Part shown: positions 1-64,000 of the stretch, piece by piece
Position numbering within the stretch: position 1 is the first letter of the stretch
Layout of the letters: each line of letters begins with the position of its first letter
Virus record (IMG/VR): IMGVR_UViG_3300022561_000003
Source: a virus
Direction: 5' to 3' (one strand)
Length of the DNA stretch: 64,000 nucleotides
Notes under the pieces: model-generated
What the model was told of the DNA's origin: nothing
Database searches by the model: none
Seen by the model: only the letters and a program-made list of their open reading frames with translations
Made by a program: the position numbers and the translations under genes

Positions 1-1
1 A

Positions 2-247
2 AAAAAGTTAAAAATCAAAATACCTTCTATTAATATATGGTGTTATTCAGGATTTACATTTGAAGAAATATTAGAAGATTCTGATGAAAAGTTTGAATTA
101 TTAAAGCTATGTGATATTTTAGTCGATGGGAAGTTTAATATCGACAAAAGAAATGTAACATTATCATATAGAGGAAGTGACAATCAAAGATTAGTTTTAG
201 TTCAAGAAAGTTTAAAACAAAACGAATGTATTTTATATAACAATTAA
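2..247 (+). CDS. nrdG: Anaerobic ribonucleotide reductase activating protein, 3' end (5' truncated by window edge)
   Basis: Manual translation: WCYSGFTFEEI...DILVDGKF...YRGSDNQR, the typical NrdG C-terminal motifs; stop TAA at 245-247. Confidence 0.85.
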   Translation, partial: KKLKIKIPSINIWCYSGFTFEEILEDSDEKFELLKLCDILVDGKFNIDKRNVTLSYRGSDNQRLVLVQESLKQNECILYNN

Positions 248-297
248 ACAATAATTTAAGGCTGGCATCCTAAACTGCCGAAAAGGAGAAAAGGATT

Positions 298-783
298 ATG
301 GGAAAAGTATATTTTGCAAAAGTAAATAAATATGCAACAATTCCTTCCAAAGCAGATGAGGATATGGGATATGATATTTATGCTTGTTTTGATCAAGTTG
401 AAATAGCAATACAACCTGGAGAAATTAAACTGATTCCTACAGGTATTGCCTCTGCATGTAATGAAGATTACGGATTTATACTTAAAGAAAGAGGTTCTAC
501 AGGAACTAAGGGAATGTCACAACGATGTGGTGTTATAGATAGTGGATATAGAAACGAGTGGTTTGTGCCTATAAATAACACAAGTAATAAAGTAATTATT
601 ATAACAAAAAATGAAGATAGAGCAATGGCAGATTATGAACAATATTATTCTTATTCTAAAGCTATATGTCAAGCATTGTTAATACCAGTTCCCAAGACAG
701 AAATTATTGAGTTAACTGCAACAGAACTTAAAAGAATACCATCTAAAAGAGGTATGGGACATCTCGGATCAAGTGGAAAGTAG
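298..783 (+). CDS. dut: Trimeric dUTPase
   Basis: Motifs GYDIYA, IPTGIA, ERGSTG, GVIDSGYR and C-terminal RGMGHLGSSG. Confidence 0.93.
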   Translation: MGKVYFAKVNKYATIPSKADEDMGYDIYACFDQVEIAIQPGEIKLIPTGIASACNEDYGFILKERGSTGTKGMSQRCGVIDSGYRNEWFVPINNTSNKVIIITKNEDRAMADYEQYYSYSKAICQALLIPVPKTEIIELTATELKRIPSKRGMGHLGSSGK

Positions 784-792
784 AGGAGAAAT

Positions 793-1419
793 ATGGGTGG
801 AATAGGGAGATTATTAAGAATTAGACAATGTAGTGTTTGTGGAAAAGACATTGAAATACACCATAAAATAAGAATGGAAAGTACTACTATTTATTGTAGC
901 AGAAAATGTTATAAAGAAAAACTAATCGAAAAGCCAAAAGCAAATGTTAAATGTGCCTATTGCAATAAAGAGTTTTATTTAAAGCCTAGTCATTTGAGTA
1001 AAACAGATACGCATTGTTGTTCAGAAAAATGTTTGAGGAATCTAAGAAAAACAACTTATTCAGGTAAAAATAATCCTCAATATGGATTAAAAGGTATACT
1101 CAATGATAGTTGGAAAAGTGATGTTAAAATAACCCATTATGGCTATAGAAAAATTAGAGCACTAGATCATCCTTTTAAAGACATTGATGATTTTGTATTT
1201 GAGCATAGATTAATCGCAGAAAAATATCTGCTAACAAGTGAAAACAGTATAAAGGTAGGAGATAAAAGTTATTTAAAAGACACATATGTTGTTCATCATG
1301 AAGATTTTAATAGATTGAATAACAAAGTGAATAATTTGAAGGTCATGACTAAATCAGATCACATAAAATGGCATTGGCAAATAAGAGAACAATGTAAAAT
1401 ATATAAATCAGTAATATAA
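793..1419 (+). CDS. HNH endonuclease with N-terminal Cys-rich zinc modules
   Basis: CxxC...YCSRKC repeats; FEHRLIAE...VVHHEDFNRLNNKVNNL...DHIKWH. Confidence 0.85.
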   Translation: MGGIGRLLRIRQCSVCGKDIEIHHKIRMESTTIYCSRKCYKEKLIEKPKANVKCAYCNKEFYLKPSHLSKTDTHCCSEKCLRNLRKTTYSGKNNPQYGLKGILNDSWKSDVKITHYGYRKIRALDHPFKDIDDFVFEHRLIAEKYLLTSENSIKVGDKSYLKDTYVVHHEDFNRLNNKVNNLKVMTKSDHIKWHWQIREQCKIYKSVI

Positions 1420-1445
1420 AATAAAAATTAGGAGGTCATATATAA

Positions 1446-2006
1446 ATGGAAAGTAATAATTTAGAAGAATTGTTTGCATCATTATTTGGATCAGAAGAGG
1501 AACAGGAGGAGGCTAGTCAAAATTCATTTGATAGCGAATCAGGGATAGATGAAAGTATACAAAAAGTTAAAGATTTAGATTTAGAAATAGAGCGTTATAA
1601 ATCATTATATAATGAAAAGTTAGAGAAATTAAAATATGATTTAGACAATAAAACATCCAAACTTAATAATCAAAAGGAATGGTTGTTATACAATCTTAAA
1701 AATTCGGTAATGGCTGCTCCAGATAAAAAAGATTTAAAGTCTATGTATAAAAAGGTATATTTCGCTGGTGAGGTTCAAGTTAAGAAATCAGTTGTTCAAT
1801 TTATTGTTCCTGAATTTTCAGAGGAAGAAATTAATAAGAATTTCTCAGATTATAAAAAAGTTAAAACTGTTACTACACTCGATTGGAAATTATTGAAGTC
1901 GCATATCAAGATATTAAATGGCAACATAGTTAATGAAAAAACTGGTGAATTTCTTACAGATAAAATATCAACAGAAAAAACTCCAGAAACCGTAACTGTA
2001 AAATAG
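1446..2006 (+). CDS. Mu Gam-like host-nuclease inhibitor (putative)
   Basis: Acidic N-terminus, long coiled coil, then KS..KV.FAGEVQVKK, resembling the Gam family. Confidence 0.5.
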   Translation: MESNNLEELFASLFGSEEEQEEASQNSFDSESGIDESIQKVKDLDLEIERYKSLYNEKLEKLKYDLDNKTSKLNNQKEWLLYNLKNSVMAAPDKKDLKSMYKKVYFAGEVQVKKSVVQFIVPEFSEEEINKNFSDYKKVKTVTTLDWKLLKSHIKILNGNIVNEKTGEFLTDKISTEKTPETVTVK

Positions 2007-2027
2007 CTTAACAATTAAACAATAATT

Positions 2028-2048
2028 GAGGGATTAATTTCCCTCTTT
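2028..2048 (+). terminator. Rho-independent terminator-like hairpin
   Basis: GAGGGA-ttaatt-TCCCTC-TTT, directly after a 17-bp motif copy. Confidence 0.55.
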
Positions 2049-2064
2049 AATAAGGAGTGATGGT

Positions 2065-2637
2065 ATGCTTATAGTGATTATGGGAGGCTCAAGCGTAGGA
2101 AAAGATTTAATCCTGTCTACAATTAATAAGCAATATGATATTCCAATCTGTGTTTCCTCCACATCGAGACCGATGAGAATTGGTGAAACGAATATGGTCG
2201 AGTATGATTTTATTACTAAAGATAAATTTCTTTCAGATTATGACAAAGGTAAATTTGTAGAATATAGAGTATATGAAACTGCAAATGGTAAGTGGTACTA
2301 TGGACTATCTAAAGATAGTGTGGATATAAATATAACTCAGATAGTAATTGTAGATGAACAAGGTTATTATGCTCTAGTTAAAGAATACGGACAACAAAAT
2401 GTATTAGGAATATATTTATATGCTCCAGAAAGAGTAAAAATAGATAGAGCACTATCCAGGGAAGTTAGAATAGATAGAGAGTTTTTCAAAGAATTCTATA
2501 GGAGAATGGGTGACGATTTGAATGCCTTTAGTAAATGTGAAAAAGATCAGAACGTTATAAAAGTAGAAAATATTATTTTAGATAATGCTTTAGCTGATAT
2601 AGTTAAAATATTAAATTATAAGGAGTTGGTATCTTGA
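2065..2637 (+). CDS. Guanylate kinase-like protein
   Basis: P-loop GGSSVGKD, then SSTSRPMRIGE..EYDF and WYYG. Confidence 0.8.
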   Translation: MLIVIMGGSSVGKDLILSTINKQYDIPICVSSTSRPMRIGETNMVEYDFITKDKFLSDYDKGKFVEYRVYETANGKWYYGLSKDSVDINITQIVIVDEQGYYALVKEYGQQNVLGIYLYAPERVKIDRALSREVRIDREFFKEFYRRMGDDLNAFSKCEKDQNVIKVENIILDNALADIVKILNYKELVS

Positions 2638-2831
2638 AGATAGATTTCATTAAAAGTGGATATTGTTTTAAACTTGATGAAAAGTATTTAGATTTTAGAT
2701 TTGTTGCAATGAATGTAATGGATGCTAAAAAATCATATTTAGAACGGATAGAAAATGAAATTGATGAAGCTATAGATGACAATATGATTAAATTATATAA
2801 ACTAGAACAAATAGTTAAGGAGGAATGTTGA
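2634..2831 (+). CDS. Hypothetical protein
   Basis: ORF track; RBS AAGGAG and TTG start overlapping the upstream stop. Confidence 0.6.
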   Translation: MKIDFIKSGYCFKLDEKYLDFRFVAMNVMDAKKSYLERIENEIDEAIDDNMIKLYKLEQIVKEEC

Positions 2832-3089
2832 TTGGCTTCAGCAATCGTAGAAGATAAGAAATATGAAGAAATTAAATATAGGCATAAAAAAGAAATAGTA
2901 GATACTTCTGATATAAAAATCACAATTGGTAATAAACTCATGGTAGACGGATTTTATTATGGAACGGTAGTCAGAGAGTCGGAATTATTCTACTATATTC
3001 ATACAAAATATACAGATGAAGAGGTAGAATATCAGAAGTCATCCATCATTGATAAAGTAGCTAAGGAGCTAATTGTTATTGTGGACTAA
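2832..3089 (+). CDS. Hypothetical protein
   Basis: ORF track; AAGGAGG upstream. Confidence 0.6.
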   Translation: MASAIVEDKKYEEIKYRHKKEIVDTSDIKITIGNKLMVDGFYYGTVVRESELFYYIHTKYTDEEVEYQKSSIIDKVAKELIVIVD

Positions 3090-3198
3090 CAAGTATACTA
3101 AATCCAGTCTAAAGTCCTTGTATGGCTATACTAGGAAGGCTCAATACTATCACAGTATCATATTATAAAACTACATTTTTATTAGGAGGATTATATTA

Positions 3199-3543
3199 AT
3201 GAGTATTAAGCCGAAATATCTATTTTTATATACAAATGATGATGCAGTCGAGTGCTTAATGAATCAATCTCCATTTATGTTTGATAAACCAATATCTTTC
3301 AGAAAATCAAAACAAGAAGCTAGAATTGAATATGAACATTACAGTGTAGAATGTCATAAAGTAAAATCTAGTTTGGGAGATAACTTTAGAGGAATTAGAA
3401 CTTGGCAAATATTAGTTGAGGATGAATTATATGATAAATTAAGTCAAGAAGAAATTGATTATAGGTTAAAACCCATGATGTATCCATATGGAATTCTCGG
3501 AGGAAGAATTGTAAGTGTTCATATCTACAGAAAAGATATTTAA
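3199..3543 (+). CDS. Hypothetical protein
   Basis: ORF track; AGGAGG RBS. Confidence 0.7.
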   Translation: MSIKPKYLFLYTNDDAVECLMNQSPFMFDKPISFRKSKQEARIEYEHYSVECHKVKSSLGDNFRGIRTWQILVEDELYDKLSQEEIDYRLKPMMYPYGILGGRIVSVHIYRKDI

Positions 3544-3563
3544 AATATATTTTGTGGAAAGTG

Positions 3564-3592
3564 TTGACAACTGAATAATAATTTGGTAGTAT
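3564..3592 (+). promoter_or_regulatory. sigmaA-type promoter with embedded 17-bp motif
   Basis: TTGACA-17 nt-TAGTAT; motif ACAACTGAATAATAATT at 3567-3583. Confidence 0.65.
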
Positions 3593-3646
3593 GGAGATAG
3601 GGAAATAATTCCTGTCTCTAAAACTATATTATAGGAGGTTTTATTA

Positions 3647-3796
3647 ATGGTAGATCGTGTGGGTTATTTAGGAACTGTAGATAACAAATTTAAGGTGTGG
3701 TTTGATGGAGATCAGTTTATAGCTAAAATTGAAGGTAGAAATTTTTGTATAGATTATGAAGCTATACCAGAAAGTAGAAAACAAAGATTAGCATAG
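3647..3796 (+). CDS. Small hypothetical protein (49 aa, not in ORF track)
   Basis: AGGAGG RBS; MVDRVGYLGT...KQRLA. Confidence 0.65.
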   Translation: MVDRVGYLGTVDNKFKVWFDGDQFIAKIEGRNFCIDYEAIPESRKQRLA

Positions 3797-3831
3797 CAAC
3801 AACTAAATAATAATTAGAAAGGAGAAATATT

Positions 3832-3921
3832 ATGAGTTTTGTTTTAGGGACAATATTCGGTGCTTGTGTAGGTTTTATCACTTTCACTTTAATCTCAGTA
3901 AATAATACAAAAATAAACTAG
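3832..3921 (+). CDS. Small membrane peptide (29 aa)
   Basis: AAAGGAG RBS; MSFVLGTIFGACVGFITFTLISV, one TM helix. Confidence 0.6.
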   Translation: MSFVLGTIFGACVGFITFTLISVNNTKIN

Positions 3922-3933
3922 GAGGAATAACTT

Positions 3934-4158
3934 ATGAAAGATCAAATATATAAATTAGAAAACGAGAAATGGATTAAAACAGAAATAGAAGACATTAAAA
4001 TATATGATATCTTCAAAGTATTTAATTCAGATACTGGAGAATATGAAACTAACGCTGAAAAGGGAATTGTTAATATATGTGTCAGAGGATGTTTTAAGGA
4101 TGAAGATGGATTATCTACAATTCAAAGTAAACCATCAGAAACTACAATTAAACAATAA
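3934..4158 (+). CDS. Hypothetical protein
   Basis: ORF track; AGGAGG RBS. Confidence 0.65.
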   Translation: MKDQIYKLENEKWIKTEIEDIKIYDIFKVFNSDTGEYETNAEKGIVNICVRGCFKDEDGLSTIQSKPSETTIKQ

Positions 4159-4172
4159 TTTAGGAGGATTAA

Positions 4173-4424
4173 ATGAAAGTTAAAATTATAGAAGCAAATA
4201 TGTCATATGTATTTGAAGATAATCTAAATAAGTTTCTTGAAAATGATATTAGCGTCATAGATATTAAATATAGAACATCCGGAAGTCATAATGGAATATC
4301 AGTTGCATATAACTACTCAGCAATGGTTTTATATAATGATGTAGTAACTATGGGAGATTTATTTGCAGAATTAGATATAGAGTCTGAAAGACAAAAAATG
4401 AAAAGAGAGGTTGATAGGATATGA
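4173..4424 (+). CDS. Hypothetical protein, Cse60/DUF2758-like
   Basis: MKVKII...EDNLNKFL...VIDIKY pattern. Confidence 0.45.
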   Translation: MKVKIIEANMSYVFEDNLNKFLENDISVIDIKYRTSGSHNGISVAYNYSAMVLYNDVVTMGDLFAELDIESERQKMKREVDRI

Positions 4425-4765
4425 ATAGTAAATTTGTTGATGTAAGCAACATGGTTTCTATAGAAGAGATGCTATCATCTTCAACATATTATATAGCACA
4501 TTATTATAATCACTGTGTTTATTGTCATCAGGCAGTTAATAACAACAAAGAGGTTATATGGAATGAAATTAGCTATGTACCGTATAGATGTAGTTGTAAT
4601 AATGCTCAACATGAAATAACACTTAAGGAAAATGTACTATATAAACTCAAAGAAATAGAAGAAATGAATAGACATATTAATATGAATATCATTGACGAAA
4701 ATACACAGATTGTTTTAGAAGAAATGGAAGAAAAATACAAAACTTTACAGAGGAGGAATATATGA
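4421..4765 (+). CDS. Hypothetical protein with CxxC/CxC
   Basis: ORF track; ATGA overlap with the upstream gene. Confidence 0.6.
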   Translation: MNSKFVDVSNMVSIEEMLSSSTYYIAHYYNHCVYCHQAVNNNKEVIWNEISYVPYRCSCNNAQHEITLKENVLYKLKEIEEMNRHINMNIIDENTQIVLEEMEEKYKTLQRRNI

Positions 4766-5319
4766 AAGTAGAAAATGTAAAAGTGTACGATTTAGAGGAA
4801 AGTATTAAAGCTAGTAAATATCCTATGGCAATTAATACTGATAGTTGCAACTGTGATATTACAGATAGAGTAAAAGGACTTGCATCATCATCTAAAGGTG
4901 AGGGACATGATCAATGGTTAACAGGAGTTAGGGTAGCATTTGATTTAACATTTAGTAATAAAGCATGGGTAGAGCTGGAGAGATATAGATTTGTAGAATT
5001 TGTTAGTAGTCAGTCTACAATGCATAGAATATCAAAGTTTGACCTAAGTAGTCAATACAATAAATATGTAGATTATATAATGGTTACTAGGATGGAAATA
5101 CTCAAGGATATATATAATGAAACACAAAATATCGAAGATTATTTAATACTATTATATAGCAATCCAAGTGGATTTGAACTAACAGCTAGATTAACTACAA
5201 ATTATAGAGCATTGAAAACAGTCTATTCACAGAGAAAAAATCATAGATTACCAGAATGGAGAGAATTTACAAAATGGATTGAAACATTACCTAATTTTGA
5301 GGAATTAATATTAAATTAA
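4762..5319 (+). CDS. ThyX (Thy1)-fold-like protein
   Basis: ELERYRF...SQSTMHR...TNYRAL...QRKNHRLPEWREF resembles divergent phage ThyX-like proteins. Confidence 0.5.
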   Translation: MKVENVKVYDLEESIKASKYPMAINTDSCNCDITDRVKGLASSSKGEGHDQWLTGVRVAFDLTFSNKAWVELERYRFVEFVSSQSTMHRISKFDLSSQYNKYVDYIMVTRMEILKDIYNETQNIEDYLILLYSNPSGFELTARLTTNYRALKTVYSQRKNHRLPEWREFTKWIETLPNFEELILN

Positions 5320-5334
5320 GAGGAGGATTATATT

Positions 5335-5598
5335 ATGGAAAATGAAATTAATCAAGAGCAAATGGAAGAATTACAATTGAAATTAGAGAATTCGGAGCCA
5401 ATCCCGGTGTCGATGCACATGTCAAGAAAATCCTTTGAGTTTATTACAAGCTCACTTAGAATACTTGATAAAGAAAAATACAGAATTGAAAATGGAATAG
5501 AACTTACGAATAAACATTCTACCTTGTTTGATTTTCAGGCAAGGGTAATTATGAGCGATTCCAGTTCAAAAGTAATCAACCTGAGAGAAGAAATATAA
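5335..5598 (+). CDS. Hypothetical protein
   Basis: ORF track; GGAGG RBS. Confidence 0.65.
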   Translation: MENEINQEQMEELQLKLENSEPIPVSMHMSRKSFEFITSSLRILDKEKYRIENGIELTNKHSTLFDFQARVIMSDSSSKVINLREEI

Positions 5599-5996
5599 TG
5601 CAATCTAAAACTAGAATTAATGAAGAACTTGACTCTGCAATTAGATTATCATTAGAAAAGTTTGAACAGAGGTTCCAAGATAGAATAATGGCTAATTATA
5701 ATAATATGACATTACCATGCACTACAACTTCTCAAAGTTTCTCAAAACATGATTTTGAAGAAGTAGCCAAAATGTTAAAGGAACTTCCTCCAATAGCTAC
5801 AGAAATGGAAGTATTTCCTTCTGGATATATAAATATGTTTGCAGACTTTAAAAAAGCAATAGATATATCACAACAAGGATATTATCCAGGAATGGGAATT
5901 AGAGTAACAGTTATACAAGAGGATAACGAATTAAAAGAAAATCAAACTAGAATTAAATATAATGATGGAACCAGTAAAATAATTGATATATTTTAA
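5598..5996 (+). CDS. Hypothetical protein
   Basis: ORF track; TAATG coupling. Confidence 0.6.
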   Translation: MQSKTRINEELDSAIRLSLEKFEQRFQDRIMANYNNMTLPCTTTSQSFSKHDFEEVAKMLKELPPIATEMEVFPSGYINMFADFKKAIDISQQGYYPGMGIRVTVIQEDNELKENQTRIKYNDGTSKIIDIF

Positions 5997-6222
5997 GGAG
6001 GGTTTATTAATGGACAATAAAGTTGGATTTAGTTATGGCTGCATTGGAGATACATTAGAGGAACAAGCAATAAAACAGGGATTTAAATTAAAAAATCCAG
6101 ATAAGTTCGAGAAAATAAGACATGCAATTAATATGTGTGGATTTCATGTAGCTACAAGCAGTCAGGTAGATATGATGTTTAAGAAATTAAATAAACAAGT
6201 AGTAGAAAATTTAATTAAATAA
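5983..6222 (+). CDS. Hypothetical protein (true start probably MDNKV at 6010)
   Basis: AAGGAGG lies just upstream of the internal ATG. Confidence 0.6.
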   Translation: MIYFKEGLLMDNKVGFSYGCIGDTLEEQAIKQGFKLKNPDKFEKIRHAINMCGFHVATSSQVDMMFKKLNKQVVENLIK

Positions 6223-6244
6223 TCTATTAAACCAAGAGATTTAA

Positions 6245-6625
6245 TTGATTAATATGAGGAGGGAAATTATGAGTAAATGTAATAATTTGGAACATGGTTG
6301 CTGCACAATAACAAACAATAATAAGTGTTGTATAGAATGTGATATTCTTACAACTTGTGACAGTAAATGTGATATTCTTATGCAAGGTTTATTATATAAA
6401 GATGTTAAAAAATGTAAAGACTTTCAAGAATGTAATGAAGGAGACAGTTGTATAAAATATAATATATCAACAAGTATTAGAACTATATATAAAAGCATAA
6501 AAATGTTAGACGAAACTTACACAAATACTAAAACTGATATACGAGCAAGGGAAATAGAAAATTATATGGAAAATCTTGCTTCTGAAATAAAACAAATGTC
6601 AAATATATGGTGTAACAACAAATAA
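6245..6625 (+). CDS. Cys-rich hypothetical protein
   Basis: ORF track; numerous Cys in the N-terminal half. Confidence 0.6.
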   Translation: MINMRREIMSKCNNLEHGCCTITNNNKCCIECDILTTCDSKCDILMQGLLYKDVKKCKDFQECNEGDSCIKYNISTSIRTIYKSIKMLDETYTNTKTDIRAREIENYMENLASEIKQMSNIWCNNK

Positions 6626-6687
6626 TATTAAAATGTAAATTCTATATGACATAACAAGGATTGCTTTACAACTGAAAGGAGAATTAA

Positions 6688-6858
6688 ATGAATAATTATA
6701 TATTAAAAATAAACTTTGAATCAAGCAAACATTGTTTTGAATGTCCACTTTGTGATGAATTTGATGCTTGTATAATGCAGAATAATAAGGAATTCGATAC
6801 AATTAAAAAGCAGATGAATAAATGTCCATTAATTGTGAAAGGAGATAAATATGTTTAA
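6688..6858 (+). CDS. Small Cys-rich protein (56 aa, not in ORF track)
   Basis: AAAGGAG RBS; MNNYILKINFESSKHCFECPLCDEFDAC...KCPL. Confidence 0.6.
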   Translation: MNNYILKINFESSKHCFECPLCDEFDACIMQNNKEFDTIKKQMNKCPLIVKGDKYV

Positions 6859-7054
6859 ATGGATAAAAAGTAAACTTACAAATAACTTAACAGAAATTCC
6901 TTTACTCTGGGTAAATTATAATTCTAAAACTATGGATAAGAAAAATTGTATGGCTCATATTCATCCGGAGTTAACTGATGATAAAATCGTAATCGAATCA
7001 ATAAATAAGCTGATAGATTATATTAGAGATAATTATGATATGAATAAATTTTAA
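6851..7054 (+). CDS. Hypothetical protein
   Basis: ORF track; AAAGGAG RBS. Confidence 0.65.
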   Translation: MFKWIKSKLTNNLTEIPLLWVNYNSKTMDKKNCMAHIHPELTDDKIVIESINKLIDYIRDNYDMNKF

Positions 7055-7065
7055 GGAGGTTTATT

Positions 7066-7272
7066 GTGGATAAAAATGAACATGTATATTGTACTAATTG
7101 TGTACACTTTGATGATAATTTAAAATGTCTTAATGATAATAGTTTATTAACAGGTAAATGTGAAAAGTGTAATTGTAAAGATTGTGACTGTGGAGATTTA
7201 GAGGATAGTATGACATTTGAATTTAGACCTAATTATATAAGGGATATCAGAATATTAACAACAACTAAATAA
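7066..7272 (+). CDS. Cys-rich hypothetical protein
   Basis: AAGGAGG RBS, GTG start; CxxC motifs. Confidence 0.6.
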   Translation: MDKNEHVYCTNCVHFDDNLKCLNDNSLLTGKCEKCNCKDCDCGDLEDSMTFEFRPNYIRDIRILTTTK

Positions 7273-7292
7273 TAATTTAAAGGAGGATTAAT

Positions 7293-7472
7293 ATGAAATA
7301 CTATCAAGGTTCTATAGTAGTAAGTGCGATGGGTAAAAGACGTTTAAAGTGTGAGTTGTGCGATAGAGATTGTTTGTCTTTAAAAATAAGAGAAGATAAA
7401 GTCAAAATATGTACATCTTGTTGGTTTGCAGATAAAGAAGCAGAAGATTTAAAAGAAAGTGGAAACATATAA
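7293..7472 (+). CDS. Small zinc-finger protein (59 aa, not in ORF track)
   Basis: AAAGGAGG RBS; KCELCDR...ICTSCW. Confidence 0.6.
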   Translation: MKYYQGSIVVSAMGKRRLKCELCDRDCLSLKIREDKVKICTSCWFADKEAEDLKESGNI

Positions 7473-7502
7473 CAATTAAATAATAATTAGGGGGAATTTA
7501 TT

Positions 7503-7877
7503 ATCAACAGAGAAATTAAATTTAGGTTTTGGGATATATGTGAAAAGACAATGATTCCGGTTGATTTTGCTGATTTATGTAGTGGCTGTATGTATATTGA
7601 ATCAAGTTCTTATGTTATGCAATACACAGGAGTACATGATGAAAGTGCAGATGAAAAGGAGATATATGAGGAAGATAAAATTAAATTTATATACGAAAGT
7701 ACTGAATATGTTGGAATAGTTAAATTTGAAGCAGGTACATTCATTTTGGCTTGTGATGATTTTGTTGATGGATATATACCTTTTTTAGAACTTATTAATA
7801 GTGATAGAGATTACTGGTGGATTAAAGGCGAAATCGTAGGCAACATATATGAAAATCCTGAGAGGTTGAGCATATGA
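7503..7877 (+). CDS. YopX family protein, non-canonical start
   Basis: (I)NREIKFRFWD N-terminus, MQYTGVHD...EIYEED, EIVGNIYENPE C-terminus. Confidence 0.85.
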   Translation: MNREIKFRFWDICEKTMIPVDFADLCSGCMYIESSSYVMQYTGVHDESADEKEIYEEDKIKFIYESTEYVGIVKFEAGTFILACDDFVDGYIPFLELINSDRDYWWIKGEIVGNIYENPERLSI

Positions 7878-8386
7878 ATGATGGAAAAGTATTTGAAAAT
7901 AGTTTTAAGGAAAGTGTACCAAATGACGTCTATTATCTTCGGCTTAAGGATCCAGCATCAAGTTTTGGTGACCAAGGTAATTCCGCATTAAGATTTTCAG
8001 TTTCAAATCCTTTTGATGTATTGCTATTCAGTAATCCTTTCTTATTTACTCTAGAGCTTAAGAGTACAAAGGGAACTGCATTTAGTTTCAAAGGTAAAAC
8101 TCCAATGATAAAGGCAAGTCAGATTAAAGGCCTTACAGAATCATCTAAATTTGAAGGAATAACATCTGGCTTAATTTTTAATATGAGAGAACCTTATAAC
8201 AGAACATATTTTCTTCATATAAATAACTTTAATGAATTTGTAAAAAGTACAACAAAATCTAGTATTAATGAAAAGGATATTCTTGCTGCTGGAGCTATAG
8301 AAATTAGAAGTAAATTAAAAGTAGTTAAATATTCTTATTATATTAGAGAATTTATTAATGAGATAAAAGAATCATTGACTGATTAA
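7874..8386 (+). CDS. RecU-like Holliday junction resolvase
   Basis: GKVFE...PFD...LELKST PD-(D/E)XK pattern. Confidence 0.7.
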   Translation: MNDGKVFENSFKESVPNDVYYLRLKDPASSFGDQGNSALRFSVSNPFDVLLFSNPFLFTLELKSTKGTAFSFKGKTPMIKASQIKGLTESSKFEGITSGLIFNMREPYNRTYFLHINNFNEFVKSTTKSSINEKDILAAGAIEIRSKLKVVKYSYYIREFINEIKESLTD

Positions 8387-8451
8387 AATATAAACAATTG
8401 GTAATAATTTCTAATACATATTAATACAATAAACCATAAGGGGTGATTAAC

Positions 8452-8610
8452 ATGGCAAAAAAAATTAAACTTAAATTAGTCTGCATAACCAATGATGCAA
8501 TTACAAAGAGTTTAGAAAAATCATTGATAAATATAATTGCTAATTCAATATATAATAAACCTGAATTTCAAAAACTATTACAGGGAGCTTTAAATCCTAG
8601 TAATATATAA
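8452..8610 (+). CDS. Small basic protein upstream of the integrase (52 aa)
   Basis: GGGGTGA RBS; MAKKIKLKLVCITND... Confidence 0.55.
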   Translation: MAKKIKLKLVCITNDAITKSLEKSLINIIANSIYNKPEFQKLLQGALNPSNI

Positions 8611-8722
8611 TATAAAGGAATGTGCATTAATTGCATGTTCTTTTATATTATATATATGATATAATCAACATAGAATGATTTAAATTAATAAGGAACGGTC
8701 AGATAAAAAGTCCAAAGGGGAT

Positions 8723-10405
8723 GTGCATACAATGGAGAAGAAATTAGAAAGAATTAAAATAGCTTGCTATATAAGAGTAAGTACAGATAAGGAAGAACAG
8801 ATTGCAAGTTTAAGTAAACAACATGAATTCTTTGAAGATATAGCTAAGCAACATGATTATGAATTAGTTAAGATTTATGCTGATGAAGGGATATCTGGTA
8901 AGCAACTTAAAAATAGAGTTGAGTTTCAACAAATGATTGTGGATGCTCGATTAGGTAAATTCAGTTTGATCTTAGTCAAGGATATCAGTCGTCTAGCAAG
9001 GAATACTTTAGATTTTTTGCAAGTTATAAGGAAGCTAAAAAAATATAATTGCGACATCAACTTTGTAAATCAAGGGATGAAATTACAAGAGACTTCAGAA
9101 GTTTACTTAACAATTCTTGCATCACTCGCCCAGGAGGAATCGTCTAAATTAAGTGAGAGAGTGAAATTTGGTAAAGATATAACTGCTAAAAAGGGAAGAG
9201 TCCCTAACTTTGTATTTGGATATGATAAAGTGGACAACTATACTCTTACTATTAATGAAGAAGAAAAAATTATAGTTGAGAAAATATTCGACTTATTTGT
9301 AAATGAAGGCTATGGAAGTGGAAAGATAGCTGGAGTATTAAATGATCTAAAAGTTATTACTAAGAGGACTAAAAAATCACAATGGCACCAGGTCGTTGTA
9401 TGTCAAATTCTTAGGAATAGATTATATGTAGGTAAAGTTGTAAATAAGCAATCTCAAGTTGTAGATTTTATTACAGGTACTAGAGAATCAATTCCATTGG
9501 AAAATCAGATTATAATAGACAGACCTCAATTTAGAATTATAGATGATATTATGTTCAATAGAGCTCAAGATATTCTTGAAGGTAGAAGAGATACGTTTCA
9601 TATGATGAATAAAAAAGAAAGTACAAAATATCCATTAAGTAACTTGATTCGATGTTCAGAATGTGGATATGCTTTTAGACGTATGCAAAGGAAATATTCT
9701 ACAGATGGAAAAACATATAAAAGATGGGTTGATAGTTTAAGAAATTCTATGGGAAAAGATGCTTGTTGCAATAAAGTAATTATTGATGAGGAAGAATTAG
9801 AAGATTATATAAAATTGCTTATACAACAAATGTTTAAAAATAAAACTAAAATTATCAAAGGGGTTTCCGCTAGACTTAAAGAAATAATTAAAGAAAAAAA
9901 TAAAGGAACTATAAATAATCAGAAAGATATTCAAGTGGAATTGGATTCACTTATGAAACAAAAACAGAAATATATGGAAATGTTTCAAAATGAGATTATA
10001 GAAATGGAAGAATTAAAAGATTATACAAAAGGTATTAATGACCAAATCTCTATACACAAAATTAGTATTCATGCTGTAAATAATGCTAATGAAATAACCT
10101 TAAACATAGAAAGTATTGTTAAGAAATATTTTGATAATATGAGTAATATTATTGAAGAAGGAGAATATACTAATGAAGCATTAAAGACACTGATAAAAAG
10201 TATAATGATATATCCTGATGGCACAATTGAAGTATCTTTAGTTATTAGTAATGAACATAATTTAAACCTAATATTACCTTTAGAACAGATTGATATTCCG
10301 TTAGAAAATACCGTTCCAAATACTAATGACAATACACACTGTACTTATAAAAAGGAACGGTTTAAAGTTGTTTTTCAAGTTGAAGGAATTTCCGATAAAG
10401 GTTGA
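8723..10405 (+). CDS. Large serine integrase
   Basis: YIRVST catalytic Ser, DEGISG, KDISRLAR, recombinase domain, zinc ribbon IRCSECG, coiled coil. Confidence 0.93.
   Translation: MHTMEKKLERIKIACYIRVSTDKEEQIASLSKQHEFFEDIAKQHDYELVKIYADEGISGKQLKNRVEFQQMIVDARLGKFSLILVKDISRLARNTLDFLQVIRKLKKYNCDINFVNQGMKLQETSEVYLTILASLAQEESSKLSERVKFGKDITAKKGRVPNFVFGYDKVDNYTLTINEEEKIIVEKIFDLFVNEGYGSGKIAGVLNDLKVITKRTKKSQWHQVVVCQILRNRLYVGKVVNKQSQVVDFITGTRESIPLENQIIIDRPQFRIIDDIMFNRAQDILEGRRDTFHMMNKKESTKYPLSNLIRCSECGYAFRRMQRKYSTDGKTYKRWVDSLRNSMGKDACCNKVIIDEEELEDYIKLLIQQMFKNKTKIIKGVSARLKEIIKEKNKGTINNQKDIQVELDSLMKQKQKYMEMFQNEIIEMEELKDYTKGINDQISIHKISIHAVNNANEITLNIESIVKKYFDNMSNIIEEGEYTNEALKTLIKSIMIYPDGTIEVSLVISNEHNLNLILPLEQIDIPLENTVPNTNDNTHCTYKKERFKVVFQVEGISDKG
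10310..10361. promoter_or_regulatory. Putative attP inside the integrase 3' end
   Basis: Perfect 8-bp inverted repeat ACCGTTCC-N36-GGAACGGT, 52 bp total, central CA at 10335-10336. Confidence 0.6.
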
Positions 10406-10446
10406 TGTAGTAAGGGTTATAGAGTTTGAATTAAAAATGTAAAAAA

Positions 10447-10490
10447 TAAGGATAATATATTCTCGAATTAACGAGTTTATATTATCCTTA
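10447..10490. terminator. Bidirectional terminator between the convergent gene blocks
   Basis: TAAGGATAATATA...TATATTATCCTTA inverted repeat. Confidence 0.7.
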
Positions 10491-10521
10491 AAACTGTAAC
10501 TTTAAATTATCATATTAGAAA

Positions 10522-11223
10522 CTATAAATAACTATTTATCTTTTCATTATCACATTCTAATAATCCAAATAACTTTAAAGTTTCTGTTTCTAAATCTTTT
10601 CCAGTAGCATAGTATTCTGGGTTAATATAAATTGCTTTCTTATGCACATGTTGCACTCTTTTGATTAAATTAAATTCCTCTAGAGATTTTAAAACACTAA
10701 TAATACTTCTTTCAGTTAATCCTATTAATGGTTCCAATTCTTTTACAGATGGAATATTATCATTTATCACTACACAATTAGTTGGATATTGTATGTAATC
10801 TCTTAGAACATAAAACACCAATTTTTCGTTACTATTTAATTTCATATTCCTTAGTTTTTCAATCTTATCTCTGAAAACTAAATTACAATTCATATGAGAT
10901 TCAACATATCCTATATTTGGTCTATTGGCTTCCACTGATATATTATAGCCAATGTTTCCATCAAAACATTTAGTTTTATTTATCCATTTCTGTTCTATTA
11001 ATTTTAGTGAATCCTCATCTAAAACTAATTCCAATATTTGAAAATTAAAATTCTTTTCAGTATATTTATTCCAAGCAAATTGTAAATGTTTATTAGTATG
11101 TTTATTCTTTTTTAAGTCACTTGTATGTTGTTTCCACCTTTTAGGAATATCTATGCTACTACCTATATAAAATTTATTATTCACCATATTTGTTATCTGA
11201 TAAATCCCCATTATATTATTCAT
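10522..11223 (-). CDS. GIY-YIG nuclease fused to a RepL-like winged-helix domain
   Basis: GIYQITN..FYIGSS..RW..H; C-terminal LIGLTERSI...LKSL...IYINPEY. Confidence 0.75.
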   Translation of the reverse strand: MNNIMGIYQITNMVNNKFYIGSSIDIPKRWKQHTSDLKKNKHTNKHLQFAWNKYTEKNFNFQILELVLDEDSLKLIEQKWINKTKCFDGNIGYNISVEANRPNIGYVESHMNCNLVFRDKIEKLRNMKLNSNEKLVFYVLRDYIQYPTNCVVINDNIPSVKELEPLIGLTERSIISVLKSLEEFNLIKRVQHVHKKAIYINPEYYATGKDLETETLKLFGLLECDNEKINSYL

Positions 11224-11415
11224 TATTAACTCCTCCTACTATATTAATTTGCGAACGTGTATGATTTACCGCACCTTCTATTATTTAAACCCTTGTAAAT
11301 CCACAGTTGTTTAAACATTGAAGGTGCAATCTACCGCACACCTAATCTTCCTTAAACGTTGGTAACTATACATTCTTACATCAAACATCTTAATACTCTA
11401 TACACTTTCTTTTAC

Positions 11416-11991
11416 CTACTTTTTGTACTCATATCCGATTATCTTAAAGAATTCAGATATAGCTTTATAGATTTTAACTCCTTTAAACATTAAGTTAGGA
11501 TTAATTAGGAAATAAGTGTTCCTTTCATGCCAAATTCTAATAAGACATTTCTTATACTCAAGAGTTTTAATATATTGAGAAACCGTACTTCTACCTAGTT
11601 CTAACTCCTCACAAAGTCTCTTTTGATTAAGAGGTTTACCTTCAGAATCTACTAATAAATTCTCTTCCCATAATAAGTAAGGTGATAATGAGTATAAAAA
11701 AAGAACCTCTGGTTTAGTCAAACCATAAAGTTCAGTAGCACTTAATATTTCATTGTAGAATATTTTTATAAACTCATTCTTCTTTGCCCGATTCTGTTTC
11801 CATTTCACCTTTGTCGTATCTTGTACAAACGTATTAATGTTATAATTCTCTAAATTGTTTTCCTTCTTTAGTTTTGATATTGTTTCACATATTAATATCT
11901 GAGCTGCAAACTCAGAACTGACTTCACTATTAACCTCGATTAACTGACTTAAAACTGTCAATTGTTCTCTTCTTATTGCCTCGTCTACCAT
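11416..11991 (-). CDS. RepL-like (Firmicute plasmid replication domain) HTH protein
   Basis: LNQKRLCEELELGRSTVSQYIKTL...FLINPNLMFKG. Confidence 0.6.
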   Translation of the reverse strand: MVDEAIRREQLTVLSQLIEVNSEVSSEFAAQILICETISKLKKENNLENYNINTFVQDTTKVKWKQNRAKKNEFIKIFYNEILSATELYGLTKPEVLFLYSLSPYLLWEENLLVDSEGKPLNQKRLCEELELGRSTVSQYIKTLEYKKCLIRIWHERNTYFLINPNLMFKGVKIYKAISEFFKIIGYEYKK

Positions 11992-12020
11992 ATTAAATTG
12001 CCTCCTACTATATTAAGTTG

Positions 12021-12203
12021 TTACTTTTTTTTAGCTCTGTTTAATGAATTATATATAAGAAAATATCCATTGAACCTATCGTCTCTATCAAATACCCAAT
12101 ATGTCATGTTGTCTAATGGATCAACATCTACCCATGTATATTTAAGACCATTTTTTACCAAGTAATTTTTTAACCTTACTGATTTACATTCAAAGTTTTC
12201 CAT
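12021..12203 (-). CDS. Small hypothetical protein (DUF5659-like)
   Basis: CKSVRLKNYLVKNGL...TYWVF; same ATAGTAGGAGG RBS as its two neighbours. Confidence 0.55.
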   Translation of the reverse strand: MENFECKSVRLKNYLVKNGLKYTWVDVDPLDNMTYWVFDRDDRFNGYFLIYNSLNRAKKK

Positions 12204-12432
12204 ATGAAGAACCTCCTACTATTTTTAATGTTTATTGATTTACCTTAATTCCTTTTTATTTCCGGACATAATAAAAAGAGATAAGCCTAAACCTATCTCT
12301 TGAGTTGATATAAAATTTGAAATTTATTGGATAATAACACATATAAATGTATAGATATACAAGTCATATGTGTTATTATATTTGATTTTGTTAAATAGAG
12401 TTACTTACACCTATTTTCCTATGATGAAGCAA

Positions 12433-13863
12433 CTAACCTACTACACCACTAATTTTATACCATGCCGACCATGTATTAGTATCTGTATTACCTCGTCTGT
12501 AATAATTATTTGTTAATGTGGTAATATCGGCACTATTGTATCTAGGGTAATACATTTGTGTAATAAATCCTCTAAAAGAGGTATCACTACTTAATTTATG
12601 AGTGACTAAAATACCTTGGTTAAACCCTGTTGGTAATCCAACAGCGCCAAAATTAACAATAGAATTTGATTGACCTACAGAAAAGCTATCAGGCAATTTT
12701 GAAACATCATAGGTTTCAATTATATATTGGTTAACTACAATAATGGATTCTGCTATAACTTCATTATTTATTGCCTTTTCCTTTTTAAAAACAACACCTT
12801 GTATCTGTAAATTTGTGCTTGAAGATAATGGGTTTTTAGCAATACATACAATATCTACAATATGATGACCTTTTGCAATACTAAATGTCGTTATTTTTCT
12901 AAGTTCTAAAACTGTACTATAGCAATCAACTGTGCCTATTTCTATATTATCAACAACAACTTTAAATGTCCCTATTGATGGAGCAGTTGCATATACAATA
13001 CTTAATTCACTACCTATATATTCAAATTGTATTCTTGTATCTACCCATGCAAACGACAAAACTTTGTTATTCATATATTGTGTGCCTGTTATAATTTCCC
13101 CACCACTATTTTTAAGCCTAAATCCACCATCTGCACATAAAGTTATAAAATTATTTAATGGTCTTTGAACATTTGTTGTAGGTATAAAAAAAGGTTTTAG
13201 TTTTTGGAACATATATTCATGTCCATTTTGATTAGGATGTACATGGTCAAACATTAATGTATTTTGGTCTGCAATTACACCACTTAATATATCTGCTTTC
13301 ATAGTTTCAAACATATCAAAATAACCTAAATTATACTTTTTAGAAATACCTAAAACTACATTATTATAAGGTGGTTGCAAAGCATTATAATCGACATTCA
13401 TCATATAACTTGGAGTTCTAATTATTACATCACAATCGCATGAAGAAATTAATTCTAGTATAAAACCATTATAAGCTTCAATATATTCATTTAGAGTTGT
13501 TTTATTTGTTCCATTACAATCATTTATTCCACTACAAATAACAACTAAATCGGGATTTCTTGCAACTATATCTGCGTATATTCTTCTCCACATCATGTGG
13601 ATATTTTCACCACTAATACCCATATTAATTACATTTACATTAGCAGGGTTATAAATTGATTTAAGCCATGTATCTATTTTGCCAACAACATTAGGTAAAT
13701 AGTTAGTTGTTTCGTTTATTTCCGTTGTACTATCACCTATAAATATAACTTTTGCTGATTGATTATTTTGTAATTTTGCAATAAATTTACTTGCATGGAA
13801 TGACGTCTTATCAGCCAATTGCGACTTAACTTTATTTATTTTTGAATTTAAAATCATATCCAT
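12433..13863 (-). CDS. SGNH/GDSL hydrolase with C-terminal beta-rich domains
   Basis: FIGDSTT, NMGISG, GINDC, DHVHPN blocks. Confidence 0.85.
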   Translation of the reverse strand: MDMILNSKINKVKSQLADKTSFHASKFIAKLQNNQSAKVIFIGDSTTEINETTNYLPNVVGKIDTWLKSIYNPANVNVINMGISGENIHMMWRRIYADIVARNPDLVVICSGINDCNGTNKTTLNEYIEAYNGFILELISSCDCDVIIRTPSYMMNVDYNALQPPYNNVVLGISKKYNLGYFDMFETMKADILSGVIADQNTLMFDHVHPNQNGHEYMFQKLKPFFIPTTNVQRPLNNFITLCADGGFRLKNSGGEIITGTQYMNNKVLSFAWVDTRIQFEYIGSELSIVYATAPSIGTFKVVVDNIEIGTVDCYSTVLELRKITTFSIAKGHHIVDIVCIAKNPLSSSTNLQIQGVVFKKEKAINNEVIAESIIVVNQYIIETYDVSKLPDSFSVGQSNSIVNFGAVGLPTGFNQGILVTHKLSSDTSFRGFITQMYYPRYNSADITTLTNNYYRRGNTDTNTWSAWYKISGVVG

Positions 13864-13877
13864 TTAATTCACCTCCA

Positions 13878-14045
13878 TTATATTAATATCCATGTCGTTC
13901 CATCAAACAGGTAAGCATTTTTTGAACCATCTGTTTCGAGAAAAGTTGAACCAGCTTTGTATATTGTAGGCTTTACATCTGTAGATAATCCGAGTAATTC
14001 TGCCTTTGACCAATTTGCATCAAATCCAATCATTGTTACTGCCAT
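13878..14045 (-). CDS. Small protein (55 aa, not in ORF track)
   Basis: AAGGAGG RBS; GLSTDVKP...GSTFLETDG...FDGTTW. Confidence 0.7.
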   Translation of the reverse strand: MAVTMIGFDANWSKAELLGLSTDVKPTIYKAGSTFLETDGSKNAYLFDGTTWILI

Positions 14046-14144
14046 TATTTATTCCTCCTTGAGATTTATTTTTTATATAATAAAAGAGACTAGAATAAAC
14101 TAATCTCTTAAATGGTTCTTATAAATTGTAACTTTTATAGTACT

Positions 14145-14819
14145 TTAGTTCTTTTCTGGTACAACACCAAACTCAACATTTGGAGCTATTTCAGAAGGGG
14201 ATACCTCTACCCTAGTATTTGTATCAACTTGAGGTAATAGTGGTTCTACGGCTTCGCTAGAAGGCTGTGGGGATACTATAACAGTAGATTCTACAGGATT
14301 AACATTAACTACAACTGGACTTTTACTTTCCACAACTGTAGTAGTAGTTTTATCTGCAATAGTTGGAGAATCTGAAATAACTACTTGAGTAATTACTGTA
14401 GGTTTTAATGCTAAAATTTGTGTATTTATAGTGTCGGTAATATATTTTTGAATATCGTTAATTTCAAGTTTTAATACATTTATGGTAGGTTCAGTAAGTT
14501 GAGCATAAACGGTAGAAGCTACATTTCTTCCTATTTCTAATAAGTCTTCTCTAGAGGCATTTCCTTCTGATATTTGTGCTTTTAAATCAGCTACAATTGC
14601 CTGTTGCGCAGAGTTTACACCTTTGAGTACAAGATCATTTATTCTATCTAAAGCACTTCCTAAAAGAGCTCTAGCAACCTCATCTTTAATTTTGTTTTTT
14701 TCTATGTCCATTTTAGCTTTTGCCTTATACACAAAGAAAGTTAGATATGCTAATGCAAGCCCACCTAATAAAGTAACTGCTTGATTTAAAAAAGTTTGAA
14801 TTGTTTGATTTAAATCCAT
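14145..14819 (-). CDS. Holin-like protein with a long P/T/V-rich tail
   Basis: One N-terminal TM helix, helical body, position in the lysis region. Confidence 0.6.
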   Translation of the reverse strand: MDLNQTIQTFLNQAVTLLGGLALAYLTFFVYKAKAKMDIEKNKIKDEVARALLGSALDRINDLVLKGVNSAQQAIVADLKAQISEGNASREDLLEIGRNVASTVYAQLTEPTINVLKLEINDIQKYITDTINTQILALKPTVITQVVISDSPTIADKTTTTVVESKSPVVVNVNPVESTVIVSPQPSSEAVEPLLPQVDTNTRVEVSPSEIAPNVEFGVVPEKN

Positions 14820-14840
14820 TAATACATTCCTCCTAAAATT

Positions 14841-15236
14841 TTATTTTGCTAACATACTTGCAATTGATTTTATAAGACTAAATGAAGAACCAACTATATA
14901 AGATATAATTAACATACCTGCACCTATTTTCCACGCCATACTCATTTGTTTCCAACTATTGTGAGGAGCATCTTTAAGAGTTTGAATGGCTTCCATTGTA
15001 GCTTTTTGGTTCTCCTTTGCATCTTTTGCTACTATTGCTATTGTTTCTCTAGTTTCTTTGGCCATGGTATTTTGTGATTCTCTTATTTGGTTGATGTAAA
15101 TACGTGTTTCTGTATTACTATCTCTCATTGATAACATAGCAATACCTTGTTCTTTTGCATTTATTTTTATATCGACTATATCACCTTTAATATGATCAAC
15201 TTCCGTTTTTAAGCTTCCAATAGTTTGTTCCGACAT
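14841..15236 (-). CDS. Coiled-coil membrane protein (XhlA/holin-like)
   Basis: Coiled coil plus C-terminal TM helix, adjacent to the holin. Confidence 0.55.
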   Translation of the reverse strand: MSEQTIGSLKTEVDHIKGDIVDIKINAKEQGIAMLSMRDSNTETRIYINQIRESQNTMAKETRETIAIVAKDAKENQKATMEAIQTLKDAPHNSWKQMSMAWKIGAGMLIISYIVGSSFSLIKSIASMLAK

Positions 15237-15448
15237 TATTATTACCTCCTGCTTTTATTTTTACGTCTTATATTGGAGGATATATAAAGTGTTATATAGT
15301 CCTTCGTAATTTTAATTTGTTATAGCCTATAAGGAATATTATGTCATCTTATAGGCTATTTGATTAGATTAGACTACCAATACCACCACCACATTTTCTC
15401 AGGTCAACTCCCGTCTCAACATTATTATTTATATAATAAAAACACCTA

Positions 15449-16207
15449 CTAATTAATAGGCGCCAATTGTTGATTATTGTTTTCAAATCCAATCCATTCA
15501 TATATTTTATTTAATCTTTCCTCATCATAAAAGGTTTGTGATTTATACCATAATTCCATGTCTGAATTATTTTTACTTGAGTTAACACATTTTTCGCATG
15601 GAATTATATTCTCTCTAACATAACATCCATTTTTACTCAATGGTATAATGTGATCTTGACTAATGATTTTCATGTCTAGACCAGTGTAAGCATCTTTGCA
15701 ATTAAAAAAATCTAAACAATCCTTCCATTCTTCAATCGTTAATGTTGATAAAAGTAATTTTTTCCTCGTTCTTCTGCGTTGAGAAATAACATTGCATTTA
15801 TCTCTATTATCTTTTTTATATTGTGATATTTTATCTTTATTTTTCTCTCTATATTTTCTAGAAGATTCTTTTGTTTTTATGCATTTTTCAGGGTGTTCTT
15901 TTCTATATTTTTTATCACGTACTTTAAATTTGATCTTATTTTTCTTATTATATTTTCTAACTTCTTCTCTTCTCTCTTCTTTATCACTGTAGATTTTATT
16001 TTTAACTTTTATAATATCTTTATTGCCTTCTTTATATTTTTTATTTCTTAATTTAATCTCGTCCCAATTTTCTTCTTTATATTTTATAGCTTCTAATTTA
16101 AGACATTTTTTACAGGCACATTTAAGCCCGTCTTTATTCTTTTTACTTTTACCGAATTTATCTAGTGTCAATTCTTTTTTACATTTACTACATTTCTTAG
16201 TTTCCAT
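15449..16207 (-). CDS. Free-standing HNH endonuclease
   Basis: CSKC..CACKKC; DHIIPLSKNG...NIIPCEKCVNSSK. Confidence 0.88.
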   Translation of the reverse strand: METKKCSKCKKELTLDKFGKSKKNKDGLKCACKKCLKLEAIKYKEENWDEIKLRNKKYKEGNKDIIKVKNKIYSDKEERREEVRKYNKKNKIKFKVRDKKYRKEHPEKCIKTKESSRKYREKNKDKISQYKKDNRDKCNVISQRRRTRKKLLLSTLTIEEWKDCLDFFNCKDAYTGLDMKIISQDHIIPLSKNGCYVRENIIPCEKCVNSSKNNSDMELWYKSQTFYDEERLNKIYEWIGFENNNQQLAPIN

Positions 16208-16386
16208 TATTATTTAATCATCCTCCGATATTTTCTGATTAAATGGGAAAAGAGCTGTGTATCGGCACAACCCTTTTAATTACTGAAAATAGACTTCGAA
16301 CCCTATTTTTCAAACCACAATATTTTTTGCACAATAATAAAGGCAGAGAATTAATCCCTACCTTGTAAAGTGTTATTTCATTTTAT

Positions 16387-17397
16387 TTATTCTGTAAAGG
16401 CATCATCCGCATCATCTGTGTCTTCTCTAATAACATAAATTTTTGTAGTTTCTACAGATTTATGTCCAAGAAGTTTCTGTGCAGTTTCTAAAGTTTTACC
16501 TGAGTGCAATACTAAATTTGTAGCCCTTGATTCTCTAAAAAGGTGAGGATGTACTCTTCTGCCCACTATTAAAGTGAATAATTTCTTGCACCAATAATTA
16601 AAGTTTTCAGGTTGTCTTGCATGAACTCCATCTTTATCTTTACAAACAAACATAAATTCACAATCATCTTCTCCACGAACCTCTAACCATTTCTTTAGTG
16701 CTTCCATAGCCTCTTCAGAGAATTGTAATTTTCTAACAACACCAAGAGCACCATGTCCCTTACAACGAATATTATGGGTTCTATAAGAGGACACTTCTAT
16801 ACTAGTTTCTTTACCATCTTCGTCTTTTACTTTTACTGTTGATTTTTTAGGAATATAATTTGCAACTTCTTTTAAAAGTAATGAGCTCTCCGTACGCCTA
16901 CATCCTGTAGAATAGGTAAATTTAAGATATGCAAGTTTTTCCCATTCTTCCATTTCCTCTAATTTATCACATAGGAAAGTGTATTCAGTAGGAGTCAATG
17001 GTACTTTTTTATTTACTTCTCCTAATGATGGTACTTTAATTCCTTTGTTAACAAAATTTCTAAATGTAGGATACTGTTTCTGATAATAAAGCATAATGTA
17101 ATTATTTAATGTACTTACAGATGATCTTTTAAATCTAATAGCACTTTCACCTAATCCACTGTTATATAACCAACTCTGATATTTTTTATAGTCTATACTT
17201 TCAACTGTTGGTAATGGTTTGTTATCACAATATTCTCTAATATAATTTATCCAAATACGTAAAGATGAACGATATTGTGGCTTAGTTTTTGGAGATAATT
17301 CGTCACTATTATCTATGAACTCTTCAACTATTTTCTTATTGTATTCATTACACAATTGGTACATTTCCTCTGTTAAATTGGTTAATTTTTTAGCCAT
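16387..17397 (-). CDS. Tyrosine recombinase (XerC/D-like)
   Basis: TGCRR, HPHLFR, LLGH, TKIY: the R-H-R-H-Y set is intact. Confidence 0.9.
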   Translation of the reverse strand: MAKKLTNLTEEMYQLCNEYNKKIVEEFIDNSDELSPKTKPQYRSSLRIWINYIREYCDNKPLPTVESIDYKKYQSWLYNSGLGESAIRFKRSSVSTLNNYIMLYYQKQYPTFRNFVNKGIKVPSLGEVNKKVPLTPTEYTFLCDKLEEMEEWEKLAYLKFTYSTGCRRTESSLLLKEVANYIPKKSTVKVKDEDGKETSIEVSSYRTHNIRCKGHGALGVVRKLQFSEEAMEALKKWLEVRGEDDCEFMFVCKDKDGVHARQPENFNYWCKKLFTLIVGRRVHPHLFRESRATNLVLHSGKTLETAQKLLGHKSVETTKIYVIREDTDDADDAFTE

Positions 17398-17584
17398 ATT
17401 TTTATCGTCTCCTTAATTTTACGCATAATAAAAAAGCACTAATAATAATGCTTTACAATGTTATTTAATCTATGTTAAACTATAGTATGGAGAACTCAAT
17501 ATTCTCCTATTACATTTATTAACAGAAAGGACTACTTTTAATATATCCTTTCTGTTAATATCTGAGGAAATCCTCAGTAGTTAT

Positions 17585-18376
17585 TTATTTCTTACATATC
17601 TTATTTATCAATTGGAATGCTATTTCTGTTTTATTCCCATAAATTCCATCCTCAGATAAAGGTGAACCTGTCTGGGTAACGAAATTGAACCAACACTGAA
17701 AATCTTTGCAATATTTGTACTTTTTACTTTGCTTAACATATCCTAAAAAAGTGTCTAATGCAGTTTGGGTATTATTACCATAAGTTCCATCACAAACTAA
17801 TTGATTTTTAGATTGTGTCGATAAATTATAGAAGCGTTGGAACTCCAAAACGTAGTTTACCTTAGAATTGGGTTTTGGTGGAGATGTAACAATTATATTA
17901 TTTGTAGTTAGTTTATTTTTAAAATCATACCATTGGCTCCAATTATTATCACTAAATGAACCGGGACATCGCTTAAAACTGGCATCATAGTGACGTTTAA
18001 CATTTTCAATTGGTATATTTAATTCTTTCATAAGATATTTAATTAAATCTACCGTATTTCCTATTGTTTTTGTAGATGGTTTCATATTAAATTCAAGACA
18101 CATTTCTACGGAAACAGAATTTGAATTGGTTATTCCTCTACTCCCATGTCCATCACCAACAGCCCATGAATTTCTAGTATGGTAATCCATCGTTTGAATA
18201 ATATTATTTGAATCTGTAAAGAAATCGGCAGATGCATTTTTATTTCCACTAGCAAGATAATCTCTATTATTTTTTGCAGACGAAGAAGCTCCGACATCAT
18301 GTAAAATAATATACTTAATAGCTGTATTTCTAATTGAATAATTGTAATCTATAAACAGTTTTTGTATTGCTAACAT
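17585..18376 (-). CDS. Endolysin, N-acetylmuramoyl-L-alanine amidase (Amidase_2) with PG-binding-like repeats
   Basis: IILHD, HY...KRCPG; two DG.YGN.T repeats. Confidence 0.9.
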   Translation of the reverse strand: MLAIQKLFIDYNYSIRNTAIKYIILHDVGASSSAKNNRDYLASGNKNASADFFTDSNNIIQTMDYHTRNSWAVGDGHGSRGITNSNSVSVEMCLEFNMKPSTKTIGNTVDLIKYLMKELNIPIENVKRHYDASFKRCPGSFSDNNWSQWYDFKNKLTTNNIIVTSPPKPNSKVNYVLEFQRFYNLSTQSKNQLVCDGTYGNNTQTALDTFLGYVKQSKKYKYCKDFQCWFNFVTQTGSPLSEDGIYGNKTEIAFQLINKICKK

Positions 18377-19308
18377 ATTATCCTTCCTCCCAATTTATTA
18401 TTTAAATATTCAAGAATTTTTATTTCACGTTCTCTGTTATAAAATTTATATGAAGGATACCAATCTGAAAAATCTTTATCATTTTTTGAGCAGTTACAAG
18501 ATTTACAAGATGGGAGCATATTTTCATCTACATATCCTCCACCTTTAGAAACACTAATAAAATGTTCTTGTTGTAGAGGTAATTCTTCTCCACAATAACA
18601 ACACTTACTATCAAAATAATGTTTTGTTGATTCCCATTCTTCTATTGTAAAAGTAGACAATAACAATAATTTTTTTGCCCTTCTACGTTGTGAAATAGCA
18701 TTGATTAAATCTTTGTTGGCTTTTCTATATATTCTTTTGTTTATGGTAATCTTCTCTTTGTTTCTTTCGTTATATTTTTTGTGCCATTCAAATACTTTAT
18801 CTTTATTGTCGGATCTCCATTTTCTTTGACGGATTAAGCTTTCCTCCTTGTGATTATCTCTATATATTTTACCTCGTACTTTTTCTTTTTCTACATTATT
18901 TATTCGATATTCTTTACCTAACTCCAAACATTTGTCGTGATTTTCTTCTCTATATGCTTTATGTGTTTCTGATATTTTATCTACATTTTCTTCATAATAT
19001 CCCTTCATGCGATTCGATATCTGTTCCTTATGTGTATCTCTATATGCTCTGCCTCGTTCTGATATTTTCTCAGGATTTTCTAATCTGTATTCTTTTGTTT
19101 GTTTACTAATATGTTCCTTGTTTTTCTCATAATATTCTTTTCTCTTTTCTTGAATAAGTTCTTTATTGTCAATTACATATTGTTTTTTATTTTCTTTTTC
19201 GCAAGGTTTACAATAAGAACTCACACCATATTTATGTCCTTTTGCCTTGTAAAAGTTATCAAGCGTTAAATTTTCCTTACATTTGCTACAAATTTTTGTC
19301 TCTTCCAT
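18370..19308 (-). CDS. Free-standing HNH endonuclease (paralog of 15449)
   Basis: CCYCG...EHFISVSKGG...NMLPSCKSCNCSK. Confidence 0.88.
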   Translation of the reverse strand: MEETKICSKCKENLTLDNFYKAKGHKYGVSSYCKPCEKENKKQYVIDNKELIQEKRKEYYEKNKEHISKQTKEYRLENPEKISERGRAYRDTHKEQISNRMKGYYEENVDKISETHKAYREENHDKCLELGKEYRINNVEKEKVRGKIYRDNHKEESLIRQRKWRSDNKDKVFEWHKKYNERNKEKITINKRIYRKANKDLINAISQRRRAKKLLLLSTFTIEEWESTKHYFDSKCCYCGEELPLQQEHFISVSKGGGYVDENMLPSCKSCNCSKNDKDFSDWYPSYKFYNREREIKILEYLNNKLGGRIIC

Positions 19309-19557
19309 TTGTGTTTCCTCCTATTTTTTTTACATAACAAAAAGGCCTGGCAAGTAGTTATCCTGCAAAGGCCTTCTATATATAATTAAGGAGGCATTTA
19401 TTCCATGCAATTCCTTAGTATTAAATTATTATTTAATTCTTACTTATAAAACCTGTGTTTTATATGATTATATTTTATGCTTCCTTATTTCATTTTGTTT
19501 TAAAAAAGGGCAATAAAAAAGCACTATTTCTAGTACATAAAGTATTACCCTTTTTAA

Positions 19558-19707
19558 TTAAGGAATTGGAACTATTAAATTACCGAATCCATCAACTATT
19601 AGCATTGCATCAACATCTGCTTTTAATGGAGTATATCTTGGTATTGAAAAAACTGCTAGGTAGTCTAATTTCCCTAATTCTATTCTTTGTGCTAAATATA
19701 AAGCCAT
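19558..19707 (-). CDS. Small tail-associated protein (49 aa, XkdX position)
   Basis: GAGGAGGTG RBS; MALYLAQRIELGKLDY...VDAML. Confidence 0.65.
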   Translation of the reverse strand: MALYLAQRIELGKLDYLAVFSIPRYTPLKADVDAMLIVDGFGNLIVPIP

Positions 19708-19733
19708 ATCATTCACCTCCTCTCACATCCTTT

Positions 19734-20123
19734 CTAAAAGTTCATTATGATGAAGTCTATTGCACCAGCATTTGTTGCAACATCTTCTTTTAATTTTATA
19801 TTATCTGCTTTTAATACTACATTTTCACTTTTAAGTGCTTCAATAATATCTGATTGACTTACCTTAAACACAGGATATTGGAATAATACCTCATTTGTGT
19901 TTATATCTATCATAAAGGTTGTTGCCATTTCAAAATTATTTTCATATTGCATATAATCTAATTGTTTAACACCAACTTGACTTGGATTTCTTCCGTTTAA
20001 CACATCAAACATGATAAAGTCTTGCTCTTTTGTGGTATTGACTGCATTTTCACTATGTTTTTGTGGAATCATTAAAATTGTAGTTCCTGTTGTTAATTCA
20101 TAATATATTTTTTTCCCTATCAT
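19734..20123 (-). CDS. Tail fibre assembly/chaperone-like protein
   Basis: Follows the tail fibre; C-terminal coiled coil. Confidence 0.55.
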   Translation of the reverse strand: MIGKKIYYELTTGTTILMIPQKHSENAVNTTKEQDFIMFDVLNGRNPSQVGVKQLDYMQYENNFEMATTFMIDINTNEVLFQYPVFKVSQSDIIEALKSENVVLKADNIKLKEDVATNAGAIDFIIMNF

Positions 20124-20142
20124 TGTAACGCCTCCATTTTTA

Positions 20143-21177
20143 TTAACTAATACATAAAATGCTTAAGTTAATTGTATTTGATGGCACTGTATTACCACCA
20201 TTACTACAACTTATATTAAATGTTGCGGTAAAACCGTCACTATTAGCAACAAAATTTGTTATAGATATAGTCCAACTAATTGTTGTATAATAATAAACTA
20301 AATCTTTATTAGGCGATAAATAACCACCGTTTAATGAATAATCAGTAGTATATAAATAATATCTATTAGTAGTATTAATAAATATTTGTGAGGGTTGAAA
20401 ACCAACTCCACTAACGGTAAAACCTACCGAAGTTGAACCTGAACCAGTAGGTACAGTAATGGTAGTAGTTTTTGTTATTGTTTTCTTTTCAACTACATTT
20501 CCAATAATTCCATCAATATTAATACTATTTTTTATATTACTTGCTATTAAATTACTTAAATTTTTAGTGCCTGTTACAATTCCATTATCAGTTCCAATAG
20601 TTTTACCAAGCACTACATCACTACTTATGGCTGTTCCGTAATCACCTCCCTCACCCAATAATTGAAAATTTGTGCCATCATAAAAGAAGGTATATACACC
20701 AATTTTTAAAGTTGCATCTAACCCTCCTGCCTTTTTTATTCCTTTTGTACTTCCAATAGAAGATATATTCAAGGTTGCTACTCCTGTTGAATTTGCGTTG
20801 ATTTTAACGGTAAATTTCTGATTAGCAACAATAGTCTCAGTGCTTGTAATACTATAAGCATTTCCGATATTTGTAGTTGTTCCTAGATGTGGTATTGCCT
20901 TTGTGTTATCTGCCAAATGAGCAACTAAATCAACATTCTCTGCTTTTGCATTAAACTCGCTCGCGGTTATATTGCAAGATGCAAAAAGAGTTTGAAATAA
21001 TATTACCAATCCATTTTCACCAGTAGTTGAGCTATATGATAACCCACTACTAGCACTTGTAAAACTTAAATTCCCTGTAGTAGTAAGAGGGGATTCTTTA
21101 TATGATAAACCATCATATCTAATTTTTTCAGAAGCATATAAAGAATTAAAATCTACTTTTGTACTCAAATTAAGCAC
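20143..21177 (-). CDS. Tail fibre / receptor-binding protein
   Basis: VAHLAD...H, F..KINAN.TG..TLNI, YDGTNFQLLGEGG, GTAISSDV..GKT; T/S-rich C-terminus. Confidence 0.75.
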   Translation of the reverse strand: MLNLSTKVDFNSLYASEKIRYDGLSYKESPLTTTGNLSFTSASSGLSYSSTTGENGLVILFQTLFASCNITASEFNAKAENVDLVAHLADNTKAIPHLGTTTNIGNAYSITSTETIVANQKFTVKINANSTGVATLNISSIGSTKGIKKAGGLDATLKIGVYTFFYDGTNFQLLGEGGDYGTAISSDVVLGKTIGTDNGIVTGTKNLSNLIASNIKNSINIDGIIGNVVEKKTITKTTTITVPTGSGSTSVGFTVSGVGFQPSQIFINTTNRYYLYTTDYSLNGGYLSPNKDLVYYYTTISWTISITNFVANSDGFTATFNISCSNGGNTVPSNTINLSILCIS

Positions 21178-21214
21178 TTCCTTTCATTAATTTAATTATT
21201 ATTTAATTGTTATA

Positions 21215-22633
21215 TTAAACGAATTTAAATATATATCCTTTATATTGTTTCCCTTCGCTGTTGCATGCTTTTGTTATACTACAAATACGCAACAGAACAC
21301 CAAATAATCTCTCTGACTCTCTTCCTAATTTGCTACAACTTTCAAAGATTCCAAGTGATACCTGATTTTTAAATATCTCTACTTTTTTGCAACCCTTGTG
21401 ATTCCGTTTATATATTTCTTCTTCGACATCGTAGTTACACCATCCGATATCGTTTCCTTGTTTTAAATAATTTCTAATTGTTGCAGTGTGCAATTTCATA
21501 ATGATACCAATTTGATACGTTGATAAATCGTTATTATTTTTCTTATAGCCACAAGCGGTTTTAACAAAATTATTCAATGTAAATTTTATACATTTGTCCC
21601 AATCAATTTTATTTAAATCAAATAAATGGGACAATGAACTAATTAATATATTGTTTTTTATATATTTTAATTCAGAAATATTTGAATTAATTCTTATGAC
21701 TTCTATATCATGTATATTTGCTGTTTTATCTTTATAATCATCTATTTCTTTAGATTTTTCTTTAGTTTGCCCACTCATATTGTTATCTTTAAAATGAAAA
21801 CCCCCATCCATTTCTACTATATATTTTTTATTATTTAGTTCAAAATAAAAGTCGTATCTCATAGGTTTTATCCAATCAGGATTATATTCTGTTTCAAAAA
21901 GTATATTCAATTGTTCTAAAATTGAAAACATAAATTTGAAAGGATATGACTGCCCATCACTGCAAGAACATCCAAGTGAATGGTTACTATAAATTTGGCT
22001 AATACAAATTTCTTTTCCTTTAATCCTACTACAATCAGGACATATTGATATTATTTTTTTACTACTTTGACATGTATATAATTTTGCCTCATCATACCCA
22101 CCTTGAAAATATGGTATCATCCATGATGCTGTTGTTGGTATATCATTAATGCCTTCAACGGTAGTTTGATTTGCACAACATGAGCATCCCTTTCCCTTTA
22201 TTAAATTAGATTCTTCCATCCATCCTCCAGTCCAACCACATTTATGACAGGTGTACTTATACCATTTCCAATTACAGTTGTTTTTATCTTTTCTATATTC
22301 TCTATCCATAATTGATAAGTCTCTTTTACTATCTTTAAATTTTGTTCCTATATCTATTTTAAATTTATTTGTTTTTAAACATAGTAAACCACCTAGCCTA
22401 CAATTTTTTAAATTACCTGCACTTATTTTAAAGATATCGTTCTCTAAATATTTGATAAACAAATATTGCGTTTGGCTTTCATAATCAATAATTTCAAATT
22501 CGCCTTTTATATCATCATATGCGAACTTGATTTTACATCCTACACTTTTTATCCAATTAATATTTTTATCATTATATCCATTTTGCTTTGGTAAACTCTC
22601 TAAAAATACCTTCCTCACTATATAAACCTCCAT
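21215..22633 (-). CDS. Zinc-ribbon / PD-(D/E)XK-type putative endonuclease (paralog of 60675)
   Basis: CHKCG, CSCC, CPDC; RYDFY...IVEMDGGFH...D..K. Confidence 0.7.
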   Translation of the reverse strand: MEVYIVRKVFLESLPKQNGYNDKNINWIKSVGCKIKFAYDDIKGEFEIIDYESQTQYLFIKYLENDIFKISAGNLKNCRLGGLLCLKTNKFKIDIGTKFKDSKRDLSIMDREYRKDKNNCNWKWYKYTCHKCGWTGGWMEESNLIKGKGCSCCANQTTVEGINDIPTTASWMIPYFQGGYDEAKLYTCQSSKKIISICPDCSRIKGKEICISQIYSNHSLGCSCSDGQSYPFKFMFSILEQLNILFETEYNPDWIKPMRYDFYFELNNKKYIVEMDGGFHFKDNNMSGQTKEKSKEIDDYKDKTANIHDIEVIRINSNISELKYIKNNILISSLSHLFDLNKIDWDKCIKFTLNNFVKTACGYKKNNNDLSTYQIGIIMKLHTATIRNYLKQGNDIGWCNYDVEEEIYKRNHKGCKKVEIFKNQVSLGIFESCSKLGRESERLFGVLLRICSITKACNSEGKQYKGYIFKFV

Positions 22634-22694
22634 ATTTTCACATAATAGAAAAACACCTACTACATAGTAAGTGTTTTAAGTTTTTACTTATTAT

Positions 22695-22982
22695 TTAACT
22701 GAATTTTACGCAAATCCAACAATTAGTGAGATTGCCAGTAGGAGAGTGAACATAAATATTACTATTTATTAATAGAGTTTGTCCGCTTTTATTTAAAATC
22801 CCCGGAAGTACAGTTACATCATCTCCAGCAATTTTAATATCTGCTGTTTTGTTATCTGAACTTACTGCAACCACTGTGCCAGGCCATTCTTTGACTACTT
22901 GTTCTTTACTTTTTTCTTTTTTTATTATATCTCTTATTTGAGATATTAAGAATTCAGAAAAATCCTTATCGTTAATATTCAA
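22695..22982 (-). CDS. Small baseplate/tail protein
   Basis: OB-like GTVVAV..TADIKI; position in the tail module. Confidence 0.5.
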   Translation of the reverse strand: MNINDKDFSEFLISQIRDIIKKEKSKEQVVKEWPGTVVAVSSDNKTADIKIAGDDVTVLPGILNKSGQTLLINSNIYVHSPTGNLTNCWICVKFS

Positions 22983-22996
22983 ATTACATCACTTCC

Positions 22997-24151
22997 TTAA
23001 AATACTATATCTTTACTCTTGACACATGAAATTGACATATTCCCTTGGTTTTCTAATTGTAATGTTATGCTTTGAGTTAGAAATCTTTCCTCGTTTAATT
23101 TTAATGAATAATCTGTTAAAGTAATAACTTGGTCGACATCTAAATGAAACATAGGCATTGCATTAATACTAATTGATGTTTGTAATGCTACTACTCTTTT
23201 TAATTCATACTCTGCTCTCTGTTGTGCAAGTGAATTTGTAGTAATATTATCATCTACAATTGGTGTTTTAGGTTTACTCCCTATTAATTGAACCCTTGTA
23301 CCACTTTGTAAATTATTGTTTATTGCAGTACCAGTTGCGATACTTCCATTTATATTAGAGCCTATAACAACTATAGTATTACAAACATCTTTAAATTTAT
23401 AAGTGTTGGTAGCACCTAAATAATGAAAATTATCTGTTGAATAATCCCATTGACTTCCTTTTATTGTATCTTCAACATCTTTTTCAAATACGAGGTTGCC
23501 TAATTCATTATAGTAAACATTACAAGATAAAATTTGTGCAAATTCTATTAAAACTTCACCATATGTTGAACTTCCTATATCTTTACGAACTGTATATGGA
23601 GTTATTTCTGATGTAAAATTGTTACATAAAATAGGAGGTAACTTATCATTATTTAATGCTAAAATACCTCTAATAGTTGTATATATATTTGAACCTAATG
23701 GTGCTTGATAAATACTTGTAAAATTACCGCCCATATCTCCCGATAATAAACTAAATTTGTCTGAACCATTCAATGTTAAATATGATTCACTAAAATTGCT
23801 TATAGCTTCAGGATCTGATATTACAAAAATCCCTTGTGAGAAAAAGTAATCCTCATCTTTATTTATTGCAATTCCCAACGATAGTCTAAATTTTCTATTT
23901 ATCCATATATTACTATCTTCACTAGGAATATATTGACCGTTGATATTTTTTAACTTAATTGAAACACTTCGTCTTATTCCGTTTTGACGAGTTATTGAAA
24001 GTGAACCACTTAAAATATCCGCTGTAAATTCTGAAGACACACTCTCATCTTCAGATCTCAACCATTCAACCTTACATCTTTTTTTATATTTTCCTGTCTT
24101 TATTTTATCTATATAGTCTTGAAATGTAGACATATCTATATCGCCCCACAT
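22997..24151 (-). CDS. Baseplate hub / minor tail protein
   Basis: Position; RSVSIKL, YYNELGNL, AQQRAEYEL. Confidence 0.65.
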   Translation of the reverse strand: MWGDIDMSTFQDYIDKIKTGKYKKRCKVEWLRSEDESVSSEFTADILSGSLSITRQNGIRRSVSIKLKNINGQYIPSEDSNIWINRKFRLSLGIAINKDEDYFFSQGIFVISDPEAISNFSESYLTLNGSDKFSLLSGDMGGNFTSIYQAPLGSNIYTTIRGILALNNDKLPPILCNNFTSEITPYTVRKDIGSSTYGEVLIEFAQILSCNVYYNELGNLVFEKDVEDTIKGSQWDYSTDNFHYLGATNTYKFKDVCNTIVVIGSNINGSIATGTAINNNLQSGTRVQLIGSKPKTPIVDDNITTNSLAQQRAEYELKRVVALQTSISINAMPMFHLDVDQVITLTDYSLKLNEERFLTQSITLQLENQGNMSISCVKSKDIVF

Positions 24152-24987
24152 TCTTCAATGTCAAAAGTTATTTGATATGGTTGAATATTTAACTCGTCTG
24201 TGTATTTATATTTAAAATTTGTAGTCGTAACTTTTAACATTTGTCCACTTCTAAATTTGAATAGCTTTTCTTTACCATTGTTTATAAACGTCCTTAAATC
24301 ATCAATATAGTTAATGTCGCTTTTAAATACATCATCTATTTCTGATAATCCAGCATAAGCAGTAACACTAGTTTTTAAGAAGTCTCTATTTCCCCAAGTA
24401 ACACCATTATATTTTGTATAATTTGGATAACTAGTTCTGTCTATTTCATTTGTTACATCAGAAGTTGTTAAATTTAAATCAAACATATAAACTTCGTTAG
24501 TATCCCCATCAATTAAATAAACACCATAAAAATCAGCTAATATATTTGCTGTTTCCAAAGGTTCTCCTATTTGAGTATTAGTTTGTGGAAAAATATCATA
24601 GATATATGTTTTGTTGGCTTGTGCAGTATAATCCATATACTGTGTCGTTCCTACATCTATAATAGCTAAGTTTTTAGATATTTCTTCATCTATGGCTTTT
24701 CTATAAATACCCCAATTAGTAATTGCAGAATCTAAACTTACAACATTTCCTGCCTGTAAATTTGACTGATTAAACTGTGATAACATTATTGTATAACCAT
24801 CCCAAGAGGGAACATCATTAATTACTAAAGATTGGACTTCGGTATCCGAATAAAGCCTATTTTGAACATGTATATCATCTATAATATTGTTTCCATAAAA
24901 TGTTATTTTGTTATAAACAGAAGCAACCGGTAATGGCTGTGTATAATTAAGAAAACTTTTTCCTAGGAATACTCCACTTAATAGCAT
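24136..24987 (-). CDS. Minor tail protein
   Basis: Position; Fn3-like YMDYT...YIYDI. Confidence 0.55.
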   Translation of the reverse strand: MLLSGVFLGKSFLNYTQPLPVASVYNKITFYGNNIIDDIHVQNRLYSDTEVQSLVINDVPSWDGYTIMLSQFNQSNLQAGNVVSLDSAITNWGIYRKAIDEEISKNLAIIDVGTTQYMDYTAQANKTYIYDIFPQTNTQIGEPLETANILADFYGVYLIDGDTNEVYMFDLNLTTSDVTNEIDRTSYPNYTKYNGVTWGNRDFLKTSVTAYAGLSEIDDVFKSDINYIDDLRTFINNGKEKLFKFRSGQMLKVTTTNFKYKYTDELNIQPYQITFDIEECGAI

Positions 24988-25008
24988 TTTAATATTACCT
25001 CCCTTCTC

Positions 25009-26067
25009 TTACATTCCAATCCGAATACCGTTTACTAATATATCTGTTGGTCTTATATCTACATAAATTGGTATAGTTGGTAATGTAGTTGCTAATCCAT
25101 ATATAATTATTCCTTTGTTATTAAAATAAAAATGTGTACCATCATATCCAATTTGATAATCATTATTTCCCAATGAACAAAACACCCCTATAAATCCTAC
25201 TGAAAATAGAATTTTAAACTTTGCATTAAATTTTAGAGGAATATTTATTGAATAACTTATATTACTTGTGCTATCTAACTGCAATGCCTTATTATTGTTC
25301 CTTATGATATTATTTGCATATGAATAAGTTCCATTTGGAGTTCCTACTATTTGAATTGCTTGTCCCCAAACTAATTGTATTGCACTTAAATCTTTGAATA
25401 CACTTGCATTAGGAATTATATTAAGATTTGGCAACGAATAACTTACAGTAAATGTTTTCTTACCAGTAGTTGAAATTATATCATTTTGGTCTACAACTAT
25501 ACATTCAATAGAATAAGTAGAACCGTTTAAAAATCCATTAAATACATAAGTCAGATTAGCTGAAAATATATAACCACTATCCTTTAATACAGAAATATTA
25601 CTTGAATCATATAGTACAAATTTAAATTTCTTAATCGCAATACTTTGCGGATGAGAATATGTGGCAATTGGAGTATAGGTTTGAGAATTAATTGTTACCG
25701 GAATTGCCATTGAAACTGTTGATATTCCATAAGATTTAAAAAATACTTCTCCTGTTGTAGTACTATTATTTGCATTGTCAAAGACTGTTAAAACCCATTT
25801 GCAATTTTGATTAGCAGTAATTGTATTTGCAGGAAGAGTTATATTTAAAATACTTTTATCATATAAAGGAGCTCCTAATGTAATTTTTGTACTATCATAT
25901 AATAATGTTCCAGAATCATTATTATAAATATAAATGCGATAAGCTGTTATAATAGAACCATTCATAACAGCAGAAAATATATTAGATATTGTAGGATTTA
26001 TTGTACTATTTTTAGGAATCATATTGGTGCTTAAATATATCAAAGGCTTTACCTCACTTTCTTTCAT
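25009..26067 (-). CDS. Minor tail protein with Ig/Fn3-like folds
   Basis: Beta-rich; directly after the tape measure gene. Confidence 0.6.
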   Translation of the reverse strand: MKESEVKPLIYLSTNMIPKNSTINPTISNIFSAVMNGSIITAYRIYIYNNDSGTLLYDSTKITLGAPLYDKSILNITLPANTITANQNCKWVLTVFDNANNSTTTGEVFFKSYGISTVSMAIPVTINSQTYTPIATYSHPQSIAIKKFKFVLYDSSNISVLKDSGYIFSANLTYVFNGFLNGSTYSIECIVVDQNDIISTTGKKTFTVSYSLPNLNIIPNASVFKDLSAIQLVWGQAIQIVGTPNGTYSYANNIIRNNNKALQLDSTSNISYSINIPLKFNAKFKILFSVGFIGVFCSLGNNDYQIGYDGTHFYFNNKGIIIYGLATTLPTIPIYVDIRPTDILVNGIRIGM

Positions 26068-26070
26068 AGT

Positions 26071-26101
26071 AAAAAGAAGAGATATTAATTATCTCTTCTT
26101 T
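26071..26101 (-). terminator. Terminator-like hairpin after the tape measure gene
   Basis: AAAGAAGAGATA-ttaat-TATCTCTTCTTT. Confidence 0.65.
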
Positions 26102-26111
26102 AGTTATTGAA

Positions 26112-29100
26112 TTAGACTAAAGCAACTTTTGTTTTAAAACTACTTATAAATTCATCTACATTATTTGCCACCACTTTATCAATATGATAATTATGAATAA
26201 TTGGTGCAACCACAGATTGATTATTATGACCAGATGTATTGCTCATATTTATTTTGTCCATAATATTTTCCATAGAAATTAAAGCAGAGGGAAGATAAGA
26301 TACAAGTTGTCCGAAATCTTGAGTTTGAGTTGATGATAATACTCTTTCTTTTGTATCTACCATAGCTAATCTATTACCACTAAATGAACCTACTTCTCCA
26401 CCACTTGCAAATTTAGGAACAACCCCTTTGCCTGATAATATCTTTTCATTAAGTAATAATGTAGCAGCCCTATCAGAGCCTGTAGCCCCTCCACCTTTAG
26501 ACACTGTAATATTAACTCCACTACCATACTTTGCTTGTAGCATTGCTTTATCAACCTCTGTGTTTACTGTAATAGAAGCTGAGTTACCAACTCCTGTAGT
26601 TCCTTTTACAGTGGAAGATAAAGTACCATTTGCTTGTGATAATAGGAGAGAATCTTGTAATGATTTAGCAGAATCTACATCTGTTGTAAGTTGTTTTATT
26701 ATTTCAACCCAATTATCTCCATACGTTTTCTTTAATAATTTTAATGAAGTATCCGCAAGGAGATTCATATCTGCATAATGGAGAGTTAGAAGATTAGTTT
26801 CTATAAGTTGATCTTTTTCAAGTGTTACAAGTTTTTCAGAATATGCTAAATCTTTTGCAGTTTTTTCATCTGCTAGTGATTTTTTTAACGCATTAAGAGA
26901 ATCAGTTTGATGTTTTAGTGCTATAGATTTCTCAAAATCTGCATTAGATTTAACTTGGTCATTTAAGGCTTTTTGTGCGGATTCAATTGCTTTAGGATCT
27001 GCAATATATTCTTTTGTAAATTTCCCATCTGCACCTTGTTTTATTTGCATAACATTTTTTTCTTTTAGTGTATTTTGTAATGCAGTTTGTTTTTCTATTA
27101 AGTCATTCTGATTTTTTAATCTATCTTCAATTTCTTTATTAATATCATTTACAGTATTTAGATTGTCAATTTGTGTCTGAATTGCATCTTGTTGTTTTTG
27201 ATTTTCTTTATCATAAATTTTAATTGAATCTTCTGCTGATTTCATTGCAAGTTTCTTTTCGTTTAATGCTAATGTATCATTTCTATTAGCACCAGTTTCA
27301 CCAGCACCTGCTTTAACAGTTATGTCTAAATCCGAGTATTTCTTTTGTAACATTTCTTTGTCAATTTCTGTATTTACAGTGATAGTTTTACTTGGTACTC
27401 CACCATAAATTGAAGATGCTAATTTGTTTTTCTCATTGTCTTGTTGCTGTTTTAAGGCTATTTCATCGCTAACTCTTCTAGATTCTAAAAGCGAAGTTAC
27501 TCTCTCTTTTGCTTGAGTTTTAAGTGCAAGAGTTGTGTCTAATTCCATTTTTAATAATTTAGATTTCAAGATAATCATTTCTTGTAATTGTGCTTTTGTA
27601 TATTTACCACTTTTTAATCCATCTTCTACAAGTTTGATTTCTTGTTTTTTAATGTCTAATTCTTTATTGAGATTAGATACAATTTCTTTTTCGTATCCTT
27701 TTCGTTTTAAATCATCATCTGTTATTTCTGCTTGACTTGACAAAATATCGTTTTTACTTTCATATTCTGCAATTTTATCATCATATTGTGCTACTCTAAT
27801 GTTGAATTTTTGATATGCAAATCCTGCTAACTTTTCTTCCCAATCAGCTATATCAGCTTTATCTTGTTCAATTTGAGCTTTGAGTTTATCGGAACCATTA
27901 TCTGTTGTGGATTCTCCTGTTGATGATGTAAAGCTTGATTTTCCTCCTGGAGTATTGTTCTTTACTTTATTTAAATAAGATCGAGTTCCTTCGCCATATC
28001 CCATAATAGCTTTTTCTACATCTCCACCAGCCCATGAGATACGTTTAACAAGATATTTAGCAATTGCGTCTATAGATGATTTAGCATCAGTTCTATCAGA
28101 TAAACCTTCTTCTTTTGCTGTACTATAAAGGAATTGTCCAAGTCCAGTTGCACCAGATTTAGAATTTCTAGCTAAGGGATTAAAACTTGATTCTGTCTGA
28201 ATAATTCCAGCTATTAGATTAGGATCTATTCCATATTTAGAACCAGATTGATTTATCCAATCTTTATATTTACCATTTGCATATCCACCAGCATAATTTC
28301 CTGAAGATGTATTCGATGTCATAGTAGATTTAGAAGATTTATTTGTAGCAGATTCTACAGATAACATTGATTTAACATTTGCTTCATTAGTTTTTATGGA
28401 TTGTTGAGTTAGGGTAATTTTCTTTTTGATAAGAATTGCTTCTTTATCTAATCCGGCGATATATGCATCAGAGTTTGGTGCAAGCTTAGATTGAGATATT
28501 GCAAGAAGTTTAAGTTGATTATCTAATTCCTTGATGGCCTGTTTTTGATCGTTTATTGCATTAGTGGCTTGTTTATTTGCATCTGTGAGAGCTTTAGTAC
28601 CTTTTGTTACTTTTTCTTTAGATTTACCAACATCTTGAAGAGAAGTATCTACAGAAGTAATTATATTCTTTAATTTAAAGTAATCATCAATTGATTTTAC
28701 AGTTTCTCCTGCTCCACCACTACTAGCTTGAGATGCTAAACTAGCTTTCTTACCTAAGTAATATGATTCTTCGTCTGTGGCTCCACTAGCTTTACCAAGA
28801 GTTTCAAATTTCTTTTGGATTATATCTAAGTTAGCAGCATATGCCATTAAGTATGCATTTTTAGCATCTATTGCAGTTTTAAAATTAGCAATATCTGTAA
28901 GGTAAGCTCCAGCTATTTTCTTAATTTTATCTGCGGTTACTTGTAATTCATCCTTTGCTGCTTTCTGAACAGTTACAATATTATCTCCTTTTATTTTTGT
29001 TAATTCTTGTGCAAGGAGTTTATCATCGTTCATAACTGCGAGAAGGGAAGGATAAGTTGATGCAAGTTTTAGGATTGATGCTGTATCCCATTCGTTAGTT

Positions 29101-31221
29101 TCTGCATGTTTTTCTAGGATTGTGTTGATTGAGGATACGATAGGAGTAGTTGTTTCCATTGCTTTAGTTACTGTGGTCATTACGTCTGCTAGGGTTTTAG
29201 CTTTTATTGTAGCTTTTTCAGTTGCTATTCCCATAGTGCTTAATGTTTCTGCTAGAATTTTACTAAACAATTCATATTCTGTTGTTGGCATTGAGTTCTT
29301 TTGACTCGCTAACAAAGAAGACAGAGCTACTTTTTGCTTATCAATTTCTCCTGGAGTATGACTGGTTTTTTTATTAAACTCGTCCACTGATTTTGAAAAT
29401 TGTTTAAATATATCTTCCTTGCCTAACTCCACTAGCGAATCTGAATAACTAATAATTTTATCTTTATTAATTCCTCCGGACTCTCCCATTTTATCAAAAG
29501 AATTTATTATATTTGTTGCTACAGTTCCAGTAATTCCTGCTGCAACTACTCCATCTTCTGCTAATTTTTTAAACCATGCAGAGTAAACAGCAACAATTTC
29601 TTTCGATTTTGTCATACTATTATAAGCTGTATCTCTTGTTTTATTAGCCTCTGAAATTACAAAACTATCTATTGATGCTAAATCTTCTTTTGTAAGCTCA
29701 GCTTGAACACCCATACCTGCAAGAAATTCTGCTTTTTTAGAAGCATATGCCTTTTCATAATCTACTCCCTTACCTTTTGAAACTTCTGAAGCACTATCAT
29801 AAATGTCTTCTTGCTTTGTAATATTTCCTTTCGATTTATCATAATTGCCTGCTGCATCGTCAATTGATTTCTTTGTAGCTGCTTTATCTAATTCAGCATT
29901 ATTTTTCTTCATTGCTGAGGTTTGTTCCTCTATAGATAAAGTTTGATCTCTTATAATAGAAGAAGAATCAGGTAATAGTTTGTTTAATTGTTTTACAACT
30001 TCTCCATAACGTTTGGTTTCTTCAGCAGTAAGACTAGTTTTCTTAGCTAATTCTTCATGCTCTGTTATTAAACCATCTATTGAACTAGTTTTATTATTTA
30101 TAGTATCTAAGGCAGATTGCATATCTTGAACTGCATTCTTTTGTGCTTGAACCATTTTTATTATTGCGGTAATTCCAACCGTTAGAATAAGAACTCCTGC
30201 TAACATTGCAGCTTTCATAACCCATGCACCAGCGGTTACAGCTTTCTGAGAAGCGTTAAGAGCTTCATTACTAGCGGTTTGTCCTGCTGTACTTGCAGTA
30301 GAAACATTTAAACTTGCGCTTGTTTGAGCTATTACTATATTGTATTGTTCTTGTGTGATAATTTTCTGTTTTAATAAACCATCTGCTTGTGCTTGTGTTA
30401 TTGTTCCAGCAGCAACTTGTCCTTGTACTCCAGCTTCATATATTGAACGTCTTCTTAATGCTAGGTTATATTCTTCTTGTGTTATTATCCCTGATGCTAA
30501 TTGTCCTTGCAATTCTTTTTCTGAAAACATACGTTGTAATAATTCAGCCTTTCTACCTTGTGCAGATAAAGTACCAGCAGTAACTTGTGCATTCAAACTG
30601 CTTTCTAATGCAATTCCTCTTGCAAGGCTACTCTGAAGTCCAGTTTGTGCAGCACTTAAAACGTTAGTACTAGTAGAAGCAAGTCCAAGTTTAGTCCCAA
30701 CTACTTGTAATATACCAGCAGATTCTGTTGCGGTTATATTTCCTGCTGCAACTTGAGCCGATAAACTTGCAGATGCTACTTGATAAGCCTTTGCTGCGGT
30801 TGTAGATTTTTGGTATCCTCCAGTAAGAGCAGATAATCCATTAATTCCTGTTTTATCTAGGAATTGTGTGAAATTTAATCCTGTAAATATTTTAGATGCT
30901 GAAGAAAATGACTTCATTACAACTCCAACTTCAAGTAGTGTAAATAACCATTTTTTCATTCCTGGATCTGCTTTAGAAAGAGCTTGTGCAATTGATGTTG
31001 CTCCATTTGCTACGCCTTTCAAAGTTGTCATAAGTCCTGCCTCACCGACGCTAATATAAAGTTCTTTGATTGAAGATTTAAAAACCTCAACTTGTTTAGA
31101 AAATGTTTGCATAGCCTTCACGTTTTCCTTTGCAGAGTAACCTACTGAGTCTGCACTTTCTTTTGCTATTGCATCTATTTCTCCCCAGCCCTTGGCCAAA
31201 ATCGAGATGTCGTTCTTTCTC
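26112..31221 (-). CDS. Tape measure protein exon 2, with lytic transglycosylase (SLT) domain
   Basis: Frame stays open upstream of the track's TTG (..RKNDISILAKGW); SLT motif GIDPNLIAGIIQTESSFNP...GATGLGQF. Confidence 0.88.
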
Positions 31222-31626
31222 CATGCTTGATGTTCATATGAAATCGCTAGTTTTCATACAGTTCTCATGTAATAAATTACAATGAACTTCTCATACTTTT
31301 ATATGAGAACAGACTATATCACAATCCTATTTATTAGATAGGATTCTCCCCATTTCCCTACGCTTGTAGGTACGAGATTTCTCTCTAGTCGTTGAAGTTT
31401 ACTCTGTTCGAGTCTTACTTGCTGATTACCCATTGTTTAGTAGCACTTAGGATTTAACCATATGCCATTCTGATTATTTTTTCTACTTTCATCACCATCA
31501 CGCTTAGACATATTTCATTCTTACGTTGTGGTTAATCAGACTTTAGGGACTTCCAGCAGTTAAAGGAGTTTTGATAGGTTAAACTATCGGTCTATACTTT
31601 TTACAAATATAGGGAGCTTTAAGGTT
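31222..31626 (-). mobile_element. Group I intron (IA2-like, no ORF), about 405 nt
   Basis: P1 GGAGU/GCUCC with U.G pair; P4 UGCUGG (in 31541-31561)/UCAGCA (31420-31427); P7 UUCAACGACUA (31386-31396)/GAUAUAGUC (31312-31320); P7.1, P7.2, P8 and P9 hairpins. The 3' splice G is uncertain (31222 is in frame; 31226 and 31219 are alternatives). Confidence 0.88.
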
Positions 31627-33356
31627 ACTCCACCCATTGCATCTAGAATATCATTTGAAGATTTTGTTCCTTCTCCAAACTTATCTAATGCTATGTTTGT
31701 ACTTGTCATTATGTCTTTAAATGTGTTGAAATGTTCAGCATCTTTCATAACTGTAATTCCATAACTTTCCAATACACTGATTGTTTCAGGTCTTAAAAGT
31801 CTAGTTTCCATAGTTTTGATAGCATTTCCAATTTCAGAACCACTTTTTTGTGTCGCCTCACCGATCACCACAGTAATTGCGTTCAAATTATTAAGGTCAA
31901 TTCCTAGGTTTTTTGAGCTCGACCCAGCTCTTTGCATTGCCTCTGCCATGTCATTTGATTTTACTGCATATTTATCACCTAGTTTATTCCATCCATCTAT
32001 AATCTTTTCTGAGTCTTGAAAACTCATGCCTAGCTGCTTGACGGCCGAAACTAAGTAGCCGGTCATTTCTGTTGCTGAGGCTATTTCTGTAGTATTCAAA
32101 CCTAACATAACTGACTTTGACATACCCGTTAAATCTGACTTGCTACTTATTCCTGCACGAGCTAACTCTGTCATAGCAGTTTGGACTTCTTGCAATGGTT
32201 GACCAAAGTCTTTAGAATATGCCACAGCTTGTTTTCCATATTCTTTTAAATCATTATTTGTCACATTTTCAAGGGTTCTGGACAAATTATTAAGCGAAAC
32301 TTCGTACGAGGAATTTGTCGTAATTAGTTCTTTTATAGAACTTGTTAATAAATATATATTTGCTGCGGCGAAGGCGTAGGCTCCGGAAATTTTTGCACGA
32401 TCCATAAGGCTGTTGTTTATGTTTCCTGAACCCATCGCTAATTGAGATTCCCCAGATATTTTAGATAATTCTTTACTCATTTTATCGTATTCTTGGCTAC
32501 TTGCTTTTTCTTGAGTGTAAAGTTTTAGTGCGGATAATGCTTGTTTTTCATTTGCTGCTATAATTTTAGCCGTTACATCCTGCCTAGATTTAACCTCTTG
32601 GTCAATAGCCAATTGAACTCTTTTAGCCTCATCTGTATATTTCTTGGCTTGTGAGGTGGCTTGCATTCTAGCAGTACCTTCTAATCCTAACGAGGATATT
32701 AATGCTGTTGATTTACTTGCAAGAGCATTTAAGTCAGATATTCTAGCTTTCTCTGATGAGTTTAAAGTTAAATAAGATTGATTAATTCCGTCTAATTGAG
32801 ATTTATATCCAGCATTATACAAAGTTGTATTTTGCCCAGCATTTTTCTTTTGTGCTTCAGACTGTCTATTTATAGAGTTGGCCAAAGCATCTAAATCTTT
32901 TGCCTGTTGTTTATAATCAGTTGTATTAGCTGTAGTTGTTACAGTATTGCCTGTTTTATTATTAGTGGTATTATTAGTAGTTAATTTTTTACCTGCTGCA
33001 TTAACGGATTCTACCATCTTTACAGTTTTGTCTATTGCATTTGCAGTATCGGTTATAGTTTTAGTAGTTGTCTTTGTGATTTCTGAACTTACTTTCATAA
33101 GAGCTGCCGTTAAATTCTTTACAAAGTCATCTATTTTAGTCGTAGTTATATTTGTATTACCCATACTATCTAATTCTTTTTTAATTAATTTCAATGTATT
33201 TATTGCAGTGGTAGCTTGTTTAGTAGTAATAATATCAACATTAATCTTTGACATATCAATAGTTTGTAATATTTTATTAGCGTCATTAATATTTTTTTTG
33301 AGAGTGGAAAGTCCTAATTGGAGCTCTCCGACCAATTTTCCCTGTCCTATTGCCAT
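31627..33356 (-). CDS. Tape measure protein exon 1 (TP901-type core)
   Basis: AMTELARAG...AMQRAGS...GSEIGNAIKTMETRL; the track's ORF runs on into the intron after DAMGG. Confidence 0.9.
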
Positions 33357-33385
33357 TTATTTATCTACTCCTTTCAATTTAAAAT

Positions 33386-33411
33386 AAAAAGAGTAGATGA
33401 TTCCTACTCTT
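33386..33411 (-). terminator. Terminator-like hairpin just upstream of the TMP RBS
   Basis: AAGAGTAG...CTACTCTT plus T-tract on the minus strand. Confidence 0.6.
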
Positions 33412-34744
33412 AACTTACTAAGTTATTATTTAGTTGTTGTTTGTAATTTTGTTTGAATTCTTCAAATTGTTCTGGGGTATTTTTCCCATATCCATATTCT
33501 AAATGAAATCTATCATGCACCTCGTTGGACAAACAAACGCCCAATCCATATTTAGCATGCAATTTAGTACAAGTATCTACTAATAAAGCACTTTCTATTT
33601 CAGTATACATATTCATTTCAGTATATATTGGTAAATTGGTTATACTAAGTGTTTCTTGAATTATTTTATCAAATCCATATAAATGATGGACTACATTAAA
33701 TCTACTACCACTTAAAATACATTTATAGTAACTCTCTTTAATGGAGTCTTTTTTCCATTGTAATATATTTGAACGCAGATATTGAGAAAGAGTGCTTACT
33801 CCACCATTCCATCTACAATTACCTTCTCCAATTTTACTCTCCGTAGAACATATGGGGCATCTAAAGTCTCGATGTTTTGAACCGTTAGTGCTTCTTTCAA
33901 AATCATCATGTTTTCCATCTGGACATTTAAACCAACAAATTTCAGTTGAGCTTGGAGAAACATCATGCGCAGATTTTTTATTCTTATCCGAATATATATA
34001 TGATAAATTTATTTCTTTAAGTAAACTACCTAAGCTATCTCCTTCATTAAATACATTATGGCTACAACAAGGACATCTTGTTCCGTTTTTAAAATTCCAC
34101 CAAGCAACGATATAATCCTCGTGATAATCTTTGTTTTGGCATTTAATCCATATCTTTTTATCTGAACCTAAACTTATTTTCCAAGGATTTAATGTATTTT
34201 TATCTGACCAATATTTATCTAAAAAATCTTCTCCTAAATTGTCTATGCTCCATTGAGCAAGACTATCTTTGGGATGAACCTGTTTACCTGCACAGAAGGG
34301 GCATCTACAACCTTTTGAAAAATGACGAGGTTCTATTTTATAACTATCATGATAAGAGTTGTCTTGGCAAAATATAAAAACATCTTTTGTTGACATCACA
34401 GTGATATTCCATGGATTATTTCCTAACTCATTATTTTTATCCCAATCCCAATACTTTTCTAAAAAATCTTTATTTATGTTGTCTATATTATATTGTGCAA
34501 ATGAATCTCTTGGATGAACTTTTTGTCCAACACAACATGGACATCTTTTACCTTCTGAAAAGTGGCTACAACTGATTTCATAGCTTTCATGATAATCTGT
34601 TTCTAAGCATTTTATCCATACTTTTTTATGTGCTCCCTTAGTATACTCACTCCAATGTTTTTCATTCTTTTCATAATCCCAATAGGGTTCTATCACTTTC
34701 CAAAATTCCTCGTTTGTCTTGCATACAATTCGTTCTTTTAACAT
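33410..34744 (-). CDS. Treble-clef zinc-ribbon repeats plus HNH endonuclease (true start MLKERI at 34744)
   Basis: Repeated W.C..H...G.RCP.C units; CILSG..VVHHL...VHDRFH; AGGAG RBS before 34744. Confidence 0.8.
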   Translation of the reverse strand: MLKERIVCKTNEEFWKVIEPYWDYEKNEKHWSEYTKGAHKKVWIKCLETDYHESYEISCSHFSEGKRCPCCVGQKVHPRDSFAQYNIDNINKDFLEKYWDWDKNNELGNNPWNITVMSTKDVFIFCQDNSYHDSYKIEPRHFSKGCRCPFCAGKQVHPKDSLAQWSIDNLGEDFLDKYWSDKNTLNPWKISLGSDKKIWIKCQNKDYHEDYIVAWWNFKNGTRCPCCSHNVFNEGDSLGSLLKEINLSYIYSDKNKKSAHDVSPSSTEICWFKCPDGKHDDFERSTNGSKHRDFRCPICSTESKIGEGNCRWNGGVSTLSQYLRSNILQWKKDSIKESYYKCILSGSRFNVVHHLYGFDKIIQETLSITNLPIYTEMNMYTEIESALLVDTCTKLHAKYGLGVCLSNEVHDRFHLEYGYGKNTPEQFEEFKQNYKQQLNNNLVS

Positions 34745-34929
34745 ATTATATTTCACTCCTAGTTTTATATTTTCACTCGAAATTAAATAAGGTGGCAAGA
34801 TAAGCGAGTGAAAACTTATCATTCCAAAAGGTTTATAACTCCTCCTGTTGCCACTTTTTATAATAATATTAAATTATTATTTAGTTGTTAAAACTTGTAT
34901 CAATTGCATAAATAGTCTTCCTTACCTAA

Positions 34930-34958
34930 ATTATACCAAGTTATTATTTAATTGTCAA
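34930..34958 (-). promoter_or_regulatory. Consensus sigmaA promoter with embedded 17-bp motif
   Basis: TTGACA-ATTAAATAATAACTTGG-TATAAT. Confidence 0.8.
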
Positions 34959-35013
34959 TATTTATTTACATAAAAATAGAGCAGACTATTAAAATCTGTT
35001 CTATTATATATTC

Positions 35014-35415
35014 TTATTTATAATAATTTAAAAGTATTTGTATATTATTTTTTAAATTTATTTTGTTCTCTGGAGTAGGTTTATCACATTCAATTATTAA
35101 ATCTCCGTTTACTTTTGATGATTTACTTAATAAAAGTTTTTCTGTTTCAGTGAGAGGGGAGGAGTTATCATTTTTCAAATCTGATTTAAGTAATGAATCT
35201 AAGTCAGTTATTATTAATGGTTCCTTTTGATTATATAATTCAGTGTATTTTGTTACTATTAATTTAAGTTTATTATCAAATTCAGTATTTACATCTTTCT
35301 TATATTCATCTTTTAATTCTAATGTACTAGGAATTTTTAATCCATCCGACTTAGCACATCCGAACATCATTATCGTCAACATCATAATTCCTATAACAAC
35401 TATTACCTTTCGCAT
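35014..35415 (-). CDS. Lipoprotein moron
   Basis: MRK + hydrophobic stretch + FGC lipobox; own promoter-like TATAAT upstream and terminator (about 34975-35006) downstream. Confidence 0.75.
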   Translation of the reverse strand: MRKVIVVIGIMMLTIMMFGCAKSDGLKIPSTLELKDEYKKDVNTEFDNKLKLIVTKYTELYNQKEPLIITDLDSLLKSDLKNDNSSPLTETEKLLLSKSSKVNGDLIIECDKPTPENKINLKNNIQILLNYYK

Positions 35416-35601
35416 ATATTGTAATCCTCCATTTATTATTTATTTAATATAATATGATTATACACCAAATTTTGTGAATTATACAATATATGAGAAAAAT
35501 AATAAGTAGTGTTAATAATAAAACAGCGATTTTATAAGATAGGTCTAAAAAAAATAGAGGAACACCGAAGATTTAATTTCGTATGCTCCTCTATTGGTGT
35601 T

Positions 35602-35934
35602 TTATTTTTTCTTTTCATTATCCTGTGATAATGCTATCATCATATCTTTTGTAACTCTTGGCAGATTAGATTTAACTCTACCTTTAGAATCTACTTCTTT
35701 ATGATTTAGTGGATTTATCTCCTTAAGCATTTTTGACGCATCAGTTGCATATGAGTTTCCAATTATACCCTTATATGATTCAAAAGCAATATGTATATCT
35801 ATTTCTTTTATACAATCTTGAAAATCTATATAAGCAAATTCTCGGACTTCTTCTGGTGTTTTTTTATAATGAAGACCTACTAAAAATACTCCCCTCCTTA
35901 GAGTTATTCCTGTATTGGAGGTTGATTGTTTTTT
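35602..35934 (-). CDS. Tail assembly chaperone, -1 frameshift extension (G-T fusion about 212 aa)
   Basis: No own start codon; open in the -1 frame from slippery A AAA AAC (35934-35928) to TAA at 35604-35602. Confidence 0.8.
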   Translation of the reverse strand, partial: KKQSTSNTGITLRRGVFLVGLHYKKTPEEVREFAYIDFQDCIKEIDIHIAFESYKGIIGNSYATDASKMLKEINPLNHKEVDSKGRVKSNLPRVTKDMMIALSQDNEKKK

Positions 35935-36239
35935 ATTTCAAAATTATCCTTCAATTCATTAAGACGTTTTGTTATTTCTAATATTCTAGTCATATCTTTT
36001 GCTAATAGTTCCGGTAAAACTTCCGTTGCTATTTCTTCAGAATCAAAAGATGCTATTAAGAAATCGGTAGCTATTTGGGGGCCATCGCCACATCCCATTA
36101 ATTTTACAAAACCATTTTCCTTAACATTTATATACTGACCATAAAATCCAGTAAGCATATATTTTACTTTTATGGGACAAATACAGTAAACTCTTCCATT
36201 TGAAAGTTCTATTTGATTTTCTGTTAATTTATTTGCCAT
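35904..36239 (-). CDS. Tail assembly chaperone (gpG-like)
   Basis: Between tail tube and TMP; contains the slippery heptamer. Confidence 0.8.
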   Translation of the reverse strand: MANKLTENQIELSNGRVYCICPIKVKYMLTGFYGQYINVKENGFVKLMGCGDGPQIATDFLIASFDSEEIATEVLPELLAKDMTRILEITKRLNELKDNFEIKNNQPPIQE

Positions 36240-36292
36240 TATCCTTATCTCCTTTATAATTTATTATTTATGTAAATAAAAAGAAGCCATGG

Positions 36293-37711
36293 TTAAATAG
36301 CTTCTTGTAAAACCAAATTATTATTTAATTGTTGTTTTAATATTTGTTCAATTTTATTATCTATTAATAATTTATATGTTTCCCTTTTATTATCTGCTTT
36401 ATAAGATATTTCTAAATAATTATATCCTTTAGATTTAGAATATATCCGTTTATATCTATCTTTTAATTTTGTATAATGTAACTCTTGCTTTGGTGTAGTG
36501 TTTTTAGTTTTTGCTTGCATTATATGATACCCATTTATTCTATAATGTTGCTGTCCCATTACTTCACATAAAAGTTTTAACTCTAATACTTCATTATCAA
36601 AAGGCAAGGTATTATTAGTGCCCTTTCTTTTAGGATTTATAGGAACAATAGTACACCTATGTTCATGCAATATTGTATAATCAAATGTATTTAAATATAG
36701 TCGCACCTTTTCTTGAAGAAGACTTTCATTTCGTTCTTGTGTACATTCTGGACATCGGAAATCACATTTATTAGCATCATATATTTTCGTGAAATGTTCC
36801 CCATGTTTTCCGCAAGGGCACTTCCAATAAATTTTATTATTATTCATTGGTGAATATTCATATGGTGATTTCTTATTTCTATCTGACCATAATTCTAATA
36901 CTTGAGGAAATAAAGTCCCAAGTGAATCTAAAATATGCAAATGACCAACTTTATGTGAACAACCGGGACATCGACATCCTTTATTAAATATACAAGGGGA
37001 AGATTTATAATCATCATGATAATCCTTATCTTGACATTTAATATATATCGGATTATTTGAACCACAATAATCAATTTCCCAAGGACTGATTGTATTTTTA
37101 ATACTCCAATACTTATCAAGGAAATCTTCACATATATTATCAATTCCCCATTGAGCAAAACTGTTACATGCTTTACAATTCATACTACCTTTATCAAATG
37201 TAAAGCTAGCAATATGTTTCTTTTCACTGGGATGGATACCCATAGGACATTTAAAATAATACTTTTTTGCTGTTCTGCAATTAATTTCACTAATTTTATA
37301 TTTATTAAGTTTTTCATCCCATCTATCAATTAAATCTTTTCTTCCGTTTTCATTGCACCAATCTTCTAGACTCTTGCCACCATTTTCTAATTTGGATTTC
37401 ATTGCTCTTTTACCAGCATATAACTTAGTTGCACAAACATTACAATAATAGGTATTGTCTTTGTGGACTTGCTTTGTATAATCACTCCATGCTATATTTT
37501 TAAGAATATCTCCGCATCCATCACATTTTACGTTAACTTTTACACCGGATGCCTTAGATAAATCTTTTATATTCACCATTAATGTTGTCCCTTTAGGACA
37601 AACTAATTTTCCTTTAGAACCCACTATTTTATTTATTCTATATCCTAGATTTTCATAATACTCAACATTTCTAGGACTTATATTTATTTCAACGTGCTCT
37701 GTTATTATCAT
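36293..37711 (-). CDS. Zinc-ribbon repeat / PD-(D/E)XK-type putative endonuclease
   Basis: CDGCG, RCPGC, RCPEC; LPFDNEV..LLCEVMGQQHY...D..K. Confidence 0.72.
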   Translation of the reverse strand: MIITEHVEINISPRNVEYYENLGYRINKIVGSKGKLVCPKGTTLMVNIKDLSKASGVKVNVKCDGCGDILKNIAWSDYTKQVHKDNTYYCNVCATKLYAGKRAMKSKLENGGKSLEDWCNENGRKDLIDRWDEKLNKYKISEINCRTAKKYYFKCPMGIHPSEKKHIASFTFDKGSMNCKACNSFAQWGIDNICEDFLDKYWSIKNTISPWEIDYCGSNNPIYIKCQDKDYHDDYKSSPCIFNKGCRCPGCSHKVGHLHILDSLGTLFPQVLELWSDRNKKSPYEYSPMNNNKIYWKCPCGKHGEHFTKIYDANKCDFRCPECTQERNESLLQEKVRLYLNTFDYTILHEHRCTIVPINPKRKGTNNTLPFDNEVLELKLLCEVMGQQHYRINGYHIMQAKTKNTTPKQELHYTKLKDRYKRIYSKSKGYNYLEISYKADNKRETYKLLIDNKIEQILKQQLNNNLVLQEAI

Positions 37712-37835
37712 CTATTATTCCTCCTACAGAATATTATTATTTAATTGTCCTAATTATTTAAAAAGGAGAAATTGGCTTAGGATTGCCAACTTATCAATAA
37801 GGTCTATAAGTTCCTTATTTATCTCCCTTATATAT

Positions 37836-37864
37836 ATTATACTAAATATGGTTATATGTGTCAA
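37836..37864 (-). promoter_or_regulatory. Consensus sigmaA promoter
   Basis: TTGACA-CATATAACCATATTTAG-TATAAT, driving a structured leader and the 36293 gene. Confidence 0.8.
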
Positions 37865-37893
37865 GTATTTTGAAAATTATTATTCAGTTGTAA

Positions 37894-38655
37894 TTAAGCT
37901 GTTAAATATTTAAATTCCCACATTTTACCATCTGGACGTCTAGGATCTAGACCTTTTAGGGAAATCTCATTATTCGAAAGTGACTTATAACTCCCTCCTA
38001 GCTTGGATGTTTGAAGTATTTTTGCCTTGAAAATTTCAATCTGCCCATATCCTTCTACTATTGAATCTGTAGAGTCAGCCCCAGAATAAATTGGGAAGGT
38101 CATTACCACAGCGCCGGCACCTGGGAAGTCTGTAGTCTTAACTGAAAGGATAGGAGCACTAGCTATTGCTACTGAATATGAAGGGTAAACTGTTTTGCCA
38201 GCATCTCCAACTACAAACTGAACCTCTGTGGAACTTGCAGAAACAGTTGTTTTAAATTCATTAGTTAAAGGTGCTGTTGTTTTTTCAACATATCCATTAA
38301 TTCTAACCGAATTCACTTGGCATACGTAAGGAATAGTTATTTTGCCTGCAACATCAATAAGATATGGATCTCCGAAGTATTTGAAATTAGTTGCTCCAGT
38401 TGATAATGTACCACCACTGGAAAGAGCTTGTGCATTGATGTCATATTGTGTATCTGATATTTTAATTTCTAGTGTCTTTTTTTTGTCGATTTCCGCAAGA
38501 GAATAGAATGACCAACCTCCGTCTATGGTAAGAGAATCTCCTCCAAATGAAACTTCAGCCGAAGATCCAGTTACCATATGGTAATCTCCCTTAGCAGTTG
38601 TAACTAAAACCTTAGGTACATCTATGATGAAACCCTGGATTGATTTATTTGCCAT
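37894..38655 (-). CDS. Major tail tube protein
   Basis: Position, beta-rich, C-terminal LDPRRPDGKM as in SPbeta-like tail tubes. Confidence 0.75.
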   Translation of the reverse strand: MANKSIQGFIIDVPKVLVTTAKGDYHMVTGSSAEVSFGGDSLTIDGGWSFYSLAEIDKKKTLEIKISDTQYDINAQALSSGGTLSTGATNFKYFGDPYLIDVAGKITIPYVCQVNSVRINGYVEKTTAPLTNEFKTTVSASSTEVQFVVGDAGKTVYPSYSVAIASAPILSVKTTDFPGAGAVVMTFPIYSGADSTDSIVEGYGQIEIFKAKILQTSKLGGSYKSLSNNEISLKGLDPRRPDGKMWEFKYLTA

Positions 38656-38730
38656 TGTTAAATTCCTCCTAAAATTATATTATTTCTATTTTTATATAAA
38701 ATAAAAAGACTATCTCTAGTCTCTATTTTT

Positions 38731-39183
38731 TTAACTGTAAACTCTTTTGTAACTAAACATTACATATGCTCGTTTATACCCTACAACAGAAGATGTTAAT
38801 TCATTACTTGCCTCTAAACTAAATCTTCTATCATTTATCAATTGTCTATTAAACATTTTAATCAATTTATCTATAATCTGATTAGTTCTTCTTTCAAAAT
38901 TACCTAATCTGTCTTGCTCATTTGGAACAAAAACTTCAATGATTATGTTATTCTCTTTGACTAGAAAGTTATTTGTAGAATTCATAGGTGCACTCTTAAT
39001 CAAAAGCCTGCACGTATTTGGCACAACCACAACATCTGATATGAATGCCTCTACAAAATATTTAATCCTAAGTTCTGCAAGATTCGTAAATACTCCTGAA
39101 GGTACAAGCATCAAAGTTTTCAATTCATTGTCATTTAATAACAGTTTCATAAAAGCACCATAGTCGGATGCAATTCCACCCAT
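38731..39183 (-). CDS. Tail terminator / completion protein
   Basis: Position and size. Confidence 0.55.
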   Translation of the reverse strand: MGGIASDYGAFMKLLLNDNELKTLMLVPSGVFTNLAELRIKYFVEAFISDVVVVPNTCRLLIKSAPMNSTNNFLVKENNIIIEVFVPNEQDRLGNFERRTNQIIDKLIKMFNRQLINDRRFSLEASNELTSSVVGYKRAYVMFSYKRVYS

Positions 39184-39191
39184 ATAATCAC

Positions 39192-39791
39192 CTACTTTAC
39201 TATTAAATAATTACTAAAATCAATTTTTGAGATAGCATTATCTATCCCTCTGTTAAAATATGTTTCTGCCATAATTGCTGAGTTGCCGAATATATTTGTC
39301 CAATACAAACTTGGATCTTGTGACATAAAATCCATACTAGTTCTGCTTGTAGCTTTAGATTCAGCCCATGTGCCACTGAGAGGATCAAAAACTTCTTCCC
39401 CGGGTAATGTGTACATAGAACTTCCATTTCGACTATCATGATAATATTCACTAGATATAAATTCACCATACCAAGGGTTAGCAGCACTATTCATTAGATT
39501 TCCAGTACCAAATTCCAAACTTAAAGCTTGTGCCATAAGTCCTTCATCGTCCTGTTGTAATATACCTATTTCTCTAACAAGTTGCCCTGCGGATGCTACA
39601 GACCTGAATTTTAATGCTTCTATGACGTTTAATTTCCACTCTTCCATTTCTTTATTGTTGGAGTTTATATGAGTTTGAGATAATTCGCCAATCATAAATT
39701 CAATTAAAACTTTTGCCACAATATCGAGTTCAATATTTAACTGTTTGATAATATCATTTATTAATCTCTTTTCGTCAAACATTAGTTTCAA
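39192..39791 (-). CDS. Neck / tail completion protein
   Basis: LEFGTG motif; position. Confidence 0.55.
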   Translation of the reverse strand: MKLMFDEKRLINDIIKQLNIELDIVAKVLIEFMIGELSQTHINSNNKEMEEWKLNVIEALKFRSVASAGQLVREIGILQQDDEGLMAQALSLEFGTGNLMNSAANPWYGEFISSEYYHDSRNGSSMYTLPGEEVFDPLSGTWAESKATSRTSMDFMSQDPSLYWTNIFGNSAIMAETYFNRGIDNAISKIDFSNYLIVK

Positions 39792-40427
39792 TTATATTAC
39801 CTTCTTCGCATGAAAAGTTAAAATACCATCAATTCCATCCAAATCCATCTGACTATAATCCAAACTAATAACTTCATATTTATCATTTACCCAAAGAAAA
39901 GTATCTCCTTCAATAATAGACTTAGTTAAAGTACTAATCTGGCAACTGCACGCCATTACATCGCTCGGAATGATTCCAACTGAGCCATTACTCGTATTAA
40001 ACTCAAAACTTCCAATTACAGATATACAGTACAAACTACTTACTACAGGATAATTGCCTGCAACTTTAGTTATTACTCCACTAGAGTTATATTCTTCTGC
40101 GAAATATCTTGTAATGTTGAATTTTGAATTACATGTTCCAACGGAAATTTCATAACAAGCTGGAAATTGATTAGTCTTAACCTGATTTATCAGAAGTATT
40201 TCTTCCTTATATTGGATATAATCTCCCATCTTTAGATTAGAGGAAAGTTCAGCAAAAATAACTTCATCGCTAGAAACTATATTATTGACGGTTCTGTAAT
40301 TAACTTTATCCATTCTAACTCTAACTTTTGCAGTTAAACTGAAGTTGAGAATACAATCTATTCCAAGTGGAGAAGCAATACTGTCTGCAAAATCTTTTTG
40401 TAAATTAGGTGGAATATAAAATCTCAT
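39792..40427 (-). CDS. Head closure / head-tail joining protein
   Basis: Position; two beta-barrel-like halves. Confidence 0.5.
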   Translation of the reverse strand: MRFYIPPNLQKDFADSIASPLGIDCILNFSLTAKVRVRMDKVNYRTVNNIVSSDEVIFAELSSNLKMGDYIQYKEEILLINQVKTNQFPACYEISVGTCNSKFNITRYFAEEYNSSGVITKVAGNYPVVSSLYCISVIGSFEFNTSNGSVGIIPSDVMACSCQISTLTKSIIEGDTFLWVNDKYEVISLDYSQMDLDGIDGILTFHAKKVI

Positions 40428-40670
40428 CTAATCCACATCCTTGGGAAATTGAATTGTCATTGGTAATCTTCTAATATCTCCTGCAACATCTAAAATATTA
40501 TTTCTAATATCTTTCTGTGTAACAGGGGAGAGGGGATCTAAACAATCATCAATTAAATATAAACAACTCGTAATTCTTCTTGACAATAAATCACAAAATT
40601 CTACAAACTCATATTCCTTTACATCAACTAATTCTAAATCCTTATCACGAATATTAATTATCACTTTCAT
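40428..40670 (-). CDS. Hypothetical virion-module protein
   Basis: ORF track. Confidence 0.55.
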   Translation of the reverse strand: MKVIINIRDKDLELVDVKEYEFVEFCDLLSRRITSCLYLIDDCLDPLSPVTQKDIRNNILDVAGDIRRLPMTIQFPKDVD

Positions 40671-40672
40671 AA

Positions 40673-41077
40673 TTAAACACTCTTATGTGTAAATTTAAAT
40701 GCTAATTTTGATAGACGAGATTCTAAATCCACTACATTCCCATTGATTGACTTAAAAATGTTTCCAGTACCTGTTACTGAGATTGCATTAGTTGTATAAC
40801 TTGCTATCGTATCCCAATAGTTTTTAATCTGATTGAAGAAAGCAATCTGTGAAGCAACTAAAATGTACTCTCTTTCAGTTAGGCTAAAAGTTTTATTTAA
40901 TTGTGATAAAGTTTTATTATAATCAATGTCCCAAGTATCTAATCCTTCATCAACATAGAGTCTCTGAGCACCTTCCAAAGTAAAGGTGGCATAATCTGTA
41001 TCATTAAGAACAATTGGAGTTTCTTGAAATTTAATTTTAGCTATTAATTGTGTTTTAATCTCAGATAGCAATAACAT
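40673..41077 (-). CDS. Head-tail adaptor
   Basis: Helical, position after the capsid genes. Confidence 0.55.
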   Translation of the reverse strand: MLLLSEIKTQLIAKIKFQETPIVLNDTDYATFTLEGAQRLYVDEGLDTWDIDYNKTLSQLNKTFSLTEREYILVASQIAFFNQIKNYWDTIASYTTNAISVTGTGNIFKSINGNVVDLESRLSKLAFKFTHKSV

Positions 41078-42269
41078 GATTAACTGCCTCCTTTATTTGT
41101 AAAATGTCCCTATCTAGAATAGATTTTATATTGTCAAAATCCCAATATGGAATTCTAATTAATGGAATATTATTATCCATGCAATATTTGTCTTTAATTC
41201 TGTCTCTCTTTTGTTGCAACAATAATCTTTTTTCTCCACCAAAAAATTCAGTAGTAGTATAATGTAATGAACCATCATATTCAATGAGATAAATTATTAT
41301 TGAGTTGTCATCATAAATAGCAAAATCATATTGTAAACTAATAAGATGCTTACAATCTGGAAAAGAATGTTGCTCTGTGAAAATAATATTATTATCTTCT
41401 AAATATTGTTTTACTGCAATTTCTCCTTTAGATGATTTAAGTCTGCTACATGCTGGACAACATTTACCTCCTGAAACAAAAGATGAAAATTGTTCAGAAA
41501 ATAGTTTCCCACACTTGCATTCAAATGTAATTTGTTCTTTATACTCACCTAAGATAGCAGTAACTAATTTGCAATCACTATTTTCTTTAACATAGATATC
41601 CATTTCCTCAATAGTCCATCTATGTTTAAAGCCACCGTTTGCATATCCACAAGCTTTACATTGTTTCTGATTCGTTGTGTTAAAATCATTTATAGTACAT
41701 TCGTATATTTCCCCACAAGCACATTGTATTTTCAACTTTGTATGAGCGTTAACATATTCTGTACTGAGAAGCTTGCATCCGTTCCCATTTTCCCCTTCAA
41801 TCTCTTCTTTAACTGTTTCATATGTAAGTTTTGCCCCTTCAGATCTCTCTGTAAAAGAACATTCATTACATTTCCTTTTATTTCTAGCTTTGAAGTCTTG
41901 AAAAGCTGTTTGAAAGTGATTGCCACAACTACATTGTAATTCAAGCTTTTGTCTTTTAGTTTTATAATCCTCTTTTTTAGTTAGTAGAATACAATTACTT
42001 TTACTAGTAGCTTCAATATACTTTTTTACATCTTCATAAGTTTCTCTTACTTTTGGAAGTTTGCTAATTACTTCTGTGCATTCCTTACATCTTCTTACAT
42101 TACAATTTCTAAAAGCATCATAACCTACATTAAAAGTATTACCACAAGAACATTGAACATCTAAGAAAGTGTGATTATTAACATATTCTGTGCTTATTAA
42201 TTTGCAACCACTTCCACTTTCTATTTCAATAAAGTTTTTTACAAATTCATAAGTTAGAGTTCTGCTCAC
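41061..42269 (-). CDS. Zinc-ribbon repeat / PD-(D/E)XK-type putative endonuclease
   Basis: Repeats TYE.VK..IE...GCKL.S.EY.N..T.L..QC.CG; LQYDF..LIEYDGSLH..D..K. Confidence 0.75.
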   Translation of the reverse strand: MSRTLTYEFVKNFIEIESGSGCKLISTEYVNNHTFLDVQCSCGNTFNVGYDAFRNCNVRRCKECTEVISKLPKVRETYEDVKKYIEATSKSNCILLTKKEDYKTKRQKLELQCSCGNHFQTAFQDFKARNKRKCNECSFTERSEGAKLTYETVKEEIEGENGNGCKLLSTEYVNAHTKLKIQCACGEIYECTINDFNTTNQKQCKACGYANGGFKHRWTIEEMDIYVKENSDCKLVTAILGEYKEQITFECKCGKLFSEQFSSFVSGGKCCPACSRLKSSKGEIAVKQYLEDNNIIFTEQHSFPDCKHLISLQYDFAIYDDNSIIIYLIEYDGSLHYTTTEFFGGEKRLLLQQKRDRIKDKYCMDNNIPLIRIPYWDFDNIKSILDRDILQIKEAVNHVIAI

Positions 42270-42285
42270 ATCAGATCACTCTCCC

Positions 42286-42762
42286 TTATTTACCTTTACT
42301 GATTTTTACTTTTGCTACTTTTGGAGTTACTTCTTCAACTGGTGTTACATCATCCAATTCGATTTTTTTTCCAACTATTTCTTCAACAGCTTTTAATCTA
42401 GAAACACTTAAATCACTTTTCTTAGCAACTTCAAAAATTCTATTTAATGCAAACATTTCTGTAACACCAGATAGACTTTCTTTTATTTCACTAGCAGATA
42501 ATTTAAATATATCTTCAACTTCCTTATCTGTTAATATATTAGGATTCTTTTCTTCGTAACCCAAGGATATATTTACTTCTGAGTCATCAATTACGAGCTC
42601 TCCGGAACTAAATAAATCATAGTCAGAATCTAGTTCTCTAACTTCTTCCTCATTCAAATAAATAAATGAATTAGGTTTAACTTGCCTATGTTTATTCCAC
42701 TTTTGACATAATAAACCTACATTATATTGATTATTATTTAATACCTTTATACTTTCTTTCAT
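42286..42762 (-). CDS. Hypothetical protein following the major capsid gene
   Basis: ORF track; SPbeta-like synteny. Confidence 0.65.
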   Translation of the reverse strand: MKESIKVLNNNQYNVGLLCQKWNKHRQVKPNSFIYLNEEEVRELDSDYDLFSSGELVIDDSEVNISLGYEEKNPNILTDKEVEDIFKLSASEIKESLSGVTEMFALNRIFEVAKKSDLSVSRLKAVEEIVGKKIELDDVTPVEEVTPKVAKVKISKGK

Positions 42763-42816
42763 AGCACCTTATCTCCTTTTCAATTAAAATTTAAGAGGGA
42801 CGAATCCCTCCTATAA

Positions 42817-43794
42817 TTATTGTGCTCTGTAAACGCCCATGTACAATTCTGAACCTACAACTTTTGCTCCCACGATACAACCCATCATAAGGTCATAATC
42901 CCCTGTGAAAAAGTCTTCTTGCTCTCTCATATAAACGTCACCCTCAAATTGAACTTTAAGACCTCTTTGAGAAGCATCTCCACCTGAAAGTATATATAGA
43001 AGATCTTTTCTTAATAATTTAGTAGTTAAACTATTTCTAAGGAGAGGATTTACTAATTTAACAACATTAGCAGTATTGAATGTACCTATGAATCCATTAG
43101 CATTATGCTCTAAAGCAAGTGCTTCTGGTAATTTAGCATTCCAACCTGAAATATTGTCAAGTAAAGATAATTTAGAAATATCTCCTAGTAAACTAACTTG
43201 ACCAAATTCTGCAAAAGTATTGATTTGATTCTTCAAAAGAGTTTGATCAATACCAACAGCAGTTTCATAATTAGGACTTGCAAGAACTGAGAAAGCATTA
43301 AATAGAACTGTTTCTAATTCTTTAGTTATAGCTTGATCCATTTTTTCAGCAGAAAGTAGAGCTATTCTATCAAAGTTTATTCTATTAGACGCCAAATCCA
43401 TAAATGAAATGCTTGGTCTGGTAGTTATGTGCTTAGTATCCATGCCAACATATTTCTTAGTAAGTGTCCCTCTGTCTCCAGCAACACCCTTAGCAGTCCA
43501 CTCAGCAGAAGTTAAATCTACTTCAATCTCAAACTGTTGTTTAACATTTATTCCAGTTCTAGCAACGTCAGCAAATGATTCAAGATAATTAGTTTTACCT
43601 CTTAGTATTTGATTAGTTACGAGAGTTGTTATTTCTGCTAATTCTGTTCTTATTCCTTTGTCTTTTGTAGCGATATATTTTGCAGATAGATCCTTCATTG
43701 CACTTCTTGCTTCTGCTAATTCAGGTGATTTGGAATCCACCTCTCCTTTAGCTTGTGCTAAAAATATGTCCACTTCTTTATAAATTGTTGCCAT
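42817..43794 (-). CDS. Major capsid protein
   Basis: 325 aa, position after decoration and scaffold genes, HK97-like features. Confidence 0.75.
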   Translation of the reverse strand: MATIYKEVDIFLAQAKGEVDSKSPELAEARSAMKDLSAKYIATKDKGIRTELAEITTLVTNQILRGKTNYLESFADVARTGINVKQQFEIEVDLTSAEWTAKGVAGDRGTLTKKYVGMDTKHITTRPSISFMDLASNRINFDRIALLSAEKMDQAITKELETVLFNAFSVLASPNYETAVGIDQTLLKNQINTFAEFGQVSLLGDISKLSLLDNISGWNAKLPEALALEHNANGFIGTFNTANVVKLVNPLLRNSLTTKLLRKDLLYILSGGDASQRGLKVQFEGDVYMREQEDFFTGDYDLMMGCIVGAKVVGSELYMGVYRAQ

Positions 43795-43848
43795 TTTTAT
43801 ATTCCTCCTAAATTTTAATAAATTATTATTTAATTGTTAATATTTTAA

Positions 43849-44289
43849 TTAAACTGCTGTTACTATACAAACTAGAGCTTCTTCTCCGTCATAACTTGTA
43901 ACTTTTTCTATTATTGTTGCTTGAAATAATCCTGCTACGTTAGCTTTAAGTTTTCCAAGAGCAGAAACCATTACTACTCCACCAACTGCATATGTACTAA
44001 GAGTAGCTTCTAATGAAGTTGTAACAAACTTACAACCTAATTGTAGTTTATCCATTTTAACAGCAACACCAATTGCAAGTACAAAATCTTTGTCAGCTTT
44101 ACCTAGTTCTATTGGAGTGTCAATATCACATTGTACAAAATACACATCTCTTGTAGCATCTACTCCTGGAACTGCTACAGTTTTATCTGTATAAGTAGGT
44201 GTTACAAACATGCCTCTACCAAGTCCTGCTACTTTGGCAGTAAAACCACCTTGAGTTGAATATAAACCATTTTTAACTAATCCGTTCAT
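43849..44289 (-). CDS. Capsid decoration / cement protein
   Basis: 146 aa, beta-rich, directly before the MCP. Confidence 0.55.
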   Translation of the reverse strand: MNGLVKNGLYSTQGGFTAKVAGLGRGMFVTPTYTDKTVAVPGVDATRDVYFVQCDIDTPIELGKADKDFVLAIGVAVKMDKLQLGCKFVTTSLEATLSTYAVGGVVMVSALGKLKANVAGLFQATIIEKVTSYDGEEALVCIVTAV

Positions 44290-44324
44290 TTAATATTCCT
44301 CCTGTATAAATTATTATTTAATTA

Positions 44325-45722
44325 TTATATTGAATATTTCTCTCTTAGAGAACCGGGTTCTGCTCCTGATATTTTTAAATTGTCAACTAATCTACTTGCC
44401 AGTGTTACTATTGGTTTTACATCTGGAACTACTGAAGCTAAAGTAATATACTTTTCAGCAAGAACTTTATTCACAGCAACTTCATCTAAAGATTCTATTG
44501 AAGCATTTATTTCTTCAACTTCCTTTTCTGAAAGCACTTTTAAACATCTTACTTTCAGAGCAGATACTTTTTCTAGTTTTTCAGCAACCTCCTTTTCAAG
44601 TTTAAGGTTATCTGATTCTGCCTTGAATACTTGTAACTCAGATACCTCAACAGTTTTAGCTTCCAACTGTTCGCCAATTTTTACTAAATCAGCATCTTTA
44701 CTTGCAATTAAAGTATCTTTTTCTACAAGAAGATTCTCTTTCTCAGCTATAACAACATCTTTAGAAGCAATTTCTGATTTTAAAGTATCTGCTAAAGCTT
44801 GTGCTTGTTCTAATTCTTTTTGTAATTCTTCCATCTTTTCTTTTTCCTCCTCTTCTAAATTAATATTATTTATACGAGCATAAGATTTTGAAACCTTATA
44901 CATTTCGCCAAGGGTTAATGTGTCTTGAAAAATTGAGTAGTCGACTCTATATAAATCACCTTCACAATGAAGTAAAATTATATAGTTTACGGAAAACTCG
45001 ATAATATCATATTCATAATAATTTTCTAATTCTCTAAATTGTGCATAAACCTTTCTTTGAATTTGAGTTAAATCTAATTCACTAGTTTCCACAACTACTT
45101 TAGTATTTTGAAATACTTCTTCAAAAGTTTTATCCAAATTATCACTTCCTAAATCTATATTTAATGCTTCAGCAACCATCATAAACGCTTTACTTTTAGT
45201 CTCGGCCGGATGAGAAACACAACATTGTCCGAAGAGTTGCCCATTTCCTTTATCTACAACTTTATTCCCATTTTCATCCTTGGTATATTCAGAAACAAAA
45301 ACCTCACAACTGAAGTTTAAATCTTCGTTTAGGTATAATTCACCAAGAGCTTCACAAACTTTAGGATATCGTTTGAAAATTTTAGCAGTTCCTAATAGCT
45401 CCCATGAACCATCCTCAGCTTGATTTTCAGAGAAATCTGAAAAAGAACCTATTACGTCAGAAATTAATTCTCCACTTTTAGTAAGTCCATGTCCCAAATT
45501 CTTTTTACCAGACTCCAACTTACTTCTTTCAGCAGTTAAACTAACTCCACCAATATAAAAGTCTTTATTTTCAACTATTTCGTGAATGAAATTTTCAGTA
45601 AAAATACATTTATTTAAATTAGGATTACTTGTTATAAGCAATAATTTAAGAGTCATATAAATATCATTTTCATTAGATAACTCTAGAACTTTTAATTTGA
45701 TTTGTTCTACTTGCTTGTTCAT
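44325..45722 (-). CDS. Prohead protease-scaffold fusion
   Basis: SHPAE motif and acidic coiled-coil C-terminus; after the portal. Confidence 0.65.
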   Translation of the reverse strand: MNKQVEQIKLKVLELSNENDIYMTLKLLLITSNPNLNKCIFTENFIHEIVENKDFYIGGVSLTAERSKLESGKKNLGHGLTKSGELISDVIGSFSDFSENQAEDGSWELLGTAKIFKRYPKVCEALGELYLNEDLNFSCEVFVSEYTKDENGNKVVDKGNGQLFGQCCVSHPAETKSKAFMMVAEALNIDLGSDNLDKTFEEVFQNTKVVVETSELDLTQIQRKVYAQFRELENYYEYDIIEFSVNYIILLHCEGDLYRVDYSIFQDTLTLGEMYKVSKSYARINNINLEEEEKEKMEELQKELEQAQALADTLKSEIASKDVVIAEKENLLVEKDTLIASKDADLVKIGEQLEAKTVEVSELQVFKAESDNLKLEKEVAEKLEKVSALKVRCLKVLSEKEVEEINASIESLDEVAVNKVLAEKYITLASVVPDVKPIVTLASRLVDNLKISGAEPGSLREKYSI

Positions 45723-45757
45723 AATTCACCTCCTTTACATAACAAAAGAAGTCATGA

Positions 45758-46729
45758 TTAGATGACTTCTTGAATAGATAACATATTTAATTTTTTATCT
45801 AGAATTATTTCAATATTCTCAAAGTCCCAATATGGAATTACTATGAGTTCTATATTATTAACTTTACAGTATTCTCTTTTAATTCTATCATTATTTTGTA
45901 CATATAATAGATTTTCTTCTCCACCCCAATATTCAATTGCTTCATAATGTTGGAGGCCTTGATACTCTATCAAATATAATATATCTGAATTGTTTTCTAA
46001 AATAACAAAATCAAAAGGCAATGTATTTATATGTCTGCAATCATCAATTCTATGTTGTGACTTATAATTTATATCTTGATTTTCTAGATAAGTCCTTATC
46101 CTAATTTCTCCCAATGATTTTCCACTACAAACAGAACATTTCCTTTGATAATTATTTTTAAAACAATAAAAGGAAACTTCATATTCTTTACCACATTCAC
46201 ATCTAAGTGATAATTTAGTATCAATATTAATGTATTTATTGCTCAATAGTTTACAGTCTGTATTGGATTCGATATATTCTTTAACATATTCATAAGCGTA
46301 TGCACGATATTCAAGATTTTTACGTCTCAATATTTCACCGCATGTATTACATTGATTTTTACCATTTTTCTGAAAGTTTGCCAAAGTAGTATGAAACATT
46401 TCTCCACAAATACATTGTATATCTAATATTGCATTATTTTTATCATATTTTTTACTAATTAGCTTACATCCATTACTGTAGGGACTATTTTCAATAATAT
46501 CTTTCACTTGTTTATATGAAAATCCTCTAATTTCTTTCATGTGTTTCATCGAACATACATCACACTGATGTTTATTTTTATCCTTAAAAATCTTGAAATT
46601 TGTAGTAAACTTATTACCACAATTACATTCTATTTCTAATGGCTTAAAAATACCTTTATAATCCAGACTAATTAATTTGCATCCAGCATCTTCAATTGTA
46701 GTTTTAACAAATTCATAACTTAAACTCAT
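45758..46729 (-). CDS. Zinc-ribbon repeat / PD-(D/E)XK-type putative endonuclease (paralog of 41061)
   Basis: Same repeats; LPFDF..LIEYQGLQHY..D..K. Confidence 0.75.
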   Translation of the reverse strand: MSLSYEFVKTTIEDAGCKLISLDYKGIFKPLEIECNCGNKFTTNFKIFKDKNKHQCDVCSMKHMKEIRGFSYKQVKDIIENSPYSNGCKLISKKYDKNNAILDIQCICGEMFHTTLANFQKNGKNQCNTCGEILRRKNLEYRAYAYEYVKEYIESNTDCKLLSNKYINIDTKLSLRCECGKEYEVSFYCFKNNYQRKCSVCSGKSLGEIRIRTYLENQDINYKSQHRIDDCRHINTLPFDFVILENNSDILYLIEYQGLQHYEAIEYWGGEENLLYVQNNDRIKREYCKVNNIELIVIPYWDFENIEIILDKKLNMLSIQEVI

Positions 46730-46907
46730 ATTTATTACCTCCGAAGTAATTATTATTTAATTCCGATTGATTTTAAAATAGGAAGCGTAAACTCGGAAGG
46801 TTCCGTTTATCAGAATAACTGAGTGTCGACTCTCAATTCATTCCTATCCCATTTATTATAATATGCAAAGCTTATAGAGTTGTTACAAAATATTTCTCTA
46901 TAGTTAT

Positions 46908-46936
46908 ATTATATTAAATTATTATTTAATTGTCAA
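46908..46936 (-). promoter_or_regulatory. Consensus sigmaA promoter with embedded 17-bp motif
   Basis: TTGACA-ATTAAATAATAATTTAA-TATAAT. Confidence 0.8.
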
Positions 46937-46958
46937 TATATATTTTAACATTATTTAA

Positions 46959-48470
46959 CTATTTACTTGTGGAAGGTTTAGGATTATTTTGTGAATTACT
47001 CTTATCTTGCTTGCTATTTTTAATATCTTTAATAGGAGCTCCACCACCATTTTCTCCAGCAGCTTGCGTATTGAAAGAAGCTGGCACAACAAATATTTCT
47101 GCATCACCATCAGCTTTCTCTTTAGTTTTTCTAGCTTTTTCTTGCTCATAGTCATAGCCAAGAGTAGTAATTGTGGTAGCATATGAAGTAAGTCCACTTT
47201 GAAATAATTTTAAGACTTCATCTTTCATTGCTTGATCATCCTGTATTGAAACTTTATCAAATACGAATGTTGGGACTTTATTTTCTGCTATTCTCCATTC
47301 TATTGCTCTTTTTTTCATAATCTTTTTTAAGAATTCTGCAACATTTTTTTGATTAGCTGATATTTTTTTCTCGGCCACAGACACGTTCACTGTTGCAGAG
47401 GCGAAATTAGAACTAGTAGAATCACCTGTTACTAAAATAGCACTTAATCCACAACTAGATAAAATTGAACTATTAACTTCATCATACTTGGCCTTGTCAA
47501 ACATATTCTTCGTATCAATTCCTATCCAAGAAGCTTCGACTACATGCGAAGTCACAGCAAGGGGATAACCATTGATTGCATTCTTAAATATTAAAGCAAC
47601 ATCTTTAAGAATATCTGGAGAAGGAGATGATATAAACTTTTCTGAACCTACCTTAACATGAAGAAATGGTTTCATTCCTGCAAAAAGTTGGCTATTTTCA
47701 AACTCTCCAATTAGATTCTTTTTTGAGAAAGCCTTCAGACAAGAACTTATAAAGGGGATACAATTCTTCTCCCAACGGGATTTTACACCTTGTAAAGAAT
47801 AACAGCTATCTGGTGATAATTGAACCCACAAAGTACCTGTTTTTATACCTTCTAATATCTCAGGTGGATACCCTTCATATTGTTTAAGCAGAGTATTTAT
47901 AAATCCTTCCTTTGCAATTGTATAGTTTCTATTACCAAATTCTTGAATTTTGTACTCCAGTACCGGTTCACCACCAATACCTATAGAGCTAATCCTTATT
48001 CTGTGAGGAGGGAATATGTCGAACCAATCTCCTCTGTCATAAACATAACAATTTTCATATAAATTTAAATCATAGAAAATATCTCTAAGTAAATCAAAAA
48101 GTCCTATTGATTCAAAATAAGCAATATATTTTTCCTTTATCTTTTCAGACGCACCCATAAGTTTCCATTTAGATAATGAAAACGGAGTTAATATCTTTTT
48201 TATCGCATTTCCATATATTGGATCTGCGTCAACATAGTAGTTACAAAGTTCAAATATTTTATAGATATTATCTTGCTTATTTTTTAGAATCTTATCAATA
48301 TCATAACCCTTAACATCTCCATTGGAATTAAATCTGTTTTCATATACTGTAATAGGTTTATCACCATCTCCTGTATATGATTTCATATCAAATCCTACCG
48401 AGACTTCTGGAGTTATTTTTATTATAGGTTGTGTTTGAGCTATATATGGTTTCTTTTTATTTCTTGACAT
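46959..48470 (-). CDS. Portal protein
   Basis: 503 aa directly after the large terminase; SPbeta-like synteny. Confidence 0.75.
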   Translation of the reverse strand: MSRNKKKPYIAQTQPIIKITPEVSVGFDMKSYTGDGDKPITVYENRFNSNGDVKGYDIDKILKNKQDNIYKIFELCNYYVDADPIYGNAIKKILTPFSLSKWKLMGASEKIKEKYIAYFESIGLFDLLRDIFYDLNLYENCYVYDRGDWFDIFPPHRIRISSIGIGGEPVLEYKIQEFGNRNYTIAKEGFINTLLKQYEGYPPEILEGIKTGTLWVQLSPDSCYSLQGVKSRWEKNCIPFISSCLKAFSKKNLIGEFENSQLFAGMKPFLHVKVGSEKFISSPSPDILKDVALIFKNAINGYPLAVTSHVVEASWIGIDTKNMFDKAKYDEVNSSILSSCGLSAILVTGDSTSSNFASATVNVSVAEKKISANQKNVAEFLKKIMKKRAIEWRIAENKVPTFVFDKVSIQDDQAMKDEVLKLFQSGLTSYATTITTLGYDYEQEKARKTKEKADGDAEIFVVPASFNTQAAGENGGGAPIKDIKNSKQDKSNSQNNPKPSTSK

Positions 48471-48506
48471 ATATTACACCTCCTCCTTTTGTAAGTTATT
48501 TAAGTA

Positions 48507-50264
48507 TTAGTTGAAACTCATTGCAATTCCCATGCACATTCCTTGCGTATTATTATTATAGTTTTCCCTGTTTTCATCCTCTAACTTGGAAATATAATCC
48601 ATTGCCATCCAAAGTGATGAGCAACGATCTTTGTGTTGAGTTGTCAACGCAGTATCATAAAAACTATTTCCTTTTGCTGTAAATTTAGGAACTATAGTTG
48701 ACAATTCAAACTGTAATTTATCAGCTTCAAAATATATCGCCATTTCTTCAATTAACAATTCTCTTGGCTTTGATTTATCTGCTTTTTTTGAATCATCGAA
48801 AGAATCTTGTTGATATCTCCTTGCTTCAGAAGATGGAATAGGTAAATGTAATGTTTTATTTTCAAAATATATTTTAGTTTTTACAACCATGTTATTATTA
48901 ATAGTATTGCTTCCACGAAAAACCCTAACTATTGGAATAGCATTATTTCCGGTGTATCCAATATCATCTCTTACAAATGGCTTATATTCTACACCTTCAC
49001 TTACATAAGGAAAGTTTAATAAACTTACAACTCCTTCCCCAATAGCATTTCCGTCAATAATTGTGGATTCTATATTAGGGAATCTAAGACAAACTTTTCT
49101 AACCTCTTCTGCGAGTTTTTCTGGAGGATATCCATGAAATGTTCTTATAAAGACAACATATTTATGAAAGGTTCCATCATTTTTTTCAATAAATTTAATT
49201 ACTATTAAACTTGCATTATCTGCTCCATCTGCTTCAGAAGTAGCCACATCTAAACTTAATATGTACCTAGATTTTGAATGAGAGGGCTGTTTCAATTCTA
49301 TAGAAGGCATATCTCTAGAGGGTTCTGTAATATCATATGGGAAAAATGAACCATTTTGATTTCCAATAAACTTTGCTCCCCATTCCATATCAAATATACT
49401 TTCAAGCATATTTCCCTTTTCTTCTTCTACAAACCCTTTCTCTATAATACCCGTTCTAATTCCTGCTTCATAACTTAAAGCACATGCGAACTTATTCATG
49501 TTCCCCTTTTTCATTTCATCAATAGTATCTGTAAATCTTTTGTATAAATCACATGTCTTGAGATAGGCACTAGATGTTTCAAAAAGTTTGCTGGGGAAAT
49601 CTTCAAAGTTCTGTTCTCTTGCAACATCTCTTGTATATGATAGCATTGGTCTTAATGCCTTTTGAATTACAGTCGACTTTATTAGCCAACTTTCGTCAAT
49701 ATATATAATTTTCTCTCTCAAACCGACTATGTTTTTCCCATCTTTTTCCATAGCTTTGCATATTATAGTAGAGTTATTTTTAAACTTAATTGTAGCTCCA
49801 TCCTTACTGATTCGTACAGGCAAGATTATTTCTCTCGCAAAATTTTCATTCTTAGCTGCGATATCTCTAATATAATTTGCCACCAACATTGCTTGATTTA
49901 CGTTACCGGAGACCACGAGACAACGGTTGTCTGAATATAAAATTGACAATGCGCTTAATATCCATGCCATTTTCCATGTCTTACCAAATGAACGTGCCTC
50001 AATGTCTATTACATTTGTACATGTCCCGCAATTTCTCACGACAATCTTTTGAACATCTTTAAACGAAACTGGCTTACCTGGAGATGAGAAATATTCCTCG
50101 ATAAAAATATCTAAGTGCTGACGATAAAATGATACCAACTTTTCCCAAATTTCTGGATTTTCAACGCCACCTTGTTTTACTACGCAATGACTATCTGGAC
50201 TATCTCCATTTATTTGAGTTTGATTTTGACTTGCATTTTTTTTATGTGAAAAGTTTGTTGCCAT
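48507..50264 (-). CDS. Terminase large subunit
   Basis: Walker A ARSFGKT, Walker B IYIDE, nuclease LDVAT...D and KDR.S. Confidence 0.9.
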   Translation of the reverse strand: MATNFSHKKNASQNQTQINGDSPDSHCVVKQGGVENPEIWEKLVSFYRQHLDIFIEEYFSSPGKPVSFKDVQKIVVRNCGTCTNVIDIEARSFGKTWKMAWILSALSILYSDNRCLVVSGNVNQAMLVANYIRDIAAKNENFAREIILPVRISKDGATIKFKNNSTIICKAMEKDGKNIVGLREKIIYIDESWLIKSTVIQKALRPMLSYTRDVAREQNFEDFPSKLFETSSAYLKTCDLYKRFTDTIDEMKKGNMNKFACALSYEAGIRTGIIEKGFVEEEKGNMLESIFDMEWGAKFIGNQNGSFFPYDITEPSRDMPSIELKQPSHSKSRYILSLDVATSEADGADNASLIVIKFIEKNDGTFHKYVVFIRTFHGYPPEKLAEEVRKVCLRFPNIESTIIDGNAIGEGVVSLLNFPYVSEGVEYKPFVRDDIGYTGNNAIPIVRVFRGSNTINNNMVVKTKIYFENKTLHLPIPSSEARRYQQDSFDDSKKADKSKPRELLIEEMAIYFEADKLQFELSTIVPKFTAKGNSFYDTALTTQHKDRCSSLWMAMDYISKLEDENRENYNNNTQGMCMGIAMSFN

Positions 50265-50273
50265 ATTATCCTC

Positions 50274-51131
50274 CTAATCCAAACTGCTTAAAACATGACG
50301 TAAGTCTTTATTTATTTTACTAATATCGTCATCTTCAAACACAATTTTTTTCTGTAGGAAACCATTTTGTTCTAACCATGCTGTTATCTCAGAGAGGGAG
50401 CCTAAGCCAGCAGTATCATTTTGTCCGCGTGTCTTCTCACTTAGCTTGGCACTTTGGGATAAACTATCAAAAATCGCTTTATTTTCTTTGTATCTTTTAT
50501 CTCCACCAGCATTTCCATTCATCATATCGTTGTACGCAATATCCATAGCTAAACTAGCTTTTGCAATTTTTCGGACATAATCCTTATGATTACGATTAAC
50601 TACAACGAAATCATTACAGGTATCAAAATAATATGTATCTAACCATTGAATATTTGATTTACTATAGTTTCCTTGCCAAATTTCCGACCAAATTTTCTTC
50701 TCTTTACCTTGTTTAATGGGCTCTAAATCCTCATCAGTATCATTGTCTAAGTCTTCTTCGATAAGAGATACTGGTTCATTACTTCCAATAAACTCATAAT
50801 GAGGGGATATACCCATCCTTTGAAAATATATATTTCTTATCTTTTCAAATAAAAAAGACTCCCTTTTATCTTCAGAGAGAGAATTGTAATCTATATTATC
50901 ACCATATTTTTTAGTTGCTTCTAATGTAGCTATATCTACCAATTCCTGTTGAAATTTTCTATCATTTAAACTACAATACTCTTTTAAGCCTGATAAATCT
51001 TTACTTATTTTACGAGAATCTTCCTTACAAGTGTTATCATAAGAATATCCTTGTTTATTATCTCTATTTGTATAATAGTTACTCATTTTTTTAGTTTTGT
51101 GGCAACATATACATTGCTTTGAACTGATCAA
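50274..51131 (-). CDS. Putative terminase small subunit / zinc-finger protein
   Basis: CICC..C N-terminus; immediately upstream of TerL. Confidence 0.5.
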   Translation of the reverse strand: MISSKQCICCHKTKKMSNYYTNRDNKQGYSYDNTCKEDSRKISKDLSGLKEYCSLNDRKFQQELVDIATLEATKKYGDNIDYNSLSEDKRESFLFEKIRNIYFQRMGISPHYEFIGSNEPVSLIEEDLDNDTDEDLEPIKQGKEKKIWSEIWQGNYSKSNIQWLDTYYFDTCNDFVVVNRNHKDYVRKIAKASLAMDIAYNDMMNGNAGGDKRYKENKAIFDSLSQSAKLSEKTRGQNDTAGLGSLSEITAWLEQNGFLQKKIVFEDDDISKINKDLRHVLSSLD

Positions 51132-51480
51132 TATATCTCACATCCTTTCATTACAAATTTATTTTCTCCCACAAATTAATAAAAACAGAAGAGGCGAGGA
51201 GGGATCTCGCACTAATCCATAGGAGCTACCCATGAATCTCTTCTATCCTGTGAATAAGAATACTCACAATTCAATTTACTATAAAATAAACTGAATTCTA
51301 AATATTATTTAATTGTTAAATATTAAACAGAGAGAATACCAGAATCGACACCCTACGTTAAGATTCATATTCTCTCTAAAATTTGATTAGCACCAGTTAG
51401 TCCATACTAATCTTCACACTCTGTACAAAGTGTATTATACTGTCTACAGTGAGCATCACATGAAAGGTGAGAGGCTTTAG

Positions 51481-51553
51481 AGGACTCATTGGGGATCGAA
51501 CCCTCGATTAGAATCGTGAAGGTCATCTTGCCTTACCACTTGGCTACTCTACT
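51481..51553 (-). pseudogene. Degenerate tRNA remnant
   Basis: D-arm TAGCCAAGTGGTAAGGCA and T-loop GGTTCGATCC present; acceptor stem not formed. Confidence 0.45.
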
Positions 51554-51613
51554 ACAATTAAATCTAGTTTACTTTTCTATTATTCCACAGGAAGAAACTA
51601 GGAAAGAAACCGT

Positions 51614-51689
51614 TGGAGCTTTCGATAGGATTTGAACCTACGCAAAACTGATTACAAAACAGACACTCTACCAACTGAGTTACGAAAGC
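51614..51689 (-). tRNA. tRNA-Thr(UGU) with encoded CCA and a weakened anticodon stem
   Basis: GCTTTCG/CGAAAGC acceptor, ACTC-AGTTGGTA-GAGT D-arm, TT-TGT-AA loop, GTAGG-TTCAAAT-CCTAT T-arm; two T-T mismatches in the anticodon stem. Confidence 0.7.
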
Positions 51690-51735
51690 ATAGAAATGGA
51701 AGGTTCCTTATGCCAAAGTCACCTACAACCCGATT

Positions 51736-51809
51736 AGAACGGAATGAGATTTGAACTCATATCTTATAATCTTATAGGAAAATGCTTTATCCAATTAAGC
51801 TATCCATTC
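51736..51809 (-). pseudogene. tRNA-like gene with a collapsed anticodon arm
   Basis: Acceptor GAATGGA/TCCGTTC, D-arm GCTT-AATTGGATA-AAGC and T-arm ATGAG-TTCAAAT-CTCAT intact; anticodon stem unpaired. Confidence 0.55.
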
Positions 51810-51932
51810 ATAAATGATCCATTATTGCGAACCTGCCATGAATCAAGGCGACTCTGATTTTTCCGTTGTCAGGCAACTGCCATCCCATTCGTATGGTATT
51901 AATATTCTTATAAAAGCATACTTTTAAAACAT

Positions 51933-52005
51933 TGTGGGTAAAGGACTTACACCTTTTCTTTATCTCCGTTATATAGGAGTGTCTCGATTCTTATGACATA
52001 CCCAC
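51933..52005 (-). pseudogene. tRNA-like structure with atypical loops
   Basis: GTGGGTA/TACCCAC acceptor, CTCC/GGAG arm with 8-nt loop, AAAGG-TGTAAGT-CCTTT arm. Confidence 0.45.
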
Positions 52006-52177
52006 ACTCTTAAATCATCCATTAAGGCAGGAATTCTCCGTTACTTTAATTTTTCGCCAAAGTAATAAATGCTAGTAAGTCTTAATCTTACGCTCCTGTT
52101 GTATAAATATTACATGATAAACCCTCCTATTACGTAGCATGAATCTGGTCGCAAGCGGGGCAGATTTTTGATTCTTA

Positions 52178-53452
52178 TTACATAACTATTAATCCATTTT
52201 TATTAAAATCCATATACATAATGTCTAATTCTTTCTCTAGTTTCCTGAGATGTGTATAGTCAATTCGAATTAATCTAATACCATTTTTATTACAATATTC
52301 ATTTTTTAAAATATCATGAGCTTGTGTAATTATGAATCTTTCATCCCCACCTAATCTTGTTGATGCTACAAAATGTTGTAATCCATCAAATTCAAGAATG
52401 TGGTTAAGTTTTGTTTGTTCTTTATCATCGAATATTGCAAAATCAAATCTTAGAAAACCACCTTTAGAACCTTTTAAATCTCTAAATATATATTCTTGTT
52501 TAAAATTAATTCCACCAGCAGTTAAAAACTTTCTTATTTTCTTTTCGCCTTTAGATTTATTACATAAAGGACATCCTGTTTCGCTTCTAACACCTTGATA
52601 ATTCTTTTCTTGAATTACATTAGGATGATTTTCACATATATATTTTATATGTTGTGAATCACTAGTATAAGTTTGCCCCTCTATTATATGTAACCCCACC
52701 TTCTCAAATTCGCTAAATACAAATTCTTGAGATAGTCTTGTTGCTAATTGACTATTTGTTATGCATTTTTTAGCAATATCTTTATTTCGTATTCTTTTTA
52801 TTCTTCTGTTTTTATCACACTCAGGGCATCTTGTTCCAGATAAAAAACTAGTTGGCAATATCTCATATTCATAATTATTACATTTTTTACAGTTATGTCT
52901 TATTTTTATCTTATTAGAATAACCTTTATATTCTTCTAATAAGGTATATTCGTCTTGAACTAATTCATAAACTCTATCTATTAGATTTTGAGTTGTCATA
53001 GTATTTTTTTCTATATATATCTTTGTTCCACATTCATTACATTGGCGTTTATTCGCATTTTTAAATGTATCAAATGTTGTTTTAAATATATTGCCACATT
53101 CACATTGAATCTCTATTTTTACTTTTGTAGAAATATAATCTTCTTTCTTAGTAATTAAAGTACATCCATTCCCTAATTCACCATTAATATATTCTTTTAT
53201 ATTTTCATAAGGGATACTCATAATTTTTTTAAAGTTATTTTGACTACAGATATCACATTGTTTTTTAGGATTTTTCTTAGTATAAAAGTTATCCAGTTGA
53301 ACTTCAAACTCAGTTTTATCAGAGCATCCACATCTTAATCGTAAAATTATTCTATTTCTTTTTCCTCTTTCTTCTACTCTATAATCTAAAAATTCACAAG
53401 AACTTTCCTTTTCTACATAAATTTTTAAACTATCACTATTCCATTTAGCCAT
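52178..53452 (-). CDS. Zinc-ribbon repeat / PD-(D/E)XK-type putative endonuclease
   Basis: CGC, CECG, RCPEC; LRFDFAI..ILEFDGLQH..D..K. Confidence 0.75.
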   Translation of the reverse strand: MAKWNSDSLKIYVEKESSCEFLDYRVEERGKRNRIILRLRCGCSDKTEFEVQLDNFYTKKNPKKQCDICSQNNFKKIMSIPYENIKEYINGELGNGCTLITKKEDYISTKVKIEIQCECGNIFKTTFDTFKNANKRQCNECGTKIYIEKNTMTTQNLIDRVYELVQDEYTLLEEYKGYSNKIKIRHNCKKCNNYEYEILPTSFLSGTRCPECDKNRRIKRIRNKDIAKKCITNSQLATRLSQEFVFSEFEKVGLHIIEGQTYTSDSQHIKYICENHPNVIQEKNYQGVRSETGCPLCNKSKGEKKIRKFLTAGGINFKQEYIFRDLKGSKGGFLRFDFAIFDDKEQTKLNHILEFDGLQHFVASTRLGGDERFIITQAHDILKNEYCNKNGIRLIRIDYTHLRKLEKELDIMYMDFNKNGLIVM

Positions 53453-53561
53453 TTTAATTCTAATCTCCTCTGTTTTTTATTTAAACAAAAGAGGGTAGGA
53501 ATACAGCCTACCACTCAACTCCAAAATCGAATCACAGTCGAAAGGAGTTATTATTTAATTG

Positions 53562-53777
53562 TTATACTTCTTCTAAAATATCTTCTGAAATTCTTTTATA
53601 TAATTCTGCTATATCTTTCTCAGCTTCTCTATATCCAATCTCGTACATTTCCAAAAGTGTACATCCTAAACATCCACCTTCAGATATATTCTCAATAGCG
53701 GAATTTACTAAATCCTCTTTAGTCATTACTTCTTCCTCACAATTTTCACCACATATACATTCTTTAGAATCACACAT
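53562..53777 (-). CDS. Small Cys/acidic protein (probable start MCDSK)
   Basis: GAGGAG RBS before ATG at 53777; CLGC motif. Confidence 0.6.
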   Translation of the reverse strand: MCDSKECICGENCEEEVMTKEDLVNSAIENISEGGCLGCTLLEMYEIGYREAEKDIAELYKRISEDILEEV

Positions 53778-54004
53778 ATAAATACATCTCCTCAATTCCT
53801 TATTTTTAGAAAGTCCTCAGTTAAGGTAGAGGACAACCACCTTGCGTTAGATTTACGCATTAGACGTTAATAGAAAATGACCACCTACACTTTCTCCATA
53901 TATCATGGGCTATTGGGCAGCAGTAATTTAAAATCTTTAGTAAACTAGACATAATTTTTAGTCACTAGCAATGGATTTTAACTCATTGGTAAATTATTAT
54001 TTAA

Positions 54005-54619
54005 TTATATAATGTCATCCAATGAACAATCTTCCCCTATTATAAAATCTACAAATCCATTTGCTTTAGCTTCTTTTGCAAACATATACCATTCGGAGCC
54101 ATATTTTTTATCATATACTTTTGAAGTTAATGTACTATGAGCTAATACAAATTCTTTAGTTCTCTTTTCTAAATCTTTATAGAAGTTTGCTGTGTCAGCT
54201 AGCTTTGACATTGAATTATACATAACCGAGGAACCATCATGCAAAAGAAAGGTTGAAAAGCTTTGAGTATATCTTTTATGACCAGCTATTCCAATTAAGA
54301 ATCCCATAGAATATTCAATTCCAAGGTTAACTGTATATACAGGAGTTTTAGAAGTTAAAATTGTATCAATGAGGGAAAATCCCGTTGTCACCATGCCTCC
54401 TGGAGAATTGACATATATGATTATTGGTTTTCTATCTTCTACTGCAAAACCCTTGTCTTCTTGATTCCATGCCATGATTCTTAAAACTGCATCCTCAATT
54501 AAATTATCATCTATCTCATTATTTATTATAATTTTCCTCTGTTTTAGGTGGTCTAAATAAATTATGTCATCATAGTAATAACTCACCGATGCTTTCATTT
54601 CTTGAACTTCTTTTTCCAT
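54005..54619 (-). CDS. clpP: ClpP-like protease subunit
   Basis: YVNSPGG, YSMG (catalytic Ser), LLHDG (His). Confidence 0.8.
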   Translation of the reverse strand: MEKEVQEMKASVSYYYDDIIYLDHLKQRKIIINNEIDDNLIEDAVLRIMAWNQEDKGFAVEDRKPIIIYVNSPGGMVTTGFSLIDTILTSKTPVYTVNLGIEYSMGFLIGIAGHKRYTQSFSTFLLHDGSSVMYNSMSKLADTANFYKDLEKRTKEFVLAHSTLTSKVYDKKYGSEWYMFAKEAKANGFVDFIIGEDCSLDDII

Positions 54620-54663
54620 AATATATCTCCTTTATTCCTTGAATTATTATTTAATTGTTAAAT

Positions 54664-55875
54664 TTAATTTAATAAAATCTTAAAACTTCCTTTTCTACAT
54701 TTGCCATCCTCATAAATATCTAACTTAGCAGAAGCTTTTGCTCCACCAAAATAGTTATCATCAGAGAATTCATCGCTTCCCATTATAGAGGGAATAAACA
54801 CAACTTCACAATCATGAGTTGATGCTTCATTAGTTGTAGCTTGAAAATCATGATGTAAATGTCCAAAGTAGGCAACATCATAAAACTTTCTATGTAACTG
54901 GCTAGCGTTAGCAATTGCAGTTTTAGAGCTCTTAATTTTCTGTCCATGTTGAGCAAATATATTATAATTAAATATTTTAAAATCTAAGAATTTACCATTA
55001 TATTCAGGAATTTTAATCCTTGGATTATCTAATAATACATCATGTATATATGCAACTATTATTCGTTCCATATTCTCAAATGTAAATGATTTATCGCCGA
55101 AAGCTCTAATTTCTGAATGATTTCCACAAAGTACATGATGATAAGTAATCGGCATAAACTTACTAATCTCTGTTAGAAACTTAACCATATATCTTGCAAC
55201 TTTTATAGATTGATCTGTTAATCCATATTGTAAACTAGCTAATTGAGATATCCTTAGAGTCATTCCCTCAACATCGTCTCCGCAATTTAATATATGTAAT
55301 TGAGATATATTCTGCTCAATGCAAGCTTGTTTAGTTTCTGAAATTAATTTATTCATACGTTCATAGAATATGTCTTCAGAGTAAGAATTATTAACTGAGA
55401 AAAATATCTTGCCGAAATGAAAATCTGAAATCCCAAGTAGTCCTATCTTTGTTGCTCCTTGAGTTACTTGAAGAGGTTCAAAGTCCGGAACTTCTATTTT
55501 AATTATAGATTCCTTAACTTCATCAAAGAACATTTCTAATCTGGAATCCTGTCTCATCCATTTGTTATATTCAAGTTTAGTTGTACTAAATTTAATTCTT
55601 TCTTTTTTAAGCTCTTGTAATTTTAATTCAACTTCATCTAATATGGTATTGTCAGAAATACTATTTATTTTTTCTTCATCGAGTAATTGCAAAGTATATT
55701 TAGATCCGTACATCTCCCTGCGACATACATCTGAAGACAATTTCTGTTTATATACGAGCTCTGATAAATCTACATAATCCTCATCAGACAATGTTTTATC
55801 AACCAATTTACCAAATACAAGGCGTTTGTGAAACTCAAATTCAGTTTCATTTTCATGCTTAATCAAATCTTCCAC
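54664..55875 (-). CDS. Calcineurin-like metallophosphoesterase with N-terminal helical domain
   Basis: SDFHFG, GDDVEG, GNH, HG, GHLH. Confidence 0.85.
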   Translation of the reverse strand: MEDLIKHENETEFEFHKRLVFGKLVDKTLSDEDYVDLSELVYKQKLSSDVCRREMYGSKYTLQLLDEEKINSISDNTILDEVELKLQELKKERIKFSTTKLEYNKWMRQDSRLEMFFDEVKESIIKIEVPDFEPLQVTQGATKIGLLGISDFHFGKIFFSVNNSYSEDIFYERMNKLISETKQACIEQNISQLHILNCGDDVEGMTLRISQLASLQYGLTDQSIKVARYMVKFLTEISKFMPITYHHVLCGNHSEIRAFGDKSFTFENMERIIVAYIHDVLLDNPRIKIPEYNGKFLDFKIFNYNIFAQHGQKIKSSKTAIANASQLHRKFYDVAYFGHLHHDFQATTNEASTHDCEVVFIPSIMGSDEFSDDNYFGGAKASAKLDIYEDGKCRKGSFKILLN

Positions 55876-55945
55876 TAAATCCCCTCCATTCCTTATTTGA
55901 ATAAGACAGAGGAGATTATCTCACGATAGCTCTTGTCTTTATTTC

Positions 55946-56134
55946 CTAAACTTCTTCTTTATTCTGAATTGCGATAGTTATTTCTTTGCCTAATAATTCT
56001 TTTAGATCACTGTAAAACAATGTATCTAAACTTCCTTCTTTTAGATCTTTTACGGTTATACCAGTTTCATTTATAGAAACGAGCTCACCCTTTAGTGTAA
56101 TTTTGAGTAATTCATTTCGTTCAGTTTTTATCAT
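55946..56134 (-). CDS. YonK-like small protein
   Basis: Size, sequence pattern and SPbeta synteny next to the phosphoesterase. Confidence 0.55.
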   Translation of the reverse strand: MIKTERNELLKITLKGELVSINETGITVKDLKEGSLDTLFYSDLKELLGKEITIAIQNKEEV

Positions 56135-56167
56135 TTTGATAATTCCTCCCTTATTTCCTAATTTAAT

Positions 56168-57631
56168 TTATATTTTAAATATTTCTTCACTGTCCGGTAT
56201 TATTGCTTCAACATGTAAATTTTCACCAATCAACTTTTGTAAATTTAAACTTCCAGAAAGATTCCCATGATTTATAAATACTTTCTTAAGCTTTCCTTTT
56301 TTACTCGTCTTAAGTAATTCAACTAATTGATTACAATCTGCGTGAGAACTGAATTCCATAAGTTCTATATTTGCATTTATTTTTACTGGTTTGCCTTCTA
56401 TTCTGATAGTTTTTTGAGTAGTTTCTAATAATCTACGTCCCAAAGTTGAAGCACCTTGAAATCCCGTTAACAACAATTTACAATTCTTAGTTGGTAGAAA
56501 GTTAGCAAGATGTTTTAGAATTCTTCCACCATTACACATTCCACTACTAGAGATAATTATTTTTGTATCTCCATTAGCAAGTAATTTACTTGATTTAGCA
56601 TCACTAGTATATAAAACCTGTTTCCATCTGAATAAATCTCCTAATTCAGCATCCCTTTGAATATCTCTTTCATTCCAAAATTCTCTATTATCATCAACAA
56701 CTTTTTGACTTTTACATGCCATAGGACTATCTAAATAAATAGGGATATTATTAAATTTACCTTCAGCTTTTAGACATACTTCTCTCAGTAACCATAATAA
56801 TTCTGAACTTCTCTGAATTGAGAAACTAGCAATTAATAAAGTCTTCTTATGAGAAATACAAGTATCTTCAATAGCTTTAGTCATTATTTCTAATGGATTA
56901 TTCTTAGGATGTAATCTATCACCATAAGTACTTTCACAGATAACATAATTTACTTCGCCTATATCTGCTGCTATTGGAACAAATGCATGTTCACCATCTT
57001 TACCACTTGTATCTCCTGTAAATAATATCGTTTTAAATTTGTATTCATCAATTCTATATTTAATTAAAACCATTGAAGCACCGAGCATATGACCTGCCGG
57101 GATAAATGTAATTGTAGTGAATTTATCTAAAGGAATTTCTTTATTAAAGTCATATCCTTGTAACATACTTACACATTCCTGAGCTTCACCCATTGTATAT
57201 AATGGTTCTATTTCAATTCCATCTTTATTTTTAATTCTCTTATCTTTTGATTTTTTATCATTCTCATATTTACATTGGGCTCCATTTAAATAAGCGGCGT
57301 CTAGCATATTAATAGCACAGAACTCTACTGTAGGAACCGTAGCCAGTAGTTTACCTTTGAATGATACATTTTTAGTCAGCATAGGTAATCTCCCTACATG
57401 GTCTAAATGAGCATGAGTAAGGATTGCATAGGATATATCTTTTACTTCAAATTCAAAAGGTCTAGCATTTATGCTTTGTATAGTTTCAAAACTTTTTGCT
57501 GAATCTTGAAGTAATCCACAATCAATTATGATTTTTAAACCATTTGGAAACGTTAATAATGTGCATGATCCGGTAACTACATTATTAGCTCCTAAAAATT
57601 GTATTTTTATATCAGTATCCCGTTTCTCCAT
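56168..57631 (-). CDS. MBL-fold beta-CASP ribonuclease
   Basis: THAHLDH, GHMLG, TGD, ESTYGDR, SSGM, SSHAD. Confidence 0.9.
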   Translation of the reverse strand: MEKRDTDIKIQFLGANNVVTGSCTLLTFPNGLKIIIDCGLLQDSAKSFETIQSINARPFEFEVKDISYAILTHAHLDHVGRLPMLTKNVSFKGKLLATVPTVEFCAINMLDAAYLNGAQCKYENDKKSKDKRIKNKDGIEIEPLYTMGEAQECVSMLQGYDFNKEIPLDKFTTITFIPAGHMLGASMVLIKYRIDEYKFKTILFTGDTSGKDGEHAFVPIAADIGEVNYVICESTYGDRLHPKNNPLEIMTKAIEDTCISHKKTLLIASFSIQRSSELLWLLREVCLKAEGKFNNIPIYLDSPMACKSQKVVDDNREFWNERDIQRDAELGDLFRWKQVLYTSDAKSSKLLANGDTKIIISSSGMCNGGRILKHLANFLPTKNCKLLLTGFQGASTLGRRLLETTQKTIRIEGKPVKINANIELMEFSSHADCNQLVELLKTSKKGKLKKVFINHGNLSGSLNLQKLIGENLHVEAIIPDSEEIFKI

Positions 57632-57949
57632 GAAACTTGACCTCTCTTCCTTGAATTTATAATTATTGTTTAATTGTTGTTTAAAAAAATATAATGGTAG
57701 AGCAGATATTACTCTGCCCTATTAAACCACTTTTCGTTAAAGGAGCCTATTTAATGCCGAGGCACGAAGGCTTATTAAAGGTAAGTCGAATTGCTATAAT
57801 TGACTTCAACCTCAAATTATTATTTAGTTGTATAATAAAAATTAATTCAATTATATACTATATACGGAACAGATACAAAGTTGTGAGCACGTTGATACAT
57901 CTAGTTTAGAAGGGTGCTAAAATTATTTTGCCTTGCAATTTCAGCAATT

Positions 57950-60667
57950 TTACAATAAATCACCTCTTTTTACCTTTTGATATTTATCCCCAAATATGTT
58001 AAAATCATAATTGTTTTTAATTTTTATTAACACTTCATCACTATTCATATTATCATTTTTAAAGCATTTTAATGTTTGAGGTTTTTTAGAAATATATAAA
58101 AGGTTTAAAACTAACATACTATATTTTTTAAATCCAAATTTATCATCTTTTGCATTACCGAAACTTTGTTTAAAAATAGAAAGAATAGTAGAATCATTTG
58201 GTTTTAACTTTTTTAAATTATCAACCGAGTCTTGTTTTGCTTTTCTTTCTACTGTTTTTTTAGCCTTATCATTTAAGGTACATGTTTTTGTTTTTAAGCC
58301 ATTTATTTTCTTACCACATTTTTCTATAATACTAAATATAGCTAAGGCACTATTTATTTGATATATTCCATCTAAATCTTTTGTTTTAACTAATAAATCA
58401 ATAAGTTGTTTGTGCTTCTCTCCTTTATTATAGTTTGCATTTTTAAATATTAATACTTCCTGAAGGATATCCAAGGGTGTGTTAAATTTTTCATATAGCC
58501 TATATTCACTAAAGTCAGAAATCATATTGAAAAAATTAGGCACAACCATTTTATTAGCCATCTGATCATAGGTATCTAATTCTTGTTTATATCTTATATA
58601 AGGTATTTGTTTAATTCTATTTAACTCTTTACTCATGCTTATATTATCAAATACCTTTTTACTTTTATCAATTTCTATTTGAGACATACTTGAAAGTCTA
58701 CTACTCGCCTGATATAATTCGTCAATTACTTCCTTTGATTCTCCTTTTGAGATAGCATCATTTAAATAGGAGTTAATTATTTGAGAAGTATTTACTATTT
58801 TACCTATATAATTATTACTCAACAGGATATCTAATTTTTGTAATTCTATCATGTTATTTTTCCTTGGTTTAGAACTTCCTTCAACCCTATTAATTGGAGT
58901 TGCAAAATTCTCTTCACAATATTTAGCCTTTTCAACTAATATTGGATGTGGAACGAGTAAATTTGTATCAGAATCTGTATCTTCTCCCTGGAGTCTATCT
59001 GGCATATCATTATCAAAAAAATTAACAGCCATGATATTTTTAGTTAAGTTAAACCATTTATATTCATCATGATTTTTATTTTTAGAGTACATGACATTTC
59101 CCGAATTGATGTGGGGATTTCGGGACACACAAAATTCCTGTCCATCGTTATAATAATCGCAAAATACTTCTCTACCTTGCATTATCGATTCCCCTTTATA
59201 TTTACCTATACATGCAAGTAACATTTCATATGGATTAGACATTATAGTTACATATTTAGTATCTTTGAGTCTAATTTTACCTTCTCTTAAGTGACTTATA
59301 TAATTAAAGATTAGTTTCTTTTTCATATCTTTAAATTTTGTAGTATATTGCATATCAGAATTTACTAGTAGCAAAGCGTTCATAAGTTCTGTATTCTCAT
59401 ATAAGCTAATGTCACCTTCCTCCATATTTTTCTCGAATTTTAAACTTAATTTAGCATCACAGCCTAGATAATTCCTAAATACTGCAAAGTCATTCTTAAG
59501 TAGCATAACGTATTCTCTTTCAAGTTCTGTGATAGTCATGAGCTCATCAAATGTTAAATTAGGTATACTATTAAGGAGTTGATATGTAGTTCGGTTATAG
59601 CTTCCATAGTTACCTTCCTTATCACATTTAACTACCCCAAATATATTATCTACATTTTCTTTCCAGTAATCAAAACATTCTGTAGGATTTCCATTTCCTA
59701 TCTTATATGCAAATTTTAATATCTTCAGAGAATTAGGAGTAGTAACTAATTTTATTTTACTTGCATCATAGGTATTTCCAAACATATCATTAATAGTTTC
59801 TACTCCATTTTCTTCAAACCATTTAGTCAATTTAGTGTTAAATCCACAGCATTTAACAAAATCACTTCGTAGCAACATAAATCCTTTGTCTTTTTTATCA
59901 TACTTTTCAAATACTGACTCATCAAGTAATCCCTGACCATCTGTTAGACAATTCTGTATTTTAACCATTTGATTACTAGTTGTTATTACTTTATTTTTTT
60001 CTTCTGTTACGCTGGCTAAACTATCAAACTCTAAGCCATATATATCTTCAATTATTAATATTTCTGTTTTTGGATCTAACTCAATTGTAAAATCTATTCC
60101 TGAAGATATTAAACTTTCATAAGCAAGTAGAGAAGTAAGGTCAAGCAATTCATCCTTCTCAAATATTAGTCCTAATCTACTTCTGTTTATTAGTTTATCT
60201 CGCATATCGTCTTGGATAAATAAAGCAAATCCATTTTTAGCTTTTCCAGCTCCTCTTTTATAGAAAACATATTTAATATCGTCCATAATAAATCCATTTT
60301 CATATATATATCTTCTGATTTTCTTTTTATTAGCTTTTAGTGTTCTTTTACCTTTTTTTGTTTCTCCTTCTTTATCTAACCATTCTTCTTCGGCATTCCA
60401 AATACTATAATTTTGATCAAAAGTTAAGTTTATTATTTTTTTAGTATATTGTTTATTATTAACAGTATAAAAAGTATCTGGAAACATCTTAGACATTCGT
60501 ATAGACTCTAAACTGTAGGGGATAGTGGCCGAGAATAATTTAGCCAAATCCCTATTCTTATATGTTATTTTTTTATTTTCCAGAATGTCTTTATATATGT
60601 AGCAAGCTTCTAAATTCATAACAAAAGTATTTTCTTTTTTCAAAGCCATTCCCCCTAAAATTATCAT
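57950..60667 (-). CDS. YonO-like single-subunit DNA-dependent RNA polymerase (double-psi beta-barrel, RdRP-like)
   Basis: 905 aa; LTDGQG, K.VKC, RNPH and metal-binding GEDTDSD (DxDxD); SPbeta synteny. Confidence 0.82.
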   Translation of the reverse strand: MIILGGMALKKENTFVMNLEACYIYKDILENKKITYKNRDLAKLFSATIPYSLESIRMSKMFPDTFYTVNNKQYTKKIINLTFDQNYSIWNAEEEWLDKEGETKKGKRTLKANKKKIRRYIYENGFIMDDIKYVFYKRGAGKAKNGFALFIQDDMRDKLINRSRLGLIFEKDELLDLTSLLAYESLISSGIDFTIELDPKTEILIIEDIYGLEFDSLASVTEEKNKVITTSNQMVKIQNCLTDGQGLLDESVFEKYDKKDKGFMLLRSDFVKCCGFNTKLTKWFEENGVETINDMFGNTYDASKIKLVTTPNSLKILKFAYKIGNGNPTECFDYWKENVDNIFGVVKCDKEGNYGSYNRTTYQLLNSIPNLTFDELMTITELEREYVMLLKNDFAVFRNYLGCDAKLSLKFEKNMEEGDISLYENTELMNALLLVNSDMQYTTKFKDMKKKLIFNYISHLREGKIRLKDTKYVTIMSNPYEMLLACIGKYKGESIMQGREVFCDYYNDGQEFCVSRNPHINSGNVMYSKNKNHDEYKWFNLTKNIMAVNFFDNDMPDRLQGEDTDSDTNLLVPHPILVEKAKYCEENFATPINRVEGSSKPRKNNMIELQKLDILLSNNYIGKIVNTSQIINSYLNDAISKGESKEVIDELYQASSRLSSMSQIEIDKSKKVFDNISMSKELNRIKQIPYIRYKQELDTYDQMANKMVVPNFFNMISDFSEYRLYEKFNTPLDILQEVLIFKNANYNKGEKHKQLIDLLVKTKDLDGIYQINSALAIFSIIEKCGKKINGLKTKTCTLNDKAKKTVERKAKQDSVDNLKKLKPNDSTILSIFKQSFGNAKDDKFGFKKYSMLVLNLLYISKKPQTLKCFKNDNMNSDEVLIKIKNNYDFNIFGDKYQKVKRGDLL

Positions 60668-60674
60668 TTAGTTG

Positions 60675-62069
60675 TTAGATGTATTTAAAAATAAATCCTT
60701 TATAAATATCTTTAGTACCATCACATACACCTATTATTCCAGGATGAGACAACTTAACTTTAAATAAATTTTCTGATTGCCTCCTTAATTCGGTTATGGA
60801 TTTAAATACACCTAATGATTTTTCATTTTTAAATATCTCAATTTGATGACCTATGCTGCCATTATTTGAGGACGACATTGACTTTTCTTCAATGGGATTA
60901 TAATAGCAAAGACCTAACTCTGTACCTTGCTTTAAATATCTTATAATAGTACCCACTGATAAATTCATGATTTTCCCTATTTTAGGGGCAGACAAAGTTG
61001 GATTATCTTTTTTATATTTACAAACAGCTTTCATAAGATTTCTTAGGGTAAACTCTTCACATTTTATCCAATCAATATTTAGTAAATTAAATATAGTCGA
61101 TAAACTACTATCTAATATATTTTGCTTTATAAAGTCAAGATTGCCTTTTATACAGTCTATACGAATTACTTCTATACCATTTTCACTAGCTTTTAAATCT
61201 TTATAATCATCAACTTGTTTTGACTCCTCATATGTCACACCGCTTCTACTATTATCTTTGAAATGAAATCCTCCGTCCATTTCAATAATAATATTTTTAG
61301 AAGGTATATAAAAATCATATCTTTTAAGGTGTATCCATTTTGGTGAATATTCAGTTTTGTATTCTACATCTAGTTGATTTAAAATAGCAGCCATAAGTTT
61401 AGTTGAATAACTTTGACCATCTGAACAGGAGCAAGTTACGTAACCACTACAATTTATATGATCTATTGTCGAGCCATTGTGTTTAATTTGCCCACATTCA
61501 GGACATATTGGATATATTCTTTTACCACTATTTTTAACATATAGTTTTGCTTCATCATATCCTCCTTGAAAATATTTAACCATCCAAGGGGCTGTAGTTG
61601 GTATATCATTAATTCCTTCTACTACTACTCTTGGAGTAGGGCAACAACACGAACATCCTTTACCACTTACCAAGTTATTTTCTCTAACCCATCCCTCAGT
61701 CCATCCACATTTATTGCAAGTATATTTATACCATTTCCAATTTTGAGTCTTATCTTGTTGATGCTCTCTTTCTGTAATTGTTAAATTCCTTTTATCATCA
61801 ATAAGAGTTTCTCCTATTTTATATCTAAATCCTGAATCAGGATATACCTTACTCATTATCCTACCTAATTTACATGATATAAAACCACCGGATGACATCA
61901 TAAACTCATTTCCATTGTAATTTAGGGTTAGAATTTTATTATTATATTCTATTATTTTAATTTCTCCTTTAAAAGAATCATATATAAATTGGACACTATA
62001 TCCTATTGAATTTTTCCAATCTGTCTTTGTTCCTAATTTTGGTAAATAATCTAAAAATACTTTTTTCAT
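60675..62069 (-). CDS. Zinc-ribbon / PD-(D/E)XK-type putative endonuclease (paralog of 21215)
   Basis: Near-identical blocks WKWYKYTC.KCGWT.GW, EGINDIPTTA.WM.YFQGGYDEAKLY. Confidence 0.72.
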   Translation of the reverse strand: MKKVFLDYLPKLGTKTDWKNSIGYSVQFIYDSFKGEIKIIEYNNKILTLNYNGNEFMMSSGGFISCKLGRIMSKVYPDSGFRYKIGETLIDDKRNLTITEREHQQDKTQNWKWYKYTCNKCGWTEGWVRENNLVSGKGCSCCCPTPRVVVEGINDIPTTAPWMVKYFQGGYDEAKLYVKNSGKRIYPICPECGQIKHNGSTIDHINCSGYVTCSCSDGQSYSTKLMAAILNQLDVEYKTEYSPKWIHLKRYDFYIPSKNIIIEMDGGFHFKDNSRSGVTYEESKQVDDYKDLKASENGIEVIRIDCIKGNLDFIKQNILDSSLSTIFNLLNIDWIKCEEFTLRNLMKAVCKYKKDNPTLSAPKIGKIMNLSVGTIIRYLKQGTELGLCYYNPIEEKSMSSSNNGSIGHQIEIFKNEKSLGVFKSITELRRQSENLFKVKLSHPGIIGVCDGTKDIYKGFIFKYI

Positions 62070-62105
62070 AGAATACCTCCTTTAATTATTGTTTAATTGT
62101 TGGAT

Positions 62106-62252
62106 TTAATATCTAATTAATATTTCCTTTAAATCCTCCAAACCCTCAATTTCAATATAATCCTCAAAGTCCTCCATATAACTTTCTTCATAATGATTAA
62201 CTTCTCCTAATTCAACCTCAACTTCTTGCTCATAAAAATTAATTCTCCTCAT
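62106..62252 (-). CDS. Very acidic 48-aa peptide (not in ORF track)
   Basis: GAGGT RBS 8 nt upstream; MRRINFYEQEVEVELGEVNHYEESYMEDFEDYIEIEGLEDLKEILIRY. Confidence 0.6.
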   Translation of the reverse strand: MRRINFYEQEVEVELGEVNHYEESYMEDFEDYIEIEGLEDLKEILIRY

Positions 62253-62559
62253 CTGCTTTTACCTCGATTTTAAGTATTCCAGTAAAATTGTTTATAGTAC
62301 ATTGTAGCTCATTTAATTTTGCCTTAATAACTTTTAAATCATCATTATCTAATAAAATTTTATTTGCTACATGATTCAAAACTTGTTCTAAACTAGAACA
62401 ATAAGCAGTCGTGACCCACACAATATTTCCAACGTTCTTTTCTAAAGTTTTCTTTTTCTTACTTCCTTCTGGTGTTGCCTGTACGATACTCATTTTTTGT
62501 AACATAAATTGAAATTCATCCGTTGTGATTCTTAAATCGTTCCCTAATAATAATTCCAT
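62239..62559 (-). CDS. Hypothetical protein
   Basis: ORF track; GAGGAGG RBS. Confidence 0.7.
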   Translation of the reverse strand: MELLLGNDLRITTDEFQFMLQKMSIVQATPEGSKKKKTLEKNVGNIVWVTTAYCSSLEQVLNHVANKILLDNDDLKVIKAKLNELQCTINNFTGILKIEVKADEEN

Positions 62560-62706
62560 TAATAATTCCTCCTCAAATTTTACTATTATTTCCCTTTAAT
62601 ACAGCTCTTTTACACTCTACCCTAACACTTACATCAAATAACTATTACAATACTCCTATGGCTCCATTAGCACACTTAAAATATCATTGTAATCATTAGT
62701 TATCCT

Positions 62707-62862
62707 TTAGTTCTTATAATCAGTTTTATAATTCAATATACACCATGCTAACCAGATTGTTGCCATTATATAGTTTTTATCTGCTAGACTAAAAACAAGC
62801 ATCATAATACAAAATATTATCCAAGCCACATCTATCACATTTTGCCAATTGAGTTTTTTCAC
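62707..62862 (-). CDS. Small two-TM membrane protein (51 aa, not in ORF track)
   Basis: GTG start after GGAAGGAAG; two hydrophobic segments; downstream of a sigmaA promoter. Confidence 0.55.
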   Translation of the reverse strand: MKKLNWQNVIDVAWIIFCIMMLVFSLADKNYIMATIWLAWCILNYKTDYKN

Positions 62863-62899
62863 ATAATCACTTCCTTCCATCAATTTCTTTCTTTCCTAT

Positions 62900-62928
62900 A
62901 TCATATCAAATTATTATTTAGTTGTCAA
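62900..62928 (-). promoter_or_regulatory. sigmaA promoter with embedded 17-bp motif
   Basis: TTGACA-ACTAAATAATAATTTGA-TATGAT. Confidence 0.75.
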
Positions 62929-62952
62929 TAGTATTTGGAAAATATTATTTAA

Positions 62953-63831
62953 TTATCTTAACTCTAAATTAATTTTTTTAATCTCATCACTTTGCCAAAG
63001 ATTTGAGAAACTCCTACAATAAAACAATACATGACTTTCCTTATAATCTCTTAATAAATGTTCCCATTCTCTAATTATAATTTCGTCAGTCATATGCAAA
63101 GTATATCCAAATGTCAATTCAGTGTCATGACTCATAAAATACGTAACCATTTTAGATTTATCTGTACAATCTTTATCTGAGAGGACATTCATAACTTTAG
63201 TATATTCATCTAACAGTTCTCTGCTGCAATCTAGACATTCTCCATAGTTAAACATGTCCTGAAATCCACCAAATACTCTCTCAAAGAAATCTGAACCTTC
63301 TGAGCTTAAACTGTAGTGTTTCATCATATCTAAACGAAAAGATCCAACTCCACATTCCCTTAACTCTGTTAGAAACTTCACATATATATCCTGGAGCTCA
63401 TGATTATTATAGTTCAGCATGGGCATTCCACAAGCATAATTCGTTGTCATAAATCTTGAATTGAAATCAGTACAATTAGGCGCATTAGTTAAAAAATTAG
63501 GATTACATGTTAAACTTTTATCAACGTCTTGATGAGGAATTAGGTTTCCATAATCATCTCCAGCTACATGTCTAAGGACAATATCAACCGATATAATAAT
63601 ACCTAGTTTATTAGCTTTGCTGCATAATTCTATCAAATCTGCCTTACTACCATGTCTATTACCTATTTTAAAAGACTCAGGTTGATAATCACACCACCAC
63701 GCATCACCTTTCTTAATTTCATTTATTGTAGAAATTAATATTACATCATAACCCTGAGCTTTTATTTTACTTAGATTTTTAATTATAGCCTGTAGTTGCC
63801 AAAGAAAGCAATGAAGTATAATGTGGCGCAT
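62953..63831 (-). CDS. GH13 alpha-amylase family catalytic domain
   Basis: WW.DYQP, VDIVLRH (region I), FRLDMMKH (II, Asp), YGEC (III, Glu), SHD (IV, Asp). Confidence 0.85.
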   Translation of the reverse strand: MRHIILHCFLWQLQAIIKNLSKIKAQGYDVILISTINEIKKGDAWWCDYQPESFKIGNRHGSKADLIELCSKANKLGIIISVDIVLRHVAGDDYGNLIPHQDVDKSLTCNPNFLTNAPNCTDFNSRFMTTNYACGMPMLNYNNHELQDIYVKFLTELRECGVGSFRLDMMKHYSLSSEGSDFFERVFGGFQDMFNYGECLDCSRELLDEYTKVMNVLSDKDCTDKSKMVTYFMSHDTELTFGYTLHMTDEIIIREWEHLLRDYKESHVLFYCRSFSNLWQSDEIKKINLELR

Positions 63832-64000
63832 ATTTCTTTCTCCTTTATTATTATTTAGTTGTTAAACAAGATAAGCTAACTTTTTAGTTTTTACTCCAGA
63901 ATAGTTATAAATATCACAAGATAAATGTTTCTCGTCAGATATAAAATTTTCAATCTTTGAACTTCTAGGAACTGAATTACCATACAGGCATCCTATAATA

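Follow-up and report, generated by a model that had tools for sequence, protein, structure and literature searches.

A strand-polarised 17-bp motif in promoters and gene junctions of an SPbeta-like Clostridium phage: a candidate operator/stoperator array

In phage SPbeta, copies of the repeated element SPBRE coincide with ChAP-seq peaks of MrpR, which represses PaimR and PyosX (PMC10516654). SPBRE is asymmetric, and all of its 11-12 copies point in the direction of the gene that follows. In our analysis it begins, at yonP, yorE, yorZ, yosX and yorM, with the -35 ACA and spans the spacer (TAG-ACA...N14...TATAAT); at yopV, yopM and yonX-2 it adjoins the Shine-Dalgarno sequence (SD), and at PyonX a promoter copy is paired in tandem with one downstream. 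SPbeta has about 12 SPBRE, at early or regulatory promoters only and none in the late operon. Stoperators are described as asymmetric sites, more than 20 in number, that lie at promoters and in short intergenic spaces and are oriented with transcription (PMC9283540). The Cluster A mycobacteriophages (L5 gp71; TipsytheTRex repressor structure, PMC9283540) carry dozens of such sites genome-wide, some overlapping the promoter -35, in a 13-bp, GC-rich word that varies among related phages.

We analysed a 64-kb window of a phage genome (positions 48821-112820 of contig G000, the whole phage, 125,827 bp) that contains a repeated, AT-rich and asymmetric 17-mer with the consensus ACAAYTRAAYAATAATT. 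The window holds 18 exact copies, with 0 expected from 100 shuffles, and 32 copies with up to two mismatches, far above the 1.35 expected (shuffle maximum 4). Seven of them lie on the plus strand (240-7488) and 25 on the minus strand (19424-63862), separated by a motif-free block (7489-19423), and none is antisense (Table 1). A count by eye in the original prediction had given about 29; its 7 plus-strand copies were correct, and its 22 minus-strand copies fell slightly short. Across G000 we found 85 copies at the same threshold, 36 of them exact. All 49 copies at 752-56292 are on the plus strand and all 36 at 68244-125047 on the minus strand (binomial p = 5e-26), matching the two arms of gene orientation, so that no copy runs against the genes around it. 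The 49 copies of the replication arm and the 36 of the structural arm lie at equal density, about one per 1.5 kb, and copies stand upstream of about half of the genes. The repeat first proposed is therefore real, the pattern is stronger than had been claimed, and the motif is, as stated then, non-palindromic.

The copies occur in two contexts. About 13-16 (P-class) sit in sigmaA-type promoters, beginning at the ACA of a TTGACA -35 and covering 14 of the 17 bases between the hexamers. Among the roughly 17 intergenic sense promoters with a perfect TTGACA, 13 hold the 17-mer in exact register (up to two mismatches), one has a degenerate 17-mer, and a copy lies no more than 10 nt from two others. 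The upstream TTG and a -10 located 3 nt downstream of the motif are associated (13/16 versus 14/69; Fisher p = 8e-6). A second copy follows 35-169 nt downstream, before the SD, in 7 of 13 P-class promoters. P-class copies also share a conserved start region (ATAGGnAAGG), often with a 5' hairpin. In this they resemble the PeSL cassettes of T4-type phages, in which a repeated intergenic sigma70-type early promoter is followed by a stem-loop; what defines PeSLs, however, is the promoter with its hairpin rather than any conserved word in the spacer, and they are not known to include promoter-less junction copies.

About 60 further copies lie at gene junctions (J-class where marked in Table 1), with a stop codon on one side and either the next SD or a terminator on the other; about six are just 5' of terminator-like hairpins. 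The distance to the SD varies between 0 and 12 nt and is just 0-2 nt for several copies. Neither a conserved structure alongside the 17-mer nor an Rfam match was found. Junction copies that had been named at the capsid (43821), ClpP (54642), beta-CASP (57661) and RNA polymerase (RNAP, 60659) genes, and at a small protein neighbouring the capsid (44309), are all present.

Table 1. Copies of the 17-mer and other features in the 64-kb window (mm, mismatches to the consensus).
Position	Strand	Class	mm	Feature or context
240..256	+		0	overlaps upstream stop; weak hairpin after; start 41 nt on
2011..2027	+		0	stop 4 nt before; then hairpin and short T run, then SD
3567..3583	+	P		TTG+motif+N3+TAGTAT; sigmaA-type promoter, motif at -33..-17
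3799..3815	+		0	stop 2 nt before; SD 4 nt after; small ORF
4144..4160	+	J	0	contains upstream stop; SD 1 nt 3'
7261..7277	+	J	0	contains stop; SD 3 nt 3'
7472..7488	+		0	adjoins stop; G-rich SD directly 3'; final plus-arm copy
8732..10405	+			large serine recombinase; at convergence of the two arms, start of motif-free block
16387..17397	-			tyrosine recombinase, SPbeta YomM ortholog; catalytic R/HxxR/H/Y kept; FP2 85% identical
19424..19440	-		1	opens minus arm past motif-free block; hairpin 3'
21194..21210	-		0	stop 4 nt before; SD and TTG start about 25 nt 3'
33421..33437	-		1	gene 3' end, then intrinsic-terminator-like hairpin and T run
34872..34888	-		0	tandem partner, 67 nt 3' of copy 34939
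34939..34955	-	P		perfect sigmaA promoter TTGACA-N17-TATAAT; motif is -35(ACA) plus spacer
36316..36332	-		0	within final codons of gene; terminator-like hairpin after
37732..37748	-	J	1	SD 7 nt 3'
37875..37891	-		0	stop 2 nt before; distinct perfect TTGACA-N17-TATAAT promoter 10 nt downstream
40888..40904	-		2	weak; intragenic, possibly chance
41292..41308	-		1	intragenic, sense strand
43821..43837	-	J	0	precedes major capsid gene (42817-43794)
44309..44325	-	J	1	adjoins stop; SD 6 nt 3'
46748..46764	-	J	2	tandem, 169 nt 3' of copy 46917; SD 5 nt 3'
46917..46933	-	P	0	perfect TTGACA-N17-TATAAT
51300..51316	-		1	non-coding tRNA region
53546..53562	-		1	adjoins stop; terminator-like hairpin 3'
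53992..54008	-		1	overlaps stop of ClpP-like gene
54642..54658	-	J	0	precedes ClpP-like gene (54005-54619)
57661..57677	-	J	0	precedes beta-CASP RNase gene (56168-57631)
57815..57831	-		0	20 nt 3' of conserved post-RNAP box; structured leader after
57851..57871	-			diverged copy of single-copy post-RNAP box; outside 17-mer family
57950..60643	-			YonO-like two-barrel single-chain RNAP gene; 897 aa from TTG 60643 (P0001)
60659..60675	-		1	adjoins upstream gene's stop; SD of RNAP gene 2 nt 3'
62084..62100	-	J	0	SD 2 nt 3'
62909..62925	-	P		TTGACA-N17-TATGAT; first promoter of RNAP-containing operon
62940..62956	-		2	weak; 31 nt 5' of copy 62909
63846..63862	-	J	1	adjoins stop; SD directly 3'

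The phage is temperate, SPbeta-like and of Clostridium. Its lifestyle follows from the large serine recombinase, two tyrosine recombinases and a ParM-like protein, and from a relative, FP2, that is an integrated provirus. Homologues of YonO, YonJ, YomM and YopX and the serine integrase mark the lineage as related to that of SPbeta. In the contig, estimated to be 76% complete, tblastn found no YopR/MrpR homologue, HTH_3 and sigma searches gave no matches, and a screen for repressor candidates in Pfam, PHROGs and the atlas returned nothing.

The 17-mer matches SPBRE (MrpR/YopR) in its asymmetry, its co-orientation with genes, its register from the ACA of the -35 across the spacer, and the placement of other copies next to an SD or in tandem pairs flanking a promoter. 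The link is architectural only, because a 17-mer position weight matrix fits SPBRE no better than shuffled columns do (p = 0.45). This phage also differs from SPbeta in that its copies populate both arms and lie between structural genes too, and the contrast of 85 sites with about 12 counts against a repressor array. All sequence-level features that define stoperators (PMC9283540) are found in the 17-mer, and site density is similar to that of Cluster A. Unlike in Cluster A, the word is 17 bp and AT-rich, the setting is a 126-kb SPbeta-like phage that encodes an RNAP and has a low-GC Clostridium host, searches for a homologous repressor were empty, and both binding and the roadblock role are putative. 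At the roughly six pre-terminator copies a roadblock seems redundant, which counts against a stoperator. The explanation we favour, as having somewhat better than an even chance, is that the 17-mer is the operator/stoperator array of a putative phage repressor, most likely the master repressor of lysogeny (immunity). The original prediction had listed this reading among its alternatives, as an asymmetric operator of a repressor, akin to the SPbeta element; the evidence now places it ahead.

The role first proposed was instead that of promoter for the phage's own YonO-like RNAP. That gene is present: the 905-aa ORF is genuinely, if distantly, homologous to YonO (tblastn against SPbeta yonO, 23.6% identity, E = 3e-9) and has an invariant DxDxD triad; translation probably begins at the TTG at 60643, giving 897 aa, because the ATG at 60667 falls inside a 17-mer copy. 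The 17-mer would then serve this enzyme as promoter or as core specificity element, transcription would start at or just past its 3' end, and the sigmaA features of P-class copies would be superimposed for early (host) and late (phage) expression. In its length, its asymmetry and its many co-oriented copies ahead of about half of the genes, in a genome that encodes the enzyme, the 17-mer recalls the promoters of phage single-subunit RNAPs, such as the T7 class (17 bp upstream of +1) and SPbeta PyonO. Moreover, the nearest variants of the word occur in phages with the nearest RNAPs (86%, 79% and 77%), and the SPbeta interval with the mapped YonO transcription start site (TSS) contains an 11-nt exact match to the 17-mer core, ATTAAACAATA (chance about 0.04, a rough estimate). 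However, this 11-mer is not kept in a relative with an 86% identical YonO, where conservation starts about 45 nt downstream. SPbeta YonO uses one TSS without such an element; PyonO, which occurs once and is the only YonO promoter mapped, does not resemble the 17-mer, and the RNAP here is of the two-barrel YonO type, not T7-like. The 17-mer follows the phage backbone, not the RNAP module: complete phages with 68-72% identical RNAPs show it at background only, and one of the genomes compared (G005) is without any abundant repeat. Such a promoter would also leave unexplained why the 17-mer is embedded in register in nearly all of the strong sigmaA promoters and why the word keeps a fixed position next to the -35 in two relatives (G007 and L124). 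Equal density in the replication and late arms, promoter-plus-downstream tandems, promoter-to-terminator arrangements and copies with 0-2 nt ahead of the SD, which leave no leader before it, all speak against this role. A different, conserved single-copy box (consensus TTCCTTGTATATGrTATATAA, 66-116 nt past the RNAP stop in relatives) occupies the position expected of a YonO-type promoter and would be the better candidate for an RNAP or late promoter. We therefore find the proposed promoter role unsupported and quite improbable.

Binding by another phage regulator, whether a lytic switch protein, an activator or an architectural protein, would rest on the same DNA-level evidence as the repressor array, and a repressor of the early-to-late switch, or an activator, would be as compatible with the sequence as a lysogeny repressor. 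In the switch version, host-RNAP early promoters would be shut off when the phage RNAP takes over. The empty repressor screens fit such a regulator, as does the word directly 5' of the -35 in G007, L124 and L129, a site that class I/II activators and UP elements also occupy. For an activator, however, the -35 is already consensus and the -10 good, so activation should be unneeded, and junction copies with no promoter nearby would have no role; the experimentally defined analogues (MrpR/SPBRE, L5 gp71) are, moreover, lysogeny repressors. We regard a non-lysogeny regulator as unlikely. An RNA-level role, as a site of processing by the phage beta-CASP or a host RNase, in translation as an enhancer or operator 5' of the SD, or as an antitermination box, would account for the strict sense-strand polarity, for the many copies 0-12 nt 5' of an SD and for those between stop and terminator hairpin, and a beta-CASP/RMMBL RNase gene adjoins the RNAP gene. 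Yet P-class copies, at -33..-17, precede their own transcription start and are absent from their transcripts, which disfavours the antitermination or processing box that had been raised earlier. The promoter-associated words of G007, L124 and L129 likewise lie upstream of the -35, SD spacing is variable with neither conserved structure nor Rfam match, and relatives with variant motifs are without a nearby beta-CASP gene. We consider action in RNA very unlikely.

In the favoured operator/stoperator array, a sequence-specific phage DNA-binding protein would recognise the 17-mer at the DNA level. Since the 17-mer fills the -35 (ACA) and spacer, the bound protein would occlude host RNAP at P-class sites, and at junctions it may act as an orientation-dependent, stoperator-like roadblock to elongation. 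FP2, L129, L124 and G007 carry lineage-specific variants of the word in the same two contexts (48/17 by arm in FP2), a pattern that would be expected of diverging immunity specificities. Repression and roadblocks together would keep both prophage arms silent, stopping read-through between genes.

In the window, the 17-bp word ACAAYTRAAYAATAATT is matched exactly 18 times, and not once in 100 shuffles; when up to two mismatches are allowed there are 32 matches, against 1.35 expected. Seven of these 32 lie on the plus strand at 240-7488 and 25 on the minus strand at 19424-63862. The repetition and strand polarity of the original prediction are thereby borne out; the plus-strand array that it had counted by eye is real, and its minus-strand count was too low. 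Across the whole 125,827-bp contig the word occurs 85 times at up to two mismatches, including 36 times without any: 49/49 copies at 752-56292 are on the plus strand and 36/36 copies at 68244-125047 are on the minus strand. All 85 are co-oriented with the local genes and none is antisense (binomial p = 5e-26). The motif is asymmetric, differing from its own reverse complement.

The window corresponds to bases 48821-112820 of this single viral contig, which comes from a glacier metagenome (GC 29%, CheckV ~76% complete), and the phage was present in four DNA runs, all of glacier metagenomes, and in no RNA run. A simple map of its genes has a plus arm (1-59.2 kb) and a minus arm (59.3-117 kb) converging on a large serine recombinase, and a small antisense block at 117.1-122.1 kb; two blocks are free of the motif (see table). 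The plus arm is the replication module, since NrdD, Pol III alpha, a ligase, a DnaB-like helicase and RecJ are encoded there, and the minus arm encodes terminase, portal, capsid and tail proteins. Proteins akin to YonJ (45% identical), YomM (30%) and YopX link the phage to the SPbeta lineage. The large serine recombinase, Xer-like and YomM-like tyrosine recombinases, ParM-like actin and FtsK-like ATPase mark it as temperate. The ParM-like actin, together with TubZ-like tubulin and Rep3 replication genes in a relative, suggests that members of this group can be plasmid prophages as well as integrated. An intein carrying a LAGLIDADG homing endonuclease splits the anaerobic ribonucleotide reductase NrdD.

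Once aligned together with their flanks, the copies fell into two classes. In promoter (P-class) copies the motif is preceded by TTG and followed, after exactly 3 bases, by a TAnnAT hexamer, which together make a complete sigmaA-type promoter, TTGACA-N17-TATAAT, in which the motif supplies the -35 ACA and 14 of the 17 spacer bases. The two flanking elements co-occur: a -10 scoring at least 4/6 is found in 13/16 copies with TTG vs 14/69 others (Fisher p = 8e-6); 13-16 of the 85 copies lie inside sigmaA promoters. P-class copies keep a distance of 28 nt or more from the next start codon. Such AT-rich DNA makes a scan for promoter-like sites noisy (186 sites vs ~165 in shuffles). Of the ~17 sites that are intergenic and sense-oriented and have a perfect TTGACA, however, 13 hold the motif in exact register, 1 has a degenerate copy and 2 have a copy within 10 nt. 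At 7/13 P-class promoters a second copy follows 35-169 nt downstream, ahead of the SD. P-class promoters also share an initially transcribed sequence (aTAGGnAAGG) past the -10, and they look like copies of one ~50-bp cassette.

Junction copies have neither promoter hexamer and sit tightly in gene junctions. The upstream stop codon overlaps the motif, which itself holds TAA in two frames, or lies within 10 nt of it in 33/66 non-promoter copies; 28/66 lie no more than 30 nt from the following start codon, with the SD beginning 0-12 nt past the motif. After about six junction copies, a hairpin with a T run precedes the next SD. A shared leader with a hairpin, TAGTGTGCnATGTAAAGCA..., comes after several of the motif copies; it constitutes a second repeated family and also occurs in the FP2 prophage. 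Within a 1-kb non-coding region that also contains a motif copy, two tRNA genes attain the Rfam gathering score.

This arrangement has a counterpart in SPbeta. There, ChAP-seq, EMSA and reporter assays have verified the repeated element SPBRE as the operator of MrpR, the master repressor, which is a catalytically dead protein of the tyrosine-recombinase fold (PMC10516654). The SPBRE consensus ACAAATACAAAWAATATGTATA has 11-12 copies in the SPBc2 record, each pointing the same way as the gene that follows it. At yonP, yorE, yorZ, yosX and yorM it reads TAG-ACA...TATAAT, running from the -35 ACA through the spacer in the register of the P-class copies; at yopV, yopM and yonX-2 it adjoins the SD, as junction copies do here; and PyonX has one SPBRE upstream and one downstream of the promoter. 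SPBRE and the 17-mer therefore share a common architecture, and the 17-mer is likewise a repeated, asymmetric, co-oriented word of promoter regions in an SPbeta-like temperate phage. The two words are not demonstrably alike in sequence, and homology was rejected (PWM vs column shuffles, p = 0.45; FP2 variant, p = 0.46).

A second counterpart is found in Cluster A mycobacteriophages, in which the bound immunity repressor blocks both initiation and elongation. Its sites are operators where they fall within promoters and stoperators where they occupy short intergenic spaces; site orientation is strikingly correlated with transcription, and reversal of a site abolishes repression (PMC9283540). The 17-mer array agrees with these stoperators in all sequence-level features: the word is asymmetric, its 85 sites far exceed 20 and occupy promoters and short intergenic spaces, and the consistent orientation is repeated in the FP2 provirus. 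A literature search found no report of stoperators in Firmicute phages. We lean, with some reserve, towards the 17-mer being the DNA site of a phage-encoded repressor, which would act as an operator on P-class copies within promoters and as a stoperator-like roadblock on junction copies between genes. The asymmetric repressor operator, which the original prediction had listed as an alternative, is thus favoured on account of its SPBRE-like architecture and its agreement with stoperators.

Searches by profile, atlas and phylogenetic profile did not find the binder. In the ~76% complete contig there was no match to HTH_3, no sigma factor or XRE repressor, and no DNA-binding candidate among ~60 proteins compared with Pfam and PHROGs; the atlas gave no DNA-binding candidate for two unknown proteins of 137 and 211 aa that this phage has in common with FP2 only. 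No homologue of YopR (MrpR) was matched by tblastn at E <= 1 in this genome and 11 relatives' loci, and YopP and other SPbeta regulators had no tblastn match in this genome. The phage encodes two recombinase-fold proteins, one XerC/D-like and the other a divergent 336-aa YomM ortholog; the latter was discarded as an MrpR-like inactive repressor, since its catalytic residues are intact.

The original prediction had taken the motif for the promoter of the phage's own polymerase (RNAP). A cognate gene is indeed encoded: its 905-aa ORF is a true, distant YonO homologue (tblastn to SPBc2 yonO, E = 3e-9, 23.6% identity, 52% of query), with a DxDxD metal-binding triad (D555/D557/D559) invariant in 11 homologues, and the RdRP Pfam family PF05183 was found in some homologues. 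The ATG at 60667 that opens this ORF falls inside a 17-mer copy; the database protein has 897 aa and starts at TTG 60643 with a GGGGG SD upstream, and this TTG is the likely start, which places the gene at 57950-60643. In SPbeta the 37 late genes form one operon that YonO transcribes from a single TSS, mapped upstream of yonK, and the YonO promoter sequence was still undefined (PMC5467207); our literature search found no later definition. Mapping primers bound this TSS (168 coordinate 2225998) to a ~250-nt interval (PMC5467207 supplement). Within this interval stands ATTAAACAATA, which matches 11 nt of the motif core exactly and is the best single point for the promoter reading. We treat this match as chance because it is not conserved in the relative L209 (YonO 86% identical), in which strong conservation starts ~45 nt further downstream, where the transcribed ncRNA is presumed to lie. 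In the SPbeta yonN-yonK intergenic region, conservation with this relative starts abruptly at AACTGCGGCTGGTCATTGC..., which probably marks the 5' end of the ncRNA heading the YonO-dependent operon; the edge is closely preceded by a short word, CATTCnGAC. Footprinting downstream of yonO in 52 SPbeta-branch loci found no shared non-coding word.

The distribution of the 17-mer speaks against the promoter reading. SPbeta YonO-dependent genes are the late operon only, whereas here 49 copies lie in the replication and nucleotide-metabolism arm and 36 in the structural arm. Nor is the word kept, or seen to co-vary, in G003-G007, phages with orthologous RNAPs (68-72% identical). RNAP relatives are numerous (48-86% identity, in Clostridium genomes and cold-environment metagenomes), and G003-G007 hold the 17-mer at control level only, with no abundant repeat of any kind in G005 (see table). 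The promoter claim is accordingly not upheld, and that the 17-mer is a promoter or specificity element of the RNAP, possibly also a repressor operator, appears decidedly unlikely. Were it so, this RNAP family would gain its first promoter consensus, and the whole genome of the phage, in its early arm as in its late one, would be wired to its own two-barrel polymerase. Binding by a DNA-binding regulator other than the lysogeny repressor would use the same promoter and junction sites, and we hold it unlikely; the RNA-level element of the original prediction, to which the SD-adjoining copies might be likened, we consider very improbable. Four other site types were rejected on architectural grounds alone: Chi- or KOPS/SRS-like polar sites would not keep to gene junctions or to the -35 register, ParR/centromere repeats occur in clusters and are not scattered, 36 exact 17-mers are beyond what generic UP elements or AU-rich translational enhancers can explain, and RfaH-type ops sites occur downstream of promoters only.

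Several relatives carry repeat words of their own (see table). The word of this phage and those of FP2 and L129 are mutually related variants (p = 0.001 and 0.006, both at offset 0). In L124 and G007 the word either precedes a TTGACA -35 by 3-7 nt or comes right before an SD. In the gene-content profile of five phages (this one, FP2, G003, G005 and G007), the RNAP is the sole module common to all; only the motif-rich FP2 has the backbone in common with this phage (capsid 88%, portal 77%, and many small genes). From these repeats and this profile, high-copy polar words are recurrent yet lineage-specific, travelling with the backbone and diverging like immunity specificities, and the RNAP family does not require them. 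The RNAP gene is 68-77% identical in phages with hardly any other gene in common with the present one, and acts like a conserved module that moves between different backbones. G003 (IMGVR_UViG_3300031578_000004) has a ~23-bp repeat, TGGTTGCACGGGAACTTGTTCAG, 5-7 times, all on one strand. MT835469 (RNAP 34% identical) showed no comparable repeat within 30 kb around its RNAP, megablast found no near-identical GenBank phage, and a motif scan of IMG/VR gave mostly lone chance matches in AT-rich contigs; G001/L052 is a fragment of the present phage and not independent.

A different element, the box TTCCTTGTATATGrTATATAA, occurs in single copy 66-116 nt past the RNAP stop codon in many lineages, with a hairpin before it; its core CTTGTATATG, allowing up to one substitution, was found at 15/35 loci vs 1.1 expected. 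After the box, this phage, L128 and FP2 have an AT-rich stretch of ~20 nt, then a 17-mer, a structured leader (z = -2.3), another 17-mer and the SD. Its position parallels that of the SPbeta YonO TSS and ncRNA downstream of yonO-yonN. By this analogy, the box is a better candidate than the 17-mer for the RNAP promoter, and a candidate late-operon promoter in the position of SPbeta P_yonO.

Table. Positions of the features discussed, and repeat words of related phages (L128, L129 and L124 are RNAP loci of relatives)
Feature	Position	RNAP identity	Description
Motif-free block 1	window 7489-19423		serine integrase, GIY-YIG and HNH homing endonucleases, wHTH/RepL-like protein, GDSL lipase, YomM-like recombinase, amidase
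Motif-free block 2	genome 117137-122105		antisense; FtsK-like ATPase and small unknown proteins
P-class copies in window	3567(+), 34939(-), 46917(-), 62909(-)		TTG, motif and -10
Shared initially transcribed sequence	window 34900-34939(-), 62870-62909(-); genome 35597, 114744, 116028		past the -10 of P-class promoters
Junction copies before hairpin and T run	window 2011, 33421, 36316, 53546
Shared leader	L001:2923-2990, 5928-5995, 7049-7120 (genome coordinates, left arm); L130:795-840		after motif copies
tRNA genes	window 51617-51689 and 51736-51809 (-)		motif copy at 51300
RNAP start and SD	window 60641-60675 (-)
Post-RNAP box copies	window 57851-57871 (-); L129:12772; L128:12752; ~13 further loci		window copy diverged
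NrdD with intein	L003:5253-8561 (genome 45253-48561)
ParM-like actin	L004:9956-10816 (-)
TubZ-like tubulin and Rep3 genes	L129:4722-5897, L129:6972-8159		in a relative
SPbeta yonN-yonK intergenic	L131:22950-23230		compared with 86%-YonO relative
L128		86%	identical 17-mer, orthologous junctions
FP2 provirus (G002, complete)		77%	variant ACAATTAAACAATAATA(ttataa); 48 forward/17 reverse by arm, one 3-mismatch exception; control 5/2
L129		79%	AAATAATTAATAA, ~11-20 copies, all sense
L124		49%	AAAATATTAAA
G007		70%	ATATTAAAATAA, 22 exact copies
G003-G007		68-72%	17-mer at control level only
G005 (complete, 178 kb)		~70%	no abundant repeats of any kind

The abundant motif is now separated from the RNAP question, and the single-copy post-RNAP box is the place to seek a YonO-family promoter. 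If the 17-mer is a repressor site as we favour, genome-wide polar repressor arrays of the stoperator kind would not be peculiar to actinobacteriophages; SPbeta-like Clostridium phages would have evolved them, or retained and greatly enlarged them, with SPBRE/MrpR recast as the small end of the same design. This reading would provide a concrete regulon of 85 sites here and ~65 in Clostridium sp. FP2, a cultured lysogen suited to decisive experiments. It also predicts lineage-specific immunity 'words', of which at least five variants are seen, and would offer a portable, orientation-dependent transcription-blocking element for low-GC Firmicutes.

Follow-up and report, generated by a model that had tools for sequence, protein, structure and literature searches.

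Structured RNA leaders before homing-endonuclease-like genes of a phage, in which a hairpin loop covaries with a proximal site and the Shine-Dalgarno region, share their design with the int-alpA motif

The question raised by this locus is whether the leaders that an earlier note had taken for a possibly undescribed RNA switch form a real family, whether that family is new, and what it might do for the genes that follow. The window (the whole stretch of viral DNA analyzed, 64,000 nt) does contain a genuine family of structured leaders, whose hallmark is covariation of the second-hairpin loop with both a proximal site and the Shine-Dalgarno (SD) region. This pattern is most economically read as a pseudoknot or kissing contact controlling translation. 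We put at slightly better than even (about 0.55) the probability that the leaders belong to a single structural class of 5' RNA acting in cis, mainly for free-standing homing-endonuclease-like genes, which would control translation through an anti-SD loop.

The fold given by RNAfold for four of the six leaders (c2, c3, c4, and c6) is a three-way junction in which a closing stem, P1, is followed by two hairpins, P2 and P3, as had been described. In c2, c3, and c4, the P3 loop (L3) is complementary to box 1, 8 to 12 nt after P1, and a second copy of the L3 target, box 2, lies at the SD, usually within a small hairpin, P4. The L3-box 1 matches are 6 to 10 nt long in these three leaders and also in c5. 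The loop/target matches were found again in five of the six leaders, all on the minus strand, at the following positions:

16199-16312, minus strand: leader c1, before a 252-aa HNH/endonuclease VII-like gene (15449-16207)
16284-16312, 16248-16277, and 16260-16265, minus strand: P2, P3, and L3 (CCGAUA) of c1
16222-16230, minus strand: single target of c1, UAUCGG(AGG), overlapping the SD GGAGG
16206-16218, minus strand: partial 17-nt motif of c1, between SD and AUG
34735-34868, minus strand: leader c2, before a 444-aa DUF4379 zinc-finger nuclease-like gene
34863-34868, minus strand: -10 element of the c2 promoter (10/12 match)
34848-34854 with 34792-34798, 34825-34847, and 34799-34820, minus strand: P1, P2, and P3 of c2
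34805-34814, minus strand: L3 of c2, UUUUCACUCG
34770-34779, minus strand: box 1 of c2, CGAGUGAAAA, 10 bp with L3
34751-34759, minus strand: box 2/SD of c2, GGAGUGAAA, 8 bp with L3; AUG at 34744
37701-37864, minus strand: leader c3, before a 472-aa nuclease-like gene
37836-37864, minus strand: c3 promoter, TTGACA-17-TATAAT (12/12)
37822-37829 with 37762-37769, 37796-37819, and 37772-37789, minus strand: P1, P2, and P3 of c3
37777-37784 and 37748-37753, minus strand: L3 (AAUCCUAA) and box 1 (UUAGGA) of c3
37733-37748, minus strand: 17-nt motif of c3
37716-37733 and 37720-37726, minus strand: SD hairpin P4 and box 2 (UAGGAGG) of c3; AUG at 37711
46719-46936, minus strand: leader c4, before a 323-aa nuclease-like gene (phrog_559, 1.6e-55)
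46908-46936, minus strand: c4 promoter (12/12)
46847-46854 with 46776-46783 and 46786-46805, minus strand: P1 and P3 of c4
46812-46844, minus strand: long P2 of c4, with GUCGAC in its loop
46793-46799 and 46761-46766, minus strand: L3 (CUUCCGA) and box 1 (UCGGAA) of c4
46734-46750 and 46738-46744, minus strand: P4 and box 2 (UCGGAGG) of c4; AUG at 46729
53767-53858, minus strand: leader c5, before a 71-aa Cys-rich ORF, not a recognizable nuclease
53844-53858, 53823-53843, and 53829-53834, minus strand: P2, P3, and L3 core (GUCCUC) of c5
53813-53818 and 53788-53793, minus strand: box 1 (GAGGAC, in H-type pseudoknot geometry) and SD (GAGGAG) of c5
51121-51249, minus strand: structure c6, a strong three-way junction (-29.5 kcal/mol) whose 12-bp P1 precedes a U run; the tRNA locus lies immediately before it, and a conserved 285-aa gene, itself upstream of the large terminase, follows

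A search for a closing stem in c5 found none; c1 also has none, and its orthologue in the related genome G001 does. The T-loop-like sequences pointed out earlier in the first hairpin are real but are better called 6-nt palindromes in the P2 loop; a T-loop or tRNA-like P2 was rejected because of these palindromes and because no tRNA or Rfam match lies at P2. Likewise, the proposed control of endonucleases stands insofar as the leaders precede homing-endonuclease-like genes (HNH/endonuclease VII-like and DUF4379 nuclease-like), but among the six downstream genes, those of 71 and 285 aa are not recognizable endonucleases. One large protein encoded in the window matched only a PHROG of unknown function.

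Could such matches arise by chance in AT-rich intergenic DNA and have been picked by eye? When the whole genome was scanned for hairpin loops having a 6-mer complement downstream, no enrichment over Markov shuffles appeared, and hence the case rests on a restricted test, in which the tails were shuffled, and on covariation among orthologues. Tail shuffling gave P values of 0.006 (c1), <0.0002 (c2), 0.055 (c3), 0.005 (c4), 0.03 (c5), and 0.58 (c6), so that c6 and some single tests are not significant, and folding energies are modest (z from -0.1 to -2.6 across leaders). A CCU-rich loop of any kind matches any SD to some degree, and the SD pairing with L3 is only 5 bp in c3, c5, and the G001 leader. 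Against chance stand the 10-nt match of c2, the compensatory changes seen among orthologues, and the recurrence of the design in 53 bacterial leaders chosen independently, which together make this explanation very improbable. In favor of the structure, the sense-strand stems contain G-U pairs. An unbiased scan for three-way junctions placed c6, c2, and c3 among the four lowest-energy intergenic matches on the minus strand and recovered c4 too. Of 21 leaders, 14 are predicted to form a P4 hairpin around the SD, with differing stem sequences, whereas a similar SD hairpin occurs in just 16% of the other genes of this genome; in c3 and c4, P4 encloses the SD and is weak (-2.8 to -3.6 kcal/mol).

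What we take as shown is the presence of the helices and of both boxes, together with their covariation. Pseudoknot pairs were counted by hand because MAFFT alignments of whole leaders misplaced the helices. Loop and targets change jointly, as had been claimed, and related contigs show this for both c1 and c5: the CCGAUA/UAUCGG pair of c1 becomes UCCUUAA/UUAAGGA in G001, and GUCCUC/GAGGAC of c5 corresponds to ACUCUC/GAGAGU in contig L025, with three double changes and zero broken pairs. The stems covary as well (P2 and P3 of c4 against L025 and L026, P2 and P3 of c6, and both hairpins of c5). There are at least seven distinct loop/box codes; this phage has five codes, G001 two, and L056 two, and one G001 leader is a mosaic whose P1 and P2 are c4-like while its loop, boxes, and SD are of the c3 type. 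Megablast of the phage collection returned no close relatives, and tblastn only distant kin of the c-st/phiCD211 type. A strict leader pattern found only three distinct true leaders, and with looser patterns chance matches dominate among the matches listed; the relatives found by pattern precede HNH, HNH_3, and DUF559 nuclease genes. The source DNA derives from glacier metagenomes, and the one public RNA run contains only contigs of relatives and reveals no transcript ends.

Perfect TTGACA-17-TATAAT promoters, predicted from sequence, fire into the leaders. The 17-nt motif, placed earlier between decoy and SD in two cases, does have this position in c3 and c4. It is strand-polarized, with about 60 copies genome-wide. 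This motif could be a promoter of a phage RNA polymerase whose transcripts lack the junction and box 1 and would be the only ones translated, the L3-SD pairing silencing transcripts from host promoters or read-through. Homing endonuclease genes of the T4 family provide the precedent, since their translation is repressed by RNA structures that sequester the ribosome-binding site (PMC2988022). However, in c1 the motif lies after the SD, before the AUG, c2 and c5 have none between their boxes, and the c4 orthologues of L025 and L026 carry it only in part. In the phage relatives, as in bacterial int-alpA leaders, only 4 to 10 nt separate the two boxes, with no motif there. Genome-wide, the motif lies 1 to 8 nt before SDs, resembling a start-associated element, and its promoter role is putative. 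As strong sigma-A-type promoters moreover fire straight into P1, the T4-like bypass cited earlier is not supported as a general mechanism, and we regard it as unlikely for these leaders.

The architecture of the leaders is that of the int-alpA motif (Rfam RF02996), and thus the proposed switch is not wholly undescribed, although the copies in the window do not themselves match its model. Weinberg et al. 2017 reportedly described int-alpA as one of 224 candidate RNAs. The searchable literature yielded neither a function for it nor an account of its SD box. A search of the window against Rfam, in gathering and E-value modes, returned two tRNAs and otherwise only noise, and the RF02996 model had no match in the window or in the whole 125.8-kb genome even at E ≤ 10. 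Short-P2 relatives in other phages do reach RF02996 (43.7 bits for L099, 30.1 for L083, and 29.6 for L056b; gathering cutoff, 35.8 bits). We built a covariance model from the short-P2 relatives, and in a targeted search it aligned with c4 over its full length (15 bits, E of 7e-4), part of this score stemming from shared loop sequence. With default filters c4 came at an E of about 1 over 338 kb, with filters off no leader was recovered over the searched sequence, and neither c3 nor its mosaic counterpart in G001 scored. The argument for common descent with int-alpA therefore runs by way of intermediates.

Both groups have a three-way junction (about 50 nt in int-alpA, predicted in c2, c3, c4, and c6 in the window) with identical helix order, and the junction nucleotides UA/GAAAA/CU of int-alpA correspond to UA/GAUAAA/CU in c4 and UA/GAUA(AG)/UU in c3, which fits in part; they are absent from c2 and c6. 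int-alpA also shares the pyrimidine-rich L3 of 7 to 11 nt, the complementary site about 8 to 12 nt after P1, and the second copy at the SD inside a small hairpin. We examined 53 bacterial int-alpA leaders chosen by core sequence only, regardless of loop or tail. Box 1 (an L3 match of at least 5 nt at a fixed distance) is present in 45 of them and box 2 (a second copy 4 to 10 nt further on) in 44, with a start codon following in most; a 6-nt L3 match occurs in 25 of the 53, versus 10% with swapped loops. Both kinds of leader are carried by mobile elements. They differ in P2, which is 3 to 4 bp in int-alpA and 7 to 12 bp in the AT-rich window copies, and in their neighbors, which are phage homing-endonuclease-like genes in the window but integrase or alpA genes of integrative elements in int-alpA. 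The open reading frames downstream of the sampled bacterial loci belong to no Pfam family. Judged by this likeness of design, the window leaders are what we would call a diverged, AT-rich, long-P2 variant of the int-alpA class.

Rfam types int-alpA as an sRNA, and the junction might accordingly be a separate small RNA or an intrinsic terminator (a promoter, a structure of about 70 nt, and a U-rich tail) acting in trans or through termination. Promoters adjoin P1, U-rich tails follow P1 in c3, c6, and the Rfam consensus, a terminator-like site was flagged by a scan in c3, and several loop codes in one genome would make sense if the RNAs act in trans. However, both boxes are located past the U-rich tract and show covariation with L3, and thus the selected RNA includes them. 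Many members (L099, L083, L015, and L087) lack a U tract, and the spacing from P1 to box 1 is held at 8 to 12 nt, as for an intramolecular pseudoknot. For the family as a whole, this alternative has a low probability. The structure c6, already graded as a weak case (51132-51245), is another matter: its loop/target match is just 4 nt, it is conserved in G002 only, and its membership is doubtful because five other relatives have no orthologous leader before the same 285-aa gene. Relatives have a plain terminator at the c6 position, and c6 is probably a terminator and not a member of the switch family.

Alternatively, a protein could bind the two boxes as a bipartite site, for example a CsrA-like dimer that recognizes GGA or the encoded nuclease itself, with L3 competing with the protein and not with the ribosome. 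Most boxes contain GGA, and one box lies over the SD in a hairpin loop with the other 6 to 26 nt upstream, a layout resembled by the CsrA targets in the leaders of Bacillus subtilis hag and Escherichia coli glgC. However, GGA is absent from several boxes, such as box 1 of c2 and of the L025 c5 orthologue (GAGAGU), and a CsrA-type site was rejected on this ground as a general explanation. Box sequences vary freely as long as the match to L3 is kept, which points to RNA-RNA pairing and not to a fixed protein motif and renders a protein site quite improbable.

Under the preferred reading, translational control through an anti-SD L3, a host-type promoter would start transcription at or just before P1, and the RNA would fold into the three-way junction, with P3 presenting a pyrimidine-rich L3 that mimics the anti-Shine-Dalgarno and is tailored to the SD flank of its own gene. 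On the single-stranded box 1, L3 would form a pseudoknot; on box 2, with the SD usually in the P4 loop a few nucleotides before the start codon, it would form a loop-loop kiss. The latter would exclude the 30S subunit, while L3 parked on box 1 would leave the SD free, and the balance between these partners may ensure that a nuclease with potential for harm is translated little or only under certain conditions. That translation is affected at all, which way the switch works, and what tips it are what we infer. Box 1 pairing is at least as strong as SD pairing in every case, and box 1 is transcribed first, so that the naive default would be a free SD; a repressive role would therefore need an extra factor or refolding.

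In int-alpA, L3 covaries with two boxes, the second being the SD of the next gene in a hairpin, which suggests that the motif is a cis translational control device. The leaders also extend the motif to AT-rich phages, where it precedes homing-endonuclease-like genes of several nuclease families and is missed by the current Rfam model. Such a device would be relevant to the silencing of selfish nucleases and of genes in integrative elements, and a wider Rfam seed including the tail, P4, and long-P2 variants would be warranted. A more speculative idea, which we think rather unlikely, is that the whole class, phage variants included, is a programmable bistable RNA lock that senses kin elements in trans. 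The three-way junction would be its constant scaffold and the L3 code with its two matching boxes an exchangeable address, and the lock would travel with selfish genes, for instance those of homing endonucleases or of integrative elements. The leader RNA of a co-resident or incoming copy could, for example, compete L3 away from box 1 or bind the SD loop, coupling nuclease expression to the presence of kin elements. The coexistence of different codes in one genome hints at selection for orthogonality and hence at sensing in trans.

In translational riboswitches and type I toxin mRNAs, an upstream SD-like sequence can remove the anti-SD, and competing pairings around the SD are likewise predicted here. 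These platforms use alternative stems, whereas in the window a loop would pair with a single strand or with another loop; the window leaders have no evident ligand-binding core, and the pairing codes themselves vary. With the T4 family (I-TevI, I-TevII, I-TevIII, segB, and mobE) they would share the masking of a selfish nuclease SD by its own leader RNA. In T4, however, a single local hairpin holds the SD and an inner late promoter gives unmasked transcripts, whereas in the window the anti-SD is a distant loop on a separate three-way junction with a second, competing target, and a bypass promoter is not a general feature. Of two further nuclease-like genes in the window, the one at 60675-62069 has no such leader, and the one at 52178-53452 has a strong local hairpin over its SD (53465-53493), the sole such case and exactly the T4 type of local masking.

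The window corresponds to bases 48821-112820 of a 125.8-kb virus record with a G+C content of ~29%, DNA of which is present in glacier metagenomes. The terminase shows only distant kinship with those of Clostridium phage c-st and the phiCD211-like phages, and the closer relatives are contigs from metagenomes, with ~70-80% nucleotide identity (G001, 122 kb; G002/L025, 31 kb; L026, L028, L048, and L050). The structural genes of the window are on the minus strand and include six homing-endonuclease-type nuclease-like genes, listed here together with the RNA leaders under study (c1 to c6).

Nuclease-like genes and RNA leaders in the window
15449-16207, minus strand: nuclease-like gene
16199-16312, minus strand: leader c1
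33410-34744, minus strand: nuclease-like gene
34735-34868, minus strand: leader c2
36293-37711, minus strand: nuclease-like gene
37701-37864, minus strand: leader c3
45758-46729, minus strand: nuclease-like gene
46719-46936, minus strand: leader c4
51121-51249, minus strand: leader c6
52178-53452, minus strand: nuclease-like gene (phrog_559, 7e-54)
53767-53858, minus strand: leader c5
60675-62069, minus strand: sixth nuclease-like gene (phrog_4538/559/9084)

All the hairpin loops and complementary targets named in the earlier note were found at their minus-strand positions, and the three-way junction it had claimed for four of the six leaders, a closing stem (P1) with two hairpins (P2 and P3), is predicted by RNAfold for c2, c3, c4, and c6; c1 folds into two hairpins with the closing stem absent. 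An unbiased junction search on both strands of the whole genome placed c6, c2, and c3 within the four lowest-energy intergenic minus-strand matches and likewise recovered c4. Folding energies were unimpressive against shuffled sequences (z from -0.1 to -2.6), and a generic scan for hairpin loops with a downstream 6-mer complement gave no excess over Markov shuffles; hence, significance must rest on a restricted test and on the relatives. When the tail of each leader was shuffled, the probability that the P3 loop (L3) meets its observed complement was <0.0002 for c2 (a 10-nt match), 0.005 for c4, 0.006 for c1, 0.03 for c5, 0.055 for c3, and 0.58 for c6, which had already been singled out as the weaker case. 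Sense-strand G-U pairs, seen in P2 of c2 and P3 of c4, suggest structure at the RNA, not the DNA, level.

The proposal that loop and targets change together is borne out by two comparisons with relatives. Between c5 and its counterpart in L025, both hairpin stems carry compensatory changes and the loop/box pair goes from GUCCUC/GAGGAC to ACUCUC/GAGAGU, with three double changes in six pairs and none broken. The c1 orthologue in G001, which precedes a homologous gene likewise starting METK, differs in both loop and target (CCGAUA/UAUCGG versus UCCUUAA/UUAAGGA) within conserved flanks. In c4, the loop, the complementary site after P1 (box 1), and the second copy at the Shine-Dalgarno (SD) sequence (box 2) are unchanged in L025 and L026, while P2 and P3 show compensatory changes, e.g., G-C to A-U in both stems. 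At the c3 position of G001 (71310-71465) there is a mosaic in which c4-like P1/P2 (by BLAST) are fused to c3-type parts (loop AUCCUAA, box 1 UUAGGAU, SD UAGGAGG, and a c3-like gene), and in G002 (28141-28359) and L026 (3719-3917) a c4-type leader stands before a c3-like gene. Leader parts and ORFs are thus exchanged as modules, with the match between loop and box preserved. That the junction is instead a separate small RNA or a terminator accords with c6, missing in five other relatives that carry a plain terminator at the same place, but not with the other leaders, in which the boxes lie beyond the U-rich tract and yet covary.

Neither an Rfam scan of the leaders in the window nor a search of the whole genome with the model of the int-alpA RNA (RF02996) gave a match. 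However, with a pattern derived from the loop and boxes of c4, leaders were retrieved in unrelated viral contigs (L099, L083, L056a, L090, L087, L015, L194, and L061); they combine a short P2 with conserved junction nucleotides (UA, GAAAA, and CU) and are located before genes for HNH, HNH_3+HTH, and DUF559/RAP-type nucleases. L099 scores 43.7 bits with RF02996, above the cut-off of 35.8, against 30.1 for L083 and 29.6 for L056b, a second L056 copy with a c3-type loop. The RF02996 consensus, in the order P1, UA, P2, GAAAA, P3 with a CCUU-containing loop, CU, P1', U-rich linker, and AgGG, is a three-way junction followed by box 1. A model that we built from five of the retrieved short-P2 leaders aligned with c4 over its entire length (P1, UA, P2 with a 26-nt insertion, GAuAAA, P3, loop, CU, and P1') at 15 bits, a score due in part to shared loop sequence (E ~1 over 338 kb, 7e-4 when targeted); c3 and the G001 mosaic gave no score. 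Considering the lack of direct model matches, kinship rests on shared design and on a chain that would run from RF02996 through L099, c4, and the G001 mosaic to c3. The earlier suggestion of a possibly undescribed element therefore holds insofar as the leaders of the window have no Rfam match, but their architecture is that of the known int-alpA motif. In the literature searched, we found neither a function for int-alpA nor an account of the SD box.

In bacterial genomes, a search restricted to the invariant core of int-alpA (CGAAAAGCGGG, loop, CCCGCCTG), with no constraint on loop and tail, yielded 53 matches with proper P1 and junction. A complement of L3 of at least 5 nt, beginning ~15 nt downstream of the start of P1', is present in 45 of the 53, a second copy 4-10 nt downstream in 44, and a hairpin of at least 4 bp around this second copy (P4) in 35; a start codon follows in most. 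Matches of 6 nt to L3 occur in 25/53, versus 10% with loops swapped between members, and the L3 codes covary with the boxes.

Loop and box codes in bacterial int-alpA leaders (L3: box 1 / box 2)
CCUUCA: UGAAGG at both boxes
CCCUG: CAGGG / AGGG
CCCUA: UAGGG / AGGG
CCGUG: CACGG / ACGG
CAGCCU: AGGCUG / GCUG
CCCUC: GAGGG at both boxes

The pattern first noticed in this phage is thus the general architecture of the int-alpA class. Chance complementarity is excluded by the orthologues and the 53 bacterial leaders, and a fixed protein site is unlikely, since the box sequences vary freely. These comparisons establish the helices, the two boxes, their covariation, and the fact that box 2 lies at the SD. 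The leaders are a real structured family, a divergent version of an already described motif that is still a functional orphan; what is new here is its tie to homing-endonuclease-like genes and a model, open to testing, that covers the class as a whole.

P4 encloses the SD in c3 and c4, in the orthologues of both, and in most relatives; its loop presents the L3-complementary bases and its 3' strand begins at the last G of the SD (UAUUCU-GUAGGA-GGAAUA in c3, AAUACU-AAUCGGA-GGUAUU in L099). The minimum-energy prediction for the tail is P4 in 14/21 leaders, with diverse stem sequences, and an SD-enclosing hairpin of at least 5 bp is found for only 16% of the genome's other genes. L3 has, therefore, two possible partners: with box 1, single-stranded 8-12 nt after P1, it would form a pseudoknot, and with box 2, a loop-loop kiss at the SD. 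It would act as an internal anti-SD, shutting the ribosome out when on box 2 and leaving the SD free when parked on box 1. We put the probability of translational control through L3-SD pairing at 0.55 and judge the specific version, with box 1 as a decoy switch, somewhat less likely than not. Such control fits the known restraint on homing-endonuclease translation in T4 (I-TevI, mobE, and segB; PMC2988022) and the leader of the neighboring 52178-53452 gene (53453-53561, minus strand), where two hairpins are followed by an 11-bp hairpin (53465-53493, CUCUUUUGUUU / AAACAGAGGAG) that sequesters the SD directly, as in T4. Direction is where the model is weakest: the pairing of box 1 is no weaker than that of the SD box, and box 1 is transcribed first, so some factor must favor the SD-bound state, possibly a protein, a second RNA, refolding, or simply a distribution over two almost equal states.

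P1 of c3 lies 6 nt beyond the end of a perfect TTGACA-17-TATAAT promoter, with the same arrangement in G001; in c4, a 12/12 promoter is located 53 nt ahead of P1, and c2 has a 10/12 promoter with its -10 ending 8 nt before P1 and a 12/12 one 75 nt farther upstream. Since these predicted promoters fire into the leaders, each gene's own transcript would begin with its leader. A perfect promoter at 34930-34958 is followed by an SD-like AAGGAAG and a 10-codon mini-ORF (MQLIQVLTTK; 34877-34909, minus strand); the mini-ORF overlaps the second promoter, which fires into c2. The genome also has ~60 copies of a 17-nt motif, AACAATTAAATAATAATT, all co-oriented with genes and usually ending 1-8 nt upstream of the SD (e.g., 7476-7487, plus strand; 21195-21206, 43822-43833, and 54643-54654, minus strand). 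A few copies serve as the -35 box and spacer of perfect TTGACA-17-TATAAT promoters, and the motif's placement is as reminiscent of the start-associated sequences of Cluster K mycobacteriophages as of a promoter. The 60675-62069 gene, directly upstream of a 905-aa gene, has this motif and an SD only, without a structured leader. A T4-style promoter bypass through the motif may contribute further control in c3 and c4, but it fails as a general mechanism, since the motif is missing between the boxes in relatives and follows the SD in c1.

In the AT-rich group, six out of nine P2 loops contain a 6-nt palindrome (UUCGAA, UUAUAA, GUCGAC, UUGCAA, AUUAAU, and UAAUUA; in the window at 16294-16303, 34832-34840, and 46824-46831, and also in L025 and L019), compared with ~10% of random loops of the same composition. 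Often purine-flanked, like retroviral dimerization loops, they could reflect kissing-loop dimerization of leaders or descent of P2 from perfect DNA palindromes. In the nuclease leader of another phage (L020, ~1090-1240), four alternately pairing segments (UACUCCUU, GAGGGAGUA, UACUCCCUCUUU, and the SD AAAGGAGGGUA) would make up an anti-SD/anti-anti-SD design with an SD-like decoy, without the three-way junction. Upstream of the c5 hairpins, a block at 53860-53995 (minus strand) is near-identical in L025 (e.g., UGCUGCCCAAUAGCCC and GGAGAAAGUGUAGGUG) and may be an abundant noncoding RNA; contigs of a relative in an ice metatranscriptome run cover the 53479-54100 bin and the tRNA locus. The 1-kb noncoding stretch at 51250-52177 (minus strand) carries two tRNA calls, one with an odd anticodon loop, together with additional tRNA-like and multi-hairpin segments, and has the highest word depth of the RNA run.

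Follow-up and report, generated by a model that had tools for sequence, protein, structure and literature searches.

Locus and host gene

All genes in this part of the window (the whole stretch of 64,000 nucleotides that was analysed) lie on the minus strand. Two ORFs of 590 aa (33356-31584) and 1695 aa (31199-26112) flank a region in which no long ORF is present. Pfam comparison detects a PhageMin_Tail domain in the first (PF10145, residues 379-572, E 3.5e-24) and an SLT lytic transglycosylase domain in the second (E 1.2e-18). In PHROG the upstream ORF matches several tape measure families, and a tail protein (phrog_1887) is encoded downstream. The PF10145 domain, the length and the position in the tail module identify the product as a tape measure protein. 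Uninterrupted homologues include P0002, with 2284 aa and 76% identity across the searched region, P0004, with 2305 aa and encoded in a Clostridium sp. genome, and P0005 (2064 aa). P0002 is named a TP901-family tape measure protein, and P0004 likewise bears the name tape measure protein. The earlier note, written from the letters and ORFs alone, had proposed that the tape measure gene is interrupted by a group I intron and that gene callers would report two genes here. Both statements hold, with PhageMin_Tail encoded by exon 1, SLT by exon 2, uninterrupted orthologues, and the 1695-aa ORF standing on record as a separate protein (P0001).

The source record is a 125.8-kb IMG/VR virus contig that CheckV estimates to be ~76% complete, and near-identical DNA occurs in glacier metagenome runs. 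The tape measure gene spans ~6.8 kb. In a relative the tape measure gene adjoins YomU- and YomW-type tail genes; judged from sequence, such neighbours fit an SPbeta-like siphophage with a YomI-like tape measure protein. YomI of SPbeta also has ~2280 aa with an internal SLT domain, as does the protein of this phage. Unlike the gene described here, SPbeta yomI is to our knowledge without an intron; the SPbeta introns sit in bnrdE and bnrdF. With the tape measure length factor of 0.15 nm per residue, 2280 aa suggests a tail of ~340 nm.

Two paralogous ORFs of ~470 aa are free-standing in the tail module (33410-34822 and 36293-37711, both on the minus strand), one of them directly upstream of the tape measure gene. 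Both contain DUF4379 treble-clef zinc fingers and give PHROG HNH/homing-endonuclease matches. They could be mobile nuclease genes; that they move the ORF-less intron is speculation.

Table 1. Features of the split tape measure gene and its intron, in order of transcription
Feature	Position	Strand	Basis or detail
Exon 1 of the tape measure gene	31628..33356	-	ATG 33356 to G31628; ORF list, orthologue alignment up to ...DAMGG
PhageMin_Tail domain, PF10145	31641..32222	-	Profile positions 6-197 of 201
P1: exon GGAG (31631-31628) and intron U31627 with GCUCC (31617-31613)	31613..31631	-	MFE fold
Group I intron, IA2, ORF-less, 402 nt, UAACC...AUCAAG	31226..31627	-	Best-supported boundaries
P2 hairpin, 8 bp	31592..31612	-	Rfam alignment, MFE fold
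UAG ending the exon 1 read-through, within P2.1 (31573-31588)	31584..31586	-	Translation
P3 5' strand (31568-31563) and P4-P5-P6 domain	31396..31568	-	Rfam alignment, MFE fold
P7 5' strand GACUA (31390-31386), P7.1 (31385-31374, GAAA loop), P7.2 (31370-31357)	31357..31390	-	
P3 3' strand (31351-31346), P8 (31345-31323), J8/7, P7 3' strand UAGUC (31316-31312)	31312..31351	-	
J7/9 (UGUU), P9 (31307-31290), P9.1 (31287-31261), P9.2 (31258-31237)	within 31226..31311	-	MFE fold
P9.0: U31309-U31308 with A31228-A31227; terminal G31226	within 31226..31311	-	Covariation in relatives
Exon 2 of the tape measure gene, begins CA UGG AGA, includes the stop codon	26112..31225	-	Frame runs on as ...AWRKNDISIL
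SLT lytic transglycosylase domain, PF01464, in exon 2	27951..28256	-	Residues 989-1090 of the exon 2 translation

Detection and fold of the intron

The region between the two ORFs contains a group I intron on the minus strand, as the earlier note had recognized. An Rfam search limited to 30900-31950 gave a match to RF00028 at 31616-31290 with 57.8 bits (E 7.5e-14), spanning model positions 1-253 and with that the whole model. The Infernal-type check put forward in the note therefore gives a score above the gathering cut-off of 50 bits when the searched region is limited. The match appears only when ~1 kb is searched and is absent from searches of the 64-kb window and of the ~126-kb record. A whole-window search at the gathering threshold reported only two tRNAs and missed the intron, a whole-window search with an E-value threshold missed it as well, and so did an RF00028 search of the whole genome. 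Default Rfam filtering misses this intron in sequences of 64 kb or 126 kb, so phage metagenomes probably contain more such introns than are annotated. Group I introns from other subfamilies could likewise hide in the window, for example in the gaps 35415-35904, 53452-54005 and 22633-22997. The tRNA genes are located at 51617-51689 and 51736-51809 on the minus strand (62.7 and 46.8 bits); the latter shows an atypical anticodon arm in the Rfam alignment.

The catalytic-core signatures listed in the note, including P7.1 and P7.2, are visible both in the Rfam alignment, where P2, P3, P4-P6, P7, P7.1, P7.2, P8 and P9 are aligned, and in the fold. Folding of 31631-31226 by energy only produced P1, P2, P2.1, P3-P6, P7.1, P7.2, P8, P9, P9.1 and P9.2, with a z-score of -3.1. 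The P3-P8 core is complete and contains the guanosine-binding helix P7 (GACUA/UAGUC), with P7.1 (GAGA-GAAA-UCUC) and P7.2 (CCUAC-AAGC-GUAGG) between P7 and P3. The P1 loop has 9 nt and P5 carries an extension of ~100 nt; the P3 5' strand and the P4-P6 region are highly conserved among relatives. Together, P7.1 and P7.2 are a hallmark of subgroup IA2 in the Michel-Westhof classification, and the presence of both places the intron in this subgroup.

Homologous introns were found by blastn in 141 phage records, with hosts including Staphylococcus, Bacillus, Clostridium, Lactococcus and Listeria. A megablast search of the phage collection with the locus and a tblastn search of the same collection with the start of exon 2 returned no match. 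In nhmmer the intron matches the family profile with E 3e-97, and a search of the 125.8-kb record with that profile revealed no second copy. The intron is real and its match lies far above chance. It is ORF-less, as previously noted: it contains no ORF of at least 60 aa, and the only ORF of more than 51 aa that extends into the 402 nt is the continuation of exon 1.

Position of the splice sites

The intron most probably comprises 402 nt, from 31627 to 31226, with the first exon ending in GGAG, an intron reading UAACC...CAAG and a second exon that starts with CAUGG. Exon 1 then has 576 codons plus the first base of an alanine codon. Excision of 31627-31226 gives a protein of 2280 aa that reads ...DAMGGAWRKND... 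and aligns with orthologues free of gaps. The earlier note had removed 31222-31626. This excision of 405 nt does join the two ORFs in frame into a 2279-aa product with ...DAMGGV-RKND... at the junction, but when measured against the orthologues and an intron-less allele its 5' boundary deviates by 1 nt and its 3' boundary by 4 nt. The 3' splice site had rightly been flagged as uncertain.

Comparison with intron-less orthologues, which the note had recommended, argues against its own product. Four intron-less proteins (P0002, P0003, P0004 and P0005) all read GG[A/I/T][W/M]RKN, one residue more than GGV-RKND; the 405-nt excision lacks this residue and the 402-nt excision fits. The DNA of a close intron-less orthologue reads GGT GGA GCA TGG AGA, and the locus studied here reads GGTGGAG-[402 nt]-CATGGAGA. 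The Ala and Trp codons of the orthologue are thus kept, split round the insertion. A 2.3-kb contig of a related phage from one glacier run (X1) aligns on both sides of the insertion and skips exactly 402 nt (31225 to 31628), with a 2-nt ambiguity of the joint owing to a repeated AG. This contig represents an allele of the same habitat that naturally lacks the intron. A further claim, that 31 nt on each side of the junction are identical between the alleles, was dropped, as the alignment hides differences near the ends of its pieces.

Among the three equivalent 402-nt registers only 31627-31226 ends in G. The last base of this intron is G31226, and the AA preceding it pairs with the UU of J7/9 to form P9.0. 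Because the intron-less alleles put U31627 inside the intron, the exon ends at G31628 and not at the U of a U.G pair. The pair between U31627 and G31617 exists, as the note had observed, and sits one base pair inside the 402-nt intron; it does not mark the splice site in this ribozyme lineage. Applied here, the textbook U.G rule places the junction wrongly and gives a protein that is one residue short. By eye, P10 pairing amounts to at most 1-2 bp under every splice option and does not discriminate between them.

Calibration with related introns

This intron shares the guide sequence AGCUCCCUA and P2 with introns of the phages LY2 and KKP_3916. In these two and in IMG/VR relatives the guide occurs with a GGAG/Y junction (a slash marks the splice site). 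The portal gene of LY2 has an exon ending in ...AACGGAG/UAAC and a 3' side ...CAACGG/CGUGGAAG. In phages B4 and Riley the portal gene has no intron and encodes NGAWKIP (AAC GGT GCT TGG AAG), and the corresponding NG/../AWKIP of LY2 is restored only by a cut after G. The tail tube gene of KKP_3916 has an exon ending in ...CAAGGAG/CGAC and a 3' side ...UUCAG/CUAACCGU. The homologues in Sundance, BcoS-136 and Thrax2, which have no intron, read GGQG-xx-RLLxWDYG, and the sequence GGQG/../ANRLLTWDYG of KKP_3916 is reproduced only by GGAG/CUAAC; a cut of the canonical type would remove the conserved Arg.

An IMG/VR pattern scan yielded 14 further loci with the guide sequence, located in portal, terminase-like, dUTPase-like and other genes. 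The same after-G rule applies at five other resolved sites (LY2, KKP_3916, L014 and L018, less clearly the terminase-like site L017a). At resolved sites the exon always ends in GGAG and the next base is U or C, the C being found in KKP_3916, L018 and L025. A cut after G combined with the terminal G is in frame and leaves 500+ open amino acids in our gene, 212 in KKP_3916, 188 in L014 and 194 in L018. The positions of P9.0, formed by J7/9 positions 3-4 and the two bases before the terminal G, covary: UU/AA in our intron and L018, CG/CG in LY2, UG/CA in KKP_3916, and GU/AC in L014 and L017. This covariation fixes the terminal G independently. A canonical 5' cut together with the P9.0-defined terminal G was considered and rejected; if the cut follows the U or C and the terminal G is kept, every resolved site is shifted out of frame by +1.

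In the record of LY2 (Bacillus phage vB_BceH_LY2, ON366411.1, ~112,5xx-114,29x) the portal gene appears as two CDSs named portal protein, separated by two CDSs named transposase. The insertion is an IStron, consisting of a group I ribozyme and a TnpB split into two ORFs, with the junction GGAG/UAAC...ACGG/CGUGG. Its core and GGAG/Y junction are those of the intron described here, which differs in that LY2 carries the split TnpB. In Alicyclobacillus phage KKP_3916 (OQ846916.1, ~24,7xx-25,1xx) an ORF-less intron of 394 nt, absent from the annotation, interrupts the tail tube gene, whose two pieces are recorded as hypothetical proteins (52 aa and 208 aa). The host genes in LY2 and KKP_3916, portal and tail tube, differ from the tape measure gene occupied here. 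Thomasclavelia phage TR-TP1 (PQ571309.1, 23364-29880) has a tape measure gene in at least two pieces with HNH endonuclease ORFs between them, and the core in the first gap is 66% identical to our intron. It is another intron-split tape measure gene with a related core, although the HNH ORFs and a different P1/P2 set it apart. A ~204-kb phage contig (IMGVR_UViG_3300045988_156249, L017) has two copies of the intron family with internal ORFs at 6792 and 10831, of which one interrupts a terminase-like gene (…VVDEYRMIQG/) and the other a different gene (…ANLPVG/); both insertions recur in sister contigs of that sample.

Relation to group B IStrons

A splice site after G was already described in 2014 and group I introns in tape measure genes in 2008. 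In group B IStrons an IA2 ribozyme is joined to a transposon of the IS607 type (Tourasse, Stabell & Kolsto 2014, PMC4227781). They insert after targets that end in G (AGGG, TGGG, GAGG; AG in CsISt1), the U at the junction belongs to the element and not to the exon, the U.G pair lies one base pair away from the splice site with the loop immediately after it, and the elements usually end in CGG (PMC4227781). According to RT-PCR, BcISt1 of Bacillus cereus is spliced after G, and its intron begins with the U (PMC4227781). In a 2026 preprint every alternative 3' site of IStrons is reported to end in G, most of them in CGG, which agrees with the P9.0 reading given above.

The elements CbISt3 and CbISt4 of the Clostridium botulinum phages c-st and D-1873, listed as group B IStrons (PMC4227781), are among the best blastn matches of our intron, with 75% identity over nt 54-345. 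The copy in c-st combines the same core with a GAGG/UAAC junction and a TnpB gene. The ribozyme described here is of this IA2 type, having a G-ending target, U as the first base and the U.G pair followed by the loop. It shares with group B IStrons the UAAC start after a G-ending target, the shifted U.G pair and a terminal G after the P9.0 dinucleotide. It differs in its target, GGAG instead of AGGG, TGGG or GAGG, and in its 3' end, AAG with a compensating UU in J7/9 instead of CGG.

The insertion sequence component is absent: neither a serine-recombinase ORF A nor a TnpB ORF B is found near the 3' end. In relatives the ORF lies after P9.2, whereas here P9.2 runs directly into the 3' end. An inverted-repeat stem of 15-34 bp with more than 80% AU at the 3' end was not found either; in the MFE fold the only AU-rich repeat is a 5-7 bp hairpin inside P9.1 (31283-31266). 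Since TnpA, TnpB and the long AU-rich inverted-repeat stem are all missing, the intron is not an IStron, and by its sequence it classifies as an ORF-less member of the group B IStron ribozyme lineage.

Bacillus cereus-group prophages have group I introns at three tape measure sites and in the tail tube gene (Tourasse & Kolsto 2008, PMC2504315). The novelty is therefore lower than the moderate degree that the earlier note had assigned. These introns, TMP-IVS1/2/3 and the tail-tube intron, are IA1 or IA2, often lack a complete endonuclease gene and occupy highly conserved positions in tape measure and tail tube genes of Firmicute siphophages (PMC2504315). The present case differs in its YomI-like host protein of 2280 aa with an SLT domain and in its insertion site; the earlier introns were also drawn with ordinary P1/P10 pairings.

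Proposed splicing and alternatives

The insertion is almost certainly a genuine intron that must be spliced. The RNA family match, the fold, the homology, the reading frames and the intron-less allele are established by the analysis; from comparative data and experiments on a relative we infer both splicing and the exact bonds involved. In the late transcript the guide GCUCC would pair with the exon GGAG and the first U of the intron to form P1. Guanosine would attack between G31628 and U31627, after which the freed exon would attack behind the terminal G31226, placed by the 2-bp P9.0. Ligation would produce ...GGA G/CA UGG AGA... and a YomI-like tape measure protein of 2280 aa that has both the PhageMin_Tail and the SLT domain. 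In unspliced RNA the reading frame of exon 1 runs into the intron and meets a UAG after 14 codons, and translation would give the 590-aa fragment.

Several observations speak against the 402-nt excision. Cleavage after G departs from the U found almost universally at position -1, the experiment that serves as precedent was made on a relative, BcISt1, whose target is AGGG, and the 3' end is AAG where group B IStrons typically have CGG. Canonical splicing, with a cut after U31627 and G31222 as terminal base, would remove 405 nt (31626-31222) and yield 2279 aa with GGV-RKND. It is in frame and chemically orthodox, keeps both textbook rules (a U at -1 that pairs with G, and an intron terminating in G) and uses a P1 with U.G that is predicted by the fold. 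We nevertheless regard it as improbable. It loses a residue, and with it the W/M position, found in 4/4 intron-less orthologues; it leaves unexplained why GCA UGG, the codons of the orthologue, stands in frame at the end of the supposed intron; and it does not match the 402 nt that the intron-less allele lacks. The AU before G31222 cannot pair as P9.0 with the UU of J7/9, whereas the AA before G31226 can. The related introns point the same way: an equivalent cut in KKP_3916 deletes the conserved Arg, a C instead of U occupies the position in KKP_3916, L018 and L025, which would be odd for a true -1 wobble, and RT-PCR of the related BcISt1 leaves the U out of the exon (PMC4227781). A ligated-exon cDNA with the junction GGAGCAUGGAG would be incompatible with the 405-nt excision.

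A different possibility is that the intron is an inactive relic or that splicing is not needed, with the gene functioning as two fragments of 590 aa and ~1695 aa or the genome being defective. That splicing at the locus is deduced from comparison, that the record is incomplete and that an in-frame TTG is available at 31199 would all be compatible with this. Yet all core helices are intact with a score above the Rfam cut-off, and the orthologous frame is kept in both exons right up to the junction. The intron interrupts the PhageMin_Tail domain 4 profile positions ahead of its C-terminal end, the TTG at 31199 is ~19 nt from the nearest GGAG, a poor spacing for a ribosome-binding site, and the full-length relatives are all single proteins of 2064-2305 aa. 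A relic is thus very unlikely. Least credible, to the point of being hardly worth considering, is a cut after U31627 combined with one after C31225 (402 nt, 31626-31225, ...GGVWRKND), which keeps U at -1, gives a product as long as the orthologues and yields the same mRNA as 31627-31226 where the two bases match (KKP_3916, L014, L018), but makes C, C, C, U, G and U the last intron bases over six sites, in breach of the G requirement of the second step, and predicts U (Val) where allele and orthologues have C (Ala) in the tape measure and LY2 portal genes.

An ice metatranscriptome run (X5) contains 4% of the locus words. Its contigs match only the intron core (31262-31582) with 85-90% identity and a depth of up to ~200, and none of them covers the exons of this locus. 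These contigs, which cover only cores of related introns and for that reason have no bearing on splicing here, are probably abundant excised introns of related phages or hosts and not transcripts of this locus.

Mobility and implications

In unrelated Firmicute phages, genes of several kinds (tape measure, portal, tail tube, terminase-like and dUTPase-like) harbour ORF-less copies at GGAG targets. It is conceivable, though rather doubtful, that these copies are miniature, non-autonomous derivatives of IS607-type IStrons that are still mobile at the DNA level in trans. Mobilization would then come from the TnpA/TnpB of complete IStrons, or from HNH genes that stand alone, like the two neighbours of this tape measure gene. 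As intron-plus and intron-less alleles coexist, the glacier population would in that case have been caught in mid-movement. The two alleles form a natural pair from one habitat.

The useful results are the corrected boundaries, the tie to the IStron ribozyme lineage and the recognition that the default Rfam filter misses this intron; the intron itself opens no new question. The tape measure protein of this phage should be annotated as one protein of 2280 aa and not as two genes. The ribozyme lineage that splices after G, known mainly from bacterial IStrons, is extended to ORF-less introns that occupy GGAG sites in several structural genes of phages.
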